Shown: positions 1 through 64,000 of the stretch, in pieces | How positions within the stretch are numbered: the first letter of the stretch is position 1 | Layout of the letters: each line of letters opens with the position of its first letter | Source: an uncultured Rickettsiales bacterium | Lineage (GTDB): Bacteria > Myxococcota_A > UBA796 > UBA9615 > CAYRNR01 | Assembly (NCBI GenBank): GCA_964558555.1 | Contig: CAZLEO010000005.1 | Location: 10,968 to 74,967, forward strand | DNA length: 64,000 bases | Direction of reading: 5' to 3' | Made by a program: the position numbers and the translations under genes | The notes under the pieces: generated by a model | Databases searched by the model: none | Told to the model about the DNA's origin: nothing | The model's input: only the letters and a program-made list of their open reading frames with translations

Positions 1-312
1 GCTGTAGTCGACCCCCACGACGCGGCCGCCCGGCCCCACCCGCCGCGCCGCGATCTGCGCGTCCAGGCCGGCGCCGCACCCCAGGTCGAGCACGCGCATC
101 CCCGGCGCCAGCAGCGCGATCTCGGCCACGTTGGACACCCCGGCGAAGGCGTCCACCGCCGCGTCGGGCGTGCGGTCCAGCTCCTCGGGTGTGTACCCCA
201 GGCTCTCGGCAAACCCCCGCCCCACGGGGAACGCGTGCTTGTCCGCCGGCCGATCGGCCGCGGCCGAGTAGGCCTCACGTACGCCCTCGCGCAGCTGCGC
301 TGTGGATTCCAT
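1..312 (-). CDS. SAM-dependent methyltransferase, arsenite methyltransferase (ArsM)-like, N-terminal part only; the 3' end lies outside the window
   Basis: Revcomp from ATG at 312 translates MESTAQLREGVREAYSAAADRPADKHAFPVGRGFAESLGYTPEELDRTPDAAVDAFAGVSNVAEIALLAPGMRVLDLGCGAGLDAQIAARRVGPGGRVVGVDYS. LDLGCGAG is a class I methyltransferase motif I and the N-terminus resembles ArsM. The gene is divergent from a LysR regulator. Confidence 0.7.
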   Translation of the reverse strand, partial: MESTAQLREGVREAYSAAADRPADKHAFPVGRGFAESLGYTPEELDRTPDAAVDAFAGVSNVAEIALLAPGMRVLDLGCGAGLDAQIAARRVGPGGRVVGVDYS

Positions 313-404
313 CGGCTCCGCCTCCGACCCCATTGTCGATGGCGCTCGGGCATCAGAGAAATGCATAATTTCGATGTGATTCATGCAAGAAACGAGGGCA
401 TGAG

Positions 405-1277
405 ATGAATCCCGAGCACCTCAAGACCTTCCTCGCCGTGACCCGCCACGGCAGCTTCACCCGCGCCGGCGAGGAGCGGCTGCTGTCCCAGCCCGCCGTG
501 TCGCGTCAGATCCAGCAGCTGGCCGACGGGCTGGGGCTACCCCTGTTCGAGAAGGTCGGCCGGATCCTGCACCTCACCGACGCGGGCCGCACGCTGGTCC
601 CCCTGGCCGAGGAGATCCTCGGCGGGATCGAGCGCGCCTCCGAGGCGGTCCAGCGCCACCGCTCCGCGGCCCACGGACGGTTGCGCGTCGGCGCGAGCTC
701 GACCCCGGGGATCCACCTGCTGCCTCCCCTGCTCGGCGCATTCCACCGCGAGTTCCCCGAGGTGGATCTGCACCTGGTCGTGGAGGACTCCCAGGGCATC
801 GAGCGCCGGCTCGTGCGCAACGAGATCGACCTGGGCTTCGTCGGCGCGCCCCCGACCCGGCCGGCCCTCGAGGCCCGCCACTTCGCCGACGACCAGATCG
901 TCTGCTTCGCCGCCACCGACGATCCCCTGGCCGCCCGGGAGCGCGTGGACCTCGTCGAGCTGTCCGATCGGCTGTGGATCACCCGCAAGCCCGGGTCGGC
1001 GACACGACAGCTGTTCGACACCTGGATCACCCGCGCCGGCGCGACCCCGCACCACACCATCGAGATCGACTCCCCCGAGGCCATCAGGGCCCTGGTGGCC
1101 GCCGGCGTGGGGCTCTCCTACCTGTCCCTGTCCGGGCTGCAGCGAGACATCGAAGACGGCCGCGTCGCCACGATCCCCGTCACCGGGGGCGACCTGATCC
1201 GGCCCATCTACCTCGTCAGGCACGCACACAAGCACACGTCGCCGGTGATGGACGCGTTCATCCACCTCGTCTCTTGA
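405..1277 (+). CDS. LysR family transcriptional regulator
   Basis: The N-terminal HTH (MNPEHLKTFLAVTRHGSFTRAGEERLLSQPAVSRQIQQLADGLGLPLFEK) is followed by a LysR substrate-binding fold. It is divergent from the methyltransferase gene. Confidence 0.9.
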   Translation: MNPEHLKTFLAVTRHGSFTRAGEERLLSQPAVSRQIQQLADGLGLPLFEKVGRILHLTDAGRTLVPLAEEILGGIERASEAVQRHRSAAHGRLRVGASSTPGIHLLPPLLGAFHREFPEVDLHLVVEDSQGIERRLVRNEIDLGFVGAPPTRPALEARHFADDQIVCFAATDDPLAARERVDLVELSDRLWITRKPGSATRQLFDTWITRAGATPHHTIEIDSPEAIRALVAAGVGLSYLSLSGLQRDIEDGRVATIPVTGGDLIRPIYLVRHAHKHTSPVMDAFIHLVS

Positions 1278-1338
1278 CCCGTGGTGTAGCCTGGAGGCAG
1301 GAAGGAGCGCGCCCATCGGACAGGAACCCACCCACGAC

Positions 1339-2490
1339 GTGATCGTGGTCGGCGCCGGACCGGCCGGCAGCACGGCCGCATTCCACGTGGCCGACGATCC
1401 GGCCCTCGACGTGCTGATCGTCGACCGGCAGTCGTTCCCCCGCCCCAAGACCTGCGGCGGCGCCCTCGTGGGCTGCCGGGACTGGAGCGCCGAGTTCCGC
1501 AACTACGAAGCTGCCGGGCCGGTCCCCACCGGCCACCCGGTGTCCTCGCTGCGCCTCTGCCTCGACCGGCGCACCTGGTGGGAGAGCCGGGGTGAGCACT
1601 TCTTCGATCACGTGCCGCGCGACGAGTTCGACGACCGGCTCCTGCGCGCGGCCCTGGCCCGGCCCGGCGTCTCCTTCCGCACCTTCCACGTCCGCTCCGC
1701 CCGGCGCGACGACGACGGCACCATCGCGCTGTCCGACGGCCACGAGACGCTGCGCGCGCGGGCGGTGGTGGGTGCGGACGGCGTGACCAGCCGCCTCGCC
1801 CGGTTCCTGGGCAATCCGCCGCGCGACCTCGCCAACGCCGGCGTCTGCCGCGTGCACCACCTCGCGTGTGATCGCGGCCACGAGACCGCGCACGTGTTCT
1901 ACCTGCTCGATGGACGCCCCGGGTACGGCTACCTGTTCCCCACCGCAGAGGGGTACTGCCTCGGCGTCGGCTTCCTCGGCGACGCCGGCAGGCACGCCAA
2001 GCAGCACCTCGCCGACCTGCTCGACCACTGCCTCGCGGAGGGGTTGATACCGGCCGACCACACCCTCCGACGGACGTCCGGCGCGCTGGCCCCGGCGAGC
2101 GCGGTGCGCCAGATCGCCGACCGGGGTGTCCTGCTCACCGGCGACGCCGCCGGCCTGCTGCACCAGCTCAGCGGCGAGGGCATCTACTACGCCATGCACA
2201 GCGGTCGCCTCGCCGGGACCGCCCTCGCCCAGGGGCTGTCTGGCGCCGACGATCGTTACCGCGAGGCCGTGCAGCCCCTGATCGACGAGGTGACCTACCT
2301 GCGGACCCTGCGGCCGCGGCTGCTCGGCGGCCTGCTCGCCACCACCTTCCGCGCCGCAGACCTCGCGCTGGTCCTCGGCCTGGACGCGCCCATCCGCAGC
2401 GCGCTGCTCAACCGCCTCTTCCGGCGGCCCGGGCGGATCGAGGGCAGCGCCTACGCCGCGCTCGACGGCCGGGGGCCGCGGCCCAGCTGA
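1339..2490 (+). CDS. FAD-dependent oxidoreductase (geranylgeranyl reductase / NAD(P)/FAD-dependent family)
   Basis: DVIVVGAGPAGS Rossmann motif at the N-terminus; 383 aa with high GC3. The annotated GTG start at 1339 sits inside the beta-strand of the FAD motif, so the real start may be non-canonical and slightly upstream (an RBS-like aaggag lies at 1302-1307). Confidence 0.75.
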   Translation: MIVVGAGPAGSTAAFHVADDPALDVLIVDRQSFPRPKTCGGALVGCRDWSAEFRNYEAAGPVPTGHPVSSLRLCLDRRTWWESRGEHFFDHVPRDEFDDRLLRAALARPGVSFRTFHVRSARRDDDGTIALSDGHETLRARAVVGADGVTSRLARFLGNPPRDLANAGVCRVHHLACDRGHETAHVFYLLDGRPGYGYLFPTAEGYCLGVGFLGDAGRHAKQHLADLLDHCLAEGLIPADHTLRRTSGALAPASAVRQIADRGVLLTGDAAGLLHQLSGEGIYYAMHSGRLAGTALAQGLSGADDRYREAVQPLIDEVTYLRTLRPRLLGGLLATTFRAADLALVLGLDAPIRSALLNRLFRRPGRIEGSAYAALDGRGPRPS

Positions 2491-5400
2491 TAGGCGAAGC
2501 TGTCCACCCGCCGCGCGTCCAGCGGCATGGCGTCGTCGTAGAAGAACAGGGTGGGTACGCGGCGCTGGTGGCGCAGCAGGCTCTCCTCGATCAGGCCGTT
2601 GTCGCAGCCCCAGCAGCTGGTCATCACCACACCCTGGACGGGCAGGGTGTCCACGTGGTGCAGCACGTTGCCCACGGCCAGCACGGAGGCGCCGTTGGTG
2701 GCGCGCGACAGGATGGGGTGGGCCCGCTTCAGGGCGGACCGCGTGTCCGGCACGGGCAGCCAGGGGTGGACCTTGCGGACCAGCCCGTACAGCTGGCCGC
2801 GGATCAGGGCCATGGAGGGGCGATAGGTCATCGGGACCAGACGCCCGGCGCTGCGGCCGAACAGCAGGTGCGGGTGGTCGATGGCCAGGTACTCGAGGAA
2901 GTCCCCCAGGGGCTCGGGGATCGCCCGCACGCCGAGGCCGGCGAGGTACTGGAACAGCCCGGCGTTGGCGAAGTCGTTGCCCTTGGTCAGGGCGTCGCCG
3001 GACACGAAGACGGTGCGCAGCGAGGTGTCGTCGCCCAGCGCTGCGAACTCCTCCGCGGCGGCGGCGAGCTCGCGGCGTGCGGCCCTCCACTGGCTCATCA
3101 CCTGCATACCGGCGAGGGGGCCACCGCGCACGGTGGCGCCGAAGATCTCCAGCAACGCCTCGCTGTGGCGGCGGTACAGGGCCTCGGCCTGATCTGCGTC
3201 CAGGGGCAGGTGGTAGCGGTACAGCTGGTGGACGATGTCCAGGGCGGTCACCCCGATCCAGATGCGCGTGGTCATGCCCATGCCGCCGGCGATGCGGATG
3301 GGCTGGACCGTGACCCGATCGGCGAGGCCGAGGTCGGCCACCGCGAGGCGGTCCTTGGTCACGAACATGCCGCCGCGGCACATCTGCCCGGCGATCTGCA
3401 TCAGGCGGACTTCCTTGTCGGTGGGGTTCGTCTCCAGGTACTCGCGGAAGCAGCCCCACAACAGCTGGTACGAGATGCACTCCTTGCCCGAGCAGTTACG
3501 ACGCCCGCGGTCCAGGTTCTCGTGGCTCATGGGCGGCGCCACGTCCGCGTCGAACCCGTAGGCGCGGTAGATCGCCGCGAACAGATCGCCCAGGTAGTCG
3601 GGACCGGAGAGGAAGACGTAACGCGCGTCCTTGTCGAGGTACGCGCCCGTGCGCGGGGTCGGTCCCACGTAGGCCTCGGCCCGCGCGGCCCGCTCCGAGG
3701 TCCCGGTGTCGTCGGCGCCGCCGTGCTGGGCGACCGAGTGCAGGAACGCCTGGATGCGCGTGACGTATCCGGCGGCGCCGCCGTGGCCGTCGCTCTCCAG
3801 CAGCGTGTGCGGGTGGCCGTCGAGCAGGCCCGAGAAGACGTGCTCGGTGAACGACGCCGGTCCACAGCCGAAGGAGCTGAGCAACAGCGGATAGACGTCG
3901 CCGTGCTGCCGCGCGGCGTGGGCGGCGCGCACCGCCCGGTTGGCGTCACCCCAGTAGACCTTGGCCAGCTCCGGGGTGTCGTCGCCGATGGCGAAGGCGT
4001 CCATGGGCACGGCCATGGCGCCGTTTTGCCTCACCAGGTGCGGGATGTCGGCGTTGATGGCCCGGTCGTGGATCACGTGGCGGTGGCCGCACACGAGCAC
4101 CGCAGGGATCTCGTGGGTCCGCGCAAACTCCAGGGCCTCGGCGCCCGCGTCGACCAGGGCCTCCTCGAACGTTGCCTGGGCGCGGCCGGCGGCGGCGACC
4201 GCGGCCGAGACGCGCGAGGTGTCGGCCGCGGGTAACCCTGCGTCGGCCATCGCCTCGGCCAGTGCCCTGCCCCGCTGCTCCTCGCCGCCGGCAAGATCCC
4301 GGTCGAAGGACAGCGACGGCCGGATCACCTTCACGTCGCGGCCCCGCACGCGCATGCCCCCCTCCACGAGCTGGGGCATGGCCTGCTGGGTGACGCAGCT
4401 CTGTCCGGAGTATCCGCGCCGCTCCCCCACCTCCCGGATCAGCGGGAACAGCAGCAGCGGACCGCTGGTGTCGCAGACCGCGTGGGCGATCTTGGTGGGG
4501 CCGCACGAGTCGAAGCTGTTGCACAGCTGCTCGCCGCGGGCCAGGGTCCCGCCGTCCGAGGTAAGGATCTCCACGCCGAAGCCCAGCTCGCCCACGAACG
4601 CGGCCAGCCACGGGATGTGGGGGCCCACCGCGCCGGTGAGGGGGATGCTGATGCGCGGGCCGTCCACGTCGCGCTGGTGCGCCAGCAGCAGGTCGACGCG
4701 CAGGGCAAAGGGGTCCGGCGCCCCCTTGGGCAGCCGCTTCGCCGATCGGCCGGCCACCTCGTACTTGGGGCACGCGCCGCCGGACAGCGCGATGCGCTCC
4801 TCGCCGTCCACGGCGATCACGGTGCGGTCGATGGGGCACAGGGTGGCGCAGGCCTTGTCGCGGCACTGGAACTCCGACCGCGAGACAATCTCGGCGTCGA
4901 GCACCGCCGCCAGATCCATCTGCGGCGCGTCCGCCGACAGCTCCTCGAGCGCCTGCAGCGCGATCCCCCATGCGCCCATGGCGCCGGGGTTGGGCGGCAC
5001 GGTGATCTCGGCGCCGGTCACGGCGGCCAGCGTCCACGCCAGGGAGGGATTGGACGCTGGTTTGCCCTGGAAGAACACCCGCGGCGCCAGGGTGCGCTGG
5101 CCCATCACGCGGTTGAGGTAGTTGTGGATGATGGAGTACTGGAACCCGGCGAACACGTCGCCGAGGTCGAAGTCCTCCCCCAGCGCCGCCGCGGCCGCGT
5201 CGGCCATGTACACGGTGCACATCTGGCCCAGGTCGGGCGGGCGTTCGGCGTCGCGGGCCAGCCCGACGACCTGCTCGATGTCGGTGACGTCGTACACCGC
5301 GGCCTGCTCCTCGAGGAACGATCCCGTGCCCGCGCTGCACGCCTGGTTCAGATCGCTGTCGACGATCCGACCGCCCTGGATGCGAATGTACTTGGCGTCC

Positions 5401-6668
5401 TGGCCGCCGATCTCGATCACCGACAGGTCGTCGCCGCCGGCCCCGTCCACCCGCATCGCCGCCGTCGCGTGGGCGGCGATCTCGTTGGCCACCACCACCT
5501 GCGCGTCTTCCCCGAACACGGCCTCGACCAGGGCCGCGGCAGCCACGCGCCCCGACCCGGTCAGCGCGACGGCGCGCACGTCGGGGGTGCAGCGGTCGAG
5601 CACCGCGCGCACCAGCCGCCGGGTCGCACCCACCGGATTGCCCCGCGTGCGGTCGTACACGTCCAGCACGGGTTCCCCGGTGTCCACGGACACCAGCACG
5701 GCCTTGGCGCCGGTGGAGCCCAGGTCCAGCCCCAGCACCACCGGCCGCTGACCCCAGTCCGCCGGTGGATCGGCGGCCTCGAGGATGCGGACCTGATCCG
5801 CGAACTGCCGGGCCGGCTCCAGCACCCGCAGCTGCTCGGTGACGGACTCGATCAGCGTTCCGGGATCGTCGGGCAGCGCGGCTGCTTCCTCCCCGCGCGC
5901 CTCCCCCGCCGCCAGCAGCGCCGCGCCCAGCGCCTCGAACACCGCGGCGTGCGCCGGTCTCCTCACCTCCGCCCCGACCCGCTCGGCAAAGGACCGGCGG
6001 AACGACTCGATCTCCGCGCAGCCGCCCACCAGGTAGACCGGCCCGTCCACCCGGTTGCGCTGCAGCAGCGCCACGGTGTTGTGGACCATGGACTCGAAGT
6101 AGCCGCGCATCAGCTCGGCGGTGGACTTGCCCTGATTGGCGTGGTGCGTCATCTCCGACTTGGTGAACACAGAACACCGCGCCGTGATCGGCACCCCGAG
6201 GTCCGCGGTCAGCGCCAGCTCGTCCGCCTGGGCCAGCGTCAGGCCGAACCGGCCTGCGATCTTGACCACGTTCTCGCCGGTGCCGGACGAGCACTTGTCG
6301 TTCTCGAGGTACTGCACTTGCCCGTCCGCCGACCGCGCGAGCACGCTGTAGCCCCGCGCTCCCACGCCGACCACGTGCAACGCGCCGCGCGGCACCTCGC
6401 GGACGACGGCCGCCTCCTGGCAGGCGTCCTCGGGCAGACGGATCACCGGACGAACGAGCTGGCCCGCGTGGACGCCCGTGGCCCCCAGCGCAACGCAGCC
6501 CGCGACGTCGGCGTCGCGATACCACTGCTCGAACCGCCCCATCGGATCGCCGTCGTGGAACACCACCTGCTCGTCGTCGACGACGAACCCTCCGTCCCCA
6601 TCGAGGTGCCCCACGACGAAGCACGCCGTGGCCTTGCCCAGATCACATCCAGCGATTCGCATGTTCAT
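2451..6668 (-). CDS. CoA-substrate-specific enzyme activase fusion: two BadF/BadG/BcrA/BcrD-type ATPase domains plus a 2-hydroxyacyl-CoA dehydratase (HgdB)-like domain, about 1405 aa
   Basis: From MNMRIAGCDLGKATACFVVG onward there are two acetate/sugar-kinase-fold ATPase modules (LGLDLGSTGAKAVLVS; DKCSSGTGENVVKIAGRFGL), a Cys-rich region and a long C-terminal domain. The start is set at ATG 6668 (MNMRIAG); the 627 nt upstream within the track ORF 2451..7295 is antisense to a well-coded + strand gene. Confidence 0.75.
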   Translation of the reverse strand: MNMRIAGCDLGKATACFVVGHLDGDGGFVVDDEQVVFHDGDPMGRFEQWYRDADVAGCVALGATGVHAGQLVRPVIRLPEDACQEAAVVREVPRGALHVVGVGARGYSVLARSADGQVQYLENDKCSSGTGENVVKIAGRFGLTLAQADELALTADLGVPITARCSVFTKSEMTHHANQGKSTAELMRGYFESMVHNTVALLQRNRVDGPVYLVGGCAEIESFRRSFAERVGAEVRRPAHAAVFEALGAALLAAGEARGEEAAALPDDPGTLIESVTEQLRVLEPARQFADQVRILEAADPPADWGQRPVVLGLDLGSTGAKAVLVSVDTGEPVLDVYDRTRGNPVGATRRLVRAVLDRCTPDVRAVALTGSGRVAAAALVEAVFGEDAQVVVANEIAAHATAAMRVDGAGGDDLSVIEIGGQDAKYIRIQGGRIVDSDLNQACSAGTGSFLEEQAAVYDVTDIEQVVGLARDAERPPDLGQMCTVYMADAAAAALGEDFDLGDVFAGFQYSIIHNYLNRVMGQRTLAPRVFFQGKPASNPSLAWTLAAVTGAEITVPPNPGAMGAWGIALQALEELSADAPQMDLAAVLDAEIVSRSEFQCRDKACATLCPIDRTVIAVDGEERIALSGGACPKYEVAGRSAKRLPKGAPDPFALRVDLLLAHQRDVDGPRISIPLTGAVGPHIPWLAAFVGELGFGVEILTSDGGTLARGEQLCNSFDSCGPTKIAHAVCDTSGPLLLFPLIREVGERRGYSGQSCVTQQAMPQLVEGGMRVRGRDVKVIRPSLSFDRDLAGGEEQRGRALAEAMADAGLPAADTSRVSAAVAAAGRAQATFEEALVDAGAEALEFARTHEIPAVLVCGHRHVIHDRAINADIPHLVRQNGAMAVPMDAFAIGDDTPELAKVYWGDANRAVRAAHAARQHGDVYPLLLSSFGCGPASFTEHVFSGLLDGHPHTLLESDGHGGAAGYVTRIQAFLHSVAQHGGADDTGTSERAARAEAYVGPTPRTGAYLDKDARYVFLSGPDYLGDLFAAIYRAYGFDADVAPPMSHENLDRGRRNCSGKECISYQLLWGCFREYLETNPTDKEVRLMQIAGQMCRGGMFVTKDRLAVADLGLADRVTVQPIRIAGGMGMTTRIWIGVTALDIVHQLYRYHLPLDADQAEALYRRHSEALLEIFGATVRGGPLAGMQVMSQWRAARRELAAAAEEFAALGDDTSLRTVFVSGDALTKGNDFANAGLFQYLAGLGVRAIPEPLGDFLEYLAIDHPHLLFGRSAGRLVPMTYRPSMALIRGQLYGLVRKVHPWLPVPDTRSALKRAHPILSRATNGASVLAVGNVLHHVDTLPVQGVVMTSCWGCDNGLIEESLLRHQRRVPTLFFYDDAMPLDARRVDSFAYQLGRGPRPSSAA

Positions 6669-6686
6669 GGGGGCGAATTGTACTCT

Positions 6687-7460
6687 GTGGGCGTGCGCAA
6701 CCCGGTCCCCCTGTTCGCCGCGATCACCGTGATCGCCTGTGGGTCGCCCGCGGTCGAGCCGCCGGCGGAGACCACCGAGGCGCTGGGCGTGGTCGAGATC
6801 GGCGGCCTGCGGGTCCACGGCGACGAGGCTCCCGAGACACTGCAGAGGCGGGCCGATGCCCTCGCAGCGGTCGCCGGCCGGCTGCGCGAGGACTTGTTCG
6901 ACCAGGCCCCCGAGCCACCCCTGGACGTCTGGCTGTTCAGCGATCCGGCCAGCACCACCGTGAACACACAGCGGCTGTTCGGTCGCGCCCCCGACCCGCC
7001 CGAGGGCTTCTACTCCGTGGCCGACCACGCCATCGTCGTGGATGTGTCCCAGGGGGATCGTGCGCCGGTGCACTTCCTCGTCCATGCCTTCATGCACGCG
7101 AACTTCCCGCAGTGCCCGGTGTGGTTCGACGAGGGACTGGCAGCCCTGTACGAGGGAGCCGCGGCGGTGCTGCCGCCGGACGGGGATCTTCCGAGCCTGC
7201 AGGCGTTGACCCAGCTCGACCAGGCCGGGTTCCACGGCGTGGGAAGGCCGGTCCACCGGGTGATGTCGCGCCGCGTGTGCGAATGGCTGGAACACCAGGG
7301 GCTGCTCCGCGCGTTCTACGATCAGCTACGCGCGAACCACGGCTCCGATCCGGGCGGGTATGCGACACTGCAGTCCGTCCTCGGCCACCCGCAGGCGGCC
7401 GATCTGCAGGCGGCGTGGGAGCGCTGGCTCCTCGCGCCCGACCAGGAGAACGTGCCATGA
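6687..7460 (+). CDS. hypothetical lipoprotein (probable GTG start; HAFMH-containing domain)
   Basis: Taking GTG at 6687 gives MGVRNPVPLFAAITVIAC, a signal peptide plus lipobox (VIAC). GC3 is very high along 6687..7460. The stop overlaps the next gene's start (ATGA at 7457-7460). Confidence 0.55.
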   Translation: MGVRNPVPLFAAITVIACGSPAVEPPAETTEALGVVEIGGLRVHGDEAPETLQRRADALAAVAGRLREDLFDQAPEPPLDVWLFSDPASTTVNTQRLFGRAPDPPEGFYSVADHAIVVDVSQGDRAPVHFLVHAFMHANFPQCPVWFDEGLAALYEGAAAVLPPDGDLPSLQALTQLDQAGFHGVGRPVHRVMSRRVCEWLEHQGLLRAFYDQLRANHGSDPGGYATLQSVLGHPQAADLQAAWERWLLAPDQENVP

Positions 7461-7933
7461 AGATCCTCCCTGGAATCGTCCTGCTGTGCCTCGCCCTGGC
7501 CGGACCCGCCGCGGCCGACGTGGTCGGACCACCCCCCGACCATTGCCCCAACGGCTCGATCCCGGACTCGTCCCACGCCGGGCCTACCTGCTGGCCCTCC
7601 GTGTGTACGACCAACAGCGACTGCTCCGGCGGCGAGGTCTGCGTGGAGCGCGCCCTGTGCGTGGAGCCCGTGAACGGGTTCAGCCACGGCGGTCAGTTCA
7701 CCCTGGACCACGCCGTGACCTCGTGCGACGGCGACAGGCTCTGCCCCCCGGGCGCCACCTGCCAGAGCGACCACCGCTGCATGCCCCGCGCCGCCACGCT
7801 GGTCAAGGACGTGCCCTACACCTCCCTCGCCATCGGCGGCGTGGTGATCGGTGCGGTGTTGCTGATCGGGCTGATCCTGGTCATCCTCATCGGCGTCGTC
7901 GTGTTCAGGCGACGCAACCGGAGGCCCCGTTGA
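7457..7933 (+). CDS. secreted Cys-rich type I membrane protein
   Basis: MKILPGIVLLCLALAGPAAADVV is a signal peptide. It is followed by a 12-Cys extracellular region, a C-terminal TM helix (IGGVVIGAVLLIGLILVILIGVVVF) and a basic tail RRRNRRPR. The start overlaps the upstream stop. Confidence 0.6.
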   Translation: MKILPGIVLLCLALAGPAAADVVGPPPDHCPNGSIPDSSHAGPTCWPSVCTTNSDCSGGEVCVERALCVEPVNGFSHGGQFTLDHAVTSCDGDRLCPPGATCQSDHRCMPRAATLVKDVPYTSLAIGGVVIGAVLLIGLILVILIGVVVFRRRNRRPR

Positions 7934-8742
7934 GCACCCACATCTACTACTTCACCGGCACCGGCAACTCCCTGTGGGCGGCCCGCACCCTGGTCGAGAA
8001 GCTGGACGACGTCACGCTGACGCCGATGGTGCTGGCCATGGCCGAGGGGGAGACCAGCCCGGTGGAGGACCGCGTCGTGCTGGTGTTCCCCGTGTACATG
8101 TACCGGATGCCCCACATCGTGGTGAAGTTCGTCGGCCGGCTGCAGACGCGGGCGCCGGTATCGGTGGTCGTGACCATGGGCGGCGCCACCGGCGATCTGT
8201 TCTCCGGGATGAAGCGCCTGTTCGACGAGCGCGGGCTGAAGCTCACCTACACCGCCAGGGTGAAGATGCAGTCCAACTACATCCCCTTCGGCGGCGCCCC
8301 CGACGACGACCGCCTCGCCGAGGGATTCCGGGGCGCCGAGGCCCGCATGGACGCCATCGCCGACGAGATCGGGCGTGGCGTGGAGCGGATCGACCTCGAC
8401 CACGCCTTCTTCAGCGCCAAGGTCCACCCCGGGATGCTGTACAAGCTGGGCTACAAGTACGCCGCCGTGACCGACAAGAGCTACCGCGTCAGCGACGCGT
8501 GCGACGGCTGCGGGATCTGCGCGCTGGTGTGCCCGGTGGACAACCTCGTCATGGCCGACGACCGCCCCACCTGGAACCAGCGCTGCGAACAGTGCATGGC
8601 CTGCCTGCAGTGGTGTCCGCAGGAGGCGATCGACGTCAAGACCAAGACCCAGGGGCTGCGTCGCTACCAACACCCTCAGGTGAAGTCCAAGGACATCGTC
8701 GCGCAGAAGAAGCGCAAGAAGAGTCGCGCCAAGAAGGCGTGA
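7930..8742 (+). CDS. EFR1-family ferredoxin (flavodoxin-like domain plus 2x[4Fe-4S])
   Basis: TTG start at 7930 has GGAGG 5 nt upstream and overlaps the previous stop (TTGA). STHIYYFTGTGNS is a flavodoxin-like start. The C-terminus carries CDGCGICALVCP and CEQCMACLQWCP ferredoxin motifs. Confidence 0.7.
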   Translation: MSTHIYYFTGTGNSLWAARTLVEKLDDVTLTPMVLAMAEGETSPVEDRVVLVFPVYMYRMPHIVVKFVGRLQTRAPVSVVVTMGGATGDLFSGMKRLFDERGLKLTYTARVKMQSNYIPFGGAPDDDRLAEGFRGAEARMDAIADEIGRGVERIDLDHAFFSAKVHPGMLYKLGYKYAAVTDKSYRVSDACDGCGICALVCPVDNLVMADDRPTWNQRCEQCMACLQWCPQEAIDVKTKTQGLRRYQHPQVKSKDIVAQKKRKKSRAKKA

Positions 8743-10311
8743 TCAGCGGCGGACGCCGAACTTGCCGAGGATCCGGTTCAGCGCGTAGCTGACCTCCTCC
8801 AGCCCCAGCACCCGCGCCACGGCGAAGTACACCACCCCGAACGCCGACAGCACGATCACCGCCACCGGGATCGGGTGCCAGTCCGGCAGCACGAACAGCA
8901 CGCCGCGCCCCACGGCGGCCGCCGCGACGGCCGCCGCCGCCATCTTCATCGTCGGCAGCAGGCCCGGGCTCACCGCGCCGATCTTCTTGCTCAGGGAGCG
9001 CCGCAGCAGGGTCCACTCCAGCCAGGCCGCCACCCCCGCGCCCAGGCTCAGCCCCAGCGCGCCCAGGGGCTTGCCCTCGATCAGCACCTGGTCGAGACGC
9101 CACATGATCGCCAGCGCGATCCCGGCCGACGTCAGCACCCGCACCAGCGCGATCCGCGCCGGCGTCTTGGTGTCGTGCAGCGCGAAGAACGCCGACGAGA
9201 ACAACCTCGATCCGGTGGATGCCACCAGTCCCACCGAGTACCCGGCCAGCACCAGGTGCACCAGGACGGTGTCTGCCCGGCCGAAGTCCCCTGACTGGTA
9301 CAGCGCCCCCACGATCACGTCGCCCAGCACCAGGTAGCCCAGGCACGACGGCACCACCAGGAACGCGATGCGCCGCAGGCTGGTGTTGATCCGGCTGCGC
9401 AGCACCTCGGCGGCCTCGCCCCGCTTGCGCGACAGCTCCGGCAGCTCGGCCGCGGCCACGGACATGCCGAACAGGCTCACGGGCAACACGTACAGGGTCT
9501 GGGCGTAGCCCAGCACCGCCACCGCGCCGTGGGCCAGCAGCGACGCCAGCACCAGGTCCAGCCACCCACCCACCTGCACCACACCGCGGCCGAGGATGGC
9601 CGGGCCAGCGTTGCGCACCGCCTCGCGCACCCCCTCGAGCTTGAGGTCCCAGCGGATCTTCAGGCTGCGCTCCAGCCGCAGCACCCACGGCACCTGCACC
9701 GCGAACTGCAGCAGCCCGCCCGCCAGCGCACCCCACGCCAGCGCCACCACCAGATCCGCCCGGTCCAGCCGCCCGCCCAGGGTCACCAGCACGCCGATCA
9801 TCGCGGCGTTCCACAGCACCGGCGCCACGTAGGGGATGAAGAACTTGCGGTGGCTGTTGAGGATGCCCAGCGACCACGCGGCCAGCGCCAGCGTGCCCGT
9901 CATGGGGAAGATGATCCGCGTACACGTGATCGTCAGCTCGCGCCGCTCGCCCTCGAACCCCGGCGCGAACACCGTCACGATCACCGGCGCTAGCCCCACC
10001 CCCACCAGCGTCAGCACCCCCACCACGGCGAGCAGCAGCGCGAAGATCGCCCCGGCCACCCGCCCGGCCTCCTCGTGGCGCTTCTGCTCCAGCAGCTCCG
10101 CGTACACCGGGATGAACGACGCGCTCAGCGTCCCCTCCCCCAGCAGGTTCTGCAGCACGTTGGGCATGCGCAGCGCCGCGCGGAACACGTCGGCGAACAT
10201 GGACGTGCCGAAGTAGTGGGCCAGCACGCGCTCGCGCACCAGCCCCGCGAGGCGGGACAGCAGGATCCCGGAAGCCACCATCACGGCGGCGAATCGGCCC
10301 CTCTTGGCCAT
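8743..10311 (-). CDS. murJ: lipid II flippase MurJ (MviN)
   Basis: 522 aa polytopic protein. MAKRGRFAAVMVASGILLSRLAGLVRERVLAHYFGTSMFADVFRAALRMPNVLQNLLGEGTLSASFIPVY is the canonical MurJ N-terminus. Confidence 0.9.
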   Translation of the reverse strand: MAKRGRFAAVMVASGILLSRLAGLVRERVLAHYFGTSMFADVFRAALRMPNVLQNLLGEGTLSASFIPVYAELLEQKRHEEAGRVAGAIFALLLAVVGVLTLVGVGLAPVIVTVFAPGFEGERRELTITCTRIIFPMTGTLALAAWSLGILNSHRKFFIPYVAPVLWNAAMIGVLVTLGGRLDRADLVVALAWGALAGGLLQFAVQVPWVLRLERSLKIRWDLKLEGVREAVRNAGPAILGRGVVQVGGWLDLVLASLLAHGAVAVLGYAQTLYVLPVSLFGMSVAAAELPELSRKRGEAAEVLRSRINTSLRRIAFLVVPSCLGYLVLGDVIVGALYQSGDFGRADTVLVHLVLAGYSVGLVASTGSRLFSSAFFALHDTKTPARIALVRVLTSAGIALAIMWRLDQVLIEGKPLGALGLSLGAGVAAWLEWTLLRRSLSKKIGAVSPGLLPTMKMAAAAVAAAAVGRGVLFVLPDWHPIPVAVIVLSAFGVVYFAVARVLGLEEVSYALNRILGKFGVRR

Positions 10312-10377
10312 CGACGGATCTTCCCCTGTTTCCCTTGTTCAGCGAAAGGGGGGCGGAGGTTATTCCGATCCGCGACA

Positions 10378-11370
10378 ATGGAGCCCATGCGTCGCTGGCT
10401 CATCGGTCTTGGTGTGGTCCTCGCGGGGGTCGTCGTGGCCCTCGCTGCGGTGTACTACGTCGTGCTGCACCCGTGGCTGGCCATGCCCGGCGGGGACCCG
10501 GCCGAGCTCGAGGACCAGTGGCGGGCTGTGGAGGCGTGGGCCCGGCCGGCGGACGCGTGCTACGGCAGCGCGGACCTGCTGATCATGGCGGCGCGGTCCA
10601 TGGAGGCCGTGGACGCGGACGTGCACGACGCGCTCACCGGCGCCGACGGCTGGCCGCCCCAGGTGGCCCACACGGACCTGCCGCCGGAGTTCGACCACGC
10701 GCTGATGAGCCTGCTGCAGTGGCACCTCGACGGCGGCGGCGTGGATCCGGTGGAGCTCGACGAGGCCGTGGGTGCGCTGGCGGTGTTCGAGCTGGGCAAG
10801 GCCGCGGTGGCGTCGGCGGGCTCGGTGGACCCCGCCCTGGTGGAGGAGGCGGTGCTGCGCCTGGGGTGGACCTACCGCGAGTGCGGCCAGATGATCCACG
10901 GCGCCGTCGGCTTCGAGCTGGCCGAGCTCGTCGCCGAGAACGCACAACAGCGCGGCACGTCCCCCACCGAGGTCCACCGCACGTACCGGCCGACCCAGGA
11001 GCAGGTCTTCGGCATCGCCGCCCGCGAGGCCGTGTTCACCCACGAGCTCGCCTCATCCGAGCTCAAGCGCTCCCTGAACTCCCACAACCTCAACGGCGCG
11101 CCGGGCATCGTCCCCGGCCTCGTGGACCCGGACCGGGAGCTGGCCATGCTGCGCCAGTTCTGGGGCTCACGCCTCGCCGCAGCGTCCGTTGATCCAACCG
11201 ACGGCGACCTGCTCGTGCGCCAGTTCGAGGCTGAGCAGGACGACCTGCCCCACTCCCTGGTGGTGCGGATCATCGGCCTGGGCACGGACCACATGCTGAG
11301 CAACCTCGTCGACGGGGTTGCCGAGTACGACGCGTTCTTGAAGGGAGCGGGCGGGCCGGCTCAGAAGTAG
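10378..11370 (+). CDS. hypothetical membrane-anchored protein
   Basis: ATG at 10378 gives MEPMRRWLIGLGVVLAGVVVALAAVYYVVL, an N-terminal TM, followed by a 300-aa soluble domain. GC3 is high. Confidence 0.6.
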   Translation: MEPMRRWLIGLGVVLAGVVVALAAVYYVVLHPWLAMPGGDPAELEDQWRAVEAWARPADACYGSADLLIMAARSMEAVDADVHDALTGADGWPPQVAHTDLPPEFDHALMSLLQWHLDGGGVDPVELDEAVGALAVFELGKAAVASAGSVDPALVEEAVLRLGWTYRECGQMIHGAVGFELAELVAENAQQRGTSPTEVHRTYRPTQEQVFGIAAREAVFTHELASSELKRSLNSHNLNGAPGIVPGLVDPDRELAMLRQFWGSRLAAASVDPTDGDLLVRQFEAEQDDLPHSLVVRIIGLGTDHMLSNLVDGVAEYDAFLKGAGGPAQK

Positions 11371-12062
11371 GTGCCGTCCGCCTCGACGTAGATGTCCGCG
11401 TCCACCCCGTCGTCATCGAGGGTGCCCCAGGCGAAGGGGGTTTCGGCGGCGTGGCTCCACCAGCTGCCCGAAGACTGGACCGGGGGGTCGTAGCACAGCG
11501 ACAGGCACAGCAGCTCGGGGTTCTCGCCGACCATCTCGATGGCCACGAACAGGTACTGGCCGCTGGTGATCTCGATCTCGGGGTAGATGTGCTCGTAGAT
11601 CTCGCGGTCGGACAGGTTGCCGGGGGAGTCCGGGACCTCCATCTCGAACACGGGCAACTCGTCCGCGGGGGGCGACGAGGACGAATCGACGTACAGCCGC
11701 AGGCGGTGGCCCAGGTCCGGGCGGCAGGTCACGCTGCCGGCGCTGCCGCCCTCGAGCAGGTAGCGGATGGACCGCACGCTGAAGGGGTAGCCCTCCGGCG
11801 TGAGCTTCACCGCCGCCCAGAAGCCCACGTCCGTGGTGCCGGGGTACAGGTAGCCCGGGTCGTAGCAGTAGTCGGGGCTGTTGGTCAGGGTGCCGCCGCC
11901 CTGGGGGCCGGTGTCGTCGTCGTCGTCGAGATCGGGCCACTCGTCGGCGGCGGAATCGTCGTCGTTCTCGTCGTCGTCGTTGAGCCAGCAGCCGGTCCCG
12001 GCGAGGCAGAGCAGGCCGGACAGGGCTGCGAGGATGGCGAGGTGTGAGGGCTGGCTGACCAT
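11361..12062 (-). CDS. acidic secreted lipoprotein with poly-Asp linker
   Basis: Start at ATG 12062 gives MVSQPSHLAILAALSGLLCLAGTGCW. It is followed by NDDDENDDDSAADEWPDLDDDDDTG and then a globular domain. Confidence 0.6.
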   Translation of the reverse strand: MVSQPSHLAILAALSGLLCLAGTGCWLNDDDENDDDSAADEWPDLDDDDDTGPQGGGTLTNSPDYCYDPGYLYPGTTDVGFWAAVKLTPEGYPFSVRSIRYLLEGGSAGSVTCRPDLGHRLRLYVDSSSSPPADELPVFEMEVPDSPGNLSDREIYEHIYPEIEITSGQYLFVAIEMVGENPELLCLSLCYDPPVQSSGSWWSHAAETPFAWGTLDDDGVDADIYVEADGTYF

Positions 12063-12292
12063 GGGCGTCAGTCTACCTGGCGTAGCGGAATCCTGCCCAG
12101 TTGGGGTTGTAGCCGTATGGATGATCAGGGGGGATCGCACTGGCCGAAGTTGGGGTACTCGCCCGGGGCGCCGTCCCCGCAGCCCCAGCACGCGAAGGCG
12201 CCGGCCGTGGTCAGACCGCAGCTGTGGTGGTCTGCGGCGGTTGACAGATTGTCTACCCTCCGGTAGGGAAAACAGTACCCCTGGGAAGGCAA

Positions 12293-12916
12293 ATGACCGC
12301 GCACAAGACCACCGGCGAGATGAAGGCCCGCATCCGGGACGAGGCGACCAAGCTGTTCGGGCAGCGTGGCTACTCGGAGACGCCGCTGGACGCGGTGGCC
12401 AAGGCCGTGGGCATCCGCAAGGCCTCGCTGCTGTACCACTTCAGCACCAAGGAGAAGCTGCGGGTCGAGGTGGTGCGCCAGATGATGGAGCAGTGGAAGG
12501 AGGAGATCCCCCGCCTGCTGACCACGGCCGCGCCCGCCCAGGACCGCTTCACCACCACCATCACCGCGGTGGTGGGCTACTTCGTGGAGAACCCCGACCG
12601 CGCACGCCTGTGCGTCCGCGAGGCCATGGACCGGCCCGAGCCGCTGCAGGAGCTGATCCGCGAGCACCTGCGCCCGTGGCTGATGCTGATGGCGGACTAC
12701 ATCCGGCTGGGCAAGCAGGGCGGCGGGATCGACGAGGACGTGGACGCGGAGGCCTACCTGATCCACGTGATGCTGATGGCCATCTCCATGGTGGCGTTCG
12801 CGCCGGTGGGGTCGGCCATCTCCGACACGCCCGAGCCCGAATCGGTGGCGCGCCAGAAGAAGGAGCTGGTGCGCATGGCCAAGCGGGCGCTGTTCACCCG
12901 CGTCAAGAAGGCCTGA
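12293..12916 (+). CDS. TetR/AcrR family transcriptional regulator
   Basis: RIRDEATKLFGQRGYSETPLDAVAKAVGIRKASLLYHFSTKEKL is a TetR HTH. TTGACA (12241-12246) and a GACAgatTGTC inverted repeat lie upstream. Confidence 0.9.
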   Translation: MTAHKTTGEMKARIRDEATKLFGQRGYSETPLDAVAKAVGIRKASLLYHFSTKEKLRVEVVRQMMEQWKEEIPRLLTTAAPAQDRFTTTITAVVGYFVENPDRARLCVREAMDRPEPLQELIREHLRPWLMLMADYIRLGKQGGGIDEDVDAEAYLIHVMLMAISMVAFAPVGSAISDTPEPESVARQKKELVRMAKRALFTRVKKA

Positions 12917-15680
12917 GCCGGCGCCACAGCGCCAGCAATCCCAGCAACCCCAGCGCTGACACACCGCCCGCCGAGGGCTCGTGGCCGCACGAGCAGCCGC
13001 CCTCTTCGCCCGACTCGGGCCGCCCGTCCGGGTCGACGCCGGGATCGGGGTCCTCAGGATCGAACTCCTCGCCGCCGCCGTCGTCCTCCTCCGGAGCGAC
13101 CATCTCGTACAGGCACACGTCGTCGAGGGTCCACCCGCCGAACTGCAGGTACTGATCGGACTCGATCTCCCAGCTCACCTGGACCCCGGACTGGCCGGCC
13201 CAGGCCGAGAGGTCCAGGTCCACCATGATCCACTCGTGGTCCTCGTGGTGGACCTCGCCGTCCGCCGGCGCGTTGGCCCAGACCTCGGTGCCGTTGACCA
13301 GGACGCGGGCGCGGTCGTAGATGCCGTCCTCCACCCCCAGCCAGCGGCGGAAGTGCAGGCGCACGCCCTCGTAGGCGCTCAGGTCCCACGTCGGCCCGTA
13401 CAGCACGTTGCTCTTCTCGTTCTGGTACATGCCGTCCCAGTCGGGATCCAGAGCCAGGTCGTTGCCCCAGGCGTAGCTGCCGCTGTACGCGCCCGACGGG
13501 TCCCCTCCCCCGCCCATGGGCTGGCCGCGCATCCAGTCGTCCGCCCCCTCGGCGTACTCACCGCTGAGCAGGGCGTGAGTCCAGGTCCCCGAGTCGGTCT
13601 CGAAGTCGTCGCAGACGATCTCCGACAGCCCGCCCACGTAGGTGTAGTACGCGGGATCGGCGGGGTTGCCCGGCAGGGTGAACACCGCGCCGCTGTCCGA
13701 GTCCTCGGCCTCGATGCGGTAGCGAACCAGCGTGCGATCCGGCACCGGCGGCAGGTCGTCGGTGTACACGCCGCCACCCTGCGGCTGCATGGTGCGACTC
13801 TTCCAGGAGACGCCGTCGTCGGTGGAGTACACCAGCCGCACCTCGCCCACCTGGCCGTCGGAGCACTCCGGCACGGAGATCGCCACCTCGATGGGCATGG
13901 GCACCATCGGCGAGGCCACGCGGGTGATGGGCTCGTGGTCCATCACCAGGGCGCTGAACTCGGTGCCCGTGGACAGGCCGTGCTGGCCGAAGGCGCGCTC
14001 GATGGCGCACACGTTGGGGGTGCCGTCGGCTAGATTGCCGTTGTCGTCGTCGGAGACCAGGGCCGCCTCGTACGTGGAAGGGATATCGGTGGAGATCTTG
14101 ACCATGCCGGTGAAGATCTCGCCGGCCGCGTCCTCGCCCGCGCCCTGGCCCAGGTCGTCCATCAGCTCGGTGCGCATGTCCCACACGGCGCCGCCGACGA
14201 TCAGCCCGTCGTGGTGGGACTGGCCGATGGTGTCCTCGGGGTAGACCTGATTCGGCTCCACGTCCCGCAGCGCGCCGCCGCTGGTGTAGAAGTACGGCCC
14301 GACGCGGCTGTCGCCGGTGTTCATGAACGACATGGAGTCCGCGTACCCCTCGCCCACGTCGCTGTAGAAGTCCCCCACCCCCCAGATGACGCTGGCGTAG
14401 TGAAATCCGTGGCCGAACTCGTGGTAGACGATGTCCGCGACCAGCGCCGTGTTGTTGCAGCCCGATCCGTACCGCAGGAAGGTGATGTCGCCGTCCCACC
14501 AGGCGTTACAGCTGCTGTAGTAGTTCGTGTACACGGTCAGCGTCTGGTCCAGCCAGCTCACGTCGTGCACGAAGCCCCTGGCGTAGTCGCGGGCGTCGGT
14601 GGCGAAGCGGTAGGCGTGCAGCTGGGCCTCGCTGGTCTCGCCGCTGGTCGACCAGGTGGCGGAGCCGCCGTCGGAGACCGAGCCGGCGCTCCAGGTCAGG
14701 TCGCCGCCGGCGAGGTTGTTGACGTTGGCGTAGTGGCCGCGGATCTCGGCGCTGAGGCTGGTCGAGCTGCCCGACGCCGTGAACTGCCCGCTGGCGTCTG
14801 TGTGGCTCGATCCGTCGCTGGTGGAGATGGCCAGGTACGGGGCCGGGGAGTCCACCGAGGCGCCGCCCGGGTTGCGATCGTTGTGGCGGATCTTCGCCGT
14901 GCCCGTCATGAACAGTCGATCGTCTCGCAGCGCCAGCAATCCGCCCTCGACGGCGTCCACGAACGCGGTCCAGCGCCCCTCGGCCGGCGCGTGCAGCCCC
15001 ACGACCCAGGCCAGCCGCAGGTCGATGCGGTCGGGAAACTCGAGAGGTACGAACGCCAGGTCCACCGACTCCACGTCGGCGGCGATCCCCCACGCGTCCA
15101 GCTCGTCCAGGGCCAGATCGACGGCGGCGACCTCGGCCACGCGCGGACGGCTCGGCCCGCGGTCGGGGGCGAAGCAGCGGGCGCCCAGCCAGAACAGCCG
15201 GCCGTCGCGGATGGCCACGAAGGTGCTCGCCCGCCACACCTCCACGCCGTCGATCCGCTGGGCGTGGCTGACGTAGCGCACGCCGCGGCTGGACACGTTG
15301 GACCAGACCTCCAGATCCTCCGGGTCCACCCCTGCGGGCAGCAGGTAGGCGTGCTCGCGCCAGAAGGCCTCGGCCGCCTCGACGGCCGCGGCCGGGTCCT
15401 GATCGGCCCCCGCGTCCACGGCGATCCCCTCCCCCCACAGGTGCACGAATTGCCCGTTGGGTCCAAACCGGCGCTGGGTCCACGCGTCCCCGTGCGCCTC
15501 GACGAAGGCGAGCGGCGCCGGGCCCACGTGGCTGGCTGGATCGGGATCCCCGTGACCGGCGATCCACAGCGCCTCGGTGGGCACGGACTCGACGCGGATC
15601 TCGGGCGCAACCGCCGCCTGCGCTGCGCTCCAGACGACCAGCGCCACGACCAGCGACATCCCCGGCAGAGCTCGTCTCAT
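12903..15680 (-). CDS. secreted zinc metalloprotease (HExxH) with pro-region, C-terminal beta-sandwich domain and MYXO-CTERM-like sorting tail
   Basis: Signal peptide MRRALPGMSLVVALVVWSAAQAA. VYHEFGHGFH is a zinc-binding motif. The C-terminus GGCSCGHEPSAGGVSALGLLGLLALWRRLRPS (Cys cluster, hydrophobic stretch, Arg-rich end) resembles MYXO-CTERM. Confidence 0.8.
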   Translation of the reverse strand: MRRALPGMSLVVALVVWSAAQAAVAPEIRVESVPTEALWIAGHGDPDPASHVGPAPLAFVEAHGDAWTQRRFGPNGQFVHLWGEGIAVDAGADQDPAAAVEAAEAFWREHAYLLPAGVDPEDLEVWSNVSSRGVRYVSHAQRIDGVEVWRASTFVAIRDGRLFWLGARCFAPDRGPSRPRVAEVAAVDLALDELDAWGIAADVESVDLAFVPLEFPDRIDLRLAWVVGLHAPAEGRWTAFVDAVEGGLLALRDDRLFMTGTAKIRHNDRNPGGASVDSPAPYLAISTSDGSSHTDASGQFTASGSSTSLSAEIRGHYANVNNLAGGDLTWSAGSVSDGGSATWSTSGETSEAQLHAYRFATDARDYARGFVHDVSWLDQTLTVYTNYYSSCNAWWDGDITFLRYGSGCNNTALVADIVYHEFGHGFHYASVIWGVGDFYSDVGEGYADSMSFMNTGDSRVGPYFYTSGGALRDVEPNQVYPEDTIGQSHHDGLIVGGAVWDMRTELMDDLGQGAGEDAAGEIFTGMVKISTDIPSTYEAALVSDDDNGNLADGTPNVCAIERAFGQHGLSTGTEFSALVMDHEPITRVASPMVPMPIEVAISVPECSDGQVGEVRLVYSTDDGVSWKSRTMQPQGGGVYTDDLPPVPDRTLVRYRIEAEDSDSGAVFTLPGNPADPAYYTYVGGLSEIVCDDFETDSGTWTHALLSGEYAEGADDWMRGQPMGGGGDPSGAYSGSYAWGNDLALDPDWDGMYQNEKSNVLYGPTWDLSAYEGVRLHFRRWLGVEDGIYDRARVLVNGTEVWANAPADGEVHHEDHEWIMVDLDLSAWAGQSGVQVSWEIESDQYLQFGGWTLDDVCLYEMVAPEEDDGGGEEFDPEDPDPGVDPDGRPESGEEGGCSCGHEPSAGGVSALGLLGLLALWRRLRPS

Positions 15681-15848
15681 GGTCCCTCCCGTGGTGGAAG
15701 AACGCGCCCACGAGGGCGCCTACCGATCATCTTGCGCATCTTTCTCTACCACATGGTAGTCAAAATATAATCAAGACTGCGCCGCACGACGTCGCATCAT
15801 TCCGTTTCTGATTTCAACGCCATACACTCGATCTCGGCGGCGAGGAGC
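15681..15848. promoter_or_regulatory. AT-rich divergent promoter region between the metalloprotease and C25-like peptidase genes
   Basis: 168 nt, much lower GC than the genome, containing caaaaTATAATcaag. It lies between divergent start codons at 15680 and 15849. Confidence 0.4.
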
Positions 15849-18755
15849 ATGAAGAATCTACGCACGAGATCAGGCCAGATCCGAACGAATGTTCGATCTA
15901 TTTCTACCGGCTGGTTGAAATTCTTGATCCTGCTCGTGGCGTTCGCGCCCCTGCCCGCCGCCGCGGACGCGATCGTGGACGTCGTCGAGGACTCGGGGGA
16001 CCGGATCGTCCTCGAGATCAGCGTCCACGACCTCCACCTCTCCCCCGTGGAGATCGACGGGGACGTCTACTTCGAGGTGTCCCTCGATGGCGAGAGTCCG
16101 CTCAAGCGGGCCGGCGCCCCGGAGCTGCCCACGGTGGCGCGCAGCGTGATCGTCCCATCTGACGGCCGCCTGGCCGTGCAGGTCCTGGACCACGACTCCT
16201 ACGAGATCCCCGACATCGACGTCGTCCCCTCCAAGGGGATCCTGTACCGCACGGTCGATCCGGCGGACGTACCCCACGAGTTCGGCGACGCCTACCTCGA
16301 AGACTCGGACTACCCCGGCGACCTGGTCGCCATGCGCCCCCCCTACGTGCTGCGCGACCGCCGCGGCGTGGTCGTGGAGGCCTACCCGCTGCAGTACAAC
16401 CCGGCCCAGCGGGTGCTCCGCGTGATCGACCGGATGACCGTCGAGGTCACGCGCATCGGCCCCGGCGGCGAGAATGCCCTGCTGGGCGCCCCCGAACGCC
16501 CCAGCGCCGCCTTCGACCGCATCTACGCGAACCACTTCGTCAACGCCGGCGACGAGGACGACGGCCGCTACGCGCCGCTGGACGAGGAAGGCGAGATGCT
16601 GATCATCGCCGCCGACGCGTACCTGTCCAGCGTCGAGCCGCTGGTGGCGCACAAGAACGGCATCGGCATCCCCACCACCGCCGTCGGCGTGGGCTCCATC
16701 GGCAACAGCTCGGGGGCCATCGGCGGGTACATCGCCGACCAGTACGCCTCGAGCAACCTCGCGTTCGTGCTGCTGGTGGGGGACGCGAACCAGGTGGCCA
16801 CGCCGTATGTGGGCTACGCCGCCGCCGACCCCACCTACGCCACCGTCTCGGGCAACGACAACTACCCCGACATCCTCGTGGGGCGGTTCTCCGCCGAGAG
16901 CACCTCCCAGGTGGACACGCAGGTCAGCCGCACCATCGAGTACGAGACGCTCCCCGCCACGGCCCAGTCGTGGTTCCTCAAGGGTATGGGCATCGGCTCG
17001 GAGGAGGGACCGGGCGACGACGGCGAGTACGACTGGGAGCACATCGACCGCATCCGCGGCGACCTGCTCGGCCACGGCTACTCCGAGGTGGACCAGTTCT
17101 ACGGCTACAGCGCCTCGGCCAGCGACGTCCGCAACGCCCTGAACGAGGGCCGCGGCATCGTCAACTACTGCGGCCACGGCTGGGACGGGGGCTGGGTCAC
17201 CACCGGCTTCTCCAACTCCGACGTGAACTCCCTGTCCAACGTCGGCCGCCTGCCGTTCATCGTCACGGTGGGCTGCAACGTGGGCGAGTTCGACCACACC
17301 ACCTGCTTTGCCGAGTCGTGGCTGCACGCCACCAGCGGCAGCTCGCCCACGGGCGCGATCGCGTTCTATGGATCCACCATCAGCCAGTCCTGGGACCCGC
17401 CCATGAGCGCCCAGGACGAGTTCAACGACCTGCTGGTGTCCGAGCAGTACGTCAGCTTCGGCGCCCTGGCCTTTGCCGGCGCGTGCCGGATGATGGACGA
17501 CTACGGCGGGTCCGGGGCCAACGAGTTCAACTACTGGACGATCTTCGGCGACCCGTCCCTGCGGGTGGTCGGGGCGGCCCAGCCCGCGGGTGGGCTGTCC
17601 GTCGAACCCGCCGACGGGTTCTTCACCGAGGGCAGCGCCGGGGGGCCGTTCTCGCCGCCGGACAGGACCTACACCCTGACCAACCACGGCGACCACGCCA
17701 TCGACTACGCGGTCAGCCACGGCCACGGCTGGCTCGAAGTCGACGCCTCGTCGGGGACGCTGCAACCGGGCAGCAGCCGGTCGGTGACGGTGTCCGCCGG
17801 CGGCGAGGCGTACACCCTGGGCAACGGCGCCTACGACGACACGCTGGAGTTCGTCAACACCACCGACCACGAGGGCGACACCAGCCGGACCGCAGCGCTG
17901 ACCATCGGCGTGCCCGAGATCCAGTACGTGTGGAACCTCAACGAGGACCCCGGCTGGACCACCGAGGGGGAGTGGGCCCTGGGCGAGCCGTCCGGCGCCG
18001 GCGGGGAGTACGGCAACCGCGATCCCACGGAGGGGTTCACCGGCCACAAGGTCTACGGGTACAACCTGCACGGCGACTACCCCAACGAGATGGCCGAGCA
18101 GCACCTCACGACCGCGGCCATCGACTGCTCGTTCCTCGACCAGGTGACCCTGCGGTTCTGGCGCTGGCTGGGGGTCGAGTCCAGCGAGTTCGACCACGCC
18201 TACGTCAAGGTCAGCCGCGACGGCCAGGCCTGGTCCACCGTGTGGCAGAACACCGACGAGCTCGCCGACTCCGAGTGGACCCCCCAGGAGATCGACATCT
18301 CCTCCATCGCCGACCGACAGAGCACCGTGTACATCCGCTGGACCATGGGCTCCACGGACGAGGGGTGGCGCTACTGCGGCTGGAACATCGACGACATCGA
18401 GCTGCTCGGCGTGGGCGACGCCGCGTGCTGGGACGCCGACCAGGACGGCTTCACGTCCTCGGAATGTGGCGGCGACGACTGCCAGGACGACGCCTACGAC
18501 ATCCGCCCGAACACCTACGAGGTCTGTGACGACCTCATGGACAACAACTGCGACGGCCTGGTGGACGCCATGGACCCGGGCTGCGGCGGTGGGGGCGGGG
18601 GCACCGAGGAGGGCGAGGCCGGGTACGAGGCCGGCTGCTCGTGCCGCGCCGACGACGACGCTCCGACGGCTCCCTGGGCCGCGATCGCCCTGGCGGCCGC
18701 ACTCACTGCAATCCGGCGGCGCCGCCACTCGACGGCAAGGGAGGAGGGGGGCTGA
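15849..18755 (+). CDS. clan CD cysteine peptidase, C25 (gingipain)-like, with propeptide, Ig-like/CARDB-type domains, Cys-rich metal-binding-type repeat and MYXO-CTERM-like tail
   Basis: IIAADAYLSSVEPLVAHKNGIGIPT, LLVGDANQVATPYVGY, YPDILVGRFSAES, VNYCGHGW and TVGCNVGEF resemble gingipain family blocks. The C-terminus has CWDADQDGF..CGGDDCQDD..CDDLMDNNCDGLVD and then GCSCRADDDAPTAPWAAIALAAALTAIRRRR. The alternative TTG start at 15915 gives a cleaner signal peptide (MKFLILLVAFAPLPAAADA). Confidence 0.65.
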   Translation: MKNLRTRSGQIRTNVRSISTGWLKFLILLVAFAPLPAAADAIVDVVEDSGDRIVLEISVHDLHLSPVEIDGDVYFEVSLDGESPLKRAGAPELPTVARSVIVPSDGRLAVQVLDHDSYEIPDIDVVPSKGILYRTVDPADVPHEFGDAYLEDSDYPGDLVAMRPPYVLRDRRGVVVEAYPLQYNPAQRVLRVIDRMTVEVTRIGPGGENALLGAPERPSAAFDRIYANHFVNAGDEDDGRYAPLDEEGEMLIIAADAYLSSVEPLVAHKNGIGIPTTAVGVGSIGNSSGAIGGYIADQYASSNLAFVLLVGDANQVATPYVGYAAADPTYATVSGNDNYPDILVGRFSAESTSQVDTQVSRTIEYETLPATAQSWFLKGMGIGSEEGPGDDGEYDWEHIDRIRGDLLGHGYSEVDQFYGYSASASDVRNALNEGRGIVNYCGHGWDGGWVTTGFSNSDVNSLSNVGRLPFIVTVGCNVGEFDHTTCFAESWLHATSGSSPTGAIAFYGSTISQSWDPPMSAQDEFNDLLVSEQYVSFGALAFAGACRMMDDYGGSGANEFNYWTIFGDPSLRVVGAAQPAGGLSVEPADGFFTEGSAGGPFSPPDRTYTLTNHGDHAIDYAVSHGHGWLEVDASSGTLQPGSSRSVTVSAGGEAYTLGNGAYDDTLEFVNTTDHEGDTSRTAALTIGVPEIQYVWNLNEDPGWTTEGEWALGEPSGAGGEYGNRDPTEGFTGHKVYGYNLHGDYPNEMAEQHLTTAAIDCSFLDQVTLRFWRWLGVESSEFDHAYVKVSRDGQAWSTVWQNTDELADSEWTPQEIDISSIADRQSTVYIRWTMGSTDEGWRYCGWNIDDIELLGVGDAACWDADQDGFTSSECGGDDCQDDAYDIRPNTYEVCDDLMDNNCDGLVDAMDPGCGGGGGGTEEGEAGYEAGCSCRADDDAPTAPWAAIALAAALTAIRRRRHSTAREEGG

Positions 18756-18756
18756 G

Positions 18757-21300
18757 ATGTCCAGGCTGATCCTCGCGTGGGCGGCGATGGCCCTGCTGCT
18801 GGGGTGCTCCGAGGACCCGGTCCTCGACGACGACGACACCACGGCTGGCGACGACGACGACAACCCCTGCGTCCCGGACGTGGAGGGGCTGATCCAGGAG
18901 TACGACCTGGCCGAAGAAGTGGAGGTCGTCTACGACGAGATGGGCGTGCCCCACATCTACGCCCAGAGCGACCTGGACCTGTTCTGGGCGGCGGGCTACC
19001 TCGTGGCCTCGGACCGCCTGTTCCAGATGGACATCCTGCGGCGGGCCTCGGTGGGCACCCTGGCCGAGGTGATCGGCGAGGAGGGCCTGGAGTCGGACTA
19101 CCAGGCCCGCACCCTCGACTTCGACCGCTACAGCTGCGAGATCCTGGCCATGCACGTCGAGGAGGGGGTGGACGACGTCAACGGCTCGGCCGCGTACATG
19201 TCGGGGATGAACCACTTCGTCGAGGAGGTGCTGGCCGGTGAGGCCGAACTGCCCGCCGGGTACACCACGCTGGACTTCGAGCCCACGCCGTTCGTCCGCG
19301 ACGACCTGGTGGCCCTGGGCATGCGGCTGAACTTCGCATTCTCCAACACCCTGTTCCCCGACCTGTTCTACGCCGCGTTCGACGTGCTCGCGCCGGCAGC
19401 GGGCGACCCCACGGTCCCGGTGTTCCGCCCGGCGACCGAGGACTTCGTCATGGTGGACGATCCCCCGCCCTCCCCTCCCCCGGCCGCCGGGGGGCCCCAC
19501 CCGGGCGCGGCGCGCGTGGCCACGGAGGATCCCGACGCCTGGCTGGCCATGCTCGACGCCGCCGCCCGCTTCAACCACCGCTGGGGTTTCAACCGCGGCT
19601 CCAACAACTGGGCCCTGGGCGGAGAACACACCGCCGACGGCAGGCCGATCATCGCCGGCGATCCCCACTCGTACCTCGCCGATCCCAGCTACCTGTACCT
19701 GCAGCACCTCAACTCCGCTGACGCGGGCGGCACCTACGACGTGATCGGCTACAGCTTCGCCGGCACCCCCGGGGTGCACCTGGGCCACAACCGCCACCTC
19801 GTGTGGGCCGCCACCACCAACTTCGCCGACGCGGTGGACGTGTGGGACGTGGTCGTTCAGGACGACGAGGTGCTCGTCGGCGACCAGTGGGTGGAGATGA
19901 CCAAGCGTACCGAGATCATCCACGTGCGCCAGGAGGACGGCTCGATGCACGAGCAGCCCTTCGTGGTGCGCACCGTCGGCGAGTACGGCACGCTCGTGCC
20001 CCAGGAGATGCTGCCGCTGCCCATGGAGCTGTTCGCCAACGGCGACCTGATGCTGAACTGGACCGGGTTCACCCCCACGTCGGGGCTCAAGCTGTACCTG
20101 AGCGCCAACCGCGCCGAGGACCTGGCCGACTTCGAGGCCGCGGTGGAGTACCAGAAATCCGGCATCCAGAACTGGGTCGGCGCCACGGCCGACGACATCC
20201 TCTACGTCACCCACGGCCTGGTCCCCGACCGCGGCGCGGTGACCCCGCCGGCCTACCAGGTGCTCGACGGCAGCGATCCCGACACCCTGTGGGAGGGCTG
20301 GCTGGGCGACGAGGTGATGCCGCGGCTCGACGGTTCCGACGGGTTCGTCTACACGGCCAACAACGATCCCTACGGCCACACCGCGGACAACGATCCCCTC
20401 GACGACGACTTCTACTACGGCAGCTGGTTCGCGCCGGGCTTCCGCGCCGGCCGTATTCGCCAGGAGATCGACGCGCTGGTGGACCAGGGCGACGTCACCC
20501 TGGAGCAGGTCATGGCCATGCAGACCTCCACGACCAGCGACGCGGCGGTGCGGATGGTGCCCGTCCTGGCCGAGGCCGTGGCTGCGATCCCCACCGATCC
20601 CGATCTGGCCGAGTACGTGGACCGCACCGACCTGATCGATGCGGCCGCGCGCCTGGAGGCCTGGGACCGCCAGATGACGCTGGACGCGTTCGAGCCGGCC
20701 CTGTTCCGCGCCTGGTTCACCACGCTGCAGCGATCCACCGTGTCCGACGATCTGGGGTTGCTGTTCGACGCCGTGGAGGAGCTCCAGCCGATCATCCTCG
20801 AAAAAGTCACCGTGCTGGCCTACGAGGACTCCATCGAGTCGGTGCTCGACGGCAGCCGCAACACGACCCTGGTCGCCGCCCTCGACGAGGCGCTGGAGTA
20901 CGTCGGGCGACGGGCCGAGGACCTCGGCGTCGACGAGGTCGCGTGGGGCGATCTGCACATCGCGTCCTTCGACACCGACTACGTCACCTACTACGACTTC
21001 GACTACGGCGACGACACGCGCATCGCCTGGGCCGGGGACGCCACGTCGATCAACGTGGCCGAATGCCACTTCTGGGACGGCAGCGATCTCGCCGATCACT
21101 GCGTGGGAGAGTTCGGCCCCATCTTCCGATCCGTCGCGCGCTTCGACGACGACGGCGTACCCGAGTACTGGACCAGCTGGCCCTTCGGCCACGACGGCGA
21201 CGCCACGTCGTGGGTCGAGGGCAGCTACACTCACCTGCCGTTCAGCCGGCAGGACGTGGACGCGCGGGCGGTCTCCACGGTGATCCTGGCGCCCGAATGA
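18757..21300 (+). CDS. penicillin acylase family Ntn-hydrolase (penicillin amidase / AHL-acylase-like) lipoprotein
   Basis: ATG 18757 follows AAGGGAGGAGGGGGG. Lipobox MSRLILAWAAMALLLGCSEDP, then a poly-Asp linker. GVPHIYAQSDLDLFWAAGYLVASDRLFQMD and the beta-subunit nucleophile block NRGSNNWALGGEHTADGRPIIAGDPH are S45/penicillin acylase hallmarks. Confidence 0.85.
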   Translation: MSRLILAWAAMALLLGCSEDPVLDDDDTTAGDDDDNPCVPDVEGLIQEYDLAEEVEVVYDEMGVPHIYAQSDLDLFWAAGYLVASDRLFQMDILRRASVGTLAEVIGEEGLESDYQARTLDFDRYSCEILAMHVEEGVDDVNGSAAYMSGMNHFVEEVLAGEAELPAGYTTLDFEPTPFVRDDLVALGMRLNFAFSNTLFPDLFYAAFDVLAPAAGDPTVPVFRPATEDFVMVDDPPPSPPPAAGGPHPGAARVATEDPDAWLAMLDAAARFNHRWGFNRGSNNWALGGEHTADGRPIIAGDPHSYLADPSYLYLQHLNSADAGGTYDVIGYSFAGTPGVHLGHNRHLVWAATTNFADAVDVWDVVVQDDEVLVGDQWVEMTKRTEIIHVRQEDGSMHEQPFVVRTVGEYGTLVPQEMLPLPMELFANGDLMLNWTGFTPTSGLKLYLSANRAEDLADFEAAVEYQKSGIQNWVGATADDILYVTHGLVPDRGAVTPPAYQVLDGSDPDTLWEGWLGDEVMPRLDGSDGFVYTANNDPYGHTADNDPLDDDFYYGSWFAPGFRAGRIRQEIDALVDQGDVTLEQVMAMQTSTTSDAAVRMVPVLAEAVAAIPTDPDLAEYVDRTDLIDAAARLEAWDRQMTLDAFEPALFRAWFTTLQRSTVSDDLGLLFDAVEELQPIILEKVTVLAYEDSIESVLDGSRNTTLVAALDEALEYVGRRAEDLGVDEVAWGDLHIASFDTDYVTYYDFDYGDDTRIAWAGDATSINVAECHFWDGSDLADHCVGEFGPIFRSVARFDDDGVPEYWTSWPFGHDGDATSWVEGSYTHLPFSRQDVDARAVSTVILAPE

Positions 21301-21323
21301 ACCCCGAACGAGGAGGAGGAACC

Positions 21324-22178
21324 ATGCGTACCTGGCCGCTGATGGCTCTGATGATCCTGGGACTGCTCTCTGCCTGCGGCACGGACAACGGCGGCGGCGG
21401 CGGCAACGGCCCACCCGGCCCCCAGGGGGACGACGACGACTTCATCGGCGACGACGACGACGACGATGTCGTGGGTGGGATGAACCTCACCGGCGTGTGG
21501 GCCCAGCGGTACTGCCAGAACGAGCACTACGACACGGCCCTGGGAGCGGATGACGGCACCCGCATCTCCCTGGCGCGCACCGACATGACCCAGGACGGCC
21601 GGCTGCTGTACGAGACCTCCGAGGTCTGCGACGTGTACGTGCCCCAGGTGGGATCGGTGGTCGTGGAGTTCCCCGACGCCCTGATCGACGCCATCCCCGT
21701 CATGGACACCGTCCGCGAGCTCGACGTCAACGCCGTCGGCGCCATCTACGAGAACAGCGACGATCCCCTCGTCCAGCTCATCGCCTGGCACCCCGACGGC
21801 AACGAGATGACCGATCCGCTGCCCACCGCCGCCCCGGACCCCCGCGTGTTCGACATGGACCACGACGGCCTGCCCGGCGCCACCGCCCTGATCGAGGTGC
21901 TCGGCATCCTGTCGGGCGAGATGTACGTGGTCGCCCGCACCATCATGTGGGTCGACGGCACCGTGGTCAGCGAGACCGAGATCTCCGGCTCCGTGGAGGC
22001 CGACTCCGAGCAGAACACCATCGGCGCCTCCGACGACATGTTCGACCAGTCCGCGGACGTGACCCAGCAGCCCGGTAGCACCTTCAAGAAGGTCAAGATC
22101 GACGCCGGCACCAACTGCCAGACCATCGTGGCCACCGCCGACTCGATCTTCGGCGGCCCCTGCCCGACGTTCCCGTAG
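21324..22178 (+). CDS. hypothetical lipoprotein with Gly/Asp-rich linker
   Basis: ATG 21324 follows aggaggagga. MRTWPLMALMILGLLSACGTDNGGGGGNGPPGPQGDDDDFIGDDDDDDVVGG is followed by a 220-aa domain. Confidence 0.6.
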   Translation: MRTWPLMALMILGLLSACGTDNGGGGGNGPPGPQGDDDDFIGDDDDDDVVGGMNLTGVWAQRYCQNEHYDTALGADDGTRISLARTDMTQDGRLLYETSEVCDVYVPQVGSVVVEFPDALIDAIPVMDTVRELDVNAVGAIYENSDDPLVQLIAWHPDGNEMTDPLPTAAPDPRVFDMDHDGLPGATALIEVLGILSGEMYVVARTIMWVDGTVVSETEISGSVEADSEQNTIGASDDMFDQSADVTQQPGSTFKKVKIDAGTNCQTIVATADSIFGGPCPTFP

Positions 22179-22447
22179 CAGCGTTCGGGGAAACTCGAAT
22201 CCCCTTGCTCCTACTCATCGGGACTCGGTCACGGCGCCACGACGCCACGCAGACTTCCCCGAACGATCCGGATTTCGGATCGAATCAGGCGGTCAGGATA
22301 GTAGACATGGTCCATTGATCCGGAAAGTGGATCGTTTGCGAGGATCTGGTGAGGGGAGGAGAGGCCGGCCCCACGGGATACCGCCCGAAAGTCACTTCCG
22401 AGTGGACTGATGACGAACGCTGCTAGCGGGTCATCCGTCCGTTCGAG

Positions 22448-24022
22448 CTATCCGTCCGAGGGCTCGAAGCGCACCAGCCCCAGCACCGGGCGCTGGTCCA
22501 CCGACAGCATGGTGATCAGCCCCAGCATGCCCACGTAGAGGCTGCCGTCCGGGCCCACCGTCACGGTGGCGGAGGCGTCGTCGGTGACCGGCTCGCTCCA
22601 CAGGATCTCGCCGGTGGATCGGTCCAGGGTCAGCGCCACGGTCTCGGCCGAGCCGGGGAAGTACAGGCCCATCACCTCGGTGTCGGACAGGGTCACGGTG
22701 GAGGCGGTGCCGACGATGTGGTCGCGGGTCACGGTGACCACCGACGTCCAGGTCATGTCGTCGGGCAGCACCACCTCCCACAGGGGACCGCCCGGGCCCA
22801 CGGCGCGCAGGTCCACCGCGTCGGCGCCGAAGGCGGCGAGGTTGGTGGTGGTCTCCCACAGGTAGACCGTCCCGTCGTCGCCCAGGGCCGGGCTGCCGGC
22901 GAGGGGGCCGCGCTCGAGATCGGTGGAGAACCACGCCGCGCAGATGGCCTCGTCGGCGTCGGCGTCGGTGTTGGCGTCGCAGGCGTCGATGTCGACCACC
23001 TTGACGGTGGCCTCGGCAGAGTGGGGATCGAGCATGGAGCCGGGCGCGGCGCCGTCGCCGACGGCCACGAGGCTGCCGTCGGACGTCACCGAAGGGGTAC
23101 AGGCGCTGCCGCCGTGCAGCGCCACGTACCAGCCGGGCTCGAGCGTCGGGGCCGTCGCACTGCCGCCGATGCGGATCTGGACCAGCGCCCCGGTCTCGCC
23201 GTCCGGTCCGCCGCCGACCACGAACAACTCGTTGCGCGGCGACACGGCGACGGTGTTGTCCGAGAACCCACCCCCCGCGCCGAAGAACGCGTTGACGAAC
23301 TCCTCGGACTCGGTGCCGAACACCGACTCGATGTCCTCGACCACCTCGTCGGGCGCCACGTCGGCGATGGACAGGCTCAGCGAGTCCGGCGCCACGAATC
23401 CCCACGTCGCGGCGATGTCGAGGCTGGCCAGCGACGCGCCGGCCTCGCGATCCAGCAGGTGCACCACCCCCGGCGTGGTCACCACGGCCACGTGCCCGTC
23501 CGGGGTGAAGTGCTGCCCCCACGGCGCGGCACCCTCCCCCAGCGACGTGGACCAGCGCTGCGATCCGTCCGGGTCCAGCGCGATCAGATCGTCCCCCGCG
23601 GCCACGTACAGCCCACCGTCGGCGTCCACCTCCACGGCGCTGCGCGCCACATCCTCGGCCAGGTCGAGACACCACACCGTGTGCCCCGACAACGCGTCCA
23701 GGGCGTGGACCCGGCAGCCGGCCGGATCGGGGTTCGTGGTGGTGACGTAGGTGACCGTCCCGTCCGGGCTGAACGTGTTGGGCTGGACCACCCCCAGCCC
23801 GTGCAGCTCGTGCCAGGCCTCGGTGAAGGCCGGAGCGACCTCGCAGTCCACCATGTCGCTGTTGCCCGGGCCGGCGTGGATACCCACGTAGGGGATCCCC
23901 TGGGGATAGGGGGCCGGCTGATCGGGCGTGCAGGGATACGACGAGGGTAGTTCCTCGGTCACCTCCTCGGCGGGACAGCCGAGCAGGCACACGGCGAGCA
24001 GCCACGGTCCGGGACTTCTCAC
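22448..24022 (-). CDS. PQQ-like beta-propeller repeat lipoprotein (BamB/outer-membrane-assembly-factor-like fold)
   Basis: GTG start at 24022 sits behind GGGAGG. VRSPGPWLLAVCLLGCPAEE is a lipobox. Repeated DGxxxW / DGTVYV-type blades run along 520 aa. Confidence 0.55.
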   Translation of the reverse strand: MRSPGPWLLAVCLLGCPAEEVTEELPSSYPCTPDQPAPYPQGIPYVGIHAGPGNSDMVDCEVAPAFTEAWHELHGLGVVQPNTFSPDGTVTYVTTTNPDPAGCRVHALDALSGHTVWCLDLAEDVARSAVEVDADGGLYVAAGDDLIALDPDGSQRWSTSLGEGAAPWGQHFTPDGHVAVVTTPGVVHLLDREAGASLASLDIAATWGFVAPDSLSLSIADVAPDEVVEDIESVFGTESEEFVNAFFGAGGGFSDNTVAVSPRNELFVVGGGPDGETGALVQIRIGGSATAPTLEPGWYVALHGGSACTPSVTSDGSLVAVGDGAAPGSMLDPHSAEATVKVVDIDACDANTDADADEAICAAWFSTDLERGPLAGSPALGDDGTVYLWETTTNLAAFGADAVDLRAVGPGGPLWEVVLPDDMTWTSVVTVTRDHIVGTASTVTLSDTEVMGLYFPGSAETVALTLDRSTGEILWSEPVTDDASATVTVGPDGSLYVGMLGLITMLSVDQRPVLGLVRFEPSDG

Positions 24023-24099
24023 GGCCACCTCCCTCGTGACGATTCTACATCGCCCTCGACGATCCCCGGCGTGGCGGTGACCAGCGATGCGGACGCCGG

Positions 24100-24336
24100 T
24101 CACAGGGAGATCTCGGCATGCTCCTTGATCGCGAGTATCACCTCGCGCAGCCCGTCATTCATCAGCTGGATCACATTCCAGGGGCCATGCTCGTCCGACG
24201 GCTGCCACCAGTAGGGGAATCCTGGTGAACCGGAATTCTCACGGATCACCAGGGCATCGTGGCGATTCGCGCGGATGGCGTAGGGTTTGAGTACGACCTC
24301 GAACCAGAGTCTCCCTTCATGCACGTACAGCCCCAT
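24100..24336 (-). CDS. small hypothetical protein (78 aa), last gene of the AAA+/polymerase operon
   Basis: MGLYVHEGRLWFEVVLKPYAIRANRHDALVIRENSGSPGFPYWWQPSDEHGPWNVIQLMNDGLREVILAIKEHAEISL has coding-like codon usage but lower GC than its flanks. It lies immediately downstream of the polymerase-like gene. Confidence 0.35.
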   Translation of the reverse strand: MGLYVHEGRLWFEVVLKPYAIRANRHDALVIRENSGSPGFPYWWQPSDEHGPWNVIQLMNDGLREVILAIKEHAEISL

Positions 24337-24362
24337 CCACGCCCAGTTGTCCCCTTCGTGTT

Positions 24363-27239
24363 TCAGATGGAAAAGGCTACCCCCAACACCTCCACTTCTC
24401 GACCGGCACGCTGCTCGGCCGACCACTCCTCCACCTCCGGCAGTACCGCATCGAGCTGTGTTGCCTTCACCTCGAACATCACCTCCTGCCCCGTCTCCCG
24501 ATCGTCGTACATCTTCTCGGCCACGGTGATCAGGCCGTCCACACCGGCGCTCACGGCCGCCCTGGTACAGCCAAAGACGTCAAGCGCTCCCGATGCGGCG
24601 AGGTTCGCCATCTGAGCGCGACCAAGACAGCCGGGAGTCACCTGCGAGAGCCAGGAGAGGAGCCCCTGCGCGACGTTTCCCTCCTCCCTTGCCAGCACCA
24701 GTGACTCGGCGGTCTTGTCGGTCACACCCCGGACCATGGCCAGGCCCAGACGTACACCGCCGTCCTCGACCGTGTTGTGCACGCCGCTTCGGATGACGTC
24801 CGGTGCGAGCAACTCGACGCCGGCCTTGCGCATGTCCTCGGCGACGCGGCGGACCTGCCGACGGTCGCGGGAAACACTCGAGAGGAGCGCGGCAAAGAAC
24901 GAGGCCGGGTGATGGGCCTTGTGCCAGGCCAGCTTGCAGGCCTTGAGGGCGAGGCTGGCGACCGAGGCGCGGGAGAGGGTGTAGCGGGTCCAGCGGCCGA
25001 GCCACTCCCACACACACCAGGCTGGTTCGGTGGCGACGTCGCGCCGCGAGGCCTGGCCGATGAACCGCTCGGCCGCGGCCTCGAGCTCCTCGCCTCGGCC
25101 GCGGCCGAGGGCGCGGACGATGGGCCACGTCTCGCCATGGTCGAGGCGGGCGAGGGAGGACAGGATCTCCATGGCCTGCTCCTGGTAGAGCAGGACACCG
25201 CGGGTGTGGTCGAGGGGGCCCGCGACGAGGTCGGTGGCAGGGCCGAGGTCGCCCAGGAGGCCGTCGCCGGTGGTGTAGGCCGCGAGGAGCCCGGCGTCGA
25301 TGGGGCCGCGGCGACCGAGCGCGACGGCGGCCATGAGTTCTTCGGTGTCCGTGGGGCCGATCGCGGTGAGGGCGCGGCGAGCGAGGGGATCGCCGAGGGA
25401 TGAGATACCCAGGGTGTTGCCGCGGCCGAGCAGCTCCTGGACGGCCGGGTCCGTCGGCAGCGCGACGGCACAGTCGTCCCAGCCCGGCACGGGCCCGCCA
25501 CGCTCGGCGAGGAGCGCATCGACGCGCGCGGTGAGCTCGACATCATCCTCGCCGACGAGCTCGAAGACGGCGTGGCGGGCTTGTACGAGGGAGCGGGGGT
25601 CGTACTCGACGAGGCCCGCGCCGGACTCCGATCGCCGCACCGGCAGCGGGGGCTCGACGGGGTGGTCCACCACGGCGAACGCCGACTCGTGTTCGTCGAT
25701 GCCGTACGGGCAGCCGTCCAGCGTCGCGAAGCGGCCGGTGATCTCGACGAGCTCTTGTAGCCGGTCGTGCACCCGGGCGATCGGGCGGCCGAAGGGACGG
25801 GCGCGGCCCGCGGCAGCCCGCCAGGACTCGGTCAGCGCCTCCAGGCGTAGGCCGACCTCGTCCGGCCCCAGGTCCAGCGCGGCCATGGCCCCATCCACGA
25901 GGCCGCGGCCGCCGAGGACGGACCTGCGCGCCGGCCGCACGACGCGAAATCCATACCCCAGCTCCCTCACGACACATTCGACGACGCGATCGATCTGCGA
26001 GGGATGGATGTCCAGGAGGATCGGCCTCGGTTCGTGCCCGGGGTCCAGGTAACGCTCCGACAGCAAGTCGTACATCCGAGGGTTCACGCCGGTCACGCCG
26101 AGGGCGTACAGGACCGCGGCGGAGACGCCGGGCCCCCTGCCGGGGCCGACGGGGATGCCGGCCTCGCGGCAGGCGCGCACCACGCGGTGGGCGAGGAGGA
26201 ATCGCGCGCCCTCGGGGGGTTCGACGAGGGCATCGAGTTCCCAGTCCAGCGCGGCCGAGAGGTCGGCGCTGACCTCCTCGAAACGGGACAGGGGGACATC
26301 CCTGCGCAGGGCCACGATGTGCTCCGACAACCCCTCGCGAGCGGCCCGCTCGAACGCCGCCAGCCGCTCCTTTCGTTGCCAGCACGGCCTGGGAGGGACG
26401 ATCAAGGCTTGTGAGGGCCGGAGCTGGCACCGTTCGACCAGTGCGTCGGTCGCCCGTAACGCGTCGGCGTCCTCGGCAAAGGCGAAGGCCATGTCCACCG
26501 GATCGCGCAGGAAGAAGCCGTGGCTGGGCATGACCGGGCTGTCCACGTCCCCGAGCCGGCGGCCCCGGTCGATACACGACATGACCTGGTAGCCGAGGGC
26601 GTCCTCGGGCCGGAGGTAGTGGACCGGGTTGGTCACCACGAGGCCCAGCCCCAGCCGCTCGGCGATCTGCCGCTGGCCCTCGTTGACCCCGTGCTGGTTG
26701 TACTCGCCCGTGACCTGGATCTCGAGGTGGACGTTGTGGCGCCCGAACACGTCGGACAGGGCGCGCGCGGCCAGGGTAGCGGCGCCGGGACGGTCCGCGC
26801 TGAGCAGCGCGCCGATCTCTCCGTGGACGTTCGCCGACAGCGCCAGCAACCCGTGTCGGTGGTCGCACAGCTGATCCCAGTCCACCGCGAGAGACGACTC
26901 CCACATCCCGCGGCGGGCCAGACCCACCAGCTCACACAGGCTGCGAAAGCCCCTCGGATTCCGCGCGATCAGCACCAGCGCGTAGCTCTTGCGGCGCCGG
27001 GAGGCGGGATCACGGGGCCGCACGCGGATCTCCATGCCGACGATGGGCTGGACGCCGATCTCCCGGGCGCAGCGCATGAACTCGGGGACGCCGGCCAGGC
27101 TCCACTCGTCGGTGACGGCCACGGCCCTCGAACCCTGCGCCGCCACGGCCGCCACCAGATCCTCGATGCGCACCGTGGACCTCATCCGCGAGTGGTGCGT
27201 GTGCACGTGCAGGTGGACGAAGCCACGGTCGGCGCTCAT
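24363..27239 (-). CDS. DNA polymerase III alpha (DnaE)-family PHP-domain protein, short (958 aa), lacking the C-terminal OB/tau-binding region
   Basis: The start MSADRGFVHLHVHTHHS is a PHP motif. GPGRGPGVSAAVLYALGVTGVNPRMYDLLSERYLDPGHEPRPILLDIHPSQ matches the DnaE GPGRGSAAGS...PDFDVDF palm region, but the catalytic Asp pair is replaced by LLDIHP. LLYQEQAMEIL and KACKLAWHKAHHPASFFAALLS are DnaE-like. The start codon overlaps the upstream stop (ATGA). Confidence 0.8.
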   Translation of the reverse strand: MSADRGFVHLHVHTHHSRMRSTVRIEDLVAAVAAQGSRAVAVTDEWSLAGVPEFMRCAREIGVQPIVGMEIRVRPRDPASRRRKSYALVLIARNPRGFRSLCELVGLARRGMWESSLAVDWDQLCDHRHGLLALSANVHGEIGALLSADRPGAATLAARALSDVFGRHNVHLEIQVTGEYNQHGVNEGQRQIAERLGLGLVVTNPVHYLRPEDALGYQVMSCIDRGRRLGDVDSPVMPSHGFFLRDPVDMAFAFAEDADALRATDALVERCQLRPSQALIVPPRPCWQRKERLAAFERAAREGLSEHIVALRRDVPLSRFEEVSADLSAALDWELDALVEPPEGARFLLAHRVVRACREAGIPVGPGRGPGVSAAVLYALGVTGVNPRMYDLLSERYLDPGHEPRPILLDIHPSQIDRVVECVVRELGYGFRVVRPARRSVLGGRGLVDGAMAALDLGPDEVGLRLEALTESWRAAAGRARPFGRPIARVHDRLQELVEITGRFATLDGCPYGIDEHESAFAVVDHPVEPPLPVRRSESGAGLVEYDPRSLVQARHAVFELVGEDDVELTARVDALLAERGGPVPGWDDCAVALPTDPAVQELLGRGNTLGISSLGDPLARRALTAIGPTDTEELMAAVALGRRGPIDAGLLAAYTTGDGLLGDLGPATDLVAGPLDHTRGVLLYQEQAMEILSSLARLDHGETWPIVRALGRGRGEELEAAAERFIGQASRRDVATEPAWCVWEWLGRWTRYTLSRASVASLALKACKLAWHKAHHPASFFAALLSSVSRDRRQVRRVAEDMRKAGVELLAPDVIRSGVHNTVEDGGVRLGLAMVRGVTDKTAESLVLAREEGNVAQGLLSWLSQVTPGCLGRAQMANLAASGALDVFGCTRAAVSAGVDGLITVAEKMYDDRETGQEVMFEVKATQLDAVLPEVEEWSAEQRAGREVEVLGVAFSI

Positions 27240-29374
27240 CCCCCGAACCCCACGCGCGGGCTCGACGGCCGCCGGTATCCCAGCTCCTGTTGCAGCTCGT
27301 CGGCGAGGACCTCGGGGCTGGACTCGCCGTGAATCTCCGCGCCCCGGCGGACCGCGGCGAAGTCGCCCGGCGTCAGCCCGTCCAGCGCCGCGATCCGCGG
27401 ACGCAGCCTGTCCAGCGCCCCCGCACTCGGTTCGATCGCCAGCTCGCCCAGCACACGCTCGAACATGCGCCAGCGCTGCTCGCCCGTGAGCGGATCGAAC
27501 CGCACCTTGATCGCGAAGCGTCGGAACACCGCCTGGTCGAGGTCGTCGATGAGGTTCGTCGCCGCCACGAACACCCCGTCGAATGCCTCGATCCCCACCA
27601 GCAACTCGTTCACCTGGGTGACCTGCCACGACGCCCTGGCGAGGCGGCGGTCGCGCAGGAAGGAGTCGGCCTCGTCCAGCAGCAGCACGCCGCCGTCGTC
27701 CCGAGCCTGCTCGAACATGCCGGCGATGGCCATCTCGGTCATGCCCACGTAGGGGCCGAGCAGATCCGAGGCGCGGCGGACCAGCAGCGGGCGGTCCAGG
27801 GTCCGAGCGAGCTCCCCCGCCCACATGGACTTACCCACTCCGGGCGGGCCGTAGAGGCACACCGATCCCCGCGCCCCACGGACCAGCCCCTGCGTCACCG
27901 CGGTCAGATCACACGAGGTGTTGACCAGCGCGTGGTCGAACCTACCGCTCGCGACCGCCCGAGGCGGTCGGGCGCGATGCCCCCGGGCCCGCAGGCTGCC
28001 GTCGACGATGCGCTCGAACGTGTCCTCGGCGATCGCGGCGTCCGAGGGCGCGATCCCGCCGAGGACCGCCGCCGCCCGTGCGATGTCCGCTGGCGCCAGC
28101 CGTTCATCCTCGGCGACCTCGTCGAGCCAGCGGTCGCGCACGGGCGCCTTGACGAGGGCGCGGCGGAGCATCTCGCGCCGCACCGACCGCGGCGGCTTGC
28201 GCACCTCCACGACCAGGTCGAAGCGCCTCACCACCGCGGGATCCATCTGGTCGATGCGGTTGCCCATCCACACCGTGGGGACGGGGTTGGTCTCGATCAG
28301 CCGGTTCACGAACGCCTTCTGGCGACTGCCGTTTTTCTGGGCCAGCAGGTGGATGTCGTCGAGGAAGATGTCCTCGAGCTCGTCGAAGAGCACGACCACG
28401 CCGCGGCGATCGCGCAGGATCTGCTGGCGCAGACGGTACGACGACAGCCGGGCCGTCCGCCCGGCGGCCTCCCCCCCCAGCGTCACCTCCGGGACCTCGA
28501 AGGCCCGCACACCGAGGTGTGTCGCCAGGGCACGAGAAATCTGGGTCTTTCCCACGCCGGGATCACCGAAGAGCAGCACGTTGACCCCCGGACGCCCCTC
28601 ACGCGTGGCTGCAGCGAGGTAGTCGCACAGGGTCTCGACGTCGCGGCGCAGGTGGGGGAACCGTTCCAGGGGCACCTCGGGCGGAGGAGCCTCCTGGAGC
28701 AGGCGCGCCTCGAGCTCGGTCGGAGACGTCGCCTCGTTCTCCAGGGCTGCCTGGAGCTGGTCCGTCAGGGCCAGGTGGATGTCCGTCGAGTACAGCGAGT
28801 ACTCGACCTCGATCAGGCCGGCATTGAGCAGCGTCCCTTCGGGGCGCAGCGCCGCCGAGATCTCCTTGGCCGGACGGGAGAGCATGATCGAGGTCATCTC
28901 GACCAGCCCGCGGACACCGTTGCGGCCCAGCTCGCCGTAGGACTGCAGGCAGCTGTTCACCCCCGGCTCCACATACGCCATCGCCGCCAGGGCGAAGATG
29001 TCGCGATCCACACCACCCAGCTGCAGGGCGTCGGCGAGCCACTGGGCGTTGCGCTCCACCGTGGCCAGCGCATCGCCACGGGCGCCGGCCGGCAGGAGGG
29101 GGAGCTCTCCGCGGGAGGCCAGCCTCTCCAGCTTCGACAGGCGCCGCGCCACCGCGCGCCGGACGCGATCCGGCTCCTCTAGGGCGTCGAGGGACCGCAT
29201 GTCCACGCCTGCGGTCAGCCAGACCTCGAGGCGCAGGGCGTGCCGGGGGCCGCTGAGGATGCGGCACAGCTTCTCGTGGTGGATCGCCCGCAGGATCCAC
29301 AGGGCGATCCGATGCAGCCCGCCCTGCCAGCGAATTCGAGTCTGGACACCCTTGCTCCTGGTCTTCGCGGCCAT
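27236..29374 (-). CDS. tandem AAA+ ATPase (two AAA modules; the second is classic AAA with SRH)
   Basis: VNVLLFGDPGVGKTQ followed by VVVLFDELEDIF; then VCLYGPPGVGKSM followed by VLLLDEADSFL and VFVAATNLIDDLDQAVFRRF. The start is taken at ATG 29374 (MAAKTRSKG) with GGAG upstream; an alternative GTG lies at 29392. Confidence 0.8.
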   Translation of the reverse strand: MAAKTRSKGVQTRIRWQGGLHRIALWILRAIHHEKLCRILSGPRHALRLEVWLTAGVDMRSLDALEEPDRVRRAVARRLSKLERLASRGELPLLPAGARGDALATVERNAQWLADALQLGGVDRDIFALAAMAYVEPGVNSCLQSYGELGRNGVRGLVEMTSIMLSRPAKEISAALRPEGTLLNAGLIEVEYSLYSTDIHLALTDQLQAALENEATSPTELEARLLQEAPPPEVPLERFPHLRRDVETLCDYLAAATREGRPGVNVLLFGDPGVGKTQISRALATHLGVRAFEVPEVTLGGEAAGRTARLSSYRLRQQILRDRRGVVVLFDELEDIFLDDIHLLAQKNGSRQKAFVNRLIETNPVPTVWMGNRIDQMDPAVVRRFDLVVEVRKPPRSVRREMLRRALVKAPVRDRWLDEVAEDERLAPADIARAAAVLGGIAPSDAAIAEDTFERIVDGSLRARGHRARPPRAVASGRFDHALVNTSCDLTAVTQGLVRGARGSVCLYGPPGVGKSMWAGELARTLDRPLLVRRASDLLGPYVGMTEMAIAGMFEQARDDGGVLLLDEADSFLRDRRLARASWQVTQVNELLVGIEAFDGVFVAATNLIDDLDQAVFRRFAIKVRFDPLTGEQRWRMFERVLGELAIEPSAGALDRLRPRIAALDGLTPGDFAAVRRGAEIHGESSPEVLADELQQELGYRRPSSPRVGFGG

Positions 29375-29422
29375 GGTCCGTCTCCGCTTCACCCTGGGTT
29401 CGGACCTAGCGTAGCCGCGCTA

Positions 29423-29441
29423 TTGGACACATAATGTCCAA
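29423..29441. promoter_or_regulatory. perfect inverted repeat TTGGACA-cataa-TGTCCAA in the divergent promoter region; candidate WYL-regulator operator
   Basis: tattggacacataatgtccaaaac is a 7-bp perfect inverted repeat with a 5-nt spacer containing CATAAT. It lies between the AAA+ operon start and the WYL gene start at 29460. Confidence 0.5.
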
Positions 29442-29459
29442 AACGAATGGAGTGTCCCC

Positions 29460-30389
29460 ATGCCCCACGAAGAGAGCGTCCGTAGGAGTGTGGACGTCCT
29501 GCTCCGTGCTCAGGAGACAGGTCCTGGCGGCATACTCCTGCACGCTCTCGCCTCGGAGTGGGACGTCCACGAACGCACCGTCCGCCGCCTGGCCGCGGCC
29601 GCCGTGGAAGCCTCGGAGCGCCACACCTCGGCCGGACGCCTCGCCCGCGTCGGACGCGGCCGCACCGCTCGCCTCGTCTGGACCCCTGCCCTACCCTCCC
29701 GCGACGTGCACGCCACCGAGGCGTTGGCCTTGCTGGCCGCCACCGGTCCCTGGCGAAGTCTGGGCCACGACGACATCGCCGACACCCTCGACCGCCTCCT
29801 CGCCGCAGCCAGCCGGGACGCTCGAGCGGTGCGACGACGCGACCTGGATCGCCTCGCCCGCACCGGCTTCTGGTACCAGCCCTTCGGCCGCCGCCCCCAC
29901 CTCGATCCCGACGCCCTCGACCAGGTACTGAGCGCCCTGCTGTACAGCGCCGTCCTCCACGTGGGCCGCTACAGCTCCCCCGAAGAGCCCGCTCGCTCGC
30001 TGGATCTGGAGGTCCACAGCGTCGTCCACGCGTACGACGGCATTTACGTCCTCGGCCCCGAGATCGGCTCCGATCGCGGCCCCCAGATGTGGGCCGTGCA
30101 CCGCATGACCGATACCCGCTTCGACCGCAGCCGCCGCTACACCGTCCCTCCCGACCACGATCCCGCCACCTACCTCGGCCACGGCTACGGCCCCTTCCTC
30201 GGCACGGAGGGCGAGACCGAACTGTTCGTGCCCGACGACGAGGCCGACTACGTGATGGAGTACGAGCTGCCGTCGCAGATCGGAGCGCCCCGCCGCGTCG
30301 ACGGGGGCTGGGAGGTCACCCTGGACACCGGCGTGACGTGGGGGATGCGGCTGTGGTGCCGGTGGATGGGGGTGGAGATCGTGGGCTAG
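29460..30389 (+). CDS. WYL domain transcriptional regulator (wHTH-WYL-WCX; BrxR/CapW/PafBC-like)
   Basis: N-terminal HTH (LHALASEWDVHERTVRRL). The WYL-like core is ARSLDLEVHSVVHAYDGIYVLG...VHRMTDTRFDRS. The C-terminal WCX-like block is WEVTLDTGVTWGMRLWCRWMGVEIVG. Confidence 0.7.
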   Translation: MPHEESVRRSVDVLLRAQETGPGGILLHALASEWDVHERTVRRLAAAAVEASERHTSAGRLARVGRGRTARLVWTPALPSRDVHATEALALLAATGPWRSLGHDDIADTLDRLLAAASRDARAVRRRDLDRLARTGFWYQPFGRRPHLDPDALDQVLSALLYSAVLHVGRYSSPEEPARSLDLEVHSVVHAYDGIYVLGPEIGSDRGPQMWAVHRMTDTRFDRSRRYTVPPDHDPATYLGHGYGPFLGTEGETELFVPDDEADYVMEYELPSQIGAPRRVDGGWEVTLDTGVTWGMRLWCRWMGVEIVG

Positions 30390-30418
30390 GCGCGGCGCGG
30401 ACCTCGCTAGGCGACCGC

Positions 30419-31021
30419 TCAGCGGACGGGGATCTCGACGGTATCCGACGTGATGACGCGCCCGTCTTCGGGGACGGTCTCTCCCCGGGCCAGCGCGAGC
30501 GTGCGGTCGGGGCGATACTCCGCGTACACGCCCAGCGTGTCCCCCGATCCCATCAACAGGCCCATCATCATCGGCGAGAGGTCGGCCGTGGTCGTGAGGC
30601 TCGCCCCGGGCGCGAGCGGTGCCATGTCCGCCTCGTCCGTCGAGGGCTCGAGGCCACCGACGGTGCCCACCGGGAAGGGCTCCTGACCCGACAGGCTGAC
30701 GAACAGGCGCAGGTCGTACCCCGCCACGAAGCCCGCCCGGTGCAGCGGCACGGGCTCGGCGGTGCCGTTGGCGAAGCGGATCTTGATGGGGCACGGCTTG
30801 CCGCTGGTCATCGCGGCGCACTCGGGGATCAGCTTCAGCTCCAGGGTGTCCGTGGGCATGGGGGGGTCCTCCTGGGGGGCCGACGTCTGTGCGGGCGTCG
30901 GGGACTCGGCTGGCGGCGGGGCTTCGGTCACCTGCGGCGCCGCGGGAGTGGCGGGGCTGGACGGGCAGCCGAGCAGGTGGGAGACCAGCAGGAGCGTCAC
31001 GCAGATCCGTGGAGTGGTCAT
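30419..31021 (-). CDS. hypothetical lipoprotein (Pro/Ala-rich linker)
   Basis: ATG 31021 gives MTTPRICVTLLLVSHLLGCPSSPATPAAPQ. Confidence 0.55.
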   Translation of the reverse strand: MTTPRICVTLLLVSHLLGCPSSPATPAAPQVTEAPPPAESPTPAQTSAPQEDPPMPTDTLELKLIPECAAMTSGKPCPIKIRFANGTAEPVPLHRAGFVAGYDLRLFVSLSGQEPFPVGTVGGLEPSTDEADMAPLAPGASLTTTADLSPMMMGLLMGSGDTLGVYAEYRPDRTLALARGETVPEDGRVITSDTVEIPVR

Positions 31022-31041
31022 GGCGGCTTCCTGGCCCGGCG

Positions 31042-31836
31042 CTACCAGGCGAACGCGTCGGTCTCGGACGTGCACACCTGGGCGTCGTCCTGCGGCGTGC
31101 GATCACGGCACACACGCTGGTCGTCGTCCCACACGACGCCGCCCTCGTACGCGGCGTGGGCCTGACGCAGGTACTCCCACTCGGCGTCGGGGCCGACCGG
31201 GTTGGAGTGGTCGGAGATGGCGCCCGAGGCGGTGTTGAACACCGCAGCTGCGGCCCGCAAGACGGTGTTGTAGTTGGCCTCGGCCTCTGCGCGAGTCGCA
31301 AACCCGCCGGTGATGCCCGCGCGCACGGTGGCCTCGAAGGTGTTCCACAGCGCGGCGGTGCCGTTGATCTCGGCGATCTCGTGGGTGCGCGATCCCTCGC
31401 GGGTGTTGAACGAGTGGTCGTACGAGCCGCCCGGGAAGTCGCGGATGTGGTTCCACACCGTGTCCGAGTTGAGCCAGTACTCGAAGTCCATGTCGAACCG
31501 CGTCAGCGAGACGAACCACTCCTCGCCGCGCTTGTCGGCGCGCGCCTGGATGGTCGGCGTCCCCTCCCACCGGGCGTTGGCGCCGGACAGGGACCTCTCG
31601 CCGCCGTCGGTGGTGGTCGTGCTCGTGCCCACCACCACCGGGACCTCCACCGCGGCCTCGACCGGGCCGGGCTTCTCCTCGGTCTGCCCTTCCTCGGCGG
31701 ACTGCTGCAGCGGGTCGGTCAGGGGATCGGCGAGCTGCTGGACGGCGAGGGGATCGTCGCGGACGGCGGAGGCGCACTGCACGGCACCGGAGCTGGACGT
31801 GGCCTCGCGGCCGACGGTCGTCGTTCGGGTGTTCAC
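31042..31836 (-). CDS. hypothetical protein
   Basis: GTG 31836 sits behind GGAGGGAGGG. 264 aa with high GC3 and no signal peptide. Just upstream of lipoprotein 30419..31021 on the same strand, so the two are probably co-transcribed. Confidence 0.5.
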   Translation of the reverse strand: MNTRTTTVGREATSSSGAVQCASAVRDDPLAVQQLADPLTDPLQQSAEEGQTEEKPGPVEAAVEVPVVVGTSTTTTDGGERSLSGANARWEGTPTIQARADKRGEEWFVSLTRFDMDFEYWLNSDTVWNHIRDFPGGSYDHSFNTREGSRTHEIAEINGTAALWNTFEATVRAGITGGFATRAEAEANYNTVLRAAAAVFNTASGAISDHSNPVGPDAEWEYLRQAHAAYEGGVVWDDDQRVCRDRTPQDDAQVCTSETDAFAW

Positions 31837-31969
31837 CAGTCCCTCCCTCCGCTGCCATCCCTCTTCAACGTATCAGTCGAACAGCCCCCACACCAGAACT
31901 GCGCGCGGGGCGGGATGGGTTTCGATTACCCTGTGGGGACCCCGCATTGCGGGCGCTCCTTGGAGGCCG

Positions 31970-32722
31970 ATGATGCTTGCCCCGTCCGACTCTAGACTCG
32001 ACTTCGGCTACTCGTTCCTGTGGAGCCACGGCCACGGCCTGCTCGCCGGTGGGCTGGCCCTGCTGGCGTTTTTCCTGGTGGCATTCGGGGTGACGGGTCC
32101 GGTGATCGCGCTGTTCGCGATCCTGGCCGTCTGGGCCTGGGTGGCCTACCTGATCATTCGCCTGGGATTTCGCGCGCACCTGCCGCTGAAGATGCCGACG
32201 CCGCGGTTCATGGAGGCCAACGAGGGCGAGGTGGTCGACCTGGGCTGCGGATCGGGGCGCACGTCGATCATGGTGGGCCAGGCGCGGCCGGGCGTGAGCG
32301 TGACCGCGCTGGACAACTTCTCGGCCGACTACATCCGCAACCACGGCGAGGTGCGGCTGTTCCGCAACCTCGAGATCGCCGGGGTGAAGGACCGCGTCGA
32401 GCTGCAGCGCGGCAACATGCTGGACCTGCCGTTCGAGGAAGGGGCGTTCGACGGCGCGGTCAGCTCGTTCGCGCTGGACCACCTCAAGGGTGCCATCCCC
32501 CGCGCCCTGTCCGAGGTCCACCGCGTGCTGCGGCCCCACGGCCAGTTCCTGTTGATGGTGATCCTGCCCGACGCCTTCATGCACGTGTGCTACCCGGGGC
32601 TGGTGGCCCTGGCGTTCATCAGCCGCGATCGCTGGCTCGCGCTGTTCCGGGAGATCGGCTTCGAGATCGTGGAGGAGCAGACGAACGCGGGCGGCGGGTG
32701 GTTCTTGCTGCGGAAGGTCTAG
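31970..32722 (+). CDS. membrane-anchored class I SAM-dependent methyltransferase
   Basis: ATG 31970 follows GGAGG. Two N-terminal TM helices are followed by VVDLGCGSGRTS (motif I) and an acidic motif II. Convergent with the M28 gene; the stops overlap. Confidence 0.75.
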   Translation: MMLAPSDSRLDFGYSFLWSHGHGLLAGGLALLAFFLVAFGVTGPVIALFAILAVWAWVAYLIIRLGFRAHLPLKMPTPRFMEANEGEVVDLGCGSGRTSIMVGQARPGVSVTALDNFSADYIRNHGEVRLFRNLEIAGVKDRVELQRGNMLDLPFEEGAFDGAVSSFALDHLKGAIPRALSEVHRVLRPHGQFLLMVILPDAFMHVCYPGLVALAFISRDRWLALFREIGFEIVEEQTNAGGGWFLLRKV

Positions 32723-33735
32723 CGGTTCCAGGGCTGGGTCGCGGTGAGGTGGGCGGCGCCGGCGACCAGGGCCTGGGTCGCCTCGGCGTGGAACTCCAGG
32801 TTCAGGGTGTCGATCGTGTCGGTGGAGTGATCCCAGTGGGGGTTCTCCAGCTCGTAGTCCTCGATGATGAACATGGCGTCGTACCCTTCTGACCAGAAGG
32901 GGCCCTCGTCGCCTCACCCACAGTGGTCGTCGATGCGCGCCACCGTCTGGGTCCCCGTGTACGCCTCCACCCCCTCGAGGAAGCCGGCGGCCAGCCAGGA
33001 CATGGCGGTCTTGGTCGCCACGTCCAGGTCCTCGCCGGGCGGGCCGAACGCCACCATGTCCACGGCGATCATGCCGGTGATGTCCTCGTCGGCGGCCACG
33101 GCGTCCGCGGCGTAGGCCTCCGAGCCCACCGTGCCGATCTCCTCGTTGGTGAAGAACACGAAGTCGATGCGGGTGTCCAGGTCGCACTGGGAGAGGATGC
33201 GGATCGTCTCGAGCACGGCGGCCACGCCGCTGGCGTTGTCGTCCGCGCCCGGGGCGAGCTGAGCGCCGTTCTCGGACGTGGAGTCCACGTGGGCGCCGAT
33301 GACCAGGTGCGGCACCTCGGGCGCCAGGTCCGCGTCCACCGGCACCGTGGCGATGAGGTTGCGGTGGTTCGCGCCCGCGTGCGCGTACTGATGGAAATCC
33401 ACGTCCAGCCCGAAGTCCTCGATCTGCGTGGCCAGCTCGTCGAGGATCTGGTCCTGCTCGGCGAACCCGTCCCGACGCGGGAACGACGTGAGGTACTCCA
33501 TCGTCTCCATCATCCGATCGGGGTCCACCTCGGCCGCGGCCAGCGCGAAGTCCTCGCAGGGTGATCCGCCCGTGTCGTCGTCATCGCCAGTCACGTCGTC
33601 GTCGTCGTCGTCGCCGACCACGTCGTCGTCGTCACCCGCCGAGTCGTCGTCGTCCACATCCCCGGGGCAACCGCACATCGCGACCCCGCAGACCAGCACC
33701 CAGAGCCACAGCAAAAATCGATTCATGGCGTCCAC
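32719..33735 (-). pseudogene. M28 family zinc aminopeptidase lipoprotein interrupted by an in-frame TGA (codon about 274 of 338)
   Basis: MDAMNRFLLWLWVLVCGVAMCGC lipobox, then a poly-Asp linker, then GADDNASGVAAVLE (M28). After ...ARIDDHCG comes TGA, and the same frame continues as GDEGPFWSEGYDAMFIIEDYELENPHWDHSTDTIDTL, which carries the conserved final His (HxDT) motif. The ORF without read-through is 32914..33735. Confidence 0.6.
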
Positions 33736-33800
33736 TCCTGTCGTCCGGACAAGGTAGCATCCTATCTCGTTCAGCCGACCCCGAATCGGAGGTTCTGATC

Positions 33801-34733
33801 GTGCACGTCGCTGTCTTCGCCGACCTCGAAGGCGCCTTCGGTATCTGGCGCATGCGCCAGTGTCGGACCGGCACCGCCGAGTGGCAGTACGGCCGCGAGT
33901 GCCTCACCGCCGACGTCAACGCCGTGGTCCGCGGCGCCTTCGACGGCGGCGCCGACCGCGTCACCATCACCGACACCCACGACACCGGCTTCAACTGCAT
34001 CCGATCCCGGCTCGACCCCCGCGCCCGCTACGTGGGCGGCCACCACATCCGCCCCACCTTCTTCGGCGATCTGCGCGGCGTGGATCTGGTGCTGTACGTG
34101 GCGATCCACGCGGCCTCGGGCACGCCCGACGCGTTCTTCCCGCACACGCACTACGGGGTATTCGCCCGGTTGAGCATCAACGGCCGGGCCATCTGCGAGA
34201 TGGACCTGTACGGCGGCGTGCTGGGCGAGCTGGGGATCCCCGTGGGGTTCGTATCCGGCGAGGACATCGCCGTCGAGCAGGCCATGGAGGCGCTGCCCTG
34301 GGCCAGGTCGGTGACGGTGGACAAGCGCAGGCAGACCTACACCGGACCGGGCGCCCCCGACGTGCTGCGCAACGGCCACGCCCGCCTGGCGACCGAAGCC
34401 GCCGACGCCGTGCTCCACACCTCGACCATGCGACCGCTGATCCTCGACGGCCCCCTGCACTTCGAGGCGGTCTTCCGGACCGAGGAGTTCGCCGCGCGGT
34501 TCAACACCTGGGATTTCGACGCCGACGGCCCCGCCGTACGCTTCGACGCGCCGAACATGACCGAGGGCTTCGAGCTGCTCAACAAGCTCACGTTCTTCCC
34601 CCGCCGCATCTACCCGATCCGCCGCACGGTGCTCGCGGCGATGCGGGCCCGCCACAGCATCTCCAGCCGCTTCTTCGCGTCGGCTCCGAATCGGGAAGGG
34701 GCTCCGGATCCGGGCAACCTCCCGCGCTCCTAG
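33801..34733 (+). CDS. M55 family D-aminopeptidase (DppA-like)
   Basis: GTG 33801 is 8 nt after GGAGG. VHVAVFADLEGAFGIW matches the DppA start (MKIxISADxEGVxG). The GGADRVTITDTHDTG block is also DppA-like. Confidence 0.65.
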   Translation: MHVAVFADLEGAFGIWRMRQCRTGTAEWQYGRECLTADVNAVVRGAFDGGADRVTITDTHDTGFNCIRSRLDPRARYVGGHHIRPTFFGDLRGVDLVLYVAIHAASGTPDAFFPHTHYGVFARLSINGRAICEMDLYGGVLGELGIPVGFVSGEDIAVEQAMEALPWARSVTVDKRRQTYTGPGAPDVLRNGHARLATEAADAVLHTSTMRPLILDGPLHFEAVFRTEEFAARFNTWDFDADGPAVRFDAPNMTEGFELLNKLTFFPRRIYPIRRTVLAAMRARHSISSRFFASAPNREGAPDPGNLPRS

Positions 34734-35575
34734 CCCCCCACCCGCTCCTCGCTGAGTTCCCACACCCTCCTCGCCAGCCCCTCGTCCCGCGCCAGGGCCG
34801 AGACCTCCTCGCGCCTGCACTTGACGAAGTACTCCCCGCTCACCCCGTCCACCTCGGTGGAGCTGGCCAGGTACACCGACGTCCGCGCGCCCTTGTCCGG
34901 CCCGGGCAGGAACCACTTCATCACCGCAAAGCCGATCTCGGTGATGCCGCCGAGGTCGCCGTCGCCCCCGAAGCCCGTGTCGATCACCCCCGGATGCAGG
35001 CAGTTGGCGGTCACGCCGGTGCCCTCCTGGCGACGGGCCAGCTCCCGCGTGAACAGGATGTTGCACAGCTTGGAGCGCGCGTAGGCGTCCTTCCAGTCGA
35101 AGCGTTCGGGGTTGACCAGGTCCCCCACGTCCAGCTCCTTGACCATGGCGTACATGCCCGAGGACACCGTGACGATCCTCGCCGGGGCCGAGGCCTCGAG
35201 CAGCGGCAACAGCTCGCGGGTGAGCAGGAACGGCGCCAGGTGATTCACCGCAAAGTTCAGCTCCACCCCATCTGCCGTGGTGACCTCGCGGCCCACGCCG
35301 ACCCCGGCGTTGTTGACCAGCACGTCCAGTCGGTCCGTGGATTCGCGAATCGCTGCGGCGAGCCCGCGGACCTCTTCCATCGACGACAGGTCGGCCAGCA
35401 GCGGCTCGACCGCGTCGTTGCCCGTGACCGTCCGGATCGCCGCCACGGCCTCGTCGAGCTTGGCCCGGTCGCGGCCGCAGGCGATCACCCGCGCCCCCAT
35501 GCCGGCCAGCGCCTGGGCCGTGGATCGACCGATGCCTGAGCTCGCGCCCGTCACCACAACCACCTTGCCGTCCAT
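34730..35575 (-). CDS. short-chain dehydrogenase/reductase (SDR)
   Basis: MDGKVVVVTGASSGIGRSTAQAL is a TGxxxGxG motif. NNAG and YARSKLCNILF (YxxxK) are present. Start at ATG 35575 with a GGGAGAGG RBS. Confidence 0.85.
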   Translation of the reverse strand: MDGKVVVVTGASSGIGRSTAQALAGMGARVIACGRDRAKLDEAVAAIRTVTGNDAVEPLLADLSSMEEVRGLAAAIRESTDRLDVLVNNAGVGVGREVTTADGVELNFAVNHLAPFLLTRELLPLLEASAPARIVTVSSGMYAMVKELDVGDLVNPERFDWKDAYARSKLCNILFTRELARRQEGTGVTANCLHPGVIDTGFGGDGDLGGITEIGFAVMKWFLPGPDKGARTSVYLASSTEVDGVSGEYFVKCRREEVSALARDEGLARRVWELSEERVGG

Positions 35576-35728
35576 CGTCGCCTCTCCCGCGCTTCGCATC
35601 ATGTCCTCCTCGGCCGGTCGGGCCGTCCCCTCCCCTCCCCCCCCTGTCGAACCCGCCCCTGTAACATCGATCACCAACTGCGAGACTTCAGATCCTCGGC
35701 GGGCCCTTCCCGCAGAACGGAGCACACC

Positions 35729-36202
35729 ATGCGCGCGACCCGGCTCCCGCCATCGCTGATCGCCGCCCTCGCCCTCCTCCTGCTGGCCCTCATCGGCTGC
35801 CGCGCCCACCCCACCCCCCTCGTCGCCACCACCTCCACCCTCCCCGCCCTCACCGTCGACCTCGACGGCGACGGCCGCGACGACACCCTCCAGCCCGTGC
35901 TCCACGAGGGCTACTTCGTCCTCGAGGTCGCCTGGGACGACGGCACCACCGCGTTCATCCGCGAGGTCCCCATCCACGAAGAGGGCGAGTACCACGAGAC
36001 CACCACCGACTTCTCCTGGCTCGTCGGCTGGTCCGCCCTTCCGAACACGGGCGACGGCTACGACGTCCCCGTCCTCGGCCAGCCCGTACACTTCTCCATC
36101 CCCGCCGCCCTGGGAGACGGGGTGATGTGCAGCTCCATGGATGTGGCGGTGCTGCTGTACTACACGCCGGTGGGGTGGAAGATGGAGCACCTGGGGTTCT
36201 GA
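35729..36202 (+). CDS. hypothetical lipoprotein
   Basis: MRATRLPPSLIAALALLLLALIGCRAHPTP is a lipobox (LIGC). Confidence 0.6.
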   Translation: MRATRLPPSLIAALALLLLALIGCRAHPTPLVATTSTLPALTVDLDGDGRDDTLQPVLHEGYFVLEVAWDDGTTAFIREVPIHEEGEYHETTTDFSWLVGWSALPNTGDGYDVPVLGQPVHFSIPAALGDGVMCSSMDVAVLLYYTPVGWKMEHLGF

Positions 36203-36212
36203 GAGGTGGGGG

Positions 36213-36911
36213 TCAAGCCGAGTAGGCCACCTTCAGTAACGCGAGTTCCGTCGTGAACTCCCAATCGTAGTCGTTCCCCAGCCTCTCCCAGGGCAATGCC
36301 AGGATCTCGTCCGCGGCCAGCGAGATGCCTTCACCCATGGCATGCCGGTGGATGGCTTCCTGGAGGGTCTCGGGCTTCGGACCTCCCCCGGAAGCATCCT
36401 CGTCGTACCGCCAGGTCCGCTTCATCCAGAACAGATATCGGTTGGCGGGGGGAGTTATCGTCCGGAGTTTCTCGACGTCTTCGCCGAGCCGCGCCGCCGA
36501 GTACCCTGTCTTTGCCTCGATCCAGTTCTTGGTGGCGCCCGGCCTCCTCTCCCACATGACGATGTCACAACGCCTCGCCGTGGAATCCGGATAGGACTGT
36601 TCGACGAGTAGATTCCAGCCGTGGAATCGATAGGACGTCTGAAGAGCTTCGACCACGGAGAGCACGGAACTCGTCTCCGGAAGGCTCCTCTCATCCAGTC
36701 TCTGACGGTAGTACTGGCTCAGGTGGGGGGCGCCGAACATGATGCACATCCGCGCGTGCTCCCTCATGAGAGCCCACCGAGCGATCTCGAGAAAATCCGT
36801 CGTCCAGGTTTCGCTGCCCACGGTCCTGCGTCCCCCCCGCCTCTGGAAACCGAGGCTCCTGCCATTCACCGTCCTGAGTATTTTGTAACGCCCCAGTAAC
36901 AAGGTCCGCAA
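36213..36911 (-). CDS. hypothetical protein, lower-GC, with possible PD-(D/E)xK-like motif
   Basis: 232 aa with GC visibly below its flanks. RCDIVMWERRPGATKNWIEAKTGY fits D...ExK spacing. No signal peptide. Confidence 0.45.
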   Translation of the reverse strand: MRTLLLGRYKILRTVNGRSLGFQRRGGRRTVGSETWTTDFLEIARWALMREHARMCIMFGAPHLSQYYRQRLDERSLPETSSVLSVVEALQTSYRFHGWNLLVEQSYPDSTARRCDIVMWERRPGATKNWIEAKTGYSAARLGEDVEKLRTITPPANRYLFWMKRTWRYDEDASGGGPKPETLQEAIHRHAMGEGISLAADEILALPWERLGNDYDWEFTTELALLKVAYSA

Positions 36912-36983
36912 ACACGGAACATAAGTCTTGCTGATTTGTCCTCGGACCTAGCGAGCAACCCTACCACCGAGGAGACCCCCGAG

Positions 36984-37715
36984 ATGACCACCAGACTGAC
37001 GCTACTGGCCGTCGCCCTGCTGTCCCTACTCGTCTTCGCTTGCGCGGCGGCGCCGCCTACCCAGGGCACCAACCACGACCGCACCATCTCCGTCACCGGC
37101 ACCGCCGTCACCCGCACCACGCCGGACATCGTGGTGTGGCACGTCACGACCACGGCGGAGCACAAGGACCTGGTCCGGGCCAAGGAGAACAGCGACAACC
37201 AGATGCACGCGATCCTCACCACGGCGCGGGAGCTGGGGGTGGCGGACGAGGACCTGCAGACGGGGTATCTGAACGTGAGCAAGGAGTACGAGCACGACAA
37301 CTATGGCAACGTGGGGGCGTTCAAGCACTTCGATGTGACGCGGCAGATCACCATCAAGGAGCGGGACACTTCGCGTTTCGACGAGTTCCTCACGGGGCTG
37401 GTGCGGAGCGCGGACATGGAGGTGCGGTACACGCTGGAGTCGTCGCGGATCCACGAGATCCGGGCGGAGACGCGGTTGAAGTCGGTGGGGATCGCGCGGG
37501 AGAAGGCCGCGGCCATGGCCGAGGAGTTGGGGGCGGGCCTGGGGGAGGTGCTGACGGTGAACGAGCAGGTGGACCGGGGGTACGGGTCGATGATGGCGAA
37601 CAACTGGTCGTGGGACGACCAGGGCGCGCCGGATATCGACACGACGACGGGGACGTTCGCGCCGGGGTCCATCGAGGTGCGGGTGTCGGTGGGGACGGTG
37701 TTCGCGCTGCGGTGA
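36984..37715 (+). CDS. SIMPL domain (DUF541/YggE-like) lipoprotein
   Basis: ATG 36984 gives MTTRLTLLAVALLSLLVFACAAAPPTQ. The SIMPL-like blocks are ISVTGTA...TTAEHKDLVRAKENSDNQMHAILTTARELGVADEDLQTGYLNVS...FKHFDVTRQITIK. Confidence 0.7.
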   Translation: MTTRLTLLAVALLSLLVFACAAAPPTQGTNHDRTISVTGTAVTRTTPDIVVWHVTTTAEHKDLVRAKENSDNQMHAILTTARELGVADEDLQTGYLNVSKEYEHDNYGNVGAFKHFDVTRQITIKERDTSRFDEFLTGLVRSADMEVRYTLESSRIHEIRAETRLKSVGIAREKAAAMAEELGAGLGEVLTVNEQVDRGYGSMMANNWSWDDQGAPDIDTTTGTFAPGSIEVRVSVGTVFALR

Positions 37716-37807
37716 GGGCGCCTCCGAGCGGCCGCACGCCCCTGGACAGGGATCGAAGGCAGTGAGAGGGTAGTCTCCTGGGGTCTGAGGAACTCGGGGA
37801 GACGACC

Positions 37808-39691
37808 TTGTCGAACGCGCCCATCGAGGCGCTGCTGGACAGCCTGACCGTGGGAGCGGCGTGGCTGGACGGCGGCCACGTGTTTCAGCACTGCAACCGG
37901 GTGCTGGAGGGGTGGCTCGGCCGACAGCGGGCCGAGATCCTCGGACGGACCGTGAGTGAGATCCTGGGGGACGACACGGCCCGGGAGGTGGCCCCCCGGC
38001 TCGACCAGGCCCTGGCCGGGGAGACCGCGTCTCACCAGATCCACGTGACGGACCGCACCGGCGACCGCCGCGCCTTGATGCTGCGATACCGCCCGTACCG
38101 CGATGACGACGGGGCCGTCGTGGGCGTCTTCGTGGCCGCGGAGCTGCTCCGCGACGAGGGCGAGGAGGCGCGTAGCCGGCGGCGACACGAGCTCGAGGAG
38201 GTCCAGCGCATCGCCAGGCTCGGCACGTACCACACCGATCTGAAGCGGGGCACGTGGACCGCATCGGAGGAGTTCTGCCGCATCTTCGGCTTCGAGCCAG
38301 GCGGCGTGTACACACGGGAGGAGTTCCAGGAGATCGTCCACCCGGCCGACCTCGACGCGATGATGGCCCACTTCGACGAGTGCGTGACCCACCGATGGCC
38401 CTTCGACATGGAGTACCGCTGCATCGCGCGCGACACCGGCGAGGTCATCGACGTGCGGTCGATCTCCCAGATCTTCTTCGACGACACGGGCGCGCCCGAC
38501 CGCATCATCGGCATCAAGCAGGACATCACCGAGCAGAAGGTCCTCGAGCGCAAGTTCCTCGCCGCGCAGCGCCTCGAGGCGGTGGGCAGCCTCGCCGGGG
38601 GTGTGGCCCACGACTTCAACAACCTGCTCACCGCCATCTCGGGCTTCGCCGAGCTGGCCGAGTTCGAGGCCGATGAGGGCTCCGGCCAGGCAGGCCACCT
38701 CGCTCAGGTCATCGACGCGGCCGACCGCGCGCGCAACCTCACGAGCCAGCTGCTGGCGTTCTCGCGCCGCCAGATCGTCCAGCCCGAGACCATCAACCTC
38801 AACGCCGCGGTCCACGGTCTCGACCACCTGCTGCGCCGCCTCATCGGCGAGCACATCGACCTGCACACCCAGCTCGCCACCAACCTGTGGAACACCCGCG
38901 TGGACCCCGGCGCGGTCGAGCAGGTGCTGGTCAACCTCGCGGTCAATGCCCGCGACGCCATGCCCGCCGGCGGCGCGCTGACCATGGAGACCCGGAACAA
39001 GGTCTTCGACGAGCCCGTCGAACCGGGCACCGACCGCGCGCTCCCCGCGGGCGAGTACGTGGTCCTCGCCGTGAGCGACAGCGGCACCGGCATCGACGAG
39101 GAGGACCTGCCGCACATCTTCGAGCCCTTCTACACCACCAAGCCCGAGGGCCAGGGCACCGGCCTGGGGCTGGCCACCTGCTACGGCCTGGTCGCGCAGG
39201 CGTCGGGGCAGATCGCCGTGCACAGCGAGGGCGGCCGCGGCACCACCTTCAGGATCTTCCTGCCCCGCGTGGACGACACCATCGACGAGACCGAGGACGA
39301 GCCCAGCCTGGCCGGGCCGCTGGGCACCGAGCGCATCCTCGTCGTCGAGGACGACGACGCCGTGCGCGACTACACCGTCACCGTCCTGCGGCAGCTCGGC
39401 TACGACGTCCTGCAGGCCAACGACGGCATCGACGCCCTCGACGTGCTGCGCGCCCAGCGCGATCCCGTCGACCTGCTGCTCACCGATGTGGTCATGCCCC
39501 AGATGAGCGGCCGCGAGCTCGCCAGCACCGTCCGCGAGCACTTCCCCACGGTCAAGGTGCTGTACATGTCCGGGTACACCGGCGACGCCACCGTCCACCG
39601 CGGCGAGCTCGACCAGGGCTCCACCCTGCTGGAGAAACCCTTCACACAGGACGTGCTCGGCGCCGCGGTCCGCCGATTGATCGACCACTGA
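37808..39691 (+). CDS. PAS-domain hybrid sensor histidine kinase / response regulator
   Basis: Two PAS regions are followed by HisKA (LEAVGSLAGGVAHDFNNLLTAISGFAELA), HATPase_c (NLAVNARDAMPAGG...DSGTGI...GTGLGLA) and a C-terminal receiver (ILVVEDDDAVR...DLLLTDVVMP). TTG start at 37808. Confidence 0.9.
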   Translation: MSNAPIEALLDSLTVGAAWLDGGHVFQHCNRVLEGWLGRQRAEILGRTVSEILGDDTAREVAPRLDQALAGETASHQIHVTDRTGDRRALMLRYRPYRDDDGAVVGVFVAAELLRDEGEEARSRRRHELEEVQRIARLGTYHTDLKRGTWTASEEFCRIFGFEPGGVYTREEFQEIVHPADLDAMMAHFDECVTHRWPFDMEYRCIARDTGEVIDVRSISQIFFDDTGAPDRIIGIKQDITEQKVLERKFLAAQRLEAVGSLAGGVAHDFNNLLTAISGFAELAEFEADEGSGQAGHLAQVIDAADRARNLTSQLLAFSRRQIVQPETINLNAAVHGLDHLLRRLIGEHIDLHTQLATNLWNTRVDPGAVEQVLVNLAVNARDAMPAGGALTMETRNKVFDEPVEPGTDRALPAGEYVVLAVSDSGTGIDEEDLPHIFEPFYTTKPEGQGTGLGLATCYGLVAQASGQIAVHSEGGRGTTFRIFLPRVDDTIDETEDEPSLAGPLGTERILVVEDDDAVRDYTVTVLRQLGYDVLQANDGIDALDVLRAQRDPVDLLLTDVVMPQMSGRELASTVREHFPTVKVLYMSGYTGDATVHRGELDQGSTLLEKPFTQDVLGAAVRRLIDH

Positions 39692-39734
39692 CGCCACTCT
39701 GGCGCACGCCACCACGGCGACCTATCCTCCAGAC

Positions 39735-39941
39735 GTGCCCCGCGACAATTCCAGAACCCGCAAGATCGCCGGACGGGTGCTGATCCTCGTGGGTGTGGCC
39801 GTCTGGATTCCCTACGCGGTCCTGCTGCTGACCGGCCGGGATCCCGAGGTGGGGAGGTTCCTGCCGTTCCACCTGGCCGGGGTCGTGCCGGGGGCGATCC
39901 TGGCGCGGTGGGACTGGATACGCAAGACGTTGCGGTTCTGA
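39735..39941 (+). CDS. small two-TM membrane protein (68 aa)
   Basis: GTG start. VLILVGVAVWIPYAVLLLTG and HLAGVVPGAILARW are hydrophobic segments. GC3 is high. Confidence 0.4.
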   Translation: MPRDNSRTRKIAGRVLILVGVAVWIPYAVLLLTGRDPEVGRFLPFHLAGVVPGAILARWDWIRKTLRF

Positions 39942-40006
39942 TCAAGCGCTGTCTCCCCGCGGCCGTAGGGGGTACGATTTTCATCCCACCGAGAGGAGGG
40001 CCTCCC

Positions 40007-40420
40007 GTGCCCATCGAGGACATCCGCTTCATCGTCGAGCGTGCCGTGAGCGCCACCCTGGCCACCTGCGTGGACGGCCAGCCGCGCACCCGGCCCATGT
40101 CTTTCTCGCTGACCGCCGAGGGCCGGCTGCTGTCGTCTACCCGCGACACCAGCGGCAAGATGGCCGAGTTCGCGGCCAACCCGCGCGTGGAGCTGTGCAT
40201 CGTGGACGCGGACAAGAACCACGTGCGGATCGAGGGTTTGATCGACGTCTCGGGGGGTGACCAGGACAAGGTGGCGCTGCTGGAGAACCATCCCCCTGCG
40301 AGGCGCCACTTCGGCGAGCCCGATCACCCGAACCTGGTGCACGTGGAGGTGATCCCGAAGTACGTGCGGTACAAGCCGCCGGGGTTCTGCGAGTACACGA
40401 TGGTGGAGTTGATCGACTGA
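40007..40420 (+). CDS. pyridoxamine 5'-phosphate oxidase family protein (PPOX / general stress protein 26-like)
   Basis: GTG 40007 is 7 nt after GGAGG. IRFIVERAVSATLATCVDGQPRTRPMSF...NPRVELCIVDADKNHVRIEG matches the split-barrel FMN-binding fold. Confidence 0.65.
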   Translation: MPIEDIRFIVERAVSATLATCVDGQPRTRPMSFSLTAEGRLLSSTRDTSGKMAEFAANPRVELCIVDADKNHVRIEGLIDVSGGDQDKVALLENHPPARRHFGEPDHPNLVHVEVIPKYVRYKPPGFCEYTMVELID

Positions 40421-40429
40421 AGCAGCGGC

Positions 40430-41032
40430 TCAGCTCGAGGACACTCCGCGGGCTCGCAGCGTGTGCGCGACCATGAGGTCGAGCAGCGCGTCGAGGCCGT
40501 GCTGGACATCGGGCGACTCCAGTATCCCCAACGCCCGCGCGATCGCCTCGAGGGTCGACAGACCCCGGCCGGGATTCTCGGCGCGCAGCTGGTAGCGGCT
40601 GCCGGGACCGGGCGGCAGGCACACCTGCTCGAGCCGATCGAGGCCGGGGATACGCCGCCCGAACTTGCGCGCCTGGCGCCAGCTGCCGTCGGGCACGATC
40701 AGGGTCACGGGGCGGGGATCTTCACGGACGAGTTCCCGCGACAGGATCGTCGCATCCTCCCCGGGGAACAGCAGAAGCAGCCGCGAGGCCTCGCCGTCGA
40801 GGCGGGACAGGTCCAGCGGGGCGGCCTCGTCACCGTGGATGACCAGCTCGCTGTTGGGCAGGGCCTGCACCGCCAGGTTGCCTGTGGACGTGCTCTTGAA
40901 GGTCTCGGCGCGGTGCATGATCAGCAGCACTCGCGTGCGCGTCTCGAGTCGGGGGATGGCGTCGCACACGCACACCTTCAGCGGCATGCGACAGCGCACA
41001 CAGCGGGTCGAGCTCCGGGTCTTTCGTCCCAT
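40430..41032 (-). CDS. DTW domain protein (tRNA-uridine aminocarboxypropyltransferase TapT-like)
   Basis: MGRKTRSSTRCVRCRMPLKVCVCDAIP is a CxxC...CxC zinc ribbon. RVLLIMH is present, and LIVPDGSWRQARK is the D-x-S/T-W motif. Confidence 0.7.
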   Translation of the reverse strand: MGRKTRSSTRCVRCRMPLKVCVCDAIPRLETRTRVLLIMHRAETFKSTSTGNLAVQALPNSELVIHGDEAAPLDLSRLDGEASRLLLLFPGEDATILSRELVREDPRPVTLIVPDGSWRQARKFGRRIPGLDRLEQVCLPPGPGSRYQLRAENPGRGLSTLEAIARALGILESPDVQHGLDALLDLMVAHTLRARGVSSS

Positions 41033-41046
41033 GAAGGTCCGTTCGC

Positions 41047-41838
41047 TCAGTCGCCGGTCGGCTCGTCGATCTCGAACCGGCCCCAGTGGTTCTTCAGCGC
41101 GCTGCGCGCGGCCTGCCAGTCCACGATGTCGCCCGCGTGAAAGCCCATGTACCGCAGGAATAGCGCCACGGCGCGGCTCTGGTCCGCGTCGAAGGCCGCG
41201 AAACGCTTCAGCGCCCACTCGCGCAGGTCGTCGCTCTTGCCCTCGAGGTCGAGCGCGTACAGGGTGAAGTCCGGTGTGCACGACCTCGAGGTCTCGGCGT
41301 GGTCCATCGACCAGGTCATGTACGCGGCCATGTGGAACCGCAGCCCCGGCGGGTCGAAGAAGCTCAGCACCGAGTAGAACTCCTCGATCACCTCGCCCGG
41401 GATCGCCTGCCAGCGCTGGTAGTCGAGATCCCGGATGGCCGCGGCCCGCTCGCTCTCGTGGCCGTAGTCGTCAGCGAGTTCGGCGTCGTAGATCCGCATC
41501 CCGTCACCGCGCCTCAGGTCCCCGAATGCGTCCTCGATGGCGGCCCGCGCCGCCTCACGGGCCGACTCCCGCGCCCCGGCCACCGTCTGCCAGCCCGGCA
41601 TCCGCACGTCGTCGCCGGTCGGCGCCCGCGCCACGTCCTGCCAGCCCTCCTCGCACATGCCGATGGCCGCGAAGTTCTCCTGGGCCTGCTCCAGCGTGAC
41701 GGCGTTGGAGTCCGACCAGTCGTCGTCCCACGGCGAGTCCTCCCAGCAGCAGATGGGGCACAGCTCGTAGCTGCCCGGTGAAGGCGCGGGCAGGGTCAGG
41801 TAGCCGCAGCAGGGGCAGGGGTGGCGCTGGGGAGGCAT
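41047..41838 (-). CDS. CPCC-family cysteine-rich domain protein fused to a domain of unknown function
   Basis: Starts at ATG 41838 after GGAGG, 263 aa. MPPQRHPCPCCGYLTLPAPSPGSYELCPICCWEDSPWDDDW. Confidence 0.6.
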   Translation of the reverse strand: MPPQRHPCPCCGYLTLPAPSPGSYELCPICCWEDSPWDDDWSDSNAVTLEQAQENFAAIGMCEEGWQDVARAPTGDDVRMPGWQTVAGARESAREAARAAIEDAFGDLRRGDGMRIYDAELADDYGHESERAAAIRDLDYQRWQAIPGEVIEEFYSVLSFFDPPGLRFHMAAYMTWSMDHAETSRSCTPDFTLYALDLEGKSDDLREWALKRFAAFDADQSRAVALFLRYMGFHAGDIVDWQAARSALKNHWGRFEIDEPTGD

Positions 41839-41876
41839 GGTCGTATCGTATCGCCCGCTGGATCGCGGGGCCACGG

Positions 41877-42665
41877 TCACCCCTCGGGCTGGGCTCGCCG
41901 GCCGATGGAGCGCAGCCTCGACAGCGCGTCCTCGTCGGGCTGGACGTCGCGCGCCTGGGCGACGAGTTCGCGCAGCTTGGCCAGGAATCCGTCGGAGGAC
42001 TGGACATCCATGGGCAGCCGCAGCTCGGTCAGTTTCCCGGATTCGTCGGTGATGCACAGCCAGCGGCATCTGGCGCCCCGCGGCAGGTGCTCGCTGATGT
42101 CCACGTCGACCAATACCTCGATCTCCTCGATCTCGTGCAGCAAGAAGCGATGGCGGCGCCTGGGCGACCCATCCCCGGCGCTGTCCCGCCACACCTCGAG
42201 GGAGTGCTCGGTCAACCGCAGCTCGGTCGTCCGCTGCAACTGCTCGGCTGCGATGCGTCCCGCCACCGCGACCCCCACCGACGCCAGGGACAGCACCGCG
42301 GCCAGCGCCCACAGGTCGCCCACCGCCGCCACCGCGAATGCCGCCAGTGCCACCACGAACGCCACAGCCGCCGAACCGTGGGCTCCGCCCCAGCTCTCGG
42401 TCTGCACCACCAGCCCCTCGGGTACCGACGACACGGGCTCCGCGATGGGAGCCTGGGGCGCGAGCAGCAGCTGCCGCGACAGGTGGAGCGATGCCAGGAT
42501 CACCATGGCGATCACGGGCGGGACGCACGCCATCACCCAGATTCCGTGTATCCACCCCAGCACCAGCACCATCGCCGCGATCTCGAGGACCACCGCGTAG
42601 ATCAGGACCGCCCGCCCGGCCTCGGCCGCCAGCCCCAACCAGCCCTGGATACGGGCCTTCTTCAC
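41877..42665 (-). CDS. membrane protein, paralog B (TM helices plus cytoplasmic PH-like domain)
   Basis: Shares ESWGG, SELRLTEHSLEVW, RRHRFLLHEIEEIEV and LRELVAQARDVQPDEDALSRLR blocks with the upstream paralog. Overlaps the upstream gene by 4 nt. Confidence 0.6.
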   Translation of the reverse strand: MKKARIQGWLGLAAEAGRAVLIYAVVLEIAAMVLVLGWIHGIWVMACVPPVIAMVILASLHLSRQLLLAPQAPIAEPVSSVPEGLVVQTESWGGAHGSAAVAFVVALAAFAVAAVGDLWALAAVLSLASVGVAVAGRIAAEQLQRTTELRLTEHSLEVWRDSAGDGSPRRRHRFLLHEIEEIEVLVDVDISEHLPRGARCRWLCITDESGKLTELRLPMDVQSSDGFLAKLRELVAQARDVQPDEDALSRLRSIGRRAQPEG

Positions 42666-43495
42666 TCGGTCGTCCTGGCCCTGTGGCTCATACGGCGCAG
42701 CTTGTCGACCGCCTCATCGTCGGGCTGAACGGCCCGAGCCTCCGCGACCAGCTCGCGCACCCTGGCCACGAATCGATCGCCGTGGTGGACGCGCATGGGC
42801 AAGGGCAGCTCGAGACGCCAGCCGTGCTCCTGCCAGACGAGCAGCCGCCGCCACTTGCCCCCGGACGGCGCGCGCTTGCTGCGCAGGTCGTCCTCGATGA
42901 CCTCCATGCGATCCACCTCGTGAAGGCCAATCCGGTGGCGCCGCTTCAGGTCTCCGAAGGGCCGGCGCGGCTCCCACAGCTCCAGCGCGTGGACGGTCAG
43001 CCGCAGCTCGCTGGGTCGGTGCAGCCGCGCCGCGTCCCGCCTCACCAGCGCTGCCCCGGCCAGCGCCGCGCTCGACACGGCGCCCACGATCCAGACCGAG
43101 GCGCCGAGCAAGCCCAGCGCGATCCCCGCCACCGCCATCGACGCCCCCGCCAGCACCACCCCCAAACCGCCACCCCAGCTCTCCGCCCGCGCGACCGGCC
43201 CCTCGGGCAGGTCCGACACGGGATCCTCCAGCGGCTTTTGCGGCGACAGGATCAGCCCGCCGCTGAGCCCCGCCGCCGCCAGCAACACCGCCGCGATGAA
43301 GGCCGGCAGGCAGGTCCACAACCGATCGGGGCCCACCAGGAGCAGGTAGACCACGATCATGTTCACGCCGATGGTCAACGCCGACATCGAGAACAGGAAC
43401 ACCCGGCCAATCCACTCGTTCGATTGCCCTCCTGACGTTCCCTCGGCCACCCCGCGCCTCCAGACCTCCACTATACAGACCGCCGCCGGCTCCAT
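42662..43495 (-). CDS. membrane protein, paralog A
   Basis: Shares ESWGG, SELRLTVHALELW, RRHRIGLHEVDRMEV and VRELVAEARAVQPDDEAVDKLR blocks with 41877..42665. Has 3-4 predicted TM helices. Confidence 0.6.
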   Translation of the reverse strand: MEPAAVCIVEVWRRGVAEGTSGGQSNEWIGRVFLFSMSALTIGVNMIVVYLLLVGPDRLWTCLPAFIAAVLLAAAGLSGGLILSPQKPLEDPVSDLPEGPVARAESWGGGLGVVLAGASMAVAGIALGLLGASVWIVGAVSSAALAGAALVRRDAARLHRPSELRLTVHALELWEPRRPFGDLKRRHRIGLHEVDRMEVIEDDLRSKRAPSGGKWRRLLVWQEHGWRLELPLPMRVHHGDRFVARVRELVAEARAVQPDDEAVDKLRRMSHRARTTE

Positions 43496-43523
43496 TCCGC
43501 ACCCGCGCCCACGGTCCCGCGCG

Positions 43524-44480
43524 TCAGAACCAGCGGTAGCACTGCCACGAGCTGTCGATCTCCAGCGCCACCTGGTGGCCGTCGCCCAGATTCGCGACGC
43601 CCATGTGGTAGCGCGTGAGGATGAACAGCCCGTGGAAGTCCTCGAGCCCCCCCAGGAACTCGTCCACCAGCGCCGCGGGGACCGTCAGGGAGCCGTCGTC
43701 GTCGCTGTCACAGTAGATGCGATCGCGCGCGCCGCCGTGGTTCCAGGGGATCACCTCCAGCCGGACGCGATCCTCCCCCGCGGCAGTCCAGGTGACCTCG
43801 AAGTCCTCCCCGGGCCGGAGCAGGTGCGCCGGATCGCAGACCATGTCGTGCTCCAGCGGGTGCACCGCCCGGGCCGACACCGCGAACGCAGGCGTCGCCC
43901 CGCCGGTGGCGGAGAGCTCGACGGTGTCCCCGGCGGTGAGCGCGCCGGCCGGCACCTCCTGGGGCCAGTACGGGTCGGAGTCCCACTGCAGCGACAGCGA
44001 GGGCCCTGTCAGCGACAGCGCCCCTGCAGGGGCGAGCTCCGGGTACGCCTTGCACACCCCGTCGTCGGTATCGCAGTACTCATCACCCGGAGCGCAGTCC
44101 TCGTCGCAGACCGACCGCTCGAAGTGCAGCCAGCCGCACTCCCCGTCCTCGTCCTCCACCGCCCACTGGGTCGCCCCGTCGAAGGGCGAGTAGACCATGC
44201 CGAAGATCTCCCCCGGCCACGGCTGCTCGTAGAAACCCCACACCATCGCGCCATGGGCCGGGATCGGCTCGCCTTCGTAGGCCTCGTCGATGCGGTCGTT
44301 GATCTGCACGCCGCCGATGATCCCGGCCATGTCGACCACATCGTCGTCGTCGTCCGCCGCGTCATCGTCGTCGTCCGCCACGTCATCGTCATCGGCCGCG
44401 TCATCGTCGTCGGCAGCATCGGGACACCCGAGCGTCAGCAGGATCATCATCCACAGGGCCAGGACAGGAGCCGTCTTCAT
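43524..44480 (-). CDS. hypothetical lipoprotein with long poly-Asp linker
   Basis: ATG 44480 is 7 nt after GGAGG. MKTAPVLALWMMILLTLGCPDAADDDDAADDDDVADDDDDAADDDDDVVD, then a Cys-containing domain. Confidence 0.65.
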   Translation of the reverse strand: MKTAPVLALWMMILLTLGCPDAADDDDAADDDDVADDDDDAADDDDDVVDMAGIIGGVQINDRIDEAYEGEPIPAHGAMVWGFYEQPWPGEIFGMVYSPFDGATQWAVEDEDGECGWLHFERSVCDEDCAPGDEYCDTDDGVCKAYPELAPAGALSLTGPSLSLQWDSDPYWPQEVPAGALTAGDTVELSATGGATPAFAVSARAVHPLEHDMVCDPAHLLRPGEDFEVTWTAAGEDRVRLEVIPWNHGGARDRIYCDSDDDGSLTVPAALVDEFLGGLEDFHGLFILTRYHMGVANLGDGHQVALEIDSSWQCYRWF

Positions 44481-44593
44481 GGTCATTCCTCCTTGGGGTA
44501 CTCGATCAAGCATCCCACGTGCCCACGAGCGGGGTCTGTACATGCCCTGATCCTCGCCAGACCCATTCTCCGCACCGGTGTTACCCTCCCCCC

Positions 44594-45028
44594 ATGTCCT
44601 CCCTCGAACGCGCCATCGAGCTCGCCGCCGCCTGCCATGCCGGACAGACCGACAAGGCCGGCCAGCCGTACATCCTTCACCCCCTGCGCGTGATGATGTC
44701 CCTGGATTCGGACGACGCCCGCATCACCGCGATGCTCCACGACACCGTCGAGGACGGGGACTGGACCCTCCGCGGCCTGTCCGAGGAGGGCTTCGACCCC
44801 GTCGTCGTCGCCGCCATCGACGCCCTGACCCACCGCGAAGACGAGACCTACATGGACTACGTCCGCCGCGCCGCCGCCAACCCCATCGCCGTGGCGGTCA
44901 AGCGCGCCGACCTGACCGACAACCTCGATCTGTCGCGTATCCCGGACCCCACCCGGAAGGACCAAGACCGCGCCGACAAGTACCGCCGCGCCCTGGCCTT
45001 GATCGACGAGCTGACCCGCGACTCCTAG
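44594..45028 (+). CDS. HD-domain small alarmone hydrolase-like protein (RelA/SpoT hydrolase domain only)
   Basis: ELAAACHAGQTDKAGQPYILHPLRVMMSL...AMLHDTVEDG matches the (p)ppGpp hydrolase HD motif. 144 aa. Confidence 0.65.
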   Translation: MSSLERAIELAAACHAGQTDKAGQPYILHPLRVMMSLDSDDARITAMLHDTVEDGDWTLRGLSEEGFDPVVVAAIDALTHREDETYMDYVRRAAANPIAVAVKRADLTDNLDLSRIPDPTRKDQDRADKYRRALALIDELTRDS

Positions 45029-45489
45029 AGAACCCCCGCGGCCCTCAACGACGCCACCAACACCAGCGCGCACAGCACCCACGGCAACGCAAACGCCACC
45101 GCCAGGATGATCACCACCGTCGGCGCGTTGAACCTGTCCAGCTCCACCAGCGCCGTCTCCGGCCGCCCCGGGATCACCAGCACGTCCAGCGGCGTGCCCA
45201 CCATGTCGTCCCACATCTCGCTACCGCGCGTGCACCCCACCTCGTGCAAGCTCCCGTCCCGGTCCTGCCACCGCACGATCGGGTGATACACGTAGTGCCC
45301 CACCCCCGACTCCCCCGCCCTCGTGCGCCGCACCCCGATGCACTTGCCCTCGATGGTCACCGCCCGGCGCAGGAAGATGAAGCGGCGACCCCACAGGTAG
45401 ATGGCGAGACCCCATACGAGCAGATCGACCAGGCCGAAGATGGCGATGCCGATGCTCGAGATGATGATCTGTTCCATCTCGGGGGCCAT
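45025..45489 (-). CDS. membrane protein (two TM helices flanking a small domain; DUF3592-like architecture)
   Basis: ATG 45489 sits behind GGAGGGGA. MAPEMEQIIISSIGIAIFGLVDLLVWGLAIYLW ... VVIILAVAFALPWVLCALVLV. Confidence 0.5.
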   Translation of the reverse strand: MAPEMEQIIISSIGIAIFGLVDLLVWGLAIYLWGRRFIFLRRAVTIEGKCIGVRRTRAGESGVGHYVYHPIVRWQDRDGSLHEVGCTRGSEMWDDMVGTPLDVLVIPGRPETALVELDRFNAPTVVIILAVAFALPWVLCALVLVASLRAAGVL

Positions 45490-45662
45490 GGGTTCTCCCC
45501 TCCGGTCTCCTCGTTCCCACGGTTCCCGTGGGAACGGATCAACCTCGCCGACGCTTTGCGTCGGCACAACTATCCTACCCCTGCGGGCACCCCCGCCTCC
45601 CCCCACCTGGCACGCCCGTTGCTTTGCTCCCCCTCCCGTGTGGGCTCGCGAATGGGATCGTC

Positions 45663-46130
45663 ATGACTCGCTACATTCCGTCATTCGCCCTCTTCACCGC
45701 CGTGATCACCGCGGCCATCCTCGCCGGCTGCTCCTACGGCCAGGGCATCATCGCCACCGTGACCGTGTCCGAGGACGTGGTCGCCCTGTACACCGCCGAC
45801 GCCCCCGGCATCGTCGTGGTCGAGCACGACGGGTACGGCCAGTTCATCGCCGTGCGCACCCTGTGCGGCGACGACGACGGCGAGGTCCAGTTCACCACCG
45901 AGTACACCCTGTCGGGCTGCGCCGAGGCCCACGAGGCCCGCGCGTACACCGCCCCCATGCCCGCGGACATCACTTGCAACGACGACCTCGTCGCCAATCC
46001 CACCGGCTTCGCCGAGGACGAGTGGGCCATCGACGTGGCCGGCGACTGGGTGCCGGTGTACGAGAATCACACCGATGACGATGGTTGCTTCGCCGAGGAG
46101 GGCGAGGGGGAGATCGCTCTGACCATCTGA
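45663..46130 (+). CDS. hypothetical lipoprotein
   Basis: MTRYIPSFALFTAVITAAILAGCSYG is a lipobox (LAGC). Confidence 0.55.
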   Translation: MTRYIPSFALFTAVITAAILAGCSYGQGIIATVTVSEDVVALYTADAPGIVVVEHDGYGQFIAVRTLCGDDDGEVQFTTEYTLSGCAEAHEARAYTAPMPADITCNDDLVANPTGFAEDEWAIDVAGDWVPVYENHTDDDGCFAEEGEGEIALTI

Positions 46131-46161
46131 TCGCTTCCCCCCGGCCTGCTACCCTCCCCCG

Positions 46162-47028
46162 GTGACCTGGGTCCTCCTCTCCCTGCTCGCCGGCCTGGCC
46201 GACGCCACCGTCTACGCAGCCATGAAGAAGCTGCGCGAGGTGCCCCCGCACATCACCCTGTGGTGGCGCTTCACCCTGGCGTTGCCCGTCCTCGCCATCT
46301 TCCTGGCCCTCGACGGCATCCCCGAGTTCCAGCCCGGCCTGATCCCGGTGCTCCTCGTCTTCTCGGTCATGATCGCCGCGGGCAGCCTCCTGATCATCCG
46401 CGCCACCCAGGTCTCCCCCCTGTCCACGTCCATGCCCGTGCTGTCCTTCACCCCGGCGTTCCTGCTGTTCACATCGTGGGTGATGCTCGGCGAGCGCACC
46501 GGCCCCCTGGGCACCGTCGGCGTGCTGACGATCGTCCTGGGCGCCTACGTTCTCAACGTCCACCGCGCGTCGGTGGGCCTGCTCGCCCCCCTGAAGTCCC
46601 TCTTCACCACACCCGGATCGCTGTACGTCCTGGGCACTGCCCTCATCTACGCCATCACCTCGAACCTCGGGAAGATGGGCATCGAGCGGTCCTCGGCCAC
46701 CTTCTTCATCGCCGCGTCCTACCTCGTCGTCTGCGTCGTCGTCCTGCCCTTCATGATCCGCGCGACGGCCAGGCACGGCGGCGTCTTCCGCGCCAACGTC
46801 CGTCCCCTGCTGATCATGGGCATCGCCGCCGCGGTGATGATGATCTGCTACGCCGTGGCCGTGCAACTGACGCTGGTGCCGTATGTGATCGCCCTGAAAC
46901 GGACGAATGGGCTGTTCAGCGTGCTGTTCGGGGTGCTGCTGTTCGGGGAGGGGCGGATCAAGCAGAGCCTGCTGGGGGCGGGGATCATGTTCGTGGGGGT
47001 GTTGTTGATCACGTGGGCGGGGACGTAG
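46162..47028 (+). CDS. EamA/DMT family transporter
   Basis: 10-TM profile with two EamA-like halves, 288 aa. Confidence 0.8.
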   Translation: MTWVLLSLLAGLADATVYAAMKKLREVPPHITLWWRFTLALPVLAIFLALDGIPEFQPGLIPVLLVFSVMIAAGSLLIIRATQVSPLSTSMPVLSFTPAFLLFTSWVMLGERTGPLGTVGVLTIVLGAYVLNVHRASVGLLAPLKSLFTTPGSLYVLGTALIYAITSNLGKMGIERSSATFFIAASYLVVCVVVLPFMIRATARHGGVFRANVRPLLIMGIAAAVMMICYAVAVQLTLVPYVIALKRTNGLFSVLFGVLLFGEGRIKQSLLGAGIMFVGVLLITWAGT

Positions 47029-47053
47029 TCGCGCTACGGGCCAGCGACGAGCT

Positions 47054-49222
47054 TCACATTCCCTCGCCGAGGATCAAGTACGCAGCGCCTGCGTGGCCGC
47101 CAGCGAGGTGGTTCCCATAGGCGCCGATCAGGATGTCTGCGCCCAGACTGCCATCGATCTCGCCCGCAGGAGAGACCGATGCTCCTGCGTACTCATCGGA
47201 CCCTGTTCCGACCAGTCGGGCGTCAGCGAAACCGAGGGCCACATCCCCGGAGATGGGGCCGTACAGCAGATAGGCGATCCCGGAGTCGTTCGCAGATGCA
47301 TCATGCAAGGGCGCTCCGACGAGAACATCCATGAAGCCGTCACCGTTGAGGTCACCTGCACTCGAAACCGAGGTTCCGGCGCCATCACCCACGGCCTCCC
47401 CTTGCAACGTGGCATCTGCTCCAGAGAGGTCGAAGGTGCCCTGGACCGGCCCGAGCACCAGATAGGCGATTCCCTCTCCAGCACCACCGGGCGCGGTCAT
47501 CGCACCAACGAGGATATCGTCGTAGCCGTCGCCGTTGGTGTCACCACCCGAGGCAACAGAACATCCCGCGAGGTCGCCCTGGCTCTCTCCCATCAGCTTG
47601 GCGTCGGCGTTGGCGAGGGCGACCTGCCCCAGTAGAGGGCCCAGGAGCAGATACGCGGCACCCGCGTAGATTCCCGCTGTTCCTTCTCCAACTGCTCCTA
47701 CCAGTACGTCGCCGAAGCCATCACCGTTGACGTCGCCGCCCGATGCCACGGAGCTGCCGGCCATATCCTCGGCAGATTCCCCCCAGAACTTGGCCGTGTA
47801 GGTCGCGCTCAGTTGCACGGCCCCTGGAGGAGGTTCAGAGAGCAGGTACACGGTCCCGGAGTCTTCGCCGCCGAAATCGCTCTGGTAGGCCCCGATCAAG
47901 AAATCTGAAGCGCCGTCACCATCTACGTCGCCGGCCGAGGCAACCGCCCGACCCGCTGAGTCTCCGGCGGCCTCGCCGATGAACTTGGTGCTGGCCTGGG
48001 ACAGGTCCAGGGTCCCCGTGATGGAGCCCAACCATAGATACGCAGCCCCTGCCTCGACTCCTCCAGTCCCCTCGCCGGGGGCGCCGACCAGCACGTCAGC
48101 GAATCCGTCGCCGTTCACATCCCCAGCGCCAGCCACGGATGTGCCCGCCTCGTCGCCGGCAGCTTCACCCACGAACTCGACACTCGCGTCATCGAGGTCC
48201 ACTACCCCCGTGACTGGTCCTCTCACCACGTAGGCTGCGCCCGCGCCAGTGCCACCGGAGCTCCCCCCCGGCGCACCGATGATGATGTCACCAAAGCCAT
48301 CGTCGTCGACGTCACCAGCCGCAGAGACGGCGAACCCTGCCCAATCATCCGCGGCCTCTCCGTACAAGTTGGCATCAGCGGCGGACAGGCTGAGCGAACC
48401 GTAGATCCCACACGTGTTGGCCGTACCATCGCAGTCGTTGTCCGCGGCGTCGCCGCAGACTTCGACACCGGATGGATTCACGTCCTCCATCTCATCGTCA
48501 CAGTCCCCGTCGCAGCTGCTGTATCCGTCTCCGTCTCCATCCGCCGGAGTCAGCGACGCGTCACCGTCGTCACAGTCCCCATCGCAGACCAGGAACCCAT
48601 CCCCGTCGGCGTCCACCTCGTCGTCGGCGATGAGGCCGTCACAGTCGTTGTCCTGGCCGTCGCAGGCCTCCTCGGCGCCGGGGTACACGCTCGAATCCGC
48701 GTCGTCGCAATCGGCGTCCGACGATTTCCAGGTCTCGGCCCAGTACGCGCCATCGCCGTCGGCATCGACCAGACCGGTTCCGGAGAGGGTGACGATATGC
48801 GCTTCCCCGGGCTCGTACCGGTGATCCGAGGAGAAGATCTCCAGGTTCGCCGTCCACACCCCCGCCCCTGGCGGGTCGAAGGTAACGGACACCGGAGACA
48901 GGACATTGATGGTGTCTGGGGGGAGAGTGAACGGGGCCTGATGCTCCACCGTGAACACGCCCTCGTCGCAGCCGGTCACCACGATGGCCAGCAGTTCCAG
49001 GGGCACTGCTCCCCTGTTCCGGATCTCCACGTCCAGGGTGGTGGGTTCATCATCACGGACGTATCCAAAGTTCAACTCGTCGTCCGCGAAGATCTCCCCG
49101 CCAGTTCCCGGATCTGTCGTGTCGTCGTCATCGGCCGAATCGTCGTCATTGCTCTCGTTGGGACATCCAATGAGCAAGAGGAGCAACCCGACAAGCGCGA
49201 TCCTCAGGGCGGTCGAAGACAT
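47054..49222 (-). CDS. FG-GAP repeat lipoprotein with N-terminal Cys-rich 'putative metal-binding motif' repeats
   Basis: MSSTALRIALVGLLLLLIGCPNESNDDDSADDDD. Repeated CDDADSSVYPGAEEACDGQDNDCDG / DGDGY..CDGDCDD units. At least six DVxGDGFxDxLxGAP FG-GAP repeats. Confidence 0.8.
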   Translation of the reverse strand: MSSTALRIALVGLLLLLIGCPNESNDDDSADDDDTTDPGTGGEIFADDELNFGYVRDDEPTTLDVEIRNRGAVPLELLAIVVTGCDEGVFTVEHQAPFTLPPDTINVLSPVSVTFDPPGAGVWTANLEIFSSDHRYEPGEAHIVTLSGTGLVDADGDGAYWAETWKSSDADCDDADSSVYPGAEEACDGQDNDCDGLIADDEVDADGDGFLVCDGDCDDGDASLTPADGDGDGYSSCDGDCDDEMEDVNPSGVEVCGDAADNDCDGTANTCGIYGSLSLSAADANLYGEAADDWAGFAVSAAGDVDDDGFGDIIIGAPGGSSGGTGAGAAYVVRGPVTGVVDLDDASVEFVGEAAGDEAGTSVAGAGDVNGDGFADVLVGAPGEGTGGVEAGAAYLWLGSITGTLDLSQASTKFIGEAAGDSAGRAVASAGDVDGDGASDFLIGAYQSDFGGEDSGTVYLLSEPPPGAVQLSATYTAKFWGESAEDMAGSSVASGGDVNGDGFGDVLVGAVGEGTAGIYAGAAYLLLGPLLGQVALANADAKLMGESQGDLAGCSVASGGDTNGDGYDDILVGAMTAPGGAGEGIAYLVLGPVQGTFDLSGADATLQGEAVGDGAGTSVSSAGDLNGDGFMDVLVGAPLHDASANDSGIAYLLYGPISGDVALGFADARLVGTGSDEYAGASVSPAGEIDGSLGADILIGAYGNHLAGGHAGAAYLILGEGM

Positions 49223-49346
49223 GGTTCATCCCCTCCAGATCCAAGCAGTTGGATTCTACCATCGTGACTGGCCTGAGCGAGAGACCCACAAGGGGGGCAG
49301 TGGTAGGAATCGGCGGTGTGGGGCATCGGGAGCTCCCGGCCGAAAG

Positions 49347-50603
49347 TCACTGCCAGCCGAATGCCAGGCGCACCCGGCCGCCCAGGGAGAAGAACTGACT
49401 CCGCCCTTCGGACCGCGTGGGGACGATGGCTTGCGCGCGTTCCAGAGAGCGGAAGAGCTTGCTGACGGTTCCTTGCGTGAGTCCGAGGTGACGGATCACG
49501 TCCGCTTGTCTGAACTCATCCAGTCCAGATCCCACCAGAGTTGCGAGGTGACTGATCTCGGCGTCCGAGAGAGACCCCTGGAGTTGCTCGGTGTACAAGG
49601 GCGCCAGCACGACTCGAGCTTCTTCGATGCCTAGCGGCTCGGCGCCCAGAGCCCCCAGCGCGCGAAAGCACGCCTCGTCCAGCGCGCCGAACATGCCCCT
49701 CAGGTCTCCGCGGAAGAGCCCATAGATCTCACGGACGAGCGACTCCTGGACCGGCGGGACTACCTCCCCGTCTGGGAGTCGTAGCGCATCGAGACGCTTG
49801 TGAAGCAACAGCACCAGGTCGTCCAGGGACAGGGGTTCGAGGCGAACGGGTGGTGGAAAGATGCTCCTCACCTGGGCGTGAGTGTTCAGGATCCCTCCCC
49901 GGAACCCGTCGGTCGCCCCGAGCAACACGTGTACGCCCGGCACGAGGAAATAGTCTCGCGCATCACGGAACAACATGGCCGCCTCGGAAGGGTCGTCCTC
50001 CAGGTTCTCGAGGTTGTTGAGATGCACGACGATTCCGGTGATTCCCTCCGCGAGCGCCCCTTCGACGAGCCCGGCCAGCGCGTCGTGGAACTGGCTGGGT
50101 AGAAACGCCGGGCGCTCCCGCGGCTTGCTCCCACCGAACCCGCCACCGCTGCCCAGGACGGACACGCTCCACTGAAACGCGACGCGTTCGGTCTCCTCGA
50201 CAAGCCTCCGCACCTCGCCGTACCCGGACACCGACTCGGGCTTCCCCGAGGGCAGCGAGAGACGAATGCTCCGTAGGATCCCCCTCAACATCTCCACGCC
50301 CAACATGGTAGCGGACAGATCGTGAGGAACCCTGCAATGCTGCGACGAGACGGCCATCCCGTGTTCTTCGTGCAGCCTCGCCTTGACCTGCTGGATGAAC
50401 GTCGTCTTGCCGACTCCCGGCGGCCCGGAGATCACCATCCGGCTCGAGTCGCTCCCCAGAATCCGCTTCAAGACCTGTTCGGTCTCCTCAGCCCTGCCCA
50501 CGAAGAGGTCGATCGGGCGTGTGCTCGTTGGAGACAGGTCGAGCGCTTCCTGGAAGAACGGGCTGGTCCGGATACCGAACGAATTCCAGATATTGGCGGT
50601 CAT
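49347..50603 (-). CDS. ORC/Cdc6-like (AAA_16-type) P-loop ATPase with C-terminal winged-helix
   Basis: FVGRAEETEQVLKRILGSDSSRMVISGPPGVGKTTF is Walker A. ITGIVVHLNNLENLEDD is Walker B-like. The C-terminal LGLTQGTVSKLFRSLERAQAIVPTRSEGRSQFFSL is a wHTH. GC is about 60%, against about 70% for the surroundings. Start at ATG 50603 after GGGAGGG. Confidence 0.6.
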   Translation of the reverse strand: MTANIWNSFGIRTSPFFQEALDLSPTSTRPIDLFVGRAEETEQVLKRILGSDSSRMVISGPPGVGKTTFIQQVKARLHEEHGMAVSSQHCRVPHDLSATMLGVEMLRGILRSIRLSLPSGKPESVSGYGEVRRLVEETERVAFQWSVSVLGSGGGFGGSKPRERPAFLPSQFHDALAGLVEGALAEGITGIVVHLNNLENLEDDPSEAAMLFRDARDYFLVPGVHVLLGATDGFRGGILNTHAQVRSIFPPPVRLEPLSLDDLVLLLHKRLDALRLPDGEVVPPVQESLVREIYGLFRGDLRGMFGALDEACFRALGALGAEPLGIEEARVVLAPLYTEQLQGSLSDAEISHLATLVGSGLDEFRQADVIRHLGLTQGTVSKLFRSLERAQAIVPTRSEGRSQFFSLGGRVRLAFGWQ

Positions 50604-50746
50604 CATTCCCTCCCGTCGCACTGTAACGAATATTCACTGATTCGTGAACATTCGTCAAGGCCGGTCATCGGGAATGTTCTCGCGCCGCGCTCCTAAAACC
50701 ACGACGAGCTGGACAGGGCGAGCGCGAGCAGGGATTCGCGCCGGTG

Positions 50747-50782
50747 AAACCAGGAGCAAAACCAGGAGCAAAACCAGGAGGA
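50747..50782. repeat. 3 x 12-nt tandem direct repeat (A)AAACCAGGAGC upstream of the ATPase gene
   Basis: gtgAAACCAGGAGCAAAACCAGGAGCAAAACCAGGAGGatg, seen directly in the sequence. It lies about 145-180 nt upstream of the 50603 start on the opposite strand. Confidence 0.6.
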
Positions 50783-50822
50783 TGTCAGACGGTGGTGAAG
50801 CCCGTCCGAGTCAGAGCGTTCC

Positions 50823-51287
50823 TCACTCGTCGTCATCACCGACGTAGATGATGTAGATCATGATGCCGTGCTCGCCTTCCGCCTCCACGGTCTCGGCGAG
50901 TTCCAGCAGCTCCAGCTGGCACGCCTTGATGCTCTTGCCCTCCACCTCGAGCTCCCGCGGGATGCCAGTCACCGTCACGCGACTCATCGGGCGGCCGTCC
51001 TCGTCGATCTCCTCGAGCACCACCGTCGGCGCCGCAGCCCGCCCGGCCAGCGCGTCCGCCCACGCCTCGAGCAGCCTCACCGAGATCTGACCGTCGTACA
51101 GCGTCACGCTTCCGGCCTTCTCGTCCACCGCCGCGGCCTCGAACTCACCATCCTCGCCGCCGCTGGCCCCCACCGTGATCACGAACTCCCCGGCCTCGGC
51201 CTTCAGCGACTGGGCCATGGCAGCCGGGCACAGCGCCACGAGGGTGAACAGAGCGACAGAAACGCCGACGATCGTCTTGTGAGTCAT
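50823..51287 (-). CDS. small secreted protein (154 aa)
   Basis: ATG 51287 with GGAG 6 nt upstream. MTHKTIVGVSVALFTLVALCPAAMAQ is a signal peptide. The C-terminus is acidic (GDDDE). Confidence 0.55.
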   Translation of the reverse strand: MTHKTIVGVSVALFTLVALCPAAMAQSLKAEAGEFVITVGASGGEDGEFEAAAVDEKAGSVTLYDGQISVRLLEAWADALAGRAAAPTVVLEEIDEDGRPMSRVTVTGIPRELEVEGKSIKACQLELLELAETVEAEGEHGIMIYIIYVGDDDE

Positions 51288-51416
51288 GGAATCTCCTGGA
51301 ATGTGATTGCTTGCTCCCACGATTTCAGGATGCCCCGCAGGGCGGTGGTGGGCACTCACGCGGGTGGCACATGAAGTACAGTCGACCTCCTCCCCGCGAC
51401 CGCGTAGGGTCATCCC

Positions 51417-51770
51417 ATGCGCAAGCGCGACAGGCCACGCGTCCGCGTCGACCGCGACCACCAGCTCGGCTACTGGCCGCGAAAGCGGGTCGTGGCTTAC
51501 CGCAAGGCCGACACTCCCGATCAACCGTTCAAGGGCGTGCGCGAAGCCTGGATCCTCTGCCGCATCCCCTCCTTCACCGACGACTGGACCATCGAGTCCA
51601 TCGACACGAACCTGTTCATCTACGACTTCGTGCTCGCCGATGGGGATCGGCGCATCGAGGTCAAGGACGCGTGGGTGGACTTCTGGTCGAAGGAGTCGCG
51701 GCGAGGGAAGAGCCGGGAGGAACTCGAAGAGAGTGCCGCCAGGAACGGCTACCACCCCGTCCGCCCATGA
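51417..51770 (+). CDS. hypothetical protein (117 aa)
   Basis: GC3 is about 85% with basic N-terminus MRKRDRPRVRVDRDHQLGYWPRK. The stop overlaps the next start (ATGA). Confidence 0.45.
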   Translation: MRKRDRPRVRVDRDHQLGYWPRKRVVAYRKADTPDQPFKGVREAWILCRIPSFTDDWTIESIDTNLFIYDFVLADGDRRIEVKDAWVDFWSKESRRGKSREELEESAARNGYHPVRP

Positions 51771-51943
51771 TCTCCACGGAGACCCACCCCATGTTCCTCT
51801 TCGACATCCTCCAGCTCCACCACCCCGACCTCCAGCCCCACCGCTGCAAGCTCCACCTCGCCGTCCATACCGGCGAGGACGATCCCCAGGAGCACTGGAA
51901 GCGGGTGCTGGGGAGTCGGGAGTTCGGGTACAACCGGAATTGA
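51767..51943 (+). CDS. small hypothetical protein (58 aa), translationally coupled to the upstream ORF
   Basis: MISTETHPMFLFDILQLHHPDLQPHRCKLHLAVHTGEDDPQEHWKRVLGSREFGYNRN. ATG overlaps the upstream TGA. Confidence 0.35.
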   Translation: MISTETHPMFLFDILQLHHPDLQPHRCKLHLAVHTGEDDPQEHWKRVLGSREFGYNRN

Positions 51944-52114
51944 GCAGGCTCTCCGGCTTCCACCCTCGGCGCCGCAAGTCCCGGATGAGCCAGCCCACGA
52001 TCGCGGTCCCGGCACTGGCCTGGGCCTGAAAGAGAATCGTCAGAATCGGCTGAGCGACGGTGAAGACGAGGCCGATGATCACGAGTAGAGCGTCCACGGT
52101 ATCCTCCTGGCGTC

Positions 52115-52834
52115 TCAAGCCGATCCGATCGGTCCTTCGTAGATCTCCTCGGCGAACAGGGTCGCCTTGACCTGCTCGAACATCTCCCCCGTGCCACGGA
52201 TGAGTTCCTCCCGGTCGGCCAGCCTGCGCTCGAGCATGTCCTCGGAGAGCGCCCTGAACCGCTGAAGGCATTCGTCGCGTGGCCCCACCTCGACCTCGCC
52301 GTCCACGAACGTGGGGATTCGCCCCGGGCTGACCTTGTGCAGCGTGGCCCATGTCGAGCCGCCCAGTACGACCCGGTTGAGCAGCAAGACGATGTGGTGC
52401 TCATCCCCGATCACGCACTCGGACTTGAGGACCACCGGCCAGCGGGTGCGGCCGAAGAAGTAGCCCTCTGCAGGCCCGAAGTAGCGGTCCCAGATCCCAT
52501 CCCCTTCCTCGACCAGGGGGCCCGGCATGCACTGCATCCGGGGAATGTGGCACAGCACCCATCCCAGATCGTGGGACCGTGAGTGCACCGGCATGCGTCC
52601 GGAGGCCGGCTTCTCGTCTGTCCCCGGGACCTCGGCCCCGAGCTCCTCGATTACCCAGGTGCACCAGTCCAGCCAGTGCATGGTCTCCCTGGGCATCTGA
52701 AGGCCCATCTGAGCGCAGAAGGACGCTCGATGGATCGAGACGTAGCCCGTGCATGCGCTGAGGAACAGGTCCCCCCAGGTCATGTCGTCCCAGTCCAGGT
52801 CGGTGTCGTCGGTAACGATGAAGGGTCTGGTCAT
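52115..52834 (-). CDS. hypothetical protein (239 aa)
   Basis: ATG 52834 sits behind GGAGAGGA. MTRPFIVTDDTDLDWDDMTWGDLF... No recognisable motifs. Confidence 0.5.
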   Translation of the reverse strand: MTRPFIVTDDTDLDWDDMTWGDLFLSACTGYVSIHRASFCAQMGLQMPRETMHWLDWCTWVIEELGAEVPGTDEKPASGRMPVHSRSHDLGWVLCHIPRMQCMPGPLVEEGDGIWDRYFGPAEGYFFGRTRWPVVLKSECVIGDEHHIVLLLNRVVLGGSTWATLHKVSPGRIPTFVDGEVEVGPRDECLQRFRALSEDMLERRLADREELIRGTGEMFEQVKATLFAEEIYEGPIGSA

Positions 52835-53166
52835 GATTCGAATCCTCTCCGGAGCCGGTTCAGCCCGACGTCCAGGTCCAGGACATCGCGAATCGAGGGA
52901 TCGATCAACGCCGATATTTGTTACCGCCGGCACTTGCGAACGGCCGACGGTACTCGTGCTGGCGGTACTGGGGTTACCGCCGGTTCGAGGGCACGATCTG
53001 GCCCGCACCTTGCATCGGATTGGCCCCCTCCAGAGCGAGGCCATGCCAAGGCCAAAACGACGGAAATGGCAGCCGGCCAAGAAATCTGATCACGAAACAC
53101 ACATGTCGCGTTCTACTAAGGAAGGACAGCAACCTTCCCGCCCAGCTGTCGCGAGGAGAAACGACC

Positions 53167-54327
53167 ATGCGCACCATCCATGTCCCGAAGCCGTCCTCCG
53201 CCTGGCACGTACTCGTCCATGGCCATCAGGACGGCTGGCAGGCGCTGTCCGACCTGCTACGGCCACCGACGCGAACCGCTCAGGAGCGACACTATGCGCA
53301 GCTCGTCAAGGCGCTGACACGGGCTGTCGGACTGGAACACAACTCGGCCGAAGACGGGGGATGGGCCACGGTGTGGACATCCAACTCCATCGAGGGAACC
53401 GACCTTGGAGAGCAACACTGGCGGACATGGATCTCCGTGGATGACGATCAAGGTGGCGAGCGGATGTTCGGTGCGCTGCTCAGGGCGCTCGACGAGCAGG
53501 ACATCCCGTTCGACTCTGCCGCGTGCCGGGAGATGCTGCCGCCCGAGAGTCACCCCGTGCATGCTCGGTGGGGGACATGGTGCTTCGGTCCGCAGCGAGG
53601 GAGCATCAAGGCCTCGCTCCAGCCCGAGCACGGCGTAGTCGGGGTCGAAGTGGTGCGAGAAGCACCGCTCCCTTCCCTGAAGTGCCTCGCGTGCGAAGCG
53701 ACGGCGAGCCCCATCCCTCGAATCCTCGGGTACCCCAGTCCTGAAGGCGAGCTCGGTGTCCTGCTCGGAGAGCTCGTCTACGGAACGTGCGTGGTGGGTG
53801 GGCCCATGGCCACGGCCGAATGCGGCGCGTGTGGGAAGGGGCTCGTGCCGGGCTCGGCTGACGAGGAAGAAGTCGTGGGATCGGTGACCGGTGGGTTCGC
53901 CCATCAGGCTCGGGTCGAGCGGTTCAGGCGCCTGATCGTGGGAGGACGGGCGGGCACCCTGGTCTGGACGCCCTACGCCACGCAGCGCAACGGCTGGTGG
54001 ATGTTCTCCCTGAGCGCGGCCGTGAGGCAACGGCTCTCCGCTGCCTCCAACGCCGTTGTTGCTCTGAGACCTCGCGGGCTCCCGGCGCTGTTCGTTCCCT
54101 GGGCGCACATCGAGCCGATGACCGTGGACGACGAGCGCGAACGGATGGCGCTGCGCGTATCGAAGCGCGAACCCACGACGGTGAAACTCGGCAAGGCGAC
54201 GGTGGACGCCGTGACCCACCCGGAGCGACTCACACCTCCACCACCCGCCCCCACGGCGCATCGCCATGGCGCTTCGGCGCGACCCACAAGACCGGATACG
54301 GAGGTCTGCGCGTGGGAAAGTGGCTGA
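53167..54327 (+). CDS. hypothetical protein (386 aa), GC-atypical
   Basis: ATG 53167 with GAGGAG 8 nt upstream. Preceded by a 330-nt lower-GC intergenic region. The C-terminal 98 nt overlap the convergent VWA gene. Confidence 0.45.
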   Translation: MRTIHVPKPSSAWHVLVHGHQDGWQALSDLLRPPTRTAQERHYAQLVKALTRAVGLEHNSAEDGGWATVWTSNSIEGTDLGEQHWRTWISVDDDQGGERMFGALLRALDEQDIPFDSAACREMLPPESHPVHARWGTWCFGPQRGSIKASLQPEHGVVGVEVVREAPLPSLKCLACEATASPIPRILGYPSPEGELGVLLGELVYGTCVVGGPMATAECGACGKGLVPGSADEEEVVGSVTGGFAHQARVERFRRLIVGGRAGTLVWTPYATQRNGWWMFSLSAAVRQRLSAASNAVVALRPRGLPALFVPWAHIEPMTVDDERERMALRVSKREPTTVKLGKATVDAVTHPERLTPPPPAPTAHRHGASARPTRPDTEVCAWESG

Positions 54328-55516
54328 ACAGATCGGTGAGCCCCACGAACAGGTCCGGGCGGAGGCGTCGCTCGTCGAGCCACCGGAACACGGGGCGGTG
54401 GTCCGTGCCGCCACCCCCGCGGAACCGGGCGTGGCGCAAGAATGACGCGATCTCCACGTCGTCCACGGCCTGCTGCACCCTGGCGTCGGCGACGAGCAAG
54501 GTCATCTCCTCGACCTCCTGCGACAGGGCGTGCAGCTCGGCGGCGATGTCGTCGAGCAGCTCGTCAGAGATGCTGCCCGAGGTGTCCACGGCCACGACCA
54601 CGCAGCCCGCGCGCTCCGAGTGGATTCCAGGGACCAGCAGATCCTGCTCGAGGTACCGCCGGTTGGGCCGCGACAGGGCGTAGTCGTCCCGAGCGGTGGC
54701 CTGGCCGGCGTAGCTGCGGAAGAGCCGCTGCCAGGGTACGCGACGGCGACCTGCCCCCTGGATATCCCGCACCAGAGCCCCGGGCAGGTGCCCGGCCTGG
54801 TCCTGTCGCGACCAGGCCTCCACCGCCGCAGCGACGCGGCCGTGCAGCTCCTCGCGCTCGGCCGAGGAGAGCCCCCGGGGGAGGTGGACGTCGATCCCAC
54901 CGCCGTGATCGGTCACGTTGGGGACGACGACGCGGCCCGGCAGCACGGTGTTCTCGCCGCCGCCACCAGATCCGCCCGACTGGATTTCCAGCGTGAGCGT
55001 CACGCTCACCGGCTCGGGCAGCTCCTCGGCGGCGAGGTACTCGTAGATGGCCTCGGCGATCTTGCCGTCCCAGCGGGTGTCCAGGAGGATCTGGATGTCG
55101 CCAAGTCCCTCGATCTTGCCTTGAGGGGGGTCGTACAGCGCCCGGCCCGGCCGCGCCGGGTGCTGGATCTGCGACACGATCCGGTTGATGGCGTAGTCGG
55201 TGGCGCAGTTCCACAGCTGGGGGTTGCGGCCGCGCTCGCGGTCCTGGGTGGCGTAGAGCTGGTGCCCGACCTCGTGGGCGAGCACGAAGCCGAGCTGCTC
55301 GTGGCTCAGGTGCCGTGTCTTGAGCGGGTTGAACCAGATGTGACGCACGCAGTCGGTCGCCGCGATGCCCTCCAGCTCCGGGGCCGGCACCACGTGGACC
55401 TGCAGCAGCAGGTATCCCCAGAACGGGTGCATCTGGAGCATCTGCATCCGCAGCATCGACACGCGCTTCTCCTCGGCGGCGATGACGGCGTCGAGGTCGG
55501 GCGCAGCGCGGCTCAT
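54230..55516 (-). CDS. VWA-like domain protein with N-terminal putative metallopeptidase domain (DUF2201_N/DUF2201-type; MoxR-associated vWA protein)
   Basis: FVLAHEVGHQLYATQDRERGRNPQLWNCATDYAINRIV has HExxH and DxxxN motifs. The C-terminal VWA is VVVAVDTSGSISDELLD...GGGTD. ATG 55516 overlaps the MoxR stop (ATGA). Confidence 0.75.
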   Translation of the reverse strand: MSRAAPDLDAVIAAEEKRVSMLRMQMLQMHPFWGYLLLQVHVVPAPELEGIAATDCVRHIWFNPLKTRHLSHEQLGFVLAHEVGHQLYATQDRERGRNPQLWNCATDYAINRIVSQIQHPARPGRALYDPPQGKIEGLGDIQILLDTRWDGKIAEAIYEYLAAEELPEPVSVTLTLEIQSGGSGGGGENTVLPGRVVVPNVTDHGGGIDVHLPRGLSSAEREELHGRVAAAVEAWSRQDQAGHLPGALVRDIQGAGRRRVPWQRLFRSYAGQATARDDYALSRPNRRYLEQDLLVPGIHSERAGCVVVAVDTSGSISDELLDDIAAELHALSQEVEEMTLLVADARVQQAVDDVEIASFLRHARFRGGGGTDHRPVFRWLDERRLRPDLFVGLTDLFSHFPTRRPPYPVLWVAPKRHGDAPWGRVVEV

Positions 55517-56595
55517 GCGTACAGCCCTGCGTGGACACCCGCGAGCTGCGACGCCAGGGCCCGGTACTCCGGGACCCCCTTGAGCCGGGAGCGCAGCTCG
55601 GCGTCCACCTGGCGCAGGAACAGGAACACGTACTCCATGTCCAGCCCAGGCGACCGCAGGAACTTGACCACGTTGGGCAGGTCCCGGTCGCGCGCCTTGC
55701 CCTCGTGGTTGAGCCAGGCGGCCACGGCGTAGATGGCCGCGTACACGTACGAGGGCTCGGCCTTCTTGCCCTTGCGGAAGTCCTGGGCGTGGCCCTTGCG
55801 GATGATCCGCGCGGCGTTGACCCGGCGGTAGATCCGCAGGTAGCTGTCGAGCTTCTCCGCCGCCACCACCCCCACGCACGCGGCCACGGCCCGCTTGCGC
55901 AGCTCTTCGGGGCTGCGACGATAGACCTCGCTGGCCATGGCCCAGCTACGCGGCGTGGGGAACGCCATCTCGCCGTCGTTGTCGTACAGGGCCGGCTCCC
56001 CGTGGCGGCCGATGTAGGCCAGGACCGCCTCGTGGACCCCCTGCTCGGCGCCCCACTCCAGCCACGACCGCGCGTCCACGCGTAGCGTGAAATGCGCGAA
56101 GCGGTTGCACAGCGCCGAGGACAGCTGCGTGACGATGGCGTTGTCCTCTTCGAGGTTCCCCGCCGCCATCACCACCGTCCCCGGGTGGAACCGGAACGGC
56201 CCGACCCGCTTCTCCAGCACGATCTGGTAGGCCGCGGCCTGGTGCAGCCGCGTCACCGCGGCGTTGACCTCGTCGAGGAAGACCATCACCGGCTCCTCGC
56301 TGGCCTGCCGCACCCAGTCGGGCGGGAACAGCGACAGCACCTTCTTCCTGCGGTCGGGGAAGTACACTCCACCGAGCTCGGCCGGGTCCCGCTGGGCCAG
56401 CCGGATGTCCACCATCGGCAGGTCCATCTTCTCGGCCAGGCCAGCCGCGAGAGTCGACTTGCCCACTCCCGGGTGTCCCCGCAACAGCACCGAGATCCCG
56501 GCGCTCAGCGTCGCCTCGATCAGCGGCCCCAGCTCCGCGTGGGTGTACCCCTCGACGAGCTGCGGCGCGGCCTTCTTCTTCTTCCTCGCAGGCAT
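55513..56595 (-). CDS. MoxR-like AAA+ ATPase
   Basis: SVLLRGHPGVGKSTLA is Walker A and VMVFLDEVNAA is Walker B. MoxR/CbbQ-type C-terminal helical domain. ATG 56595 after AGGAGA. Confidence 0.8.
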   Translation of the reverse strand: MPARKKKKAAPQLVEGYTHAELGPLIEATLSAGISVLLRGHPGVGKSTLAAGLAEKMDLPMVDIRLAQRDPAELGGVYFPDRRKKVLSLFPPDWVRQASEEPVMVFLDEVNAAVTRLHQAAAYQIVLEKRVGPFRFHPGTVVMAAGNLEEDNAIVTQLSSALCNRFAHFTLRVDARSWLEWGAEQGVHEAVLAYIGRHGEPALYDNDGEMAFPTPRSWAMASEVYRRSPEELRKRAVAACVGVVAAEKLDSYLRIYRRVNAARIIRKGHAQDFRKGKKAEPSYVYAAIYAVAAWLNHEGKARDRDLPNVVKFLRSPGLDMEYVFLFLRQVDAELRSRLKGVPEYRALASQLAGVHAGLYA

Positions 56596-56603
56596 GGCGT
56601 CTC

Positions 56604-57212
56604 CTAGAGCATCACGTCGAGCAGCTGGTACTTCAGGTCCTCGTGCTTGAGCAGCACCGCGATCACGTGCTTGCAGTACCCCCCCGTCACGTCCTTGCGG
56701 TGTTCCGCGTCCGGGCACGTGCAGCTCGGCGGTCCCGACCAGTCCTCGAACACCCGCACCTCGTAGGGCCGGGTCCCACCTTCGAGCGCAAACACCTGCA
56801 CCCCCTCGGCCACCCCCTTCACCTCGATCCGATACCGCTTGATCACGTCGTGCGCCGCGCGCAGGAACCGCTGGTCCCGCGCACGGATGTCGATGGTCAC
56901 CTGCCTGTCCGTCATGCCCTGGCCTCCGTTTCCCAGCACGTTCACGGGCGCCCGATATCGGACCCCGTCCACCCAGACCACACCCTCGGCGCAGCGCTGG
57001 TTCAGCCACTGCGTCCACTCGACCAGCAGATACCGCTGAACGCTGGCCTGTCGGCCGAACCAGACCGACGCGTACACGTAGAAGCTGCGACTGTTCACCT
57101 CGCGCACCCGATACACCGCTCCCAGCGCCCACTTGTTCAGCGGCGAGGCTCCGGGCGAGTAGTCCGCCCGGTCGAGTACGAACACGATCATCCCGCGCTG
57201 AGGTGCCTTCAT
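56604..57212 (-). CDS. SWIM zinc-finger protein
   Basis: The C-terminus SCTCPDAEHRKDVTGGYCKHVIAVLL is a CxC...CxH SWIM finger. It is the first gene of a three-gene operon with the MoxR and VWA genes. Confidence 0.7.
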   Translation of the reverse strand: MKAPQRGMIVFVLDRADYSPGASPLNKWALGAVYRVREVNSRSFYVYASVWFGRQASVQRYLLVEWTQWLNQRCAEGVVWVDGVRYRAPVNVLGNGGQGMTDRQVTIDIRARDQRFLRAAHDVIKRYRIEVKGVAEGVQVFALEGGTRPYEVRVFEDWSGPPSCTCPDAEHRKDVTGGYCKHVIAVLLKHEDLKYQLLDVML

Positions 57213-57248
57213 CTCGCCCTCTTTCACGACTGGTTCTACCGTCTGGGC

Positions 57249-57264
57249 TGGACAGCGGTTGTCA
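57249..57264. promoter_or_regulatory. inverted repeat TGGACA-gcggt-TGTCA in the SWIM/WYL divergent promoter region; candidate operator
   Basis: ctggacagcggttgtcacc shares the GGACA-N5-TGTC core with the palindrome at 29423-29441. Confidence 0.4.
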
Positions 57265-57305
57265 CCGACAGGCCGTTCCCGCACAATCTCCCCTCGGAGG
57301 TCCCC

Positions 57306-58319
57306 ATGCCCGGTACCAAGCCCACGTACTCCGACGGCATCCAGATGGTGCAGATGCTCCAGTGGCTCGAGGCCAGCTCCAACCGTCAATTGCGGATCAA
57401 CGCCATTGCCGAGCGGATGGAGGTCCACCGCCGCACCGTGATCCGCTATGTGGACGCCCTCAACGCCTCGGTGGACAACGACCTGGGTGAGCCCATCGTC
57501 GAGCGGGTGGGCACCGGCGTGCGGGCCGTGGCCAAGCTGGGCCAGCGGGTCCAGCCCCTGTCCGCGCGCATCTTCCAGTTCGCGGCCGTCTACGCGGCCA
57601 CCCGATCACAGGAATCCGGTGGGGGTTCCCTGCTCAGCGACGCCACGGGCCCTCTCCTGGAACAGATGGAGGCTGGCTTCGAGATGAACCTCCGGCCCAT
57701 CGCCCGGCGCGTCCACGATGCATTCCACCACGTGCCGTTCGGACCCAAGGACTACCGGGCCAACCAGGACGCCCTCGACGCCGTGGTCCGCGGCGCCCTG
57801 TACCACCGGCCGGTGACGATCCGGTACCGCACCCTCGACGGATGGAAGATCACCAAGAAGATCGAGCCGTTCACCCTGCTGACCTACCGCGACGGCCTGT
57901 ACGTTCTGGCGCGACAAAAGGTGAAGAAGGGCCCGCGCATGCGGCTGTACGCGGTGGATCGCATCCTCGAGGCGGACCTGCACCGGAAAGAGGAGTTCAA
58001 GGTCCCGGCCGGCTACCGGCCCGAGGACTTCTTCCGCGGATCGCTGGGCCTGTGGCAGACCGACAAGCGCGCCCAGCGCATCCGGATCGCGTTCGACGCC
58101 GACGTGGTCGCCGTGGTCAAGGAGCGCCAGTGGCCGGGCATCGAGGGGTGGGAGGAGCTCGACGACGGGCGCTGGGCCCTGGATCTCAAGGTGCCCGTCA
58201 CCCCCGAGGTCGTCACATGGATCATCACCTGGGGCCGCGCCGCCGAGGTGCTCGCGCCCAAGACGTTGCGGCGGCGAGTGCAGGGTGAGCTGAAGGCCGC
58301 GCTGGCCCAGTACAGCTAG
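57306..58319 (+). CDS. WYL domain transcriptional regulator (wHTH-WYL-WCX, BrxR/CapW-like)
   Basis: N-terminal HTH (LRINAIAERMEVHRRTVIRYVDAL). The WYL core is HRPVTIRYRTLDGWKITKKIEPFTLLTYRDGLYVLARQ...LYAVDRI. The WCX is VTPEVVTWIITWGRAAEVLAPKTLRRRV. ATG 57306 with GGAGG 6 nt upstream. Confidence 0.85.
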   Translation: MPGTKPTYSDGIQMVQMLQWLEASSNRQLRINAIAERMEVHRRTVIRYVDALNASVDNDLGEPIVERVGTGVRAVAKLGQRVQPLSARIFQFAAVYAATRSQESGGGSLLSDATGPLLEQMEAGFEMNLRPIARRVHDAFHHVPFGPKDYRANQDALDAVVRGALYHRPVTIRYRTLDGWKITKKIEPFTLLTYRDGLYVLARQKVKKGPRMRLYAVDRILEADLHRKEEFKVPAGYRPEDFFRGSLGLWQTDKRAQRIRIAFDADVVAVVKERQWPGIEGWEELDDGRWALDLKVPVTPEVVTWIITWGRAAEVLAPKTLRRRVQGELKAALAQYS

Positions 58320-59800
58320 AAAGGGATGTCGCCGTCCGAGGCGTCATCACCAGGCGTCCACTCCCAGGTTCGCTTCGCCACCCCGCAGAGATCGCTGTCC
58401 TGGTCGAACCACGGACCGAACAGCACCAGGTACACCTCGAGACGAGCGTCCCGTGCACGCCCGACGAGCCCCTCGTCCACCCCACCGTACCCGTCGGTCA
58501 ACACCAGGATCCTCCGATACCGCTGCTCCAGCGCGTGGTCGAGGATGCAGTCGAAGTCGGTCCCGCCCGTGGTCTCGTACCTGCCCTCGGCCAGGTCCCC
58601 CAGCAGCGCCGTGGACACCTGGTTCGAGAACACGTGCACCCGGTCCCCCACGTGATCCTCCAGGGCCGTGCACAGCCGAAACAAGAAAGGCAGCTGCTCG
58701 TCCATGGACCCCGATCCGTCCACGTACAGCTGGACCCGCTGGTCGTCCTCGATCTCCTGCTCCAGCGGCGCGGTCCAGAACAGCGGCGTGCAGCCCAGGG
58801 CCAGGCTCAGCGCCTCGGACCGTCCGAGGCGGCCCACCACCCCCCGTTCCGCCGTGAGCGCCTTGCGCGTGACGGGATGATCCGGGTCGGCGTCCATGGC
58901 CAGCCGGATGGCCGCGAGCAGTGGGGCGGGATCGGGCTGGCCGTCGTCGAGCTGGAGTTCCTGCAGGCGCAGGAACTTGCCGTGGCCGCCGTGGATGCCG
59001 AAGACCTCGGACAGGATGCGGGCGTCGCCCTTCCACTGGACATCCCTCAGCTCGTGGTCGCCCAGCAGAATGGGGACATTGCCCAGGACCAGCGGGAGCT
59101 CCTCGGCCATGGCGTCGCAGAACTGCGGCCAGAACTCGGCAAACCCCTGCGAATCCAGCCAGGCGTTGAGGTACAGCTCGGCCACGGCCGATGGTCGCCG
59201 TACCCCCACGCGGTTGAGCGCGTCCTTGAGCAGCCCGTGAAGCTGGGAACGTGCGGCATAGGTCGGCCCGAAGCGGCCGGTGCGGGGGTCGACAGCGAGC
59301 AGGTCCTCGACCTCTGCGCAGCCGTGCTCCCGCAGCAGCACGATGGGCGGCAGGAGCAGCATCTCCGGGAATGCGTTGGGCCGATACAGCCGCTGCAGAT
59401 ACGGTGCCCCCTCGCCGTCGAACCACATCCGCTCCAGCTGGGCGTCCACGAACATGTCCAGGGCCAGGCCCAGCAGGGTCCTGGTGGTGAAGTCCAGGTG
59501 CACGAACCGCGACAGGTCACCGCGGACACGATGCAGGATCTCGTGGGCGAGCAGGTGCAGCGCAGAGTCGTCCTCGAGGACCTTCTCCGCCACGAACTCC
59601 GGGTCCACCTCGATCACCGCGCCACGGCTCGACGCCCTCAGCCGCGCCGAGCCCACACCGGGCGCCTCTTGCACGCGCAGGCAACCACCGTCACTGTCCA
59701 GCAACCACATCAGCAGGTTCAGCGCCCGGCGGCCGCGCGGATGATCCATCCGACGTCGCGCGGCCTGCAGCGCAGCAGGCAGGAACTCGGCAAACCTCAC
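58316..59800 (-). CDS. VWA domain protein with N-terminal HExxH metallopeptidase-like domain (second MoxR-associated vWA protein)
   Basis: LLAHEILHRV is an HExxH motif. The C-terminal VWA is LYVDGSGSMDEQL...TTGGTDF. GTG 59800 overlaps the upstream stop (GTGA) and has GAGGTG 5 nt upstream. Confidence 0.7.
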   Translation of the reverse strand: MRFAEFLPAALQAARRRMDHPRGRRALNLLMWLLDSDGGCLRVQEAPGVGSARLRASSRGAVIEVDPEFVAEKVLEDDSALHLLAHEILHRVRGDLSRFVHLDFTTRTLLGLALDMFVDAQLERMWFDGEGAPYLQRLYRPNAFPEMLLLPPIVLLREHGCAEVEDLLAVDPRTGRFGPTYAARSQLHGLLKDALNRVGVRRPSAVAELYLNAWLDSQGFAEFWPQFCDAMAEELPLVLGNVPILLGDHELRDVQWKGDARILSEVFGIHGGHGKFLRLQELQLDDGQPDPAPLLAAIRLAMDADPDHPVTRKALTAERGVVGRLGRSEALSLALGCTPLFWTAPLEQEIEDDQRVQLYVDGSGSMDEQLPFLFRLCTALEDHVGDRVHVFSNQVSTALLGDLAEGRYETTGGTDFDCILDHALEQRYRRILVLTDGYGGVDEGLVGRARDARLEVYLVLFGPWFDQDSDLCGVAKRTWEWTPGDDASDGDIPF

Positions 59801-60864
59801 GCCGTCACCTCGGGCGTCGGGAGCGCTCCGACGAGCAGCGAAGCGCCCGGCGGCTCCACGTGGGCGACGGGCGGGTTCTGCGGCAGGTAGGTCCCGCCCA
59901 CGGTCCTCGACAGCACCGCGCGCACGGCGGCGGGGTCGTCGATCACGGGGAGGTCCGTGGACAGTCGCGTCGGATCGGACAGCAACCCCGGCTCCACCAG
60001 GAAGCACGGCGGGAGGCTCTCGTCCACGTCAGCAACAACGTCGTTGCACTCCATGTGATCCGGGACACGCAGCACGAATCTCGGCCACAACTCGGCCATG
60101 GGCACGCGCCCGCGGGCCGAAGAGGAACACGCCGTACCATGCTCGTCGAACCGCCTGTAGACCGCGTCAGGCAGCCTGTCGTATGCGCTGTACCTGCGTG
60201 TGACCCCGCGATCGACGTGGATCACCTGGCTGTTGTGCCCCGATCCCACGATGAGCCACTCGCAGTAGGGGACCGTCAGATCGCCCACCGCCAGCGTCCG
60301 CTCGATGGCCACGGCCAGGGCCTCGCTGCGCGACCGGCAGTAGTACGCGTGCCCGGGCCGGTCCAGGCGCACCCAGCCGTGGTTTTCCAGGTCCAGATTG
60401 TCGGCTTCCACCAGCGGCAGCGCCGGGCCGGGCCCGCACGTGTCGCCCTTGTCGACGAACGCCTCGAGCGCGACCCGCCGCTGCGCCACGGTCGTGCGAC
60501 CACGCTGGATCTCCCGCAAGCGCTCGTCCAGCGCGCTGCTCCCCACCGGCGCCCACCGGGCCAGCAGGAAGTCGATCAACGCCGAGCGGGACGCGTACGC
60601 GATCAGACCATCGAAGCTCTCGGTGCCGTCGTCTCCTCGCAGGGACACACGGCCCGGTACCGGGTCGTACAGCCGACGACGGCGCCTGAACCTCCTCCCG
60701 CGCCGGCGACAGAGATAGCGCCCATCCGCCGCAACCGCCGAGGACTCCTCCAGCGCCCCGAACTCCTCCTCGACCGCGTGGGCGAGGGACACATCCACAC
60801 ACGCCGCCTCCAGCACGTCCACGTAGGGCCTACGCTCCCTGAGCCTGTAGCACGTGATCTTCAT
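59797..60864 (-). CDS. hypothetical protein (355 aa), middle gene of the second MoxR-VWA operon
   Basis: ATG 60864 follows AAGGAGGGGAGG and overlaps the MoxR stop (ATGA). MKITCYRLRERRPYVDVLEAAC... No recognisable domain. Confidence 0.55.
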   Translation of the reverse strand: MKITCYRLRERRPYVDVLEAACVDVSLAHAVEEEFGALEESSAVAADGRYLCRRRGRRFRRRRRLYDPVPGRVSLRGDDGTESFDGLIAYASRSALIDFLLARWAPVGSSALDERLREIQRGRTTVAQRRVALEAFVDKGDTCGPGPALPLVEADNLDLENHGWVRLDRPGHAYYCRSRSEALAVAIERTLAVGDLTVPYCEWLIVGSGHNSQVIHVDRGVTRRYSAYDRLPDAVYRRFDEHGTACSSSARGRVPMAELWPRFVLRVPDHMECNDVVADVDESLPPCFLVEPGLLSDPTRLSTDLPVIDDPAAVRAVLSRTVGGTYLPQNPPVAHVEPPGASLLVGALPTPEVTA

Positions 60865-62393
60865 GACGGCCTCCCCTCCTTGCCGGTCAGGCCTTCGCTC
60901 ACCTCGGCCCGCTTCTTCCCGGCCATGTCCACGTCCGCCCGATCGTCCACGTCCCCCACCCGGTCCCGCGACAGCTCGATGGCCGCCCGCGAGGCCAGCC
61001 AGTCCAGGTCTCCGGAGAACGCGCGCGGATCCTTCGCCACCTCCTGGGCCAGGTCCGCCACCTCGTCCCAGTCCGAGCTGTGCAGCCCGGACACCGCCCG
61101 CCACGAGTCGAAGATGCGGCTGACCACGTCCAGGGGCATCCGCGCGTGGTGCCTCGCCGCCACCTCCACCAGCCGCCTCAGCGCCGGCACCGACTCCCCC
61201 CAGCGCCGGGCGCTGACGCCGGCCTCCTCCCCCAGCGGCCGCACCACCCGGCTGACCACCTCGTGGTGGTCCTCCTCCCCGAGGTCACCGAGCGCATCCT
61301 CGTACTGCTCCACCATCTGTTCCAGCGACGTCTGAGCGAACACCGAGCACGCCGCCTGGCTCCCCGCGCCCTTCGCCCCTTCTTCCCCGGCAAAGCTCTG
61401 CTCCCACGCCGCCAGGTGCACCGGGTACAGCACCGTGCTCGGCACCGCCTCGTCCAGCGCCGGCCCCGGCAGCAGATGTCGCACACAATCGAACAGCGCG
61501 CCCTCGTCCGGCACGTCCTTGCCCCGCACCCGGTCCACCGCCATGCCCGCGGCCAGCGCGCGATACATCAACGACAGCCGCCTGCCGTCCAGGTCGATCT
61601 TCTGGGCCCTCAACAGCGCCTGGAAGCTCCTCACGTAATCCACCAGGGGCGGGCCGTACTCCTCGACCACCTCCCCCAGTACGACCCTGGACTCCTCCAC
61701 CACCCGCGCGATCCCCTCCCCCGCCTCGATCCGGTCGCCCTGCCCGTTCCAGACCTCCTTGCACCCCGGCGCGTCCGCCGCCGTCACCGTGCGGATCACC
61801 GCATCCACCTGCTGCGCGGTCATGTCCTTCACCGTCGGCATCGTCACGATGTAGGCGAACCGCCCCACCAGCGCCGGGTCCAGCGTCCTCGCCCCCAGGT
61901 AGCCGGGGGGGTTCATCGCCCCGAACACCATCTTCAGCGACTCCACCGCCTGCCCCATCACCCGCCGCGATCGGACGACCTCCAGCCACTTGTTCTGCAT
62001 CGCAGGTGCGGCACGCGACAGTTCGTCCACCAGCACGAACTCGACACCCCAGATGGAGATCTCGGTGGGGACGTAGCCGAGCTTGCCCTCGCCGAGATCC
62101 CGAGGGTTCGGGAAGCCGATGATGTCCTCGAACAGCGCCTTGGACGCGTCGTACGCGCGGAAGCGCATCGCCAGGGCGTCGGCAAGGGCCTCGGCCATCG
62201 CGGTCTTGGCGGTACCGTGCGCGCCCACCAGCAAGAGCGGATCGCCCGTGACCAGCGACGCCAGCACGGGCGTGGCAATGGTCTCCATCCCGTACAGGCC
62301 GACGGCCTCCAGGGGATCACGGCGGATACGCTCGGAAAGGGACTGTGACACGGGGGCCACGGCCACGGGCGCCGTTGCGGTGTCCTCGAACAT
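60861..62393 (-). CDS. MoxR-like AAA+ ATPase with long C-terminal extension (510 aa)
   Basis: PLLLVGAHGTAKTAMAEALA is Walker A and VEFVLVDELSRAAPAMQNKWLEVV is Walker B. AAA_3/5-like. Confidence 0.75.
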   Translation of the reverse strand: MFEDTATAPVAVAPVSQSLSERIRRDPLEAVGLYGMETIATPVLASLVTGDPLLLVGAHGTAKTAMAEALADALAMRFRAYDASKALFEDIIGFPNPRDLGEGKLGYVPTEISIWGVEFVLVDELSRAAPAMQNKWLEVVRSRRVMGQAVESLKMVFGAMNPPGYLGARTLDPALVGRFAYIVTMPTVKDMTAQQVDAVIRTVTAADAPGCKEVWNGQGDRIEAGEGIARVVEESRVVLGEVVEEYGPPLVDYVRSFQALLRAQKIDLDGRRLSLMYRALAAGMAVDRVRGKDVPDEGALFDCVRHLLPGPALDEAVPSTVLYPVHLAAWEQSFAGEEGAKGAGSQAACSVFAQTSLEQMVEQYEDALGDLGEEDHHEVVSRVVRPLGEEAGVSARRWGESVPALRRLVEVAARHHARMPLDVVSRIFDSWRAVSGLHSSDWDEVADLAQEVAKDPRAFSGDLDWLASRAAIELSRDRVGDVDDRADVDMAGKKRAEVSEGLTGKEGRPS

Positions 62394-62502
62394 GACTCAC
62401 CTCCATGAGATGGGGTGAGTGTAGGGGTGGGGCTGGACAGGGGTTGTCCAGGAAGAGCCGGAAGGTTCGTGTAGGATTCACGAACACGAGGGAGCCGAGC
62501 CC

Positions 62503-63006
62503 ATGCGATATGTCTTCGTCCGCCACGGCCTCTACAAGTACGAAGGGATGCCCGATTCCGAGAAGGACGACAAGGCGCTGGAACCCCACGGGGTGAAGGG
62601 CGCACTCGGAGCGGCGGACTACCTCGCAGGCGAGCACATCGTGCCCGACCTCATCCTCGTGACCCTCAAGCGACGCACGGCCCACACCGCCGAGATCATC
62701 CGCGACGCGCTTCAGCTGCCGGACGTGCCCCTCCATCGCACGAGGTCCGGGCACAGAGGCCGCAAGACCGTTCCCAGGAAGCTCGAGGAGTGGATCGACC
62801 ATCACGACATCGGCGAGTCGCAGACCCTGATGTTCGTCGGCCACGGCAACAGCCAGAACGCCCTGCGGTCCTTCTTCGACGAGGGCGCCAAGCCCCCATC
62901 CGACGGGGTCAGTCACTGCGCCGTGCTGATCCTGGACGTCCGCGGGCGCGGCAAGGAGATGCAGATCCGCGGCAAGACGTTCGATTCCGGGCTACCCGTC
63001 CCCTGA
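62503..63006 (+). CDS. histidine phosphatase family protein (SixA/phosphoglycerate-mutase-like)
   Basis: MRYVFVRHG has the RHG motif. ...LMFVGHGNSQNAL contains the second His. Confidence 0.65.
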   Translation: MRYVFVRHGLYKYEGMPDSEKDDKALEPHGVKGALGAADYLAGEHIVPDLILVTLKRRTAHTAEIIRDALQLPDVPLHRTRSGHRGRKTVPRKLEEWIDHHDIGESQTLMFVGHGNSQNALRSFFDEGAKPPSDGVSHCAVLILDVRGRGKEMQIRGKTFDSGLPVP

Positions 63007-63016
63007 CACCCCGCCC

Positions 63017-63916
63017 CTAGGAATCCTTGCTGGAGCTTGCCTCGCCATTCTCTCCGGCTGCCTTCCTCGCCTTCTGCCTGATCTGGTACATCTGCAGCGC
63101 CAGCCCACCCGCGAAGTACTCCAGCCACTCCGTGTAGTCCCCCGTCCGGTCCGCAGTGCGCAGCGTGGCGTAGTAGTTGTCTCGATTCTTGTTGTAGTAG
63201 CTCGCCAGGTCGAACAGGTACTTGTAGTCGTACCCGCGCTGGTACAACAACGCTGTCGTGAGCATCCTCGCGGTCCGGCCGTTGCCGTCGACGAAGGGAT
63301 GGATCCACACGAGGCGGTGCTGCAAGATCCCCGCGACCAGCACCGGGTGCGTCCAGCCGTCGACGACCCCCCGGCGGACCTGCGCCGGCGTCGGCTTGTG
63401 CTTGCAGCCATCGACCCAATCGAGCAGCTCGCGCAGCTCGTCCTCGACCCGGCCCCAGGGTGGCGGCTGGTGGTGGACGACCGTCTCCTCGCCCTGCACA
63501 TCCCCTACACACACGTCTTCGCGTCGGATCTGGCCGGCGAAGCGGTCCCCGCCACGGACGCCCTCTACCAGGCGACGATGGATATCCCGGAGATCACTGA
63601 TCCGGAACGTGTACTCGCGCGCACCGCGGAGATCCTCGATGGCGCCGAAAACACCGAGGTAGTTCAGGAACTCCTTCTCCGAGTCACGCAGCTCCCGTTC
63701 TCTCGGCTCCTTGATCAGCTCGAACGCCATCTCCAGCGTCAGGGAGTTCCCCTCGATCTGCACGCTCGCAAGGGCGTCCTCGACCCGCACGGCCTGGCGT
63801 AGCTCACCGACCCATTCGGGCCGCATGCGTACGGCCGAGAGCATGCCGCGGGTGCGTTCGATCGCGACCAGCTGGCGCTGGATGCGGGGAGTCAGTCGAT
63901 AGGTGGGTTCGAACAT
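63017..63916 (-). CDS. Fic/DOC family protein (Fido domain)
   Basis: HPFVDGNGRTARML matches the Fic motif HPFx[D/E]GNGRxxR. 299 aa. Confidence 0.85.
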   Translation of the reverse strand: MFEPTYRLTPRIQRQLVAIERTRGMLSAVRMRPEWVGELRQAVRVEDALASVQIEGNSLTLEMAFELIKEPRERELRDSEKEFLNYLGVFGAIEDLRGAREYTFRISDLRDIHRRLVEGVRGGDRFAGQIRREDVCVGDVQGEETVVHHQPPPWGRVEDELRELLDWVDGCKHKPTPAQVRRGVVDGWTHPVLVAGILQHRLVWIHPFVDGNGRTARMLTTALLYQRGYDYKYLFDLASYYNKNRDNYYATLRTADRTGDYTEWLEYFAGGLALQMYQIRQKARKAAGENGEASSSKDS

Positions 63917-64000
63917 GTCGTGGTCCTCGTAGGGAAGTGCATCGCGTACGCTACTCCGGTACGCTCTCGTTCTCCACCTCGGGCACAGGGGACACCCCTG

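Follow-up and report, generated by a model that had tools for sequence, protein, structure and literature searches.

A putatively WYL-regulated tandem AAA+ ATPase cassette with an apparently inactivated DnaE homologue as its third gene

The question raised by this locus is what a truncated DnaE-like protein might be for when it is encoded directly behind a tandem AAA+ ATPase and opposite a WYL-type regulator. An earlier note on the window (the whole 64,000-nt stretch of DNA analysed here) had proposed an undescribed defence or damage-response module, and the four ORFs that it named are all present: a 309-aa wHTH-WYL-WCX transcription regulator at 29460..30389 on the plus strand and, on the minus strand, a 712-aa tandem classical-clade AAA+ ATPase (27236..29374), in which an N-terminal helical and winged-helix domain is followed by D1 and D2, a 958-aa homologue of DnaE (PolIII alpha) that is OB-less and apparently catalytically inactivated (24363..27239), and a 78-aa ORF downstream of the polymerase gene (24100..24336). 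The main claims of that note are supported, with three corrections, which concern the 78-aa ORF, the conserved core of the module and the wording used for the polymerase as a scaffold. The ATG start of the ATPase gene is supported by an 'MA..' conserved in the orthologues, and its stop overlaps the polymerase start as ATGA, just as had been described. GC3 is 0.88-0.90 in the three large genes, matching the remainder of the window. As claimed, imuA, imuB, dnaN and tau genes are all absent within 10 kb, and the lack of imuA and imuB distinguishes the locus from the ImuA-ImuB-DnaE2 mutasome. The cassette is bordered by genes for peptidases, a penicillin amidase, an SDR protein and a methyltransferase, with no flanking integrase or tRNA gene found in the window; this neighbourhood is no obvious defence island.

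Pfam identifies PHP, DNA_pol3_alpha, finger and HHH_6 domains in the polymerase homologue, and no OB domain. Its PHP, palm, thumb, fingers and HhH beta-binding domains follow one another in the same order as in DnaE1 and DnaE2, and an internal beta-clamp-binding motif of the QxxLF type, GQEVMF (24474..24491, minus strand), is retained at the homologous position, where it aligns with GQxSLF of DnaE1; the orthologues have GQELLF and GQCGLF. Unlike DnaE1 and DnaE2, however, the protein has neither OB nor tau-binding domains, its PHP site is degenerate and its catalytic Asp residues are lost. Alignment with the alpha subunits of E. coli and Taq and with 9 DnaE1 sequences places a degenerate RPILLDIHPS (25998..26027, minus strand) at the palm motif MPDIDIDF: in place of E. 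coli D401 and D403 (Taq D463 and D465), each of the three family members has a gap or Ile and a Leu, respectively. KMDFLG is replaced by VFELVG (25551..25568, minus strand), in which the third catalytic Asp, E. coli D555, has become Glu. The GRGSxAGS and HAAGV motifs are also altered in all three, and substitutions (D to R, H to E, H to A/Q, C to N, D to P) affect 5 of the 9 ligands of the PHP metal site. The chain ends about 35 residues past the clamp motif, at the E.E.LG that precedes the OB fold in DnaE1. Dead palm, degenerate PHP, clamp motif and truncation exactly before the OB fold recur in 3/3 family members and give a precise meaning to what had been called a degenerate scaffold; judged by its sequence, the 958-aa DnaE homologue is catalytically dead. 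Its NCBIfam scores lie under every DnaE1, DnaE2 and PolC cut-off, at no more than 45% of those for the DnaE1/DnaE2 families (446 against 1002 for the replicative DnaE, 260 against 939 for DnaE2), and under that of the PolC/DnaE superfamily as well (405.9 against 434.35). These scores and the lost Asp residues agree with the earlier view that this is neither the replicative DnaE nor DnaE2, and they speak against an ordinary second dnaE copy with conserved catalytic residues. Two surveys of bacterial C-family polymerases (PMC3919608; PMC12926913, 2026) recognise four groups only, DnaE1-3 and PolC, and in term searches of the two texts inactivation came up just for the PHP domain and for polymerases outside the C family.

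Both PF00004 AAA domains (Pfam) of the ATPase are intact, with Walker A motifs GDPGVGKT in D1 (28544..28567) and GPPGVGKS in D2 (27827..27850). D2 also contains an aromatic-hydrophobic-Gly pore-loop-1 motif, YVG (27743..27751), within SDLLGPYVGMTE, and a C-terminal VGF tripeptide (27245..27253; like the preceding motifs, on the minus strand) is part of a family-wide [IVML]GF tail. A [YWF]-[VL]-G triplet occurs at this pore-loop position in 69/79 family members (GTDB loci); 55 of the 58 full-length members have an xGF tripeptide in roughly their last 10 residues, which is IGF in 41 of those 55, and G709 and F710 are invariant in alignment A1. With double-ring unfoldases of the p97/Cdc48/VAT/NVL type the protein shares two classical-clade AAA domains, whose Walker, sensor and Arg-finger motifs are intact, together with an aromatic D2 pore loop, but at its N-terminus it has a helical bundle and a winged helix rather than a double-psi barrel, its D1 is without an aromatic pore loop, and the [IVML]GF tail is peculiar to its own family. 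IetA, of the IetAS defence system, resembles D2 (PADLOC E 3e-33; NCBIfam IteA E 1e-30), though the NCBIfam IteA score of 107 is far under the cut-off of 510, and IetA, which is partnered by the IetS protease, contains one AAA domain where the present protein has two. The earlier note had looked to a PADLOC-negative but conserved neighbourhood as a sign of novelty; the ATPase is matched at domain level only, as by IetA, and PADLOC contains no model for the polymerase.

The ATPase family is represented by at least 501 matching stretches in GTDB species-representative genomes and is carried by six viral contigs, and in 31/80 loci examined a WYL-WCX gene lies within 10 kb of it. On a Sphaerotilus plasmid the third gene encodes Sir2, with a 4-nt overlap, beside BREX-2 genes; in about 11 loci the third gene is DUF2779; and at locus L093 the regulator/ATPase pair stands between two integrases and a BrxA/BrxE island. 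The ATPase is not of the CbbX-like housekeeping kind that the earlier note had set against its own proposal; its family recurs beside WYL, Sir2, DUF2779, BREX and integrase genes. Since no third gene is evident at many of the ATPase loci, the ATPase may work by itself, and its variable neighbours may be unrelated island cargo. As for the polymerase, an exhaustive HMMER search of 1.84 billion representatives returned just two 50%-identity clusters, the next match being ordinary DnaE1 at about 30% identity. Polymerase-bearing ATPases occur on both sub-branches (the window and L004 on one, L007 on the other), and on each there is also a relative without the polymerase (L008, L093); the polymerase is therefore a cassette accessory. 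Of the ATPase-polymerase-WYL neighbourhood whose conservation had been proposed as a check, regulator and ATPase form the conserved core, and the polymerase is missing from these close relatives.

The window regulator itself has no match in a Pfam search, and its WYL assignment rests on orthologues, an in-window paralogue and a fold search. Orthologues at 67-72% identity match Pfam WYL PF13280, with 26.1 bits for that of L007 (above the 21.8 cut-off) and 20.4 for that of L008 (slightly under it), and a second regulator in the window, which has HTH_11, WYL and WCX domains, is 24% identical to it over 283 aa (E 7e-13). With the AF2 model (pLDDT 75), the best Foldseek match is DriD (8tpk_B, E 1.6e-13, 319 columns), followed by PafBC, CapW and BrxR; this full-length match bears out the wHTH-WYL-WCX identity first read from the letters. 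With these four the regulator has in common the three-domain fold over its full length, a position divergent from or adjoining its presumed targets and a palindromic operator in its own promoter region. It differs from them in that sequence identity is just 12-23%, that it is too divergent for the Pfam WYL model, and that a target operon of tandem AAA+ plus dead DnaE is unreported for any of them. [quoted passage not shown] DriD, the closest structure, is an activator of the DNA-damage response and not a defence repressor, which counts against a phage-defence reading.

The regulator gene is, as had been stated, transcribed divergently from the ATPase-polymerase operon, and a conserved operator lies between them: an operator-like inverted repeat, TTGGACA-N5-TGTCCAA (29423..29441), unique in the window at 0 mismatches, where shuffles give an expectation of 0.08 matches per window when up to 2 mismatches are allowed. 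The "perfect palindrome" reported before is thus present, in the form of two inverted 7-nt arms separated by 5 nt (TTGGACA-CATAA-TGTCCAA); the intergenic region put at roughly 70 nt measures 85 nt with the ATG start (29375..29459), and 67 nt if an upstream GTG is the ATPase start. The exact core TGGACA-N5-TGTCCA is found in same-genome contigs (L001-L003) and in orthologous loci L004-L006, L008 and L009, always and solely in the regulator/ATPase intergenic region, and in 0/89 other, unrelated loci compared; degenerate copies occupy the same position in L007 and L093. The operator is kept in five related loci or lineages, the repeat being conserved and the spacer variable in L004, L007, L008 and L093. 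A by-eye alignment of four orthologous intergenic regions has a conserved -10-like element (TAcGCT / TAgGCT / TAtCCT) on the ATPase side of the repeat, about 9 nt away from it; a sigma-70 consensus scan found no promoter, and the promoter is therefore a putative one.

We think it somewhat better than an even chance that the locus represents a rare form of a two-gene cassette, widespread but uncharacterised, in which a WYL regulator is paired with an IGF-tailed tandem AAA+ unfoldase and which would act as a mobile conflict (anti-phage) or DNA-stress module with a swappable third gene. Its business is most likely phage defence or DNA damage rather than polymerase activity, and the combination of regulator, ATPase and dead DnaE appears to be rare and undescribed. 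A regulator dimer would bind the observed repeat, overlapping the divergent promoters, and, by analogy with DriD, CapW and BrxR, an ssDNA or related nucleic-acid cue from DNA damage or phage replication would switch it and turn the operon on. The ATPase would form a double-ring hexamer whose D2 ring threads proteins by way of the YVG pore loop, and its tail may, more speculatively, be a docking site for a partner, ClpP for instance. The translationally coupled DnaE homologue would not polymerise, but its palm/thumb/fingers/HhH body and clamp-binding motif are kept, and it is therefore most likely a non-catalytic module that targets the replisome or beta clamp. One possibility is that it occupies clamps and primer ends and so stalls replication as a dominant-negative effector; another is that it serves as an adaptor or bait, delivering clamp-bound or polymerase-binding proteins, of host or phage, to the unfoldase. 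Only short motifs point to clamp binding, hexamer formation and ClpP docking. In other family members a Sir2 or a DUF2779 nuclease-like protein takes the polymerase's position in the operon.

It is very unlikely that the homologue is still an enzyme, whether a polymerase with alternative ligands or a PHP-type phosphoesterase or nuclease, with the ATPase as its loader or chaperone. The candidate ligands D410 (aligned to E. coli D405), H412 and E560 are indeed invariant in the three polymerases, and the HxH motif, Glu70 and His207 of the PHP domain are retained along with the fingers motif YQEQ, but the homologue lacks both PDxD Asp residues, which are indispensable to alpha of E. coli and of Taq, the altered GRGS and HAAG motifs are those that bind triphosphate, and the replaced PHP ligands and the score below even the superfamily cut-off speak against activity as well. 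Still less probable is a decaying second dnaE copy or phage-derived remnant that stands by chance behind an ATPase gene unrelated to it, the two having no joint function. Such a remnant would account for the lost catalytic residues and C-terminal domains, for the close ATPase relatives without a polymerase, and for the similar span, about 950-975 aa, over which phage DnaE-like polymerases match. Against it, three lineages at 48-66% identity all carry the ORF intact, at full length and free of frameshifts, the alignment has 73% mean column identity and 300+ invariant columns, and codon bias is strong (GC3 0.89), which argues for purifying selection. Moreover, the gene stands directly behind the ATPase gene in 3/3 polymerase-bearing lineages (ATGA overlap in the window and L004, a 3-nt gap in L007), its divergence between sub-branches (49%) tracks that of the ATPase (45%), the clamp motif has been selectively kept, and the protein resembles bacterial DnaE1 (29-31% identity, 375 bits) more than it does phage DnaE (26%, 224 bits).

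A possible, if tentative, alternative is that the module serves DNA-damage tolerance or repair and not phage defence: ssDNA would activate it in the manner of DriD or PafBC, the dead DnaE would be an ImuB-like clamp-bound hub at stalled forks, and the AAA+ unfoldase would strip stalled Pol III or other proteins off clamp or DNA as p97/Cdc48-like machines do. The closest regulator structures, DriD and PafBC, are damage-response activators; the repeat lies just upstream of the -10-like element, a position that would suit a class II or 'sigma adaptation' activator; RecQ (7 loci), DUF2779 exonuclease-like genes, a NERD-UvrD helicase and RecB-like nucleases adjoin ATPase relatives; and the window context is chromosomal, with housekeeping-like genes. 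The other neighbours of the family (Sir2, MavL macrodomain, BREX, integrase, Fic, HipA, Hen1, RtcB) and its patchy, mobile distribution are, however, typical of conflict systems, the module has no catalytic translesion polymerase, and a dead polymerase missing in close relatives and confined to two clusters is unlike a core repair function. ImuA-ImuB does provide a precedent, ImuB being a catalytically dead polymerase and clamp-binding hub that shares with the present protein the loss of catalysis, the retained beta-clamp motif, an adjacent ATPase-fold partner and stress control (PMC6511836). The polymerase family here is C rather than Y, the partner a tandem AAA+ rather than the RecA-like ImuA and the regulator WYL rather than LexA, and the operon, unlike the ImuB system, has no catalytic polymerase. 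Purely conceptual, with no sequence relationship, is a likeness to the SocAB toxin-antitoxin system of Caulobacter (Aakre et al. 2013, Mol Cell), in which a protein reportedly blocks replication by attaching to the beta clamp with a clamp-binding motif, its level being set by the AAA+ machine ClpXP; SocB is reportedly small and not a polymerase homologue.

The 78-aa protein, previously counted as a member of the operon, is not a conserved one: downstream of the polymerase, L004 has a gene for 103 aa and L007 one for 303 aa, neither of them related to it, its GC3 of 0.76 contrasts with about 0.9 in its neighbours, no family matches were found among Pfam, NCBIfam and PADLOC profiles, and tblastn matches are confined to contigs of the same genome. 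It is probably, from this sequence evidence, a lineage-specific ORF that does not belong to the module.

Four genes were placed in this part of the window, whose GC content is ~70%, by ORF listing and translation, the analysis being computational throughout: a regulator of 309 AA (29460-30389, + strand) and, divergently from it on the - strand, a 712 AA ATPase (27236-29374), a 958 AA homolog of the PolIII alpha subunit (24363-27239) and a small ORF of 78 AA (24100-24336). These are the positions that the earlier note had assigned, and the genes called independently on three contigs of the same organism, from metagenomes, match them; the ATGA overlap between the ATPase stop and the start of the polymerase homolog is likewise present. 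On one of those contigs, L002, the ATPase gene looks split (~9128-9167) into 492 and 196 AA pieces, but a real frameshift is ruled out there, the break being a scaffold gap, a run of Ns with flanking junk. The three large genes have a GC3 of 0.88-0.90, the 78 AA ORF one of 0.76. All three lineages that carry the polymerase homolog share the layout of divergent regulator, ATPase and then polymerase homolog, while the genes that follow it, of 78, 103 and 303 AA, are mutually unrelated; the 78 AA product can no longer be taken for a conserved subunit of the module, as had been proposed. Upstream of the module, at 15849-21300, lie a penicillin amidase and a gingipain-like peptidase of family C25 that has BACON and MopE metal-binding motifs, and M28 and M55 peptidases are found on its other side -- surroundings rich in secreted proteases and unrelated to the module.

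In the Pfam analysis the polymerase homolog has the domain order PHP, palm (NTPase), fingers and HhH, with no OB domain (PF01336 unmatched). Its NCBIfam scores lie below the cut-offs for DnaE1 (PRK05673, 446 vs 1002), DnaE2 (PRK05672, 260 vs 939) and the superfamily (TIGR00594, 405.9 vs 434.35). Residues were compared by HMMER with the E. coli and Taq alpha subunits and by MAFFT alignment with nine DnaE1 sequences, using three members of the family, and the same changes are found in all three. MPDIDIDF has become RP-ILLDIHP, so that E. coli D401/D403 (Taq D463/D465) are replaced by a gap or Ile and by Leu, respectively; KMDFLGL has become VFELVGE, with Glu in place of E. coli D555; GRGSAAGS reads GRGPGVSA and HAAGVVI reads HESAFAVV. 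Five of the nine metal ligands of the PHP domain are also replaced (D to R, TDH to TDE, H to A/Q, C to N, and TND to TNP). A clamp motif is seen at the homologous internal position, after the HhH region, as GQEVMF, GQELLF and GQCGLF (vs GQxSLF in DnaE1), and the window protein ends ~35 residues past it, at E.E.LG, the motif ahead of the OB fold in DnaE1. The protein is a predicted polymerase-dead, exonuclease-degenerate and OB-less DnaE which keeps a putative clamp motif and is apparently translationally coupled to the ATPase. The claim that it is neither the replicative dnaE nor the DnaE2 of an ImuA-ImuB-DnaE2 mutasome is borne out: ordinary DnaE1 is rejected on the unmet family cut-offs, the loss of the catalytic Asp residues and the missing OB fold and tau-binding domain, and the mutasome on the PRK05672 score and the absence of imuA and imuB, with neither ImuA/RecA-like nor Y-family genes within 10 kb. 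The QxxLF clamp motif is common to the protein and DnaE1, whereas the catalytic Asp, the OB fold and the tau-binding domain belong to DnaE1 alone.

The clade of such proteins is tiny. A word-indexed search of 5.8 billion proteins yielded two relatives, P0049 (66% identity) and P0050 (48%), followed by ordinary DnaE1, and HMMER, run exhaustively on 1.84 billion cluster representatives, gave two clusters (1872 and 1739 bits) ahead of the next match at 496 bits. A scan of metagenomes for the patterns FVHLHVHT and LSANVHGE, which are unspecific, gave ordinary DnaE1 loci only. Bacterial DnaE1, at 29-31% identity, is a closer relative of the protein than are the OB-less DnaE-like polymerases of phages (~26%). 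Another OB-less DnaE-like protein, P0288 (986 AA, L098 201-3161), has the clamp motif GQMGLF; it was rejected as a member of the clade, as it keeps the acidic catalytic positions (PELD, KLDFL) and lies on a 4-kb contig without context. ATPase identities group the window and L004, an orthologous locus with the polymerase homolog, with L008, and L007, the other such locus, with L093. By this grouping the polymerase homolog is present on both ATPase sub-branches and missing from one member of each (L008 and L093). Its divergence, 49%, is close to that of the ATPase, 45%; together with its presence on both branches, this favors a polymerase homolog that was ancestral to the group and would have been lost twice.

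The ATPase contains two PF00004 domains (Pfam), D1 and D2, and among 16 aligned members of the family the Walker A, Walker B, sensor-1 Asn and Arg-Arg fingers are invariant in both. D2 has a pore loop of the classical type, SDL...[YWF]VG..E, with YVG in the window protein, and D1 has no such loop; an aromatic-hydrophobic-Gly triplet occupies the D2 pore-loop position in 69 of 79 relatives. The nearest solved proteins are VAT, p97/Cdc48, NVL and Afg2. All of this identifies the predicted product as an intact double-ring AAA+ protein of the classical clade, to which p97, VAT, Vps4 and the FtsH-like unfoldases belong, with a translocating D2 pore loop, which would be expected to unfold proteins. 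A CbbX-like housekeeping ATPase, the alternative that the earlier note had named, is rejected, there being neither a match to such a family nor a Rubisco context. D2, by itself, resembles IetA (IteA in NCBIfam; score 107 vs cut-off 510), the ATPase of the IetAS (Gao_Iet) anti-phage system; the score is far under the cut-off and confined to one domain, and the operon has no protease gene, where IetAS has the subtilisin-like protease IetS adjacent, so membership was rejected. In PADLOC the module gives no known defense system: only domain-level matches to IetA, TRIP13 and DolB were obtained for the ATPase, and none for the other proteins. ClpX, ClpA and ClpC dock ClpP through a tripeptide of the [LIV]-G-[FL] type, which in ClpX is that of the IGF loops. 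An [IVML]GF tripeptide lies ~10 residues or fewer from the C-terminus in 55 of 58 full-length relatives of the window ATPase (IGF in 41), whose own copy, VGF, is encoded at 27245-27253 (- strand) in the C-terminal tail and was compared with the relatives in loci L013-L092. In Clp/Hsp100 ATPases the ClpP tripeptide is placed in a canonical surface loop, whereas the tripeptide of the present family, though similar in form, is in the terminal tail, and docking of ClpP by this tail is a lead rather than a result.

No Pfam or NCBIfam match was obtained for the window copy of the regulator. Its orthologs come closer: that of L007 (67% identical) scores 26.1 bits with the Pfam WYL model, above the cut-off of 21.8, that of L008 (71-72% identical) is slightly under it at 20.4 bits, and 10 of 16 regulator family clusters have a precomputed PF13280 match. 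The family profile is collinear in hhalign with annotated WYL-WCX regulators, and BLASTP aligns 283 residues (E 7e-13) with a second regulator in the window, at 57306-58319, whose HTH_11, WYL and WCX domains all lie above their cut-offs. A search of PDB sequences with the regulator profile found nothing; with an AlphaFold model (pLDDT 75), Foldseek gave full-length DriD as its best match (E 1.6e-13, 319 of 326 columns), followed by PafBC, CapW and BrxR. The orthologs and clusters, the profile, the paralog within the window and the fold match confirm the wHTH-WYL-WCX assignment made previously, the modeled protein having three domains: wHTH, WYL (an Sm-like barrel) and WCX. DriD, the nearest structure, is an activator that is itself activated by ssDNA, and responsiveness to ssDNA or damage is described for WYL regulators as a family (PMC11662680, PMC12041258); by analogy with these family properties, the operon may be induced by ssDNA or DNA damage.

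The palindrome reported between the regulator and the ATPase exists, as the inverted repeat TTGGACA-CATAA-TGTCCAA at 29423-29441, though the intergenic region measures 85 nt instead of the ~70 claimed. Each of the four further lineages with an ortholog of the regulator (five lineages with the window) has retained the inverted repeat, with a spacer that varies: TTGGACATTATGTGTCCAG in L004, CTGGACCATATGTGTCCAA in L007, TTGGACACGATATGTCCAA in L008 and TTGGACAGATACGGTCCAA in L093; the exact core was found in none of the 89 unrelated loci searched. A conserved -10-like element, TAnnCT, follows ~9 nt past the repeat on the ATPase side; on the other side the repeat is ~15-20 nt from the start codon of the regulator, directly ahead of its ribosome-binding site. 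The geometry of this candidate operator would fit either repression by occlusion or activation of the class II / sigma-adaptation type. Consensus scans for sigma-70 promoters and terminators gave nothing usable in 70%-GC DNA.

The ATPase belongs to a large family: in GTDB species-representative genomes, those of Myxococcota, Gamma- and Betaproteobacteria and further groups among them, at least 501 stretches were confirmed to match, with identities to the window ATPase that do not exceed ~45%. In RefSeq the family goes by "ATP-binding protein" alone, and six IMG/VR viral contigs also carry it. Checked for conservation, as the earlier note had advised, the neighborhood of ATPase, polymerase and WYL regulator holds in part: the regulator-ATPase pair recurs, a WYL-WCX regulator lying within 10 kb, and mostly adjacent, in 31 of the 80 loci fetched, but none of the 80 has a DnaE-like neighbor. 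A DUF2779 (Cas4/RNase-H-like) gene is directly downstream in about 11 of them, and RecQ is nearby in seven. On the Sphaerotilus sulfidivorans plasmid pSna507_unt13 (L095, 5679-11554) the order is WYL regulator, ATPase, Sir2 (with a 4-nt overlap), MavL macrodomain and dual-specificity phosphatase; this operon, which offers a cultivable model for the family, adjoins pglZ and brxD of BREX-2, with MoxR and VWA genes beyond. In Diaphorobacter the ATPase, DUF2779 and WYL genes lie beside HipA and further WYL genes, and on a Methylomonas plasmid the ATPase is followed by RtcB; elsewhere the neighbors include Hen1 (L024), GGACT (L032 and L010), an integrase (L015) and NOV_C (L016). L008 has the regulator and ATPase only. 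In L093 the pair is accompanied by a conserved protein X of 255 AA and is flanked on one side by two integrases with an excisionase and on the other by a helicase/DUF6361/BrxE/BrxA island. Protein X (255-303 AA; L007 6353-7264, L093 5553-6452) is 56% identical between the two loci, coming after the polymerase in L007 and directly after the ATPase in L093; it has no match in Pfam, and the lineage of the window has none. The pair thus recurs in variable, often mobile or defense-type neighborhoods, with an interchangeable third gene. The frequent pairing with WYL regulators, the Sir2 or DUF2779 alternatives and the BREX genes sometimes nearby make the family a credible candidate for an undescribed defense or stress system, one that could be tested directly in Sphaerotilus, Diaphorobacter, Ralstonia, Vitreoscilla or other hosts that can be cultivated.

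Dead polymerases are known to survive as scaffolds in the Y family, with ImuB. That the polymerase homolog keeps some enzymatic activity is very improbable, and that it is a decaying gene hardly credible: the three members are 48-66% identical, without frameshifts and with more than 300 invariant columns, which argues that the gene is maintained and is not a relic. The dead DnaE may instead target the clamp or the replisome, acting as an effector that blocks replication, as an adaptor, or as a bait for polymerase-binding factors. For the module as a whole -- in kind, a WYL-regulated stress or defense operon whose new component is the dead C-family polymerase -- we lean somewhat toward a role in defense or conflict, in keeping with the Sir2, BREX and integrase contexts. 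These same contexts speak against a damage response, which we consider rather unlikely, even with a DriD-like regulator, the RecQ, DUF2779 and UvrD neighbors of the ATPase relatives and the unremarkable chromosomal surroundings in the window all tilting toward the handling of DNA stress. The two readings overlap, since WYL regulators serve both.

A more specific proposal, put forward tentatively, is that the fold of a replicative polymerase now serves, without enzymatic activity, as a weapon or sensor in a WYL-gated immune or checkpoint system acting directly on the replisome. The dead DnaE would then be loaded on beta clamps or primer termini, or would mimic DnaE and so lure phage factors that take over the replisome, and the IGF-tailed double-ring AAA+ unfoldase would extract or destroy the bound proteins, possibly via ClpP. 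The C-family polymerases of bacteria were surveyed systematically in 2014 (PMC3919608) and 2026 (PMC12926913), and both papers give four groups only, DnaE1-3 and PolC. Term searches of the two turned up no catalytically dead C-family group; where inactivation is mentioned, it concerns the PHP domain or polymerases outside the C family. Literature searches for the module (WYL with AAA+, DnaE, SpoVK or DUF2779; anti-phage PHP) returned no description. Were the weapon or sensor proposal true, this would be the first case of a C-family polymerase that is catalytically dead and yet has a dedicated function, and the module the founding example of a large uncharacterized WYL and tandem-AAA+ defense family whose effectors (Sir2, DUF2779, dead DnaE) can be exchanged. 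A conserved dead DnaE that retains a clamp hook, with its translation coupled to that of an unfoldase, would demonstrate that the core of the replisome lends itself to reuse for targeting.

A second WYL-associated module, which resembles a MoxR-type conflict system, is found in the window at 56600-63916. It comprises a SWIM zinc-finger protein (56604-57428, -), the second, canonical HTH_11-WYL-WCX regulator (57306-58319, +), a 563 AA protein with no Pfam match (58316-60007, -), a MoxR-like AAA ATPase (60861-62393, -), a histidine phosphatase (62503-63006, +) and a Fic protein (63017-63916, -). Two inverted repeats here share a half-site with the operator of the first regulator: CTGGACA-GGGGT-TGTCCAG, at 62433-62451 between the MoxR-like and phosphatase genes, and CTGGACA-GCGGT-TGTCAC, at ~57245-57262, ~45-60 nt upstream of the second regulator. 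Both are probably operators of this second regulator, and cross-talk between the two WYL regulators of the window is conceivable.

Follow-up and report, generated by a model that had tools for sequence, protein, structure and literature searches.

The C-terminal half of eukaryotic Pol epsilon and inactivated archaeal PolB keep the polymerase fold as a scaffold without catalysis, and ImuB acts through a clamp-binding motif that it has retained. ImuB has a Y-family fold and partners an active DnaE2 and a RecA-like protein under LexA; as a polymerase homologue that lacks catalysis and serves as a non-enzymatic partner in a multiprotein module (PMC12926913), it is the closest functional analogy to the gene described here. 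PolX combines a dead polymerase site with an active PHP domain (PMC12926913). In the C-family, the catalytic residues D401, D403, and D555 (E. coli numbering) have been described as absolutely conserved across ∼2000 genomes (Timinskas et al., PMC3919608), and a 2026 survey of 3070 species, which lists homologues with inactive polymerase or exonuclease sites in the Y, X, A, and B families, includes no dead-site C-family polymerase (PMC12926913). A naturally dead C-family polymerase appears to have gone undescribed so far.

The neighbors of the gene have described relatives as well. DriD and PafBC are ssDNA-activated WYL activators of the DNA-damage response, and all characterized WYL members sense ssDNA (PMC9186387, PMC11804915, PMC11662680), including repressors of defense systems such as CapW (PMC11662680). 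Cdc48/p97 and Rix7/NVL are tandem AAA proteins with Walker A and B motifs in both domains and an aromatic pore loop in D2.

We analyzed a 64,000-nucleotide stretch of DNA from an uncultured Rickettsiales bacterium (the window), which encodes a C-family polymerase homologue, here called pseudo-DnaE, next to genes of the latter two kinds (Table 1). The protein shares its domain order, QxxLF motif, and structure with DnaE1 (alpha of Taq, E. coli, and M. tuberculosis) but lacks the catalytic triad, the GS and fingers motifs, five of nine PHP metal ligands, the OB fold, and the tau-binding domain, and it lies in an AAA+/WYL cassette. It differs from ImuB in belonging to the C-family, in the absence of an active polymerase from its cassette, and in having a Cdc48-like partner and a WYL regulator. 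PolX, from a different polymerase family, keeps its PHP nuclease active, whereas the PHP site of pseudo-DnaE is degraded too.

Table 1. Coordinates of the features of the pseudo-DnaE cassette, counted from the first letter of the window
Feature	Coordinates	Strand	Description	Basis
pseudo-DnaE	24363..27239	minus	958-aa C-family polymerase homologue	ORF, translation, Pfam, alignments, AF2, Foldseek
PHP N-terminal motif	27189..27215	minus	HLHVHTHHS (H9, H11 kept)	alignments
GPGRGP	26130..26147	minus	palm GS motif, conserved Ser replaced by Pro	alignments
RPILLDIH	26004..26027	minus	degenerate catalytic strand (canonical (M)PDIDIDF)	alignments
E560	25560..25562	minus	Glu for E. coli D555	context AVFELVG vs KMDFLGL
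QEVMF	24474..24488	minus	predicted internal beta-clamp-binding motif (QxxLF class), canonical position	alignments
AAA+ ATPase	27236..29374	minus	type II tandem classic AAA+ ATPase, 712 aa	Pfam, AF2, Foldseek, motifs
Inverted repeat	29423..29441		TTGGACA-N5-TGTCCAA, candidate operator	divergent promoter region; conserved in orthologous intergenic regions
WYL regulator	29460..30389	plus	wHTH-WYL-WCX-type regulator, 309 aa, divergently transcribed	L005 orthologue Pfam and hhalign

A Pol III alpha fold with a lost polymerase site

The domain order of pseudo-DnaE, PHP-palm-thumb-fingers-HhH/clamp-binding, is the Pol III alpha core layout, and four Pfam families match above cut-off (PHP PF02811, DNA_pol3_alpha PF07733, DNA_pol3_finger PF17657, and HHH_6 PF14579). 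Its AF2 model (pLDDT 88, pTM 0.85) was matched by Foldseek to Pol III alpha structures, among them M. tuberculosis alpha, at TM 0.77 to 0.82, with an E value of 3e-55 against Taq alpha and a TM of 0.82 against E. coli alpha 1-917. In extent, pseudo-DnaE is nearly equivalent to the latter, a crystallized core, with the clamp motif added (TMq 0.82). Identity to canonical DnaE is ∼30%, and every DnaE/PolC model of NCBIfam scores below its cut-off (PRK05673, 446 versus 1002); the TIGR00594 score is 405.9 against a cut-off of 434.35, and the remaining DnaE and PolC models fall far short of theirs. An assignment to the DnaE2/ImuC error-prone polymerases was rejected, with NF004225 at 260 against 939 and a neighborhood of AAA+ ATPase and WYL genes without imuA or imuB.

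Catalytic columns were read from HMMER alignments with Taq and E. coli Pol III alpha and from MAFFT alignments with 7 and 77 canonical DnaE1 sequences, and the results agree. All 77 canonical sequences carry Asp in each of the three catalytic columns. At D401 and D403, pseudo-DnaE has a gap or Ile/Leu, according to the aligner, and the non-catalytic D405 equivalent alone survives on that strand, as D410; residues 400 to 409 hold no further acidic residue, so no register shift restores the site. The first two Asp are lost in the same way in two full-length orthologues, the first strand is likewise affected in the partial fourth member of the family (L110), and the D555 equivalent is Glu in all three full-length members. 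Erosion extends well beyond the triad, as 74 of 196 columns that are each at least 93% conserved in canonical DnaE1 (38%) are lost in all three full-length members. The GS motif reads GRGP in pseudo-DnaE and GVGP in the two orthologues, the HAAG motif is lost, and the fingers motifs RRAMGKKK and YGFNKSH are degraded, with changes of basic residues (R708V, K714G). The HhH hairpin has lost its second Gly and the fingers several basic residues, so DNA binding of pseudo-DnaE may be weakened.

The first-pass annotation had described at least one and probably two catalytic Asp as replaced, which is borne out, together with the change of D555 to Glu that it had missed; in alignments with E. coli DnaE and Taq, a shifted register does not put two Asp at the catalytic positions. 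Its statement that the GPGRG and following fingers/palm blocks are kept holds for GPGRG, but the GS motif has become GRGP and both fingers motifs are degraded. The catalytically impaired, polymerase-like scaffold that it proposed agrees with the loss of the triad, the GS motif, and the basic and aromatic motifs of the fingers in an intact fold under purifying selection. Judged from alignments and the predicted structure, pseudo-DnaE is probably a DnaE1-derived pseudoenzyme with its fold intact, and its role is probably that of a polymerase look-alike and not of an enzyme.

A C-terminus ending at a domain boundary

Pseudo-DnaE ends in EVEVLGVAFSI and a stop codon, at the domain boundary that immediately precedes the OB fold, and two full-length orthologues stop at the same position. 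It is ∼200 aa shorter than canonical DnaE (1140 to 1200 aa). No Pfam match to the OB fold (PF01336) was found in it, its alignment stops before the GHPL/OB region, and tblastn with canonical C-termini detected no remnant of the OB or tau-binding domains downstream in any frame. The shortfall of about 200 aa and the missing OB fold, both claimed before, are thus confirmed in the form of a clean stop at a domain boundary.

The predicted clamp-binding motif aligns with canonical GQxSLF, reads QELLF and QCGLF in the orthologues, and is kept in all three full-length members. With 41% of conserved columns kept overall, the chance of keeping its three conserved columns is ∼0.07, which is only mildly improbable. 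As this motif is kept while the tau-binding and OB domains are lost, competition or mimicry at the sliding clamp becomes a testable prediction.

An operon with a tandem AAA+ ATPase beside a WYL regulator

Pseudo-DnaE is the last gene of a two-gene operon, in which its start codon and the stop codon of the upstream ATPase gene share the sequence ATGA. By the called coordinates, the two genes overlap by 4 nt in L001 and are 3 nt apart in L005; in every lineage they abut or overlap. The window, L001, L005, and L110 all keep the gene order WYL regulator, ATPase, pseudo-DnaE. In the first two of these the cassette is flanked by ordinary genes at a syntenic position on the chromosome, and no genes of mobile elements were seen nearby. 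This context, a Cdc48-like ATPase operon beside a divergent WYL regulator, is the main clue to function.

The ATPase consists of an N-domain (residues 28 to 231, predicted by AF2 to be all-helical), D1, and D2, with Walker A and B motifs in both AAA domains (GDPGVGKT/VVVLFDE and GPPGVGKS/VLLLDE) and a YVG pore loop (PYVG) in D2. It has two PF00004 matches (E value, 1.6e-38), its AF2 model has a pLDDT of 88.7, the best Foldseek matches are the protein unfoldases Rix7, Cdc48, p97, and NVL, and its start codon, the ATG at 29374, is conserved with L001. Unlike Cdc48, whose N-domain is a double-psi barrel, it has an all-helical N-domain and a bacterial WYL context, and identity is 18 to 21%. The model suggests a Cdc48/Rix7-like double-ring unfoldase, and the operon structure and matched evolutionary rates (see below) suggest that it may interact with pseudo-DnaE.

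The regulator of the window is very diverged and, searched alone, gave no Pfam or PDB match. Its L005 orthologue (67% identical) passes the WYL model PF13280 (26.1 versus 21.8), and hhalign of the regulator family against WYL-WCX proteins adjoining ATPase homologues gave 97.7% probability (E value, 2e-12) over 280 columns covering all three regions. For the WYL proteins that neighbor ATPase homologues, a mixed profile gave DriD (5e-19) and PafBC as the closest relatives of solved structure. The palindrome between the divergent genes has a conserved core, TGGACA-N5-TGTCCA, and is a candidate operator of the regulator. The wHTH-WYL-WCX layout, the divergent arrangement with the controlled operon, and the palindromic candidate operator are common to this regulator and to DriD and PafBC, which are DNA-damage activators, as well as to CapW and BrxR, which are repressors of defense systems.

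A rare family within a mobile ATPase-WYL module

The pseudo-DnaE family comprises four diverged lineages (the window, L001, L005, and L110) with 35 to 66% identity, and an exhaustive search of 1.84 billion representatives found nothing beyond them. Full-length ORFs of 938 to 965 codons are open in three lineages, down to 48% identity, and the L110 copy is truncated yet retains an open reading frame. Among the three full-length genes dN/dS is 0.39 to 0.47; by this codon-level measure, the gene is under purifying selection. Between two genomes, the ATPase and pseudo-DnaE are each 66% identical, compared with 85 to 90% for syntenic flanking genes and 87% for the WYL gene, and their dN of 0.24 to 0.27, against 0.06 to 0.09, makes them 3 to 4 times faster than the flanking genes. 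Such rates suggest that the ATPase and pseudo-DnaE undergo fast co-evolution. A dN/dS of ∼0.4 is compatible with relaxed constraint too and is high for a housekeeping gene.

The ATPase-WYL pair is far wider than the pseudo-DnaE family and mobile, occurring in diverse bacteria and in 22 plasmid records. In related WYL-AAA+ modules the third gene position, held here by pseudo-DnaE, is taken by Sir2, a DUF2779/Cas4-like nuclease, a NERD-helicase, or a metallophosphoesterase, and such modules often lie in defense islands. Example loci place the pair beside BREX-2, where the stop of the ATPase gene is overlapped by a Sir2 gene; with DUF2779 or with NERD-helicases; with an ADP-ribosylglycohydrolase and a PD-(D/E)XK nuclease between IS elements; and in an island with BrxC/D, GmrSD, and HNH genes. 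The locus exposes a wider and apparently unnamed module, in which a third gene that varies accompanies a WYL regulator and a Cdc48-like tandem AAA+ ATPase; the variant with pseudo-DnaE could help to show how this ATPase acts on its partners.

The cassette is not among the recognized defense systems. PADLOC-DB v2 models gave 0 families for pseudo-DnaE, 0 for the regulator, and a generic match only for the ATPase, whose D2 matches the PADLOC IetA model at 3e-33 (partial, generic) and the NCBIfam IteA model at 1e-30 with 107 bits against a cut-off of 510. The IetAS anti-phage system was considered and rejected, given that the match covers only the generic AAA core, that the ATPase has two AAA domains, and that the cassette contains no IetS protease.

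Proposed role in a conflict module

The best reading of the locus, in which we place about even confidence, is that pseudo-DnaE mimics the replisome without catalysis, in the service of an AAA+ conflict module under WYL regulation. By analogy with characterized WYL regulators, the regulator would switch the operon on when ssDNA accumulates during phage replication or DNA damage. Pseudo-DnaE might then engage replisome proteins or clamp-loaded primer ends in a non-catalytic way, as a mimic that occupies and blocks, as bait for polymerase-targeting factors, or as an adaptor that brings the unfoldase. Because the third-gene slot is shared with Sir2, nuclease, and helicase genes, the cassette would most likely belong, as a rare version, to a mobile kind of conflict module (anti-phage or stress) and have no part in normal replication. 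Counting against a conflict reading are the ordinary syntenic chromosomal site, the lack of a PADLOC match, and the kinship to DriD and PafBC, which equally fits an endogenous damage response. Whatever its exact role, the gene indicates that a DnaE can become a stable non-enzyme kept by selection, and should the mimic turn out to block replication, nature would have supplied a protein inhibitor of the bacterial replisome.

A more specific version, which we consider less likely than not, makes the cassette an immune or conflict module with a dead replicative polymerase as its effector or sensor. The ssDNA of an invader would induce a Pol III alpha look-alike that grips the clamp without synthesis and that, lacking a tau-binding domain, would be unable to enter the holoenzyme; with the unfoldase, it would poison clamp-loaded primer ends and stop replication of the phage or plasmid (and of the host). 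Alternatively, it may serve as a decoy for phage proteins that target the host polymerase, and trap them. If true, this would be the first natural C-family pseudoenzyme and the first polymerase-mimicry defense mechanism.

The strongest rival is an endogenous replication-stress or DNA-damage factor of the ImuB kind, induced by ssDNA and docked on the clamp, that recruits the AAA+ segregase to remove stalled Pol III or clamps or to pause replication. The kept clamp motif, the syntenic location without mobile genes, the closeness of the WYL profile to DriD and PafBC, and the precedent of a catalytically inactive Y-family homologue (PMC12926913) all speak for it. The regulator, however, does not separate the two readings, since CapW-type defense repressors sense ssDNA as well (PMC11662680). 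A distribution of four lineages in so large a search is atypical for core repair, the ATPase and pseudo-DnaE outpace their flanking genes in non-synonymous change, and ATPase homologues adjoin Sir2, nucleases, and BREX on plasmids and in defense islands. We consider such a factor unlikely, if still worth serious attention.

The PHP domain and residual activity

A protein with a dead polymerase site might still be an enzyme through its PHP domain, as a 3'-5' exonuclease, pyrophosphatase, or phosphoesterase, possibly with a remodeled metal site. This region is the best conserved among the three full-length members (50 to 62% invariant positions in residues 1 to 200), four of the nine metal ligands are kept (H9, H11, E70, and H207), and family-specific H16, E45, and H139 are found near ligand positions. 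The other five positions are replaced, some of them drastically (D to R, H to E, H to A/Q, C to N, and D to P). In L110 the corresponding segments read FVHLCVRTHHS, VGAAVRV, and TCPARY; the HxH motif is gone (HLCVR), E70 is Ala, and H207 is Arg, leaving ∼1 to 2 of the nine ligands, and therefore the family as a whole has no conserved PHP active site. A protein-protein interface could explain the conservation of the domain equally well. The earlier observation that the PHP motif is retained accordingly holds for those four residues but not for the five replaced ligands, and the suggestion of PHP exonuclease or phosphoesterase activity as the sole remaining function is disfavored. We regard a working PHP enzyme as improbable.

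Pseudogene, alternative active site, and artifact

A duplicated dnaE drifting toward a functionless pseudogene could account for the low identity to canonical DnaE, the lost conserved columns, and a dN/dS of about 0.4. That ratio is nevertheless well below 1, the reading frames are open in three lineages and end at the same boundary, the partial fourth is open too, and the AF2 model is confident; in addition, the gene lies directly against that of the ATPase or overlaps it in all lineages, and this ATPase, with its motifs intact, evolves at the same rate. We find gradual decay hard to credit.

Nucleotidyl transfer at a non-canonical site is very improbable. D410 on the same strand and the Glu in place of D555 (E560), both conserved in the three full-length members, might be proposed to form such a site, but two of the three metal-binding carboxylates have become a gap or hydrophobic, the GS, HAAG, fingers R708/K714, and YGFNKSH features are all lost, and the triad is absolutely conserved in known C-family polymerases (PMC3919608).

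A sequencing or assembly artifact, either a frameshifted normal dnaE or a chimera, has a negligible chance: two ENA scaffolds seem to split the adjoining ATPase gene, but the cause is runs of N, the frameshift or sequencing error once raised as an explanation of the short C-terminus was not found, no OB/tau remnant lies downstream, the pseudo-DnaE gene is base-for-base identical in four independent assemblies, and its orthologues share every peculiarity.

Domain architecture and active sites of pseudo-DnaE

The gene under study encodes a 958-aa DnaE homologue (N-terminus MSADRGFVHLHVHTHHS), referred to here as pseudo-DnaE, and its ATG at 27239 shares the tetranucleotide ATGA with the stop codon of the upstream ATPase gene. 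A GTG start of a longer open reading frame (up to 27824) was rejected in favor of this ATG because that frame runs into the upstream gene. The protein scored above the Pfam cut-offs for PHP, DNA_pol3_alpha, DNA_pol3_finger, and HHH_6. All NCBIfam DnaE, DnaE2, and PolC models also matched, each far under its curated cut-off (for PRK05673, 446 bits against a cut-off of 1002). The first-pass annotation had described a C-terminus without OB or tau-binding domains, and this description holds: the protein ends at the domain boundary immediately ahead of the OB fold, and no Pfam match to an OB fold was found in it. An AlphaFold2 model built from an 80-sequence alignment is of good quality (pLDDT, 88; pTM, 0.85). 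Foldseek matched this model to Pol III alpha structures (Taq, E 3e-55), with a TMq of 0.82 and a TMt of 0.86 against the E. coli alpha core (residues 1 to 917).

Active sites were assigned from two kinds of alignment, which were concordant: HMMER alignments to the Taq and E. coli structures of Pol III alpha, and MAFFT alignments that included 7 or 77 canonical DnaE1 sequences; E. coli residue numbers were verified against the printed 4jom coordinates (offset +1). The proposed loss of palm catalytic aspartates was confirmed and proved to extend to the third one. The canonical catalytic strand MPDIDIDF reads RPILLDIH and is one residue shorter, leaving a gap or Ile/Leu at the equivalents of D401 and D403; the noncatalytic D405 (D410 in pseudo-DnaE) is the only Asp of the strand retained. 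At the D555 site, KMDFLGL is replaced by AVFELVG, with Glu for Asp. All three triad columns are 100% Asp across the 77 canonical DnaE1 sequences. The GPGRG palm block, listed in the first-pass annotation as kept, does retain GRG, but the Ser of GRGS is now Pro, and HAAG and YRPGP are gone. The fingers motifs, listed with it, are degraded (RRAMGKKK to VRALGRGRG, with loss of the basic residues, and YGFNKSH to YTLSRAS). Of 196 columns conserved at ≥93% in canonical DnaE1, the three full-length family members all lack 74; 81 are retained. We consider residual polymerase activity unlikely in a protein with no Asp at any position of the triad.

The PHP motif, listed as retained in the first-pass annotation, is likewise only partly preserved: four of the nine PHP metal ligands are left (H9, H11, E70, and H207), and the other five (D, H, H, C, and D) are replaced by R, E, A/Q, N, and P, respectively. 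In the partial orthologue at locus L110, the protein is more degenerate, both in the PHP domain (FVHLCVRTHHS, VGAAVRV, and TCPARY) and in the catalytic strand (LPLDIGPRH). Because of these degenerate L110 motifs, no PHP catalytic site is common to the family, and an enzyme acting through PHP alone, the alternative raised in the first-pass annotation, is unlikely. The HxH motif itself is gone from the L110 protein, and its palm is shorter. An internal clamp-binding motif occurs at the canonical position (GQEVMF in the window; QELLF and QCGLF in the full-length orthologues). Pseudo-DnaE is a folded DnaE homologue that carries this clamp motif and lacks the polymerase and PHP catalytic residues and the OB and tau-binding domains.

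Integrity of the gene

The missing C-terminus could in principle reflect a frameshift or truncation of a normal dnaE. This was rejected because no OB/tau-domain remnant was found in any frame 3′ of the gene when nine canonical C-termini served as tblastn queries and because four assemblies (JGI and ENA) carry identical copies of the gene, which makes an artefact unlikely. No second dnaE was found within the 64-kb window. The G+C content of the region (~70%) is similar to that of the remaining window. A drifting pseudogene would fit the many lost motifs, yet it too is unlikely, with dN/dS at 0.39 to 0.47 among the three full-length orthologues (Nei-Gojobori). Pseudo-DnaE is neither an artefact nor a dying gene.

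In two ENA scaffolds of the same population (L007 and L009), gene callers give two ATPase open reading frames. This results from runs of N with G/C-rich filler inside the ATPase gene (L007, 9298 to 9414; L009, ~5056 to 5134), an assembly artefact and not a frameshift, and pseudogenisation of a "split" ATPase was therefore rejected.

A 78-aa open reading frame, called by both the JGI and ENA annotations, lies 27 nt 3′ of pseudo-DnaE. It has no Pfam match and no similarity to the open reading frames at the same position in loci L001 and L005, where L005 has a different, 303-aa gene, and it was excluded from the cassette on the grounds of this dissimilarity.

Features of the window discussed in the text
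Feature	Position	Strand	Remarks
78-aa open reading frame	24100-24336	-	
Pseudo-DnaE	24363-27239	-	958 aa
Tandem AAA+ ATPase	27236-29374	-	~700 aa; two PF00004 domains
Inverted repeat TGGACA-N5-TGTCCA	29423-29441		Between divergent genes; conserved
WYL regulator	29460-30389	+	~310 aa
Segment of lower G+C	46000-54000		G+C 0.646-0.66
DUF2201 gene	54230-55879	-	Metallopeptidase-like and VWA-like; flanks second WYL protein
ORF with second wHTH-WYL-WCX protein	56643-58319	+	HTH_11, WYL, and WCX domains
Unannotated 563-aa gene	58316-60007	-	Flanks second WYL protein
MoxR-like AAA ATPase	60861-62393	-	Near second WYL protein
Fic/DOC-family protein	63017-63916	-	PADLOC SoFic defense model, E 1.9e-45

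A rare family

Among 5.8 billion proteins, a word-indexed search recovered pseudo-DnaE itself and two relatives, at 66% and 48% identity; identity then dropped to ~30%, with canonical DnaE. An HMMER scan of 1.84 billion cluster representatives, run exhaustively, agreed with this, scoring 2142 and 823 bits, with the next match at 360 bits. The fourth, partial member (L110; JGI 3300009008, contig Ga0115649_1069608, 1 to 4114) was reached via its ATPase and comes from the same metagenome as the window, on another contig and from a different organism. Its cassette comprises a WYL-like regulator, an ATPase at 49% identity, and a pseudo-DnaE at 35 to 45% identity. Family patterns run against GTDB species representatives gave, among the matches listed, canonical DnaE only (24 to 30% identity). 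A family-specific palm fragment gave no match in viral contigs; in a metagenome scan, the window's own contig was not among the matches listed. Phage DnaE-like polymerases are no closer to pseudo-DnaE (26 to 27% identity), and a phage origin is therefore not indicated.

The 266 best DnaE-like proteins included three singletons outside the family (P0231, P0200, and P0243, at loci L097 and L096) in which parts of the triad and/or the OB domain are missing. P0231 reads PTFTVEV and PFNIHGL; P0200 reads PELDLGL, lacks the OB fold, and retains GQMGLF. The contigs of these two proteins (~4 kb) are too short for neighbor genes. Judged from such sequences, dead C-family polymerases may have originated repeatedly.

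A conserved cassette with a WYL regulator and an unfoldase-like ATPase

The same arrangement of regulator, ATPase, and pseudo-DnaE was found in all four lineages (the window, L001, L005, and L110), with pseudo-DnaE abutting or overlapping the ATPase stop in each and the regulator gene divergent to the two-gene operon. Linkage of pseudo-DnaE in an operon with a Cdc48-like ATPase, next to a WYL regulator, is conserved. Alone, the window regulator matched no Pfam or PADLOC model, and a PDB search with the regulator family only found no match; an orthologue 67% identical to it passes the Pfam WYL model. An hhalign comparison of the regulator family with bona fide WYL-WCX proteins gave 97.7% probability (E 2e-12) over 280 columns covering the HTH, WYL, and WCX regions, and a mixed profile search matched DriD (5e-19) and PafBC. 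The characterized WYL regulators DriD, PafBC, and CapW are switched by single-stranded DNA (PMC9186387, PMC11804915, PMC11662680). In the ATPase, Walker A and B are intact in both AAA domains, the D2 pore loop reads PYVG, and the N-domain is helical; the best matches of its model are the protein unfoldases Rix7, Cdc48, p97, and NVL. PADLOC returned only a partial IetA match for the ATPase and none for pseudo-DnaE.

About 50 ATPase homologues at 30 to 50% identity were found, their sources including Polyangiales, Thiocystis, Simplicispira, and Anaeromyxobacteraceae; homologues also occur on 22 plasmid records. A WYL gene adjoins the ATPase or sits one gene away in 13 of the 17 contexts examined; in one further context (P0269), the divergent gene (~327 aa) has no annotation but probably encodes a WYL-like protein. 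The third gene varies. It is Sir2, overlapping the ATPase stop next to BREX-2 genes, on the Sphaerotilus plasmid NZ_CP035707 (L111); DUF2779 (Cas4-like nuclease) in Rhodoferax, Diaphorobacter, and locus L094; a NERD-helicase in some contexts; and a metallophosphoesterase within an island of BrxC/D, GmrSD, and HNH genes. In another case, an ADP-ribosylglycohydrolase and a PD-(D/E)XK nuclease occupy the third position between IS elements. Pseudo-DnaE is the third gene only in the four lineages. The pair of WYL and tandem-AAA+ genes recurs at L111, L112, L114, L116, L117, L090, and L093 to L095, often next to BREX, other defense genes, or IS elements, and with its variable third gene it constitutes an apparently unnamed module. 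Pseudo-DnaE is a rare family inside this broader mobile WYL-AAA+ module, which occurs alongside defense genes.

Divergence between close relatives

Locus L001 belongs to a genome closely related to that of the window. Identity between the two genomes is 85 to 90% for three syntenic flanking genes (dN, 0.055 to 0.091; dS, 0.28 to 0.42) and 87% for the WYL gene (dN, 0.087; dS, 0.39) but only 66% for both the ATPase and pseudo-DnaE (dN, 0.24 to 0.27; dS, 0.62 to 0.68). These figures indicate that the ATPase and pseudo-DnaE diverge together, several-fold faster than their surroundings. Such fast joint divergence is compatible with an arms race, with allelic exchange, and also with relaxed constraint. 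The dS of the two genes is ~2 times that of the adjacent WYL and flanking genes, which hints that the two-gene operon alone was replaced allelically or recombined.

Possible function and relation to known polymerases

We regard pseudo-DnaE as a pseudo-enzyme of polymerase origin that belongs to an ATPase module under probable WYL control. We propose that single-stranded DNA would induce the operon and that pseudo-DnaE would act noncatalytically at the clamp, at the primer end, or on the replisome, possibly as a blocker, as a bait, or as an adaptor serving the unfoldase. The cassette would then serve in conflict with phages or plasmids and not in normal replication. The main rival, drawn by analogy with ImuB, is an endogenous role in replication stress.

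No C-family protein whose polymerase site is inactivated was reported in a 2014 survey (PMC3919608) or in a 2026 survey of 3070 species (PMC12926913), the latter having removed "strongly diverged or truncated sequences" before tree building. Inactive Y-family homologues have been described, as has PolX with a dead polymerase site (PMC12926913). Literature searches, including full text, found no description of a dead DnaE or of a WYL and tandem-AAA+ system.

Other features of the window

The window is chromosomal and encodes MurJ, peptidases, sensor kinases, and regulators of the LysR and TetR types. Its MurJ has its best named relatives in Longimicrobiales (63 to 64% identity), a weak hint of an origin in Gemmatimonadota. 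No tRNA genes or Rfam families were found within it. The segment of lower G+C compares with ~0.70 elsewhere, and from 47 to 54 kb a GC3-based ORF filter retained hardly any confident genes; the segment could be foreign or noncoding DNA. Next to it, the second WYL protein and its neighbors (54230 to 62393) resemble a further module for conflict or stress, of the NTPase/VWA type, and the Fic/DOC-family gene lies beyond them.

Follow-up and report, generated by a model that had tools for sequence, protein, structure and literature searches.

Two paralogous MoxR/zincin–vWA modules flank an HTH–WYL–WCX regulator in a seven-gene cassette

MoxR–vWA-centric ternary conflict systems have been described in VMAP, iSTAND, FtsH and beta-propeller types (Kaur, Burroughs, Iyer, Aravind 2020, PMC7159879), and a pair formed by a MoxR protein and a metallopeptidase–vWA protein is found in jumbo phages, where a role in virion assembly has been proposed (Iyer et al. 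2021, PMC7824862). Among WYL regulators, published passages describe DdaA as controlling damage-response and defence genes alike, and PafBC as substituting for -35 recognition. Here we analyse a window of 64,000 nucleotides, the whole stretch of DNA under study, and 9.9 kb past its end, about 74 kb of the genome in all.

A seven-gene block and its variable neighbours

The first-pass annotation listed, in the last 15 kb of the window, an AAA_16 ATPase with a wHTH, small ORFs, two MoxR–vWA systems, a WYL regulator, a histidine phosphatase and a Fic protein. Each of these is present where claimed, and one gene, encoding a SWIM protein (56604-57227), had been overlooked. They do not make up one system. 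The real unit is a block of seven genes at 54230-62393 whose order is conserved in relatives, SWIM–MoxR1–DUF2201(HExxH+vWA) <WYL> MoxR2–p355–p494(HExxH+vWA), in which two paralogous modules flank an HTH–WYL–WCX regulator. Each module consists of a MoxR-clade AAA+ ATPase, a fusion of an HExxH zincin-like domain and a C-terminal vWA domain with intact MIDAS, and a small third subunit, which is a SWIM zinc-finger protein in module 1 and p355 in module 2. The ORC-like ATPase, the small ORFs, the phosphatase and Fic are variable neighbours outside this unit; neither the ORC-like gene nor the phosphatase is more than an incidental neighbour, and Fic lies beside the block in one relative only. The genes are:

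49347-50606, minus strand: AAA_16 P-loop ATPase with a C-terminal ArsR/MarR-type wHTH ("ORC-like"; PF13191 E 5.4e-12)
50823-54327: five lineage-specific ORFs, of 154 aa with a signal peptide (minus), 117 aa (plus), 58 aa (plus), 239 aa (minus) and 386 aa with CxxC pairs (plus)
54230-55516, minus strand: zincin–vWA protein, 428 aa, DUF2201_N + DUF2201 (Pfam PF13203 1e-24, PF09967 1e-25)
55513-56595, minus strand: MoxR1, MoxR-type AAA+ ATPase, 360 aa (Pfam AAA 5e-8, AAA_5)
56604-57227, minus strand: SWIM zinc-finger protein, 207 aa (Pfam SWIM 1.8e-7)
57306-58319, plus strand: HTH_11–WYL–WCX transcription regulator, 337 aa (Pfam HTH_11 7.5e-7, WYL 3.7e-9, WCX 3.4e-12)
58316-59800, minus strand: p494, divergent zincin–vWA protein (phrog_1314 8e-9)
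59797-60864, minus strand: p355, fast-evolving third component, 355 aa, without known domain
60861-62393, minus strand: MoxR2, MoxR-clade AAA+, 510 aa (Pfam AAA_5; bpMoxR 30.4 bits against a cut-off of 27)
62503-63006, plus strand: histidine phosphatase (branch 1), 167 aa (Pfam His_Phos_1 E 9e-6)
63017-63916, minus strand: class II Fic, 299 positions (Pfam Fic 1e-18, PADLOC SoFic 1.9e-45)

Motifs are intact throughout the cassette (HEVGH/HEILH, DTSGS/DGSGS, Walker A/B and CxCx13CxH). In module 1, the 428-aa protein belongs to the DUF2201 family by both Pfam domains (88.1 bits with a cut-off of 23.2, and 90.7 bits with one of 26.4) and carries the zincin motif HEVGH at 55262-55276 and the MIDAS motif DTSGS at 54572-54586; its vWA domain has DTSGS…GGTD…LTD, which makes it a MIDAS vWA partner in the same operon as MoxR. 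MoxR1 has the Walker A motif GHPGVGKS and the Walker B motif MVFLDE, and the SWIM motif CTC-x13-CKH lies at 56667-56723, in a gene that is kept in relatives L007 and L010. Both ATPases fall in the MoxR clade by their AAA_5, AAA_3 and bpMoxR matches and intact Walker motifs, which in MoxR2 read GAHGTAKT and FVLVDE; the family profile of MoxR2 matches midasin and 2r44 in the PDB.

The p494 protein carries HEILH at 59531-59545 and the MIDAS motif DGSGS at 58706-58720, and its DGSGS…GGTD…LTDG aligns with the MIDAS of the DUF2201 vWA. It has no Pfam match and thus no Pfam assignment to DUF2201; the matches that link it to this family are weak profile matches only, to phrog_1314 (8e-9) and by hhalign (E 0.005, covering the vWA region alone). 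At the DNA level, 55263-55284 and 59532-59553 are paired repeats that span the HExxH-coding sites of the DUF2201 protein and p494. No match to p355 was found in Pfam, PADLOC, PHROG or NCBIfam, and its homologues form 90 representative clusters within 1.84 billion proteins. Its AF2 model is confident (pLDDT 87.4, pTM 0.83), with a mixed alpha/beta fold and no significant Foldseek match of any kind in PDB or BFVD. In PADLOC-DB v2, no model matches the DUF2201 protein, p494, p355 or the ORFs of unassigned family, and MoxR1 and MoxR2 match generic AAA cores only (TRIP13, IetA).

Among the neighbours, the label "ORC/Cdc6-like" holds as a loose architectural description but not as membership of the Orc1/Cdc6 family, which was rejected on a TIGR02928 match confined to the P-loop region (20.6 bits against a cut-off of 181); matches to ORC1 and ORC4 in the PDB likewise lie around the P-loop only (E 1e-3 to 1e-2). 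A homologue (70%) occurs in the sample of L007 on a different contig, adjoining an SNF2–DUF3670 helicase. The five small or lineage-specific ORFs have neither a family match in Pfam, PADLOC, NCBIfam or PHROG nor homologues at the relatives' loci, and the phosphatase is missing from the loci of L007, L010 and L013. Fic carries HPFVDGNGR at 63275-63301 and the inhibitory SVQIEG at 63749-63766, is found in L007 (75% identity) and is absent from L010 and L013. It was rejected as a SoFic equivalog (NCBIfam NF046030, 42.3 bits against a cut-off of 550) despite its strong PADLOC match.

An operator palindrome shared with nearby operons

In both module promoters a spacer of exactly 9 nt separates the palindrome TGGACA-N5-TGTCCA from a TAnnn(T/C) -10 box downstream. 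The palindrome is also found at three further promoters within 45 kb: before a phosphatase (PTP)/ADP-ribosylglycohydrolase operon, before a small gene, and before a tandem-AAA/DnaE-like polymerase operon that adjoins a WYL paralogue. The sites and genes concerned include:

57248-57266: operator 1, CTGGACAGCGGTTGTCACC, within the 78 bp that form the divergent promoter region of WYL and SWIM; towards SWIM, N9 and TAGAAC follow
62433-62451: operator 2, the perfect palindrome CTGGACAGGGGTTGTCCAG; on the MoxR2 side followed by N9, TACACT, the SD GGAGGTGA and ATG
29423-29441: operator 5, TTGGACACATAATGTCCAA, between the WYL paralogue (29460-30389, plus strand) and the tandem-AAA+ gene
27236-29392, minus strand: tandem-AAA+ gene, followed by the DnaE-like polymerase gene (about 24363-27230, minus strand)

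The strict pattern occurs five times in 74 kb, at four sites, against 0.075 expected, and a PWM adds a fifth site at 69828; all five sites lie in promoter regions. Operator 5 has an AT-rich spacer and scores lower in the PWM, 17 versus 23-29 for the others. The position of operator 1 and the arrangement at operator 2 are kept in L007, L010 and L013, and every one of the 14 promoters from the window and relatives carries TGTCC-N2-N9-TAnnn(T/C). The operator carriers of L007 belong to the same operon families, namely a b135-like gene, a PTP–ADP-ribosylglycohydrolase gene, both modules and a tandem-AAA gene. Among loci with a MoxR2 homologue, a GAC-N7-GTC palindrome lies upstream of it in five of the seven with an adjacent WYL gene versus 2 of the 26 without. 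On the phosphatase side of operator 2 there is no -10 box at the fixed spacing, and no operator was found upstream of Fic.

The regulator at 57306-58319 has the order HTH, WYL, WCX seen in DriD/PafBC/DdaA-type proteins; its sole PDB sequence match is DriD 8tp8, which is weak (E 0.0096). It is one of two WYL paralogues, the other lying at 29460. The palindrome core matches the operator of the WYL activator DdaA (GACA-N5-TGTC) as given in the published passages. From position, conservation and this analogy, we infer that the WYL protein or its paralogue binds the palindrome. Since the module operons and the three nearby operons share this putative regulator-binding site, DNA damage or phage attack probably induces all of them in concert. 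This common operator had been missed by the first-pass annotation, as had the paralogous zincin–vWA nature of both MoxR–vWA systems, which are predicted to be co-regulated with operons outside the span that it delimited.

A working model can be outlined by analogy. The WYL protein or its paralogue would sit on the palindrome, which takes the place of the usual -35 element, and would respond to ssDNA or some other nucleic acid that signals DNA damage or infection by a phage, leading to activation of all palindrome-bearing operons, as DdaA, DriD and PafBC do. The MoxR hexamer would then spend ATP on remodelling its vWA partner, whose MIDAS site may hold a target peptide, so that the fused putative metalloprotease is switched on or given substrate; SWIM and p355 might serve as adaptors or sensors.

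Origin and possible role of the cassette

The block keeps its gene order in L007 (MoxR2 82% identical), L010 (77%) and L013 (69%), with module 1 present in L013 as fragments only, and the flanks differ completely among the three. The MoxR2–p355–p494 triad is also found standing alone in about 33 MAGs across many phyla. WYL is its sole recurrent neighbour (6 matches among 110 immediate neighbours of 33 loci), and in four further loci (one Spirochaetia, two Endomicrobia, one Acidobacteriota) DUF2201-type pairs adjoin MoxR2 triads. On balance we favour reading 54230-62393 as a conserved seven-gene cassette native to a marine and probably myxobacterial chromosome, with two MoxR/zincin–vWA modules under WYL-type co-regulation. 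Because 26 of the 33 triad loci have no adjacent WYL gene and their neighbours are mostly housekeeping genes, defence is a candidate role only; we rate an anti-invader function as a serious though tentative proposal, and a damage-repair or proteostasis function as possible but doubtful.

The second of these could take the form of modules acting in a WYL-driven DNA-damage response, not in immunity, one possibility being that a metalloprotease driven by ATP removes proteins that are damaged or bound to DNA, alongside AddAB and the DnaE-like polymerase. The operator/promoter design does resemble that of the damage-response activators DdaA, DriD and PafBC, and the operon at operator 5 encodes a tandem AAA+ ATPase and a PHP/Pol III-alpha polymerase, although the latter scores below the NCBIfam cut-offs for DnaE1 (445/1002) and DnaE2 (259/939). 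AddAB adjoins the cassette here and in L010, and in L071 it is located some 4 kb upstream of a MoxR2 homologue, but it has no operator upstream in the palindrome scan. The homologous pair of the N4-like phage Presley adjoins exonuclease V, and the gene for the DNA polymerase comes about 2.4 kb after that in the downstream direction; a published passage reports that PafBC deletion in M. smegmatis modestly lowers two MoxR proteins and one vWA protein. Against this, DNA repair is not known for any MoxR–vWA pair, and the fast evolution of p355 and the patchy spread of the triad across phyla look more conflict-like. We regard a role in the damage response, and not in immunity, as possible but doubtful.

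The first-pass annotation took the whole 15 kb for a single horizontally acquired defence/toxin island whose insertion machinery may lie outside the window. Conflict-type genes are indeed present, including the MoxR–vWA modules, the WYL regulator and a Fic with its SoFic match of 1.9e-45, and the flanks are variable: the ORC-like gene and the small ORFs are missing at the relatives' syntenic loci, and L007 has an MmeI-type restriction-modification gene in the position of AddAB. At other loci the triad in some cases adjoins defence genes (type I S subunits, type IIG RM, Cas1, PDC-S01/S02, PIN). The marked GC heterogeneity was not borne out once gene boundaries were corrected. GC in 1-kb windows is 0.63-0.66 at 49-54 kb versus about 0.70 elsewhere; gene by gene, GC3 is 0.86-0.95 in the cassette, the phosphatase, Fic and three small ORFs, whose synonymous-codon scores stay within about 1.2 SD of the 29 upstream genes. 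Composition is mildly low only in the ORC-like gene (GC 64%, z -1.3/-1.7), the 386-aa ORF (u386) and the FG-GAP gene, which are no lower than some upstream genes. With 11 of the 15 genes of the span within ±1.2 SD of background in GC3 and codon score, atypical composition does not single out an island. The window holds no tRNA or integrase, as had been noted, and no Rfam family; none of the three occurs in the next 9.9 kb either, where insertion machinery had been suspected, and ordinary AddAB genes directly adjoin. There is no transposase in the window or these 9.9 kb, and the borders lack att-like or direct repeats as signatures of mobility.

By the first-pass annotation's own criterion, the same gene order and composition in all related myxobacterial genomes would mark the region as core: the order is shared for the seven-gene block, not for the flanks, and some loss of synteny is expected because the relatives are only 69-82% identical. 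The cassette also has its operator in common with operons that lie 28 kb upstream of it and 11 kb downstream. A wholesale acquisition is therefore unlikely, and the supposed foreign defence island appears to be mostly native chromosome with the conserved seven-gene cassette as its core. Still less credible, to the point of being very improbable, is an origin of the MoxR/zincin–vWA genes as prophage remnants with a virion-assembly chaperone/protease role, for although MoxR1 and the DUF2201 protein have full-length matches to phrog_1297 and phrog_1314 (1.7e-66 each), homologues occur in 282 phage records (including N4-like phages, phage G and PA5oct) and an assembly role has been put forward (PMC7824862), identity to the phage copies is just about 25%, no structural, lysis or integrase genes lie nearby, codon usage is that of the host, and the block is kept in non-phage contexts and belongs to a putative chromosomal regulon.

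Comparison with described systems

Fic resembles SoFic and other class II Fic AMPylases in HPFVDGNGR, the N-terminal inhibitory SxxxEG motif and the strong PADLOC match. It differs from SoFic in falling far under the NCBIfam cut-off (42 vs 550) and in being shorter (299 vs 361 positions); it is without an operator and present in only one of three relatives. Module 1 has the same two-protein architecture as the phage pair of jumbo phages and N4 gp24/gp25-like proteins, with a full-length match; in contrast to that pair, the bacterial copy lies within a predicted chromosomal stress regulon under WYL control, and the scanned phage copies gave no SWIM match.

The regulator shares its HTH–WYL–WCX architecture with DdaA (Moraxellaceae), DriD (Caulobacter) and PafBC (mycobacteria). 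Judged by the published passages, the palindrome core is identical to that of DdaA, the operator directly adjoins the -10 box, an arrangement also seen in PafBC-type promoters, and DNA-metabolism and conflict genes are mixed as in the DdaA regulon; for the DdaA, DriD and PafBC regulons, those passages make no mention of MoxR–vWA modules or PTP–ADP-ribosylglycohydrolase. Sequence similarity of the WYL protein to DriD is marginal, and ligand, binding and activation are predicted here by analogy.

The ternary systems of PMC7159879 are matched in operons of a MoxR-clade AAA+, a MIDAS vWA protein and a fast-diverging third protein, in patchy distribution across phyla, in the bpMoxR match of MoxR2 and, for the beta-propeller and FtsH types, in its GxxxTAK(S/T) P-loop variant. 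Unlike in those systems, the vWA domain of the cassette proteins lies at the C-terminus of a fusion that begins with an HExxH zincin domain, and neither a beta-propeller nor a C-terminal effector array is present. As third subunit the cassette has p355 or SWIM in the place of VMAP, iSTAND or FtsH, and VMAP Pfam models match none of the cassette proteins; the modules moreover come as a pair, with a WYL regulator between them. Judged from sequence, the cassette appears to be a new form of MoxR–vWA ternary system that belongs to a predicted WYL-controlled stress regulon.

Gene map, composition and the conserved unit

The gene map was built from GC3-based frame analysis combined with public gene calls. 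Public marine-metagenome contigs, which differ from the window at 8 positions over 11 kb, supplied independent gene calls and, through the near-identical contig L001, 9.9 kb past position 64000 (extended coordinate = 73917 − L001 coordinate). An affiliation with Myxococcota is suggested by the named homologues.

Genes from 47054 to 63916
47054-49222, minus strand: FG-GAP/MopE lipoprotein
49347-50606, minus strand: AAA_16 and wHTH protein ("ORC-like")
50823-54327, mixed strands: five unknown ORFs
54230-55516, minus strand: DUF2201 (zincin–vWA)
55513-56595, minus strand: MoxR1
56604-57227, minus strand: SWIM protein
57306-58319, plus strand: WYL regulator
58316-59800, minus strand: p494 (zincin–vWA)
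59797-60864, minus strand: p355
60861-62393, minus strand: MoxR2
62503-63006, plus strand: histidine phosphatase
63017-63916, minus strand: Fic protein

The seven genes from DUF2201 to MoxR2 are here called the cassette, consisting of module 1 (SWIM–MoxR1–DUF2201), the WYL gene and module 2, or triad (MoxR2–p355–p494). Past the window end lie AddB, AddA, a gene of 150 aa, a fusion of a DSP-phosphatase with an ADP-ribosylglycohydrolase (PTP-ARH), two genes of 164 and 135 aa (the latter b135) and a 1739-aa Ser/Thr kinase; the remainder of the window holds ordinary chromosomal genes such as MurJ, penicillin amidase, a C25 peptidase and a hybrid histidine kinase.

The first-pass annotation had read 49223-64000 as a GC-heterogeneous conflict-system island, and all the gene classes that it named were found within the window. 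The heterogeneity holds for a dip from the window's ~70% GC to 63-66% across 49-54 kb, but most genes are host-typical: per-gene GC3 is 0.84-0.95 throughout the cassette and in phosphatase, Fic, AddAB and three of the small ORFs, and their synonymous-codon scores stay within ~1.2 SD of an upstream background of 29 genes. Mildly low values occur in just three genes here, FG-GAP, ORC-like and u386 (a 386-aa ORF), and in some upstream genes as well. The window has no tRNA or integrase (the annotation had seen none at the borders), and the 9.9-kb extension, where it had suggested that they might lie, contains none either; no Rfam family occurs in the window or the extension. Att-type repeats were rejected, since a repeat search found no att-like repeats. 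Compared with relatives, the flanks differ completely but the seven genes keep their order, so the unit is the seven-gene cassette and not the 15-kb span, and the "island" is largely ordinary chromosome. Also rejected were ORC/Cdc6 membership of the AAA_16 and wHTH protein (TIGR02928, 20.6 bits versus a cut-off of 181) and a prophage origin of the modules, whose phage copies are ~25% identical and whose codon usage is host-like.

Relatives' loci were reached through the contigs that encode MoxR2 homologues of 82%, 77% and 69% identity (L007, L010 and L013, respectively). L007 and L010 carry all seven genes in identical order and orientation, with MoxR2–p355–p494, a convergent WYL gene and a divergent SWIM–MoxR1–DUF2201 operon. 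At one end of the L007 cassette lie Fic, an MmeI-type restriction-modification gene and PTP-ARH, and at the other a WHD–AAA–AAA gene and a helicase; that of L010 is flanked by an FHA–GGDEF gene on one side, with AddB on the side opposite to its position in the window. L013 retains MoxR2–p355–p494–WYL, with module 2, the WYL gene and both operators intact; its module 1 is reduced to fragments at 15289-15960 (SWIM residues 105-207, MoxR1 14-47, DUF2201 366-428). Upstream of the L013 MoxR2, at a distance of ~740 bp and beyond one small ORF, is an ARPP-1 gene (4e-84).

The ORC-like gene, small ORFs and phosphatase have no counterpart in these three loci; a 70% ORC-like homologue adjoins an SNF2–DUF3670 helicase on a separate contig of L007's source sample. 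The only mobility gene seen among related loci is an rve-family IS integrase (L097:41-1248), inserted upstream of a relative's ORC-like homologue in one contig variant. Upstream of the ORC-like gene in the window (50607-50822), three tandem GCTCCTGGTTTT copies and a 30-nt AT-rich near-palindrome (ACGAATGTTCACGAATCAGTGAATATTCGT) may form a separate regulatory site. The Fic upstream regions of the window (63917-64065) and L007 (8880-8971) have CGCGTACGC…GGTAC in common but no cassette operator, which suggests that Fic is under separate control. u386 (53167-54327), which contains CxxC pairs, is annotated on ENA contigs but not on JGI ones, and its 3' end extends 98 bp into the convergent DUF2201 gene; no homologues were found in relatives.

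Proteins of the two modules

DUF2201 combines HEVGH with a MIDAS-type DTSGS…GGTD…LTD series, and p494 combines HEILH with DGSGS…GGTD…LTDG. p494 has no Pfam match; it matches phrog_1314 (8e-9), and hhalign aligns it with DUF2201 over the vWA part only (E 0.005, low probability). Their genes have in common a 22-nt DNA repeat spanning the HExxH-coding site. Taken together, these features indicate that p494 and DUF2201 are divergent paralogues, with homology of the N-terminal halves drawn from the HExxH context and the repeat. Of the eight positions at which the window and L001 differ, seven are packed into 100 bp (55217-55316) surrounding the HEVGH codons of DUF2201. Each is a third codon position; six of the changes are silent and one gives Q100H. 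The cluster resembles a short tract acquired by recombination with a diverged allele.

Walker motifs are intact in both MoxR proteins. The MoxR2 sequence GAHGTAKT is the GxxxTAK(S/T) variant reported by Kaur et al. (PMC7159879) for the beta-propeller and FtsH types, and its family profile matches midasin and 2r44. The SWIM protein contains CxCx13CxH. The divergence of p355 outpaces that of its partners (in L010, where MoxR2 is 77% identical, p355 is 59% identical), and its family comprises 90 representative clusters among 1.84 billion proteins, with few invariant residues. AF2 gave an unusable p355 model from 6 close sequences (pLDDT 36) and a usable one from 51 family members.

A shared operator and promoter design

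The sequence CTGGACAGnGGTTGTC is common to the 78-bp WYL/SWIM and 109-bp MoxR2/phosphatase intergenic regions and occurs nowhere else in the 64 kb. It belongs to a palindrome, TGGACA-N5-TGTCCA, whose relaxed form TGGACA-N5-TGTC is present at four sites (five occurrences, both strands) of the extended 74-kb sequence versus 0.075 expected; a PWM added a fifth site.

Operator sites in the extended sequence
29423: perfect palindrome TTGGACACATAATGTCCAA, between a WYL paralogue and a divergent 718-aa tandem-AAA+ gene
57248: between the divergent WYL gene and SWIM operon
62433: between the divergent MoxR2 operon and phosphatase gene
69828: upstream of the 150-aa gene and PTP-ARH
73029: between the divergent 135-aa gene and kinase gene

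The 29423 site lies 22 bp upstream of the WYL paralogue (29460-30389, 309 aa), which has no Pfam match and is 24% identical to the cassette WYL protein over 283 residues (E 7e-13). Downstream of the tandem-AAA+ gene, within 24363-30389, is a divergent DnaE-family (PHP/Pol III-alpha) polymerase, which falls below the cut-offs of both DnaE1 and DnaE2. In L007 the operator precedes orthologous operon families: a b135-like gene, PTP-ARH, MoxR2, WYL/SWIM and WHD–AAA–AAA, the last 30% identical to the tandem AAA protein of the window. Both PTP-ARH and b135, a small, acidic, wHTH-like protein (177-179 aa in relatives), carry the operator here (L001:1-3572, extended 70345-73916) and in L007, and the start of the 1739-aa kinase is divergent from b135.

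All 14 promoters compared, from the window and relatives, have the arrangement TGTCC-N2-N9-TAnnn(T/C) oriented toward the downstream gene, which places the operator where a -35 element would be; toward the WYL gene itself and toward the phosphatase gene this operator–-10 arrangement is missing. Among triad loci, 5 of the 7 that have a WYL gene next to them show a GAC-N7-GTC palindrome upstream of the MoxR2 homologue, versus 2 of the 26 that do not (hypergeometric p ~0.002, by hand, for non-independent lineages). The cassette WYL protein has one sequence match in the PDB, a weak one to DriD (8tp8, E 0.0096). PMC11804915 describes PafBC as ssDNA-activated and contacting a motif just upstream of the -10, replacing -35 recognition. 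In the proposed mechanism, one or more WYL proteins would bind the palindrome and activate the operons upon a nucleic-acid stress signal; MoxR hexamers would then remodel their zincin–vWA partners, which may hold a target through the MIDAS site, with SWIM and p355 as putative adaptors.

Distribution, possible roles and relation to known systems

A scan of one genome per species yielded 80 loci, 33 of which keep the order MoxR2–p355-like–p494-like. Their hosts range from 26 to 74% GC and include Myxococcota, Endomicrobia, Goldbacteria, Acidobacteriota, WOR-3, Planctomycetota and Spirochaetia. In all-against-all clustering of flanking ORFs, the sole recurrent neighbour was a WYL regulator (7/33 loci). 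The 110 immediate neighbours include 6 WYL regulators and ~10 defence-type genes (type I S subunits, type IIG RM, Cas1, PDC-S01/S02, PIN, RtcR, ARPP-1), the remainder being mostly housekeeping genes. DUF2201_N/vWA and MoxR pairs occur no more than a few kb from MoxR2 triads at four further loci, in Spirochaetia (L031), Endomicrobia (L028 and L049) and Acidobacteriota (L060), and repeated pairing in such distant lineages argues for a functional link of the two modules. In the Spirochaetia MAG, the two modules share a strand and belong to one 10.5-kb run of genes (L031:1452-12003), with seven extra unannotated genes (78-454 aa) between and within them; this may be the system in a larger version, either ancestral or alternative.

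The module 1 pair is also found in phages (phrog_1297/1314, 1.7e-66), with homologues at ~25% identity in 282 phage records. In the N4-like phage Presley it adjoins exonuclease V, and a DNA polymerase gene lies ~2.4 kb further downstream. This MoxR and metallopeptidase–vWA pair has been noted in jumbo phages, with a proposed role in virion assembly (Iyer et al. 2021, PMC7824862).

What do the modules do? The fast evolution of p355, the patchy, cross-phylum spread, the decay of module 1 in L013, the conflict-type regulon partners (the PTP–ADP-ribosylglycohydrolase fusion, and ARPP-1 in L013) and the phage-borne homologues favour a conflict role, while the polymerase operon, the adjacency to AddAB and the phage replication-module context favour a role in the damage response. 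DdaA, according to PMC12392091, controls damage-response genes plus RM, Zorya and CRISPR systems, a precedent which shows by analogy that one WYL regulon can serve both roles. Our most far-reaching proposal is speculative and less likely than not: the paired MoxR/zincin–vWA modules, SWIM type and p355 type, might be an undescribed class of inducible system, switched on by an ssDNA-sensing WYL activator to process a target protein proteolytically. They would then be effectors of immunity or abortive infection, or else proteases that act in repair, with p355 as a new-fold specificity subunit, and N4-like and jumbo phages would be using this core pair to ends of their own.

Few of the unexplained ATPase systems in bacteria and phages are as common as MoxR–vWA pairs. 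The two pairs described here come with a predicted on-switch, a WYL operator in a fixed promoter design, and clear catalytic motifs, making a direct experiment possible, and the regulon-embedded double module is worth one. Such a regulon would add a myxobacteria-like lineage to those in which damage and defence regulons are known to be under WYL control (Moraxellaceae, Caulobacter and actinobacteria), and a function is suggested for the N4 gp24/gp25-like genes present in hundreds of phages. The MoxR2–p355–p494 triad is rare, jumps between phyla and has one subunit without a structural match, which makes it a candidate to include when screening for defence systems.

The modules have no model in PADLOC, and literature searches on DUF2201 and on SWIM, MoxR and vWA combinations yielded no description of them; the core pair of module 1 is already known in phages, but these searches gave no account of it together with SWIM, WYL control or a second module. 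The modules differ from the ternary conflict systems of Kaur et al. in having no VMAP, iSTAND, FtsH or beta-propeller, the type-defining features, but resemble them in three-gene logic, and in their predicted working they are like the MoxR–vWA chaperone/co-chaperone systems.
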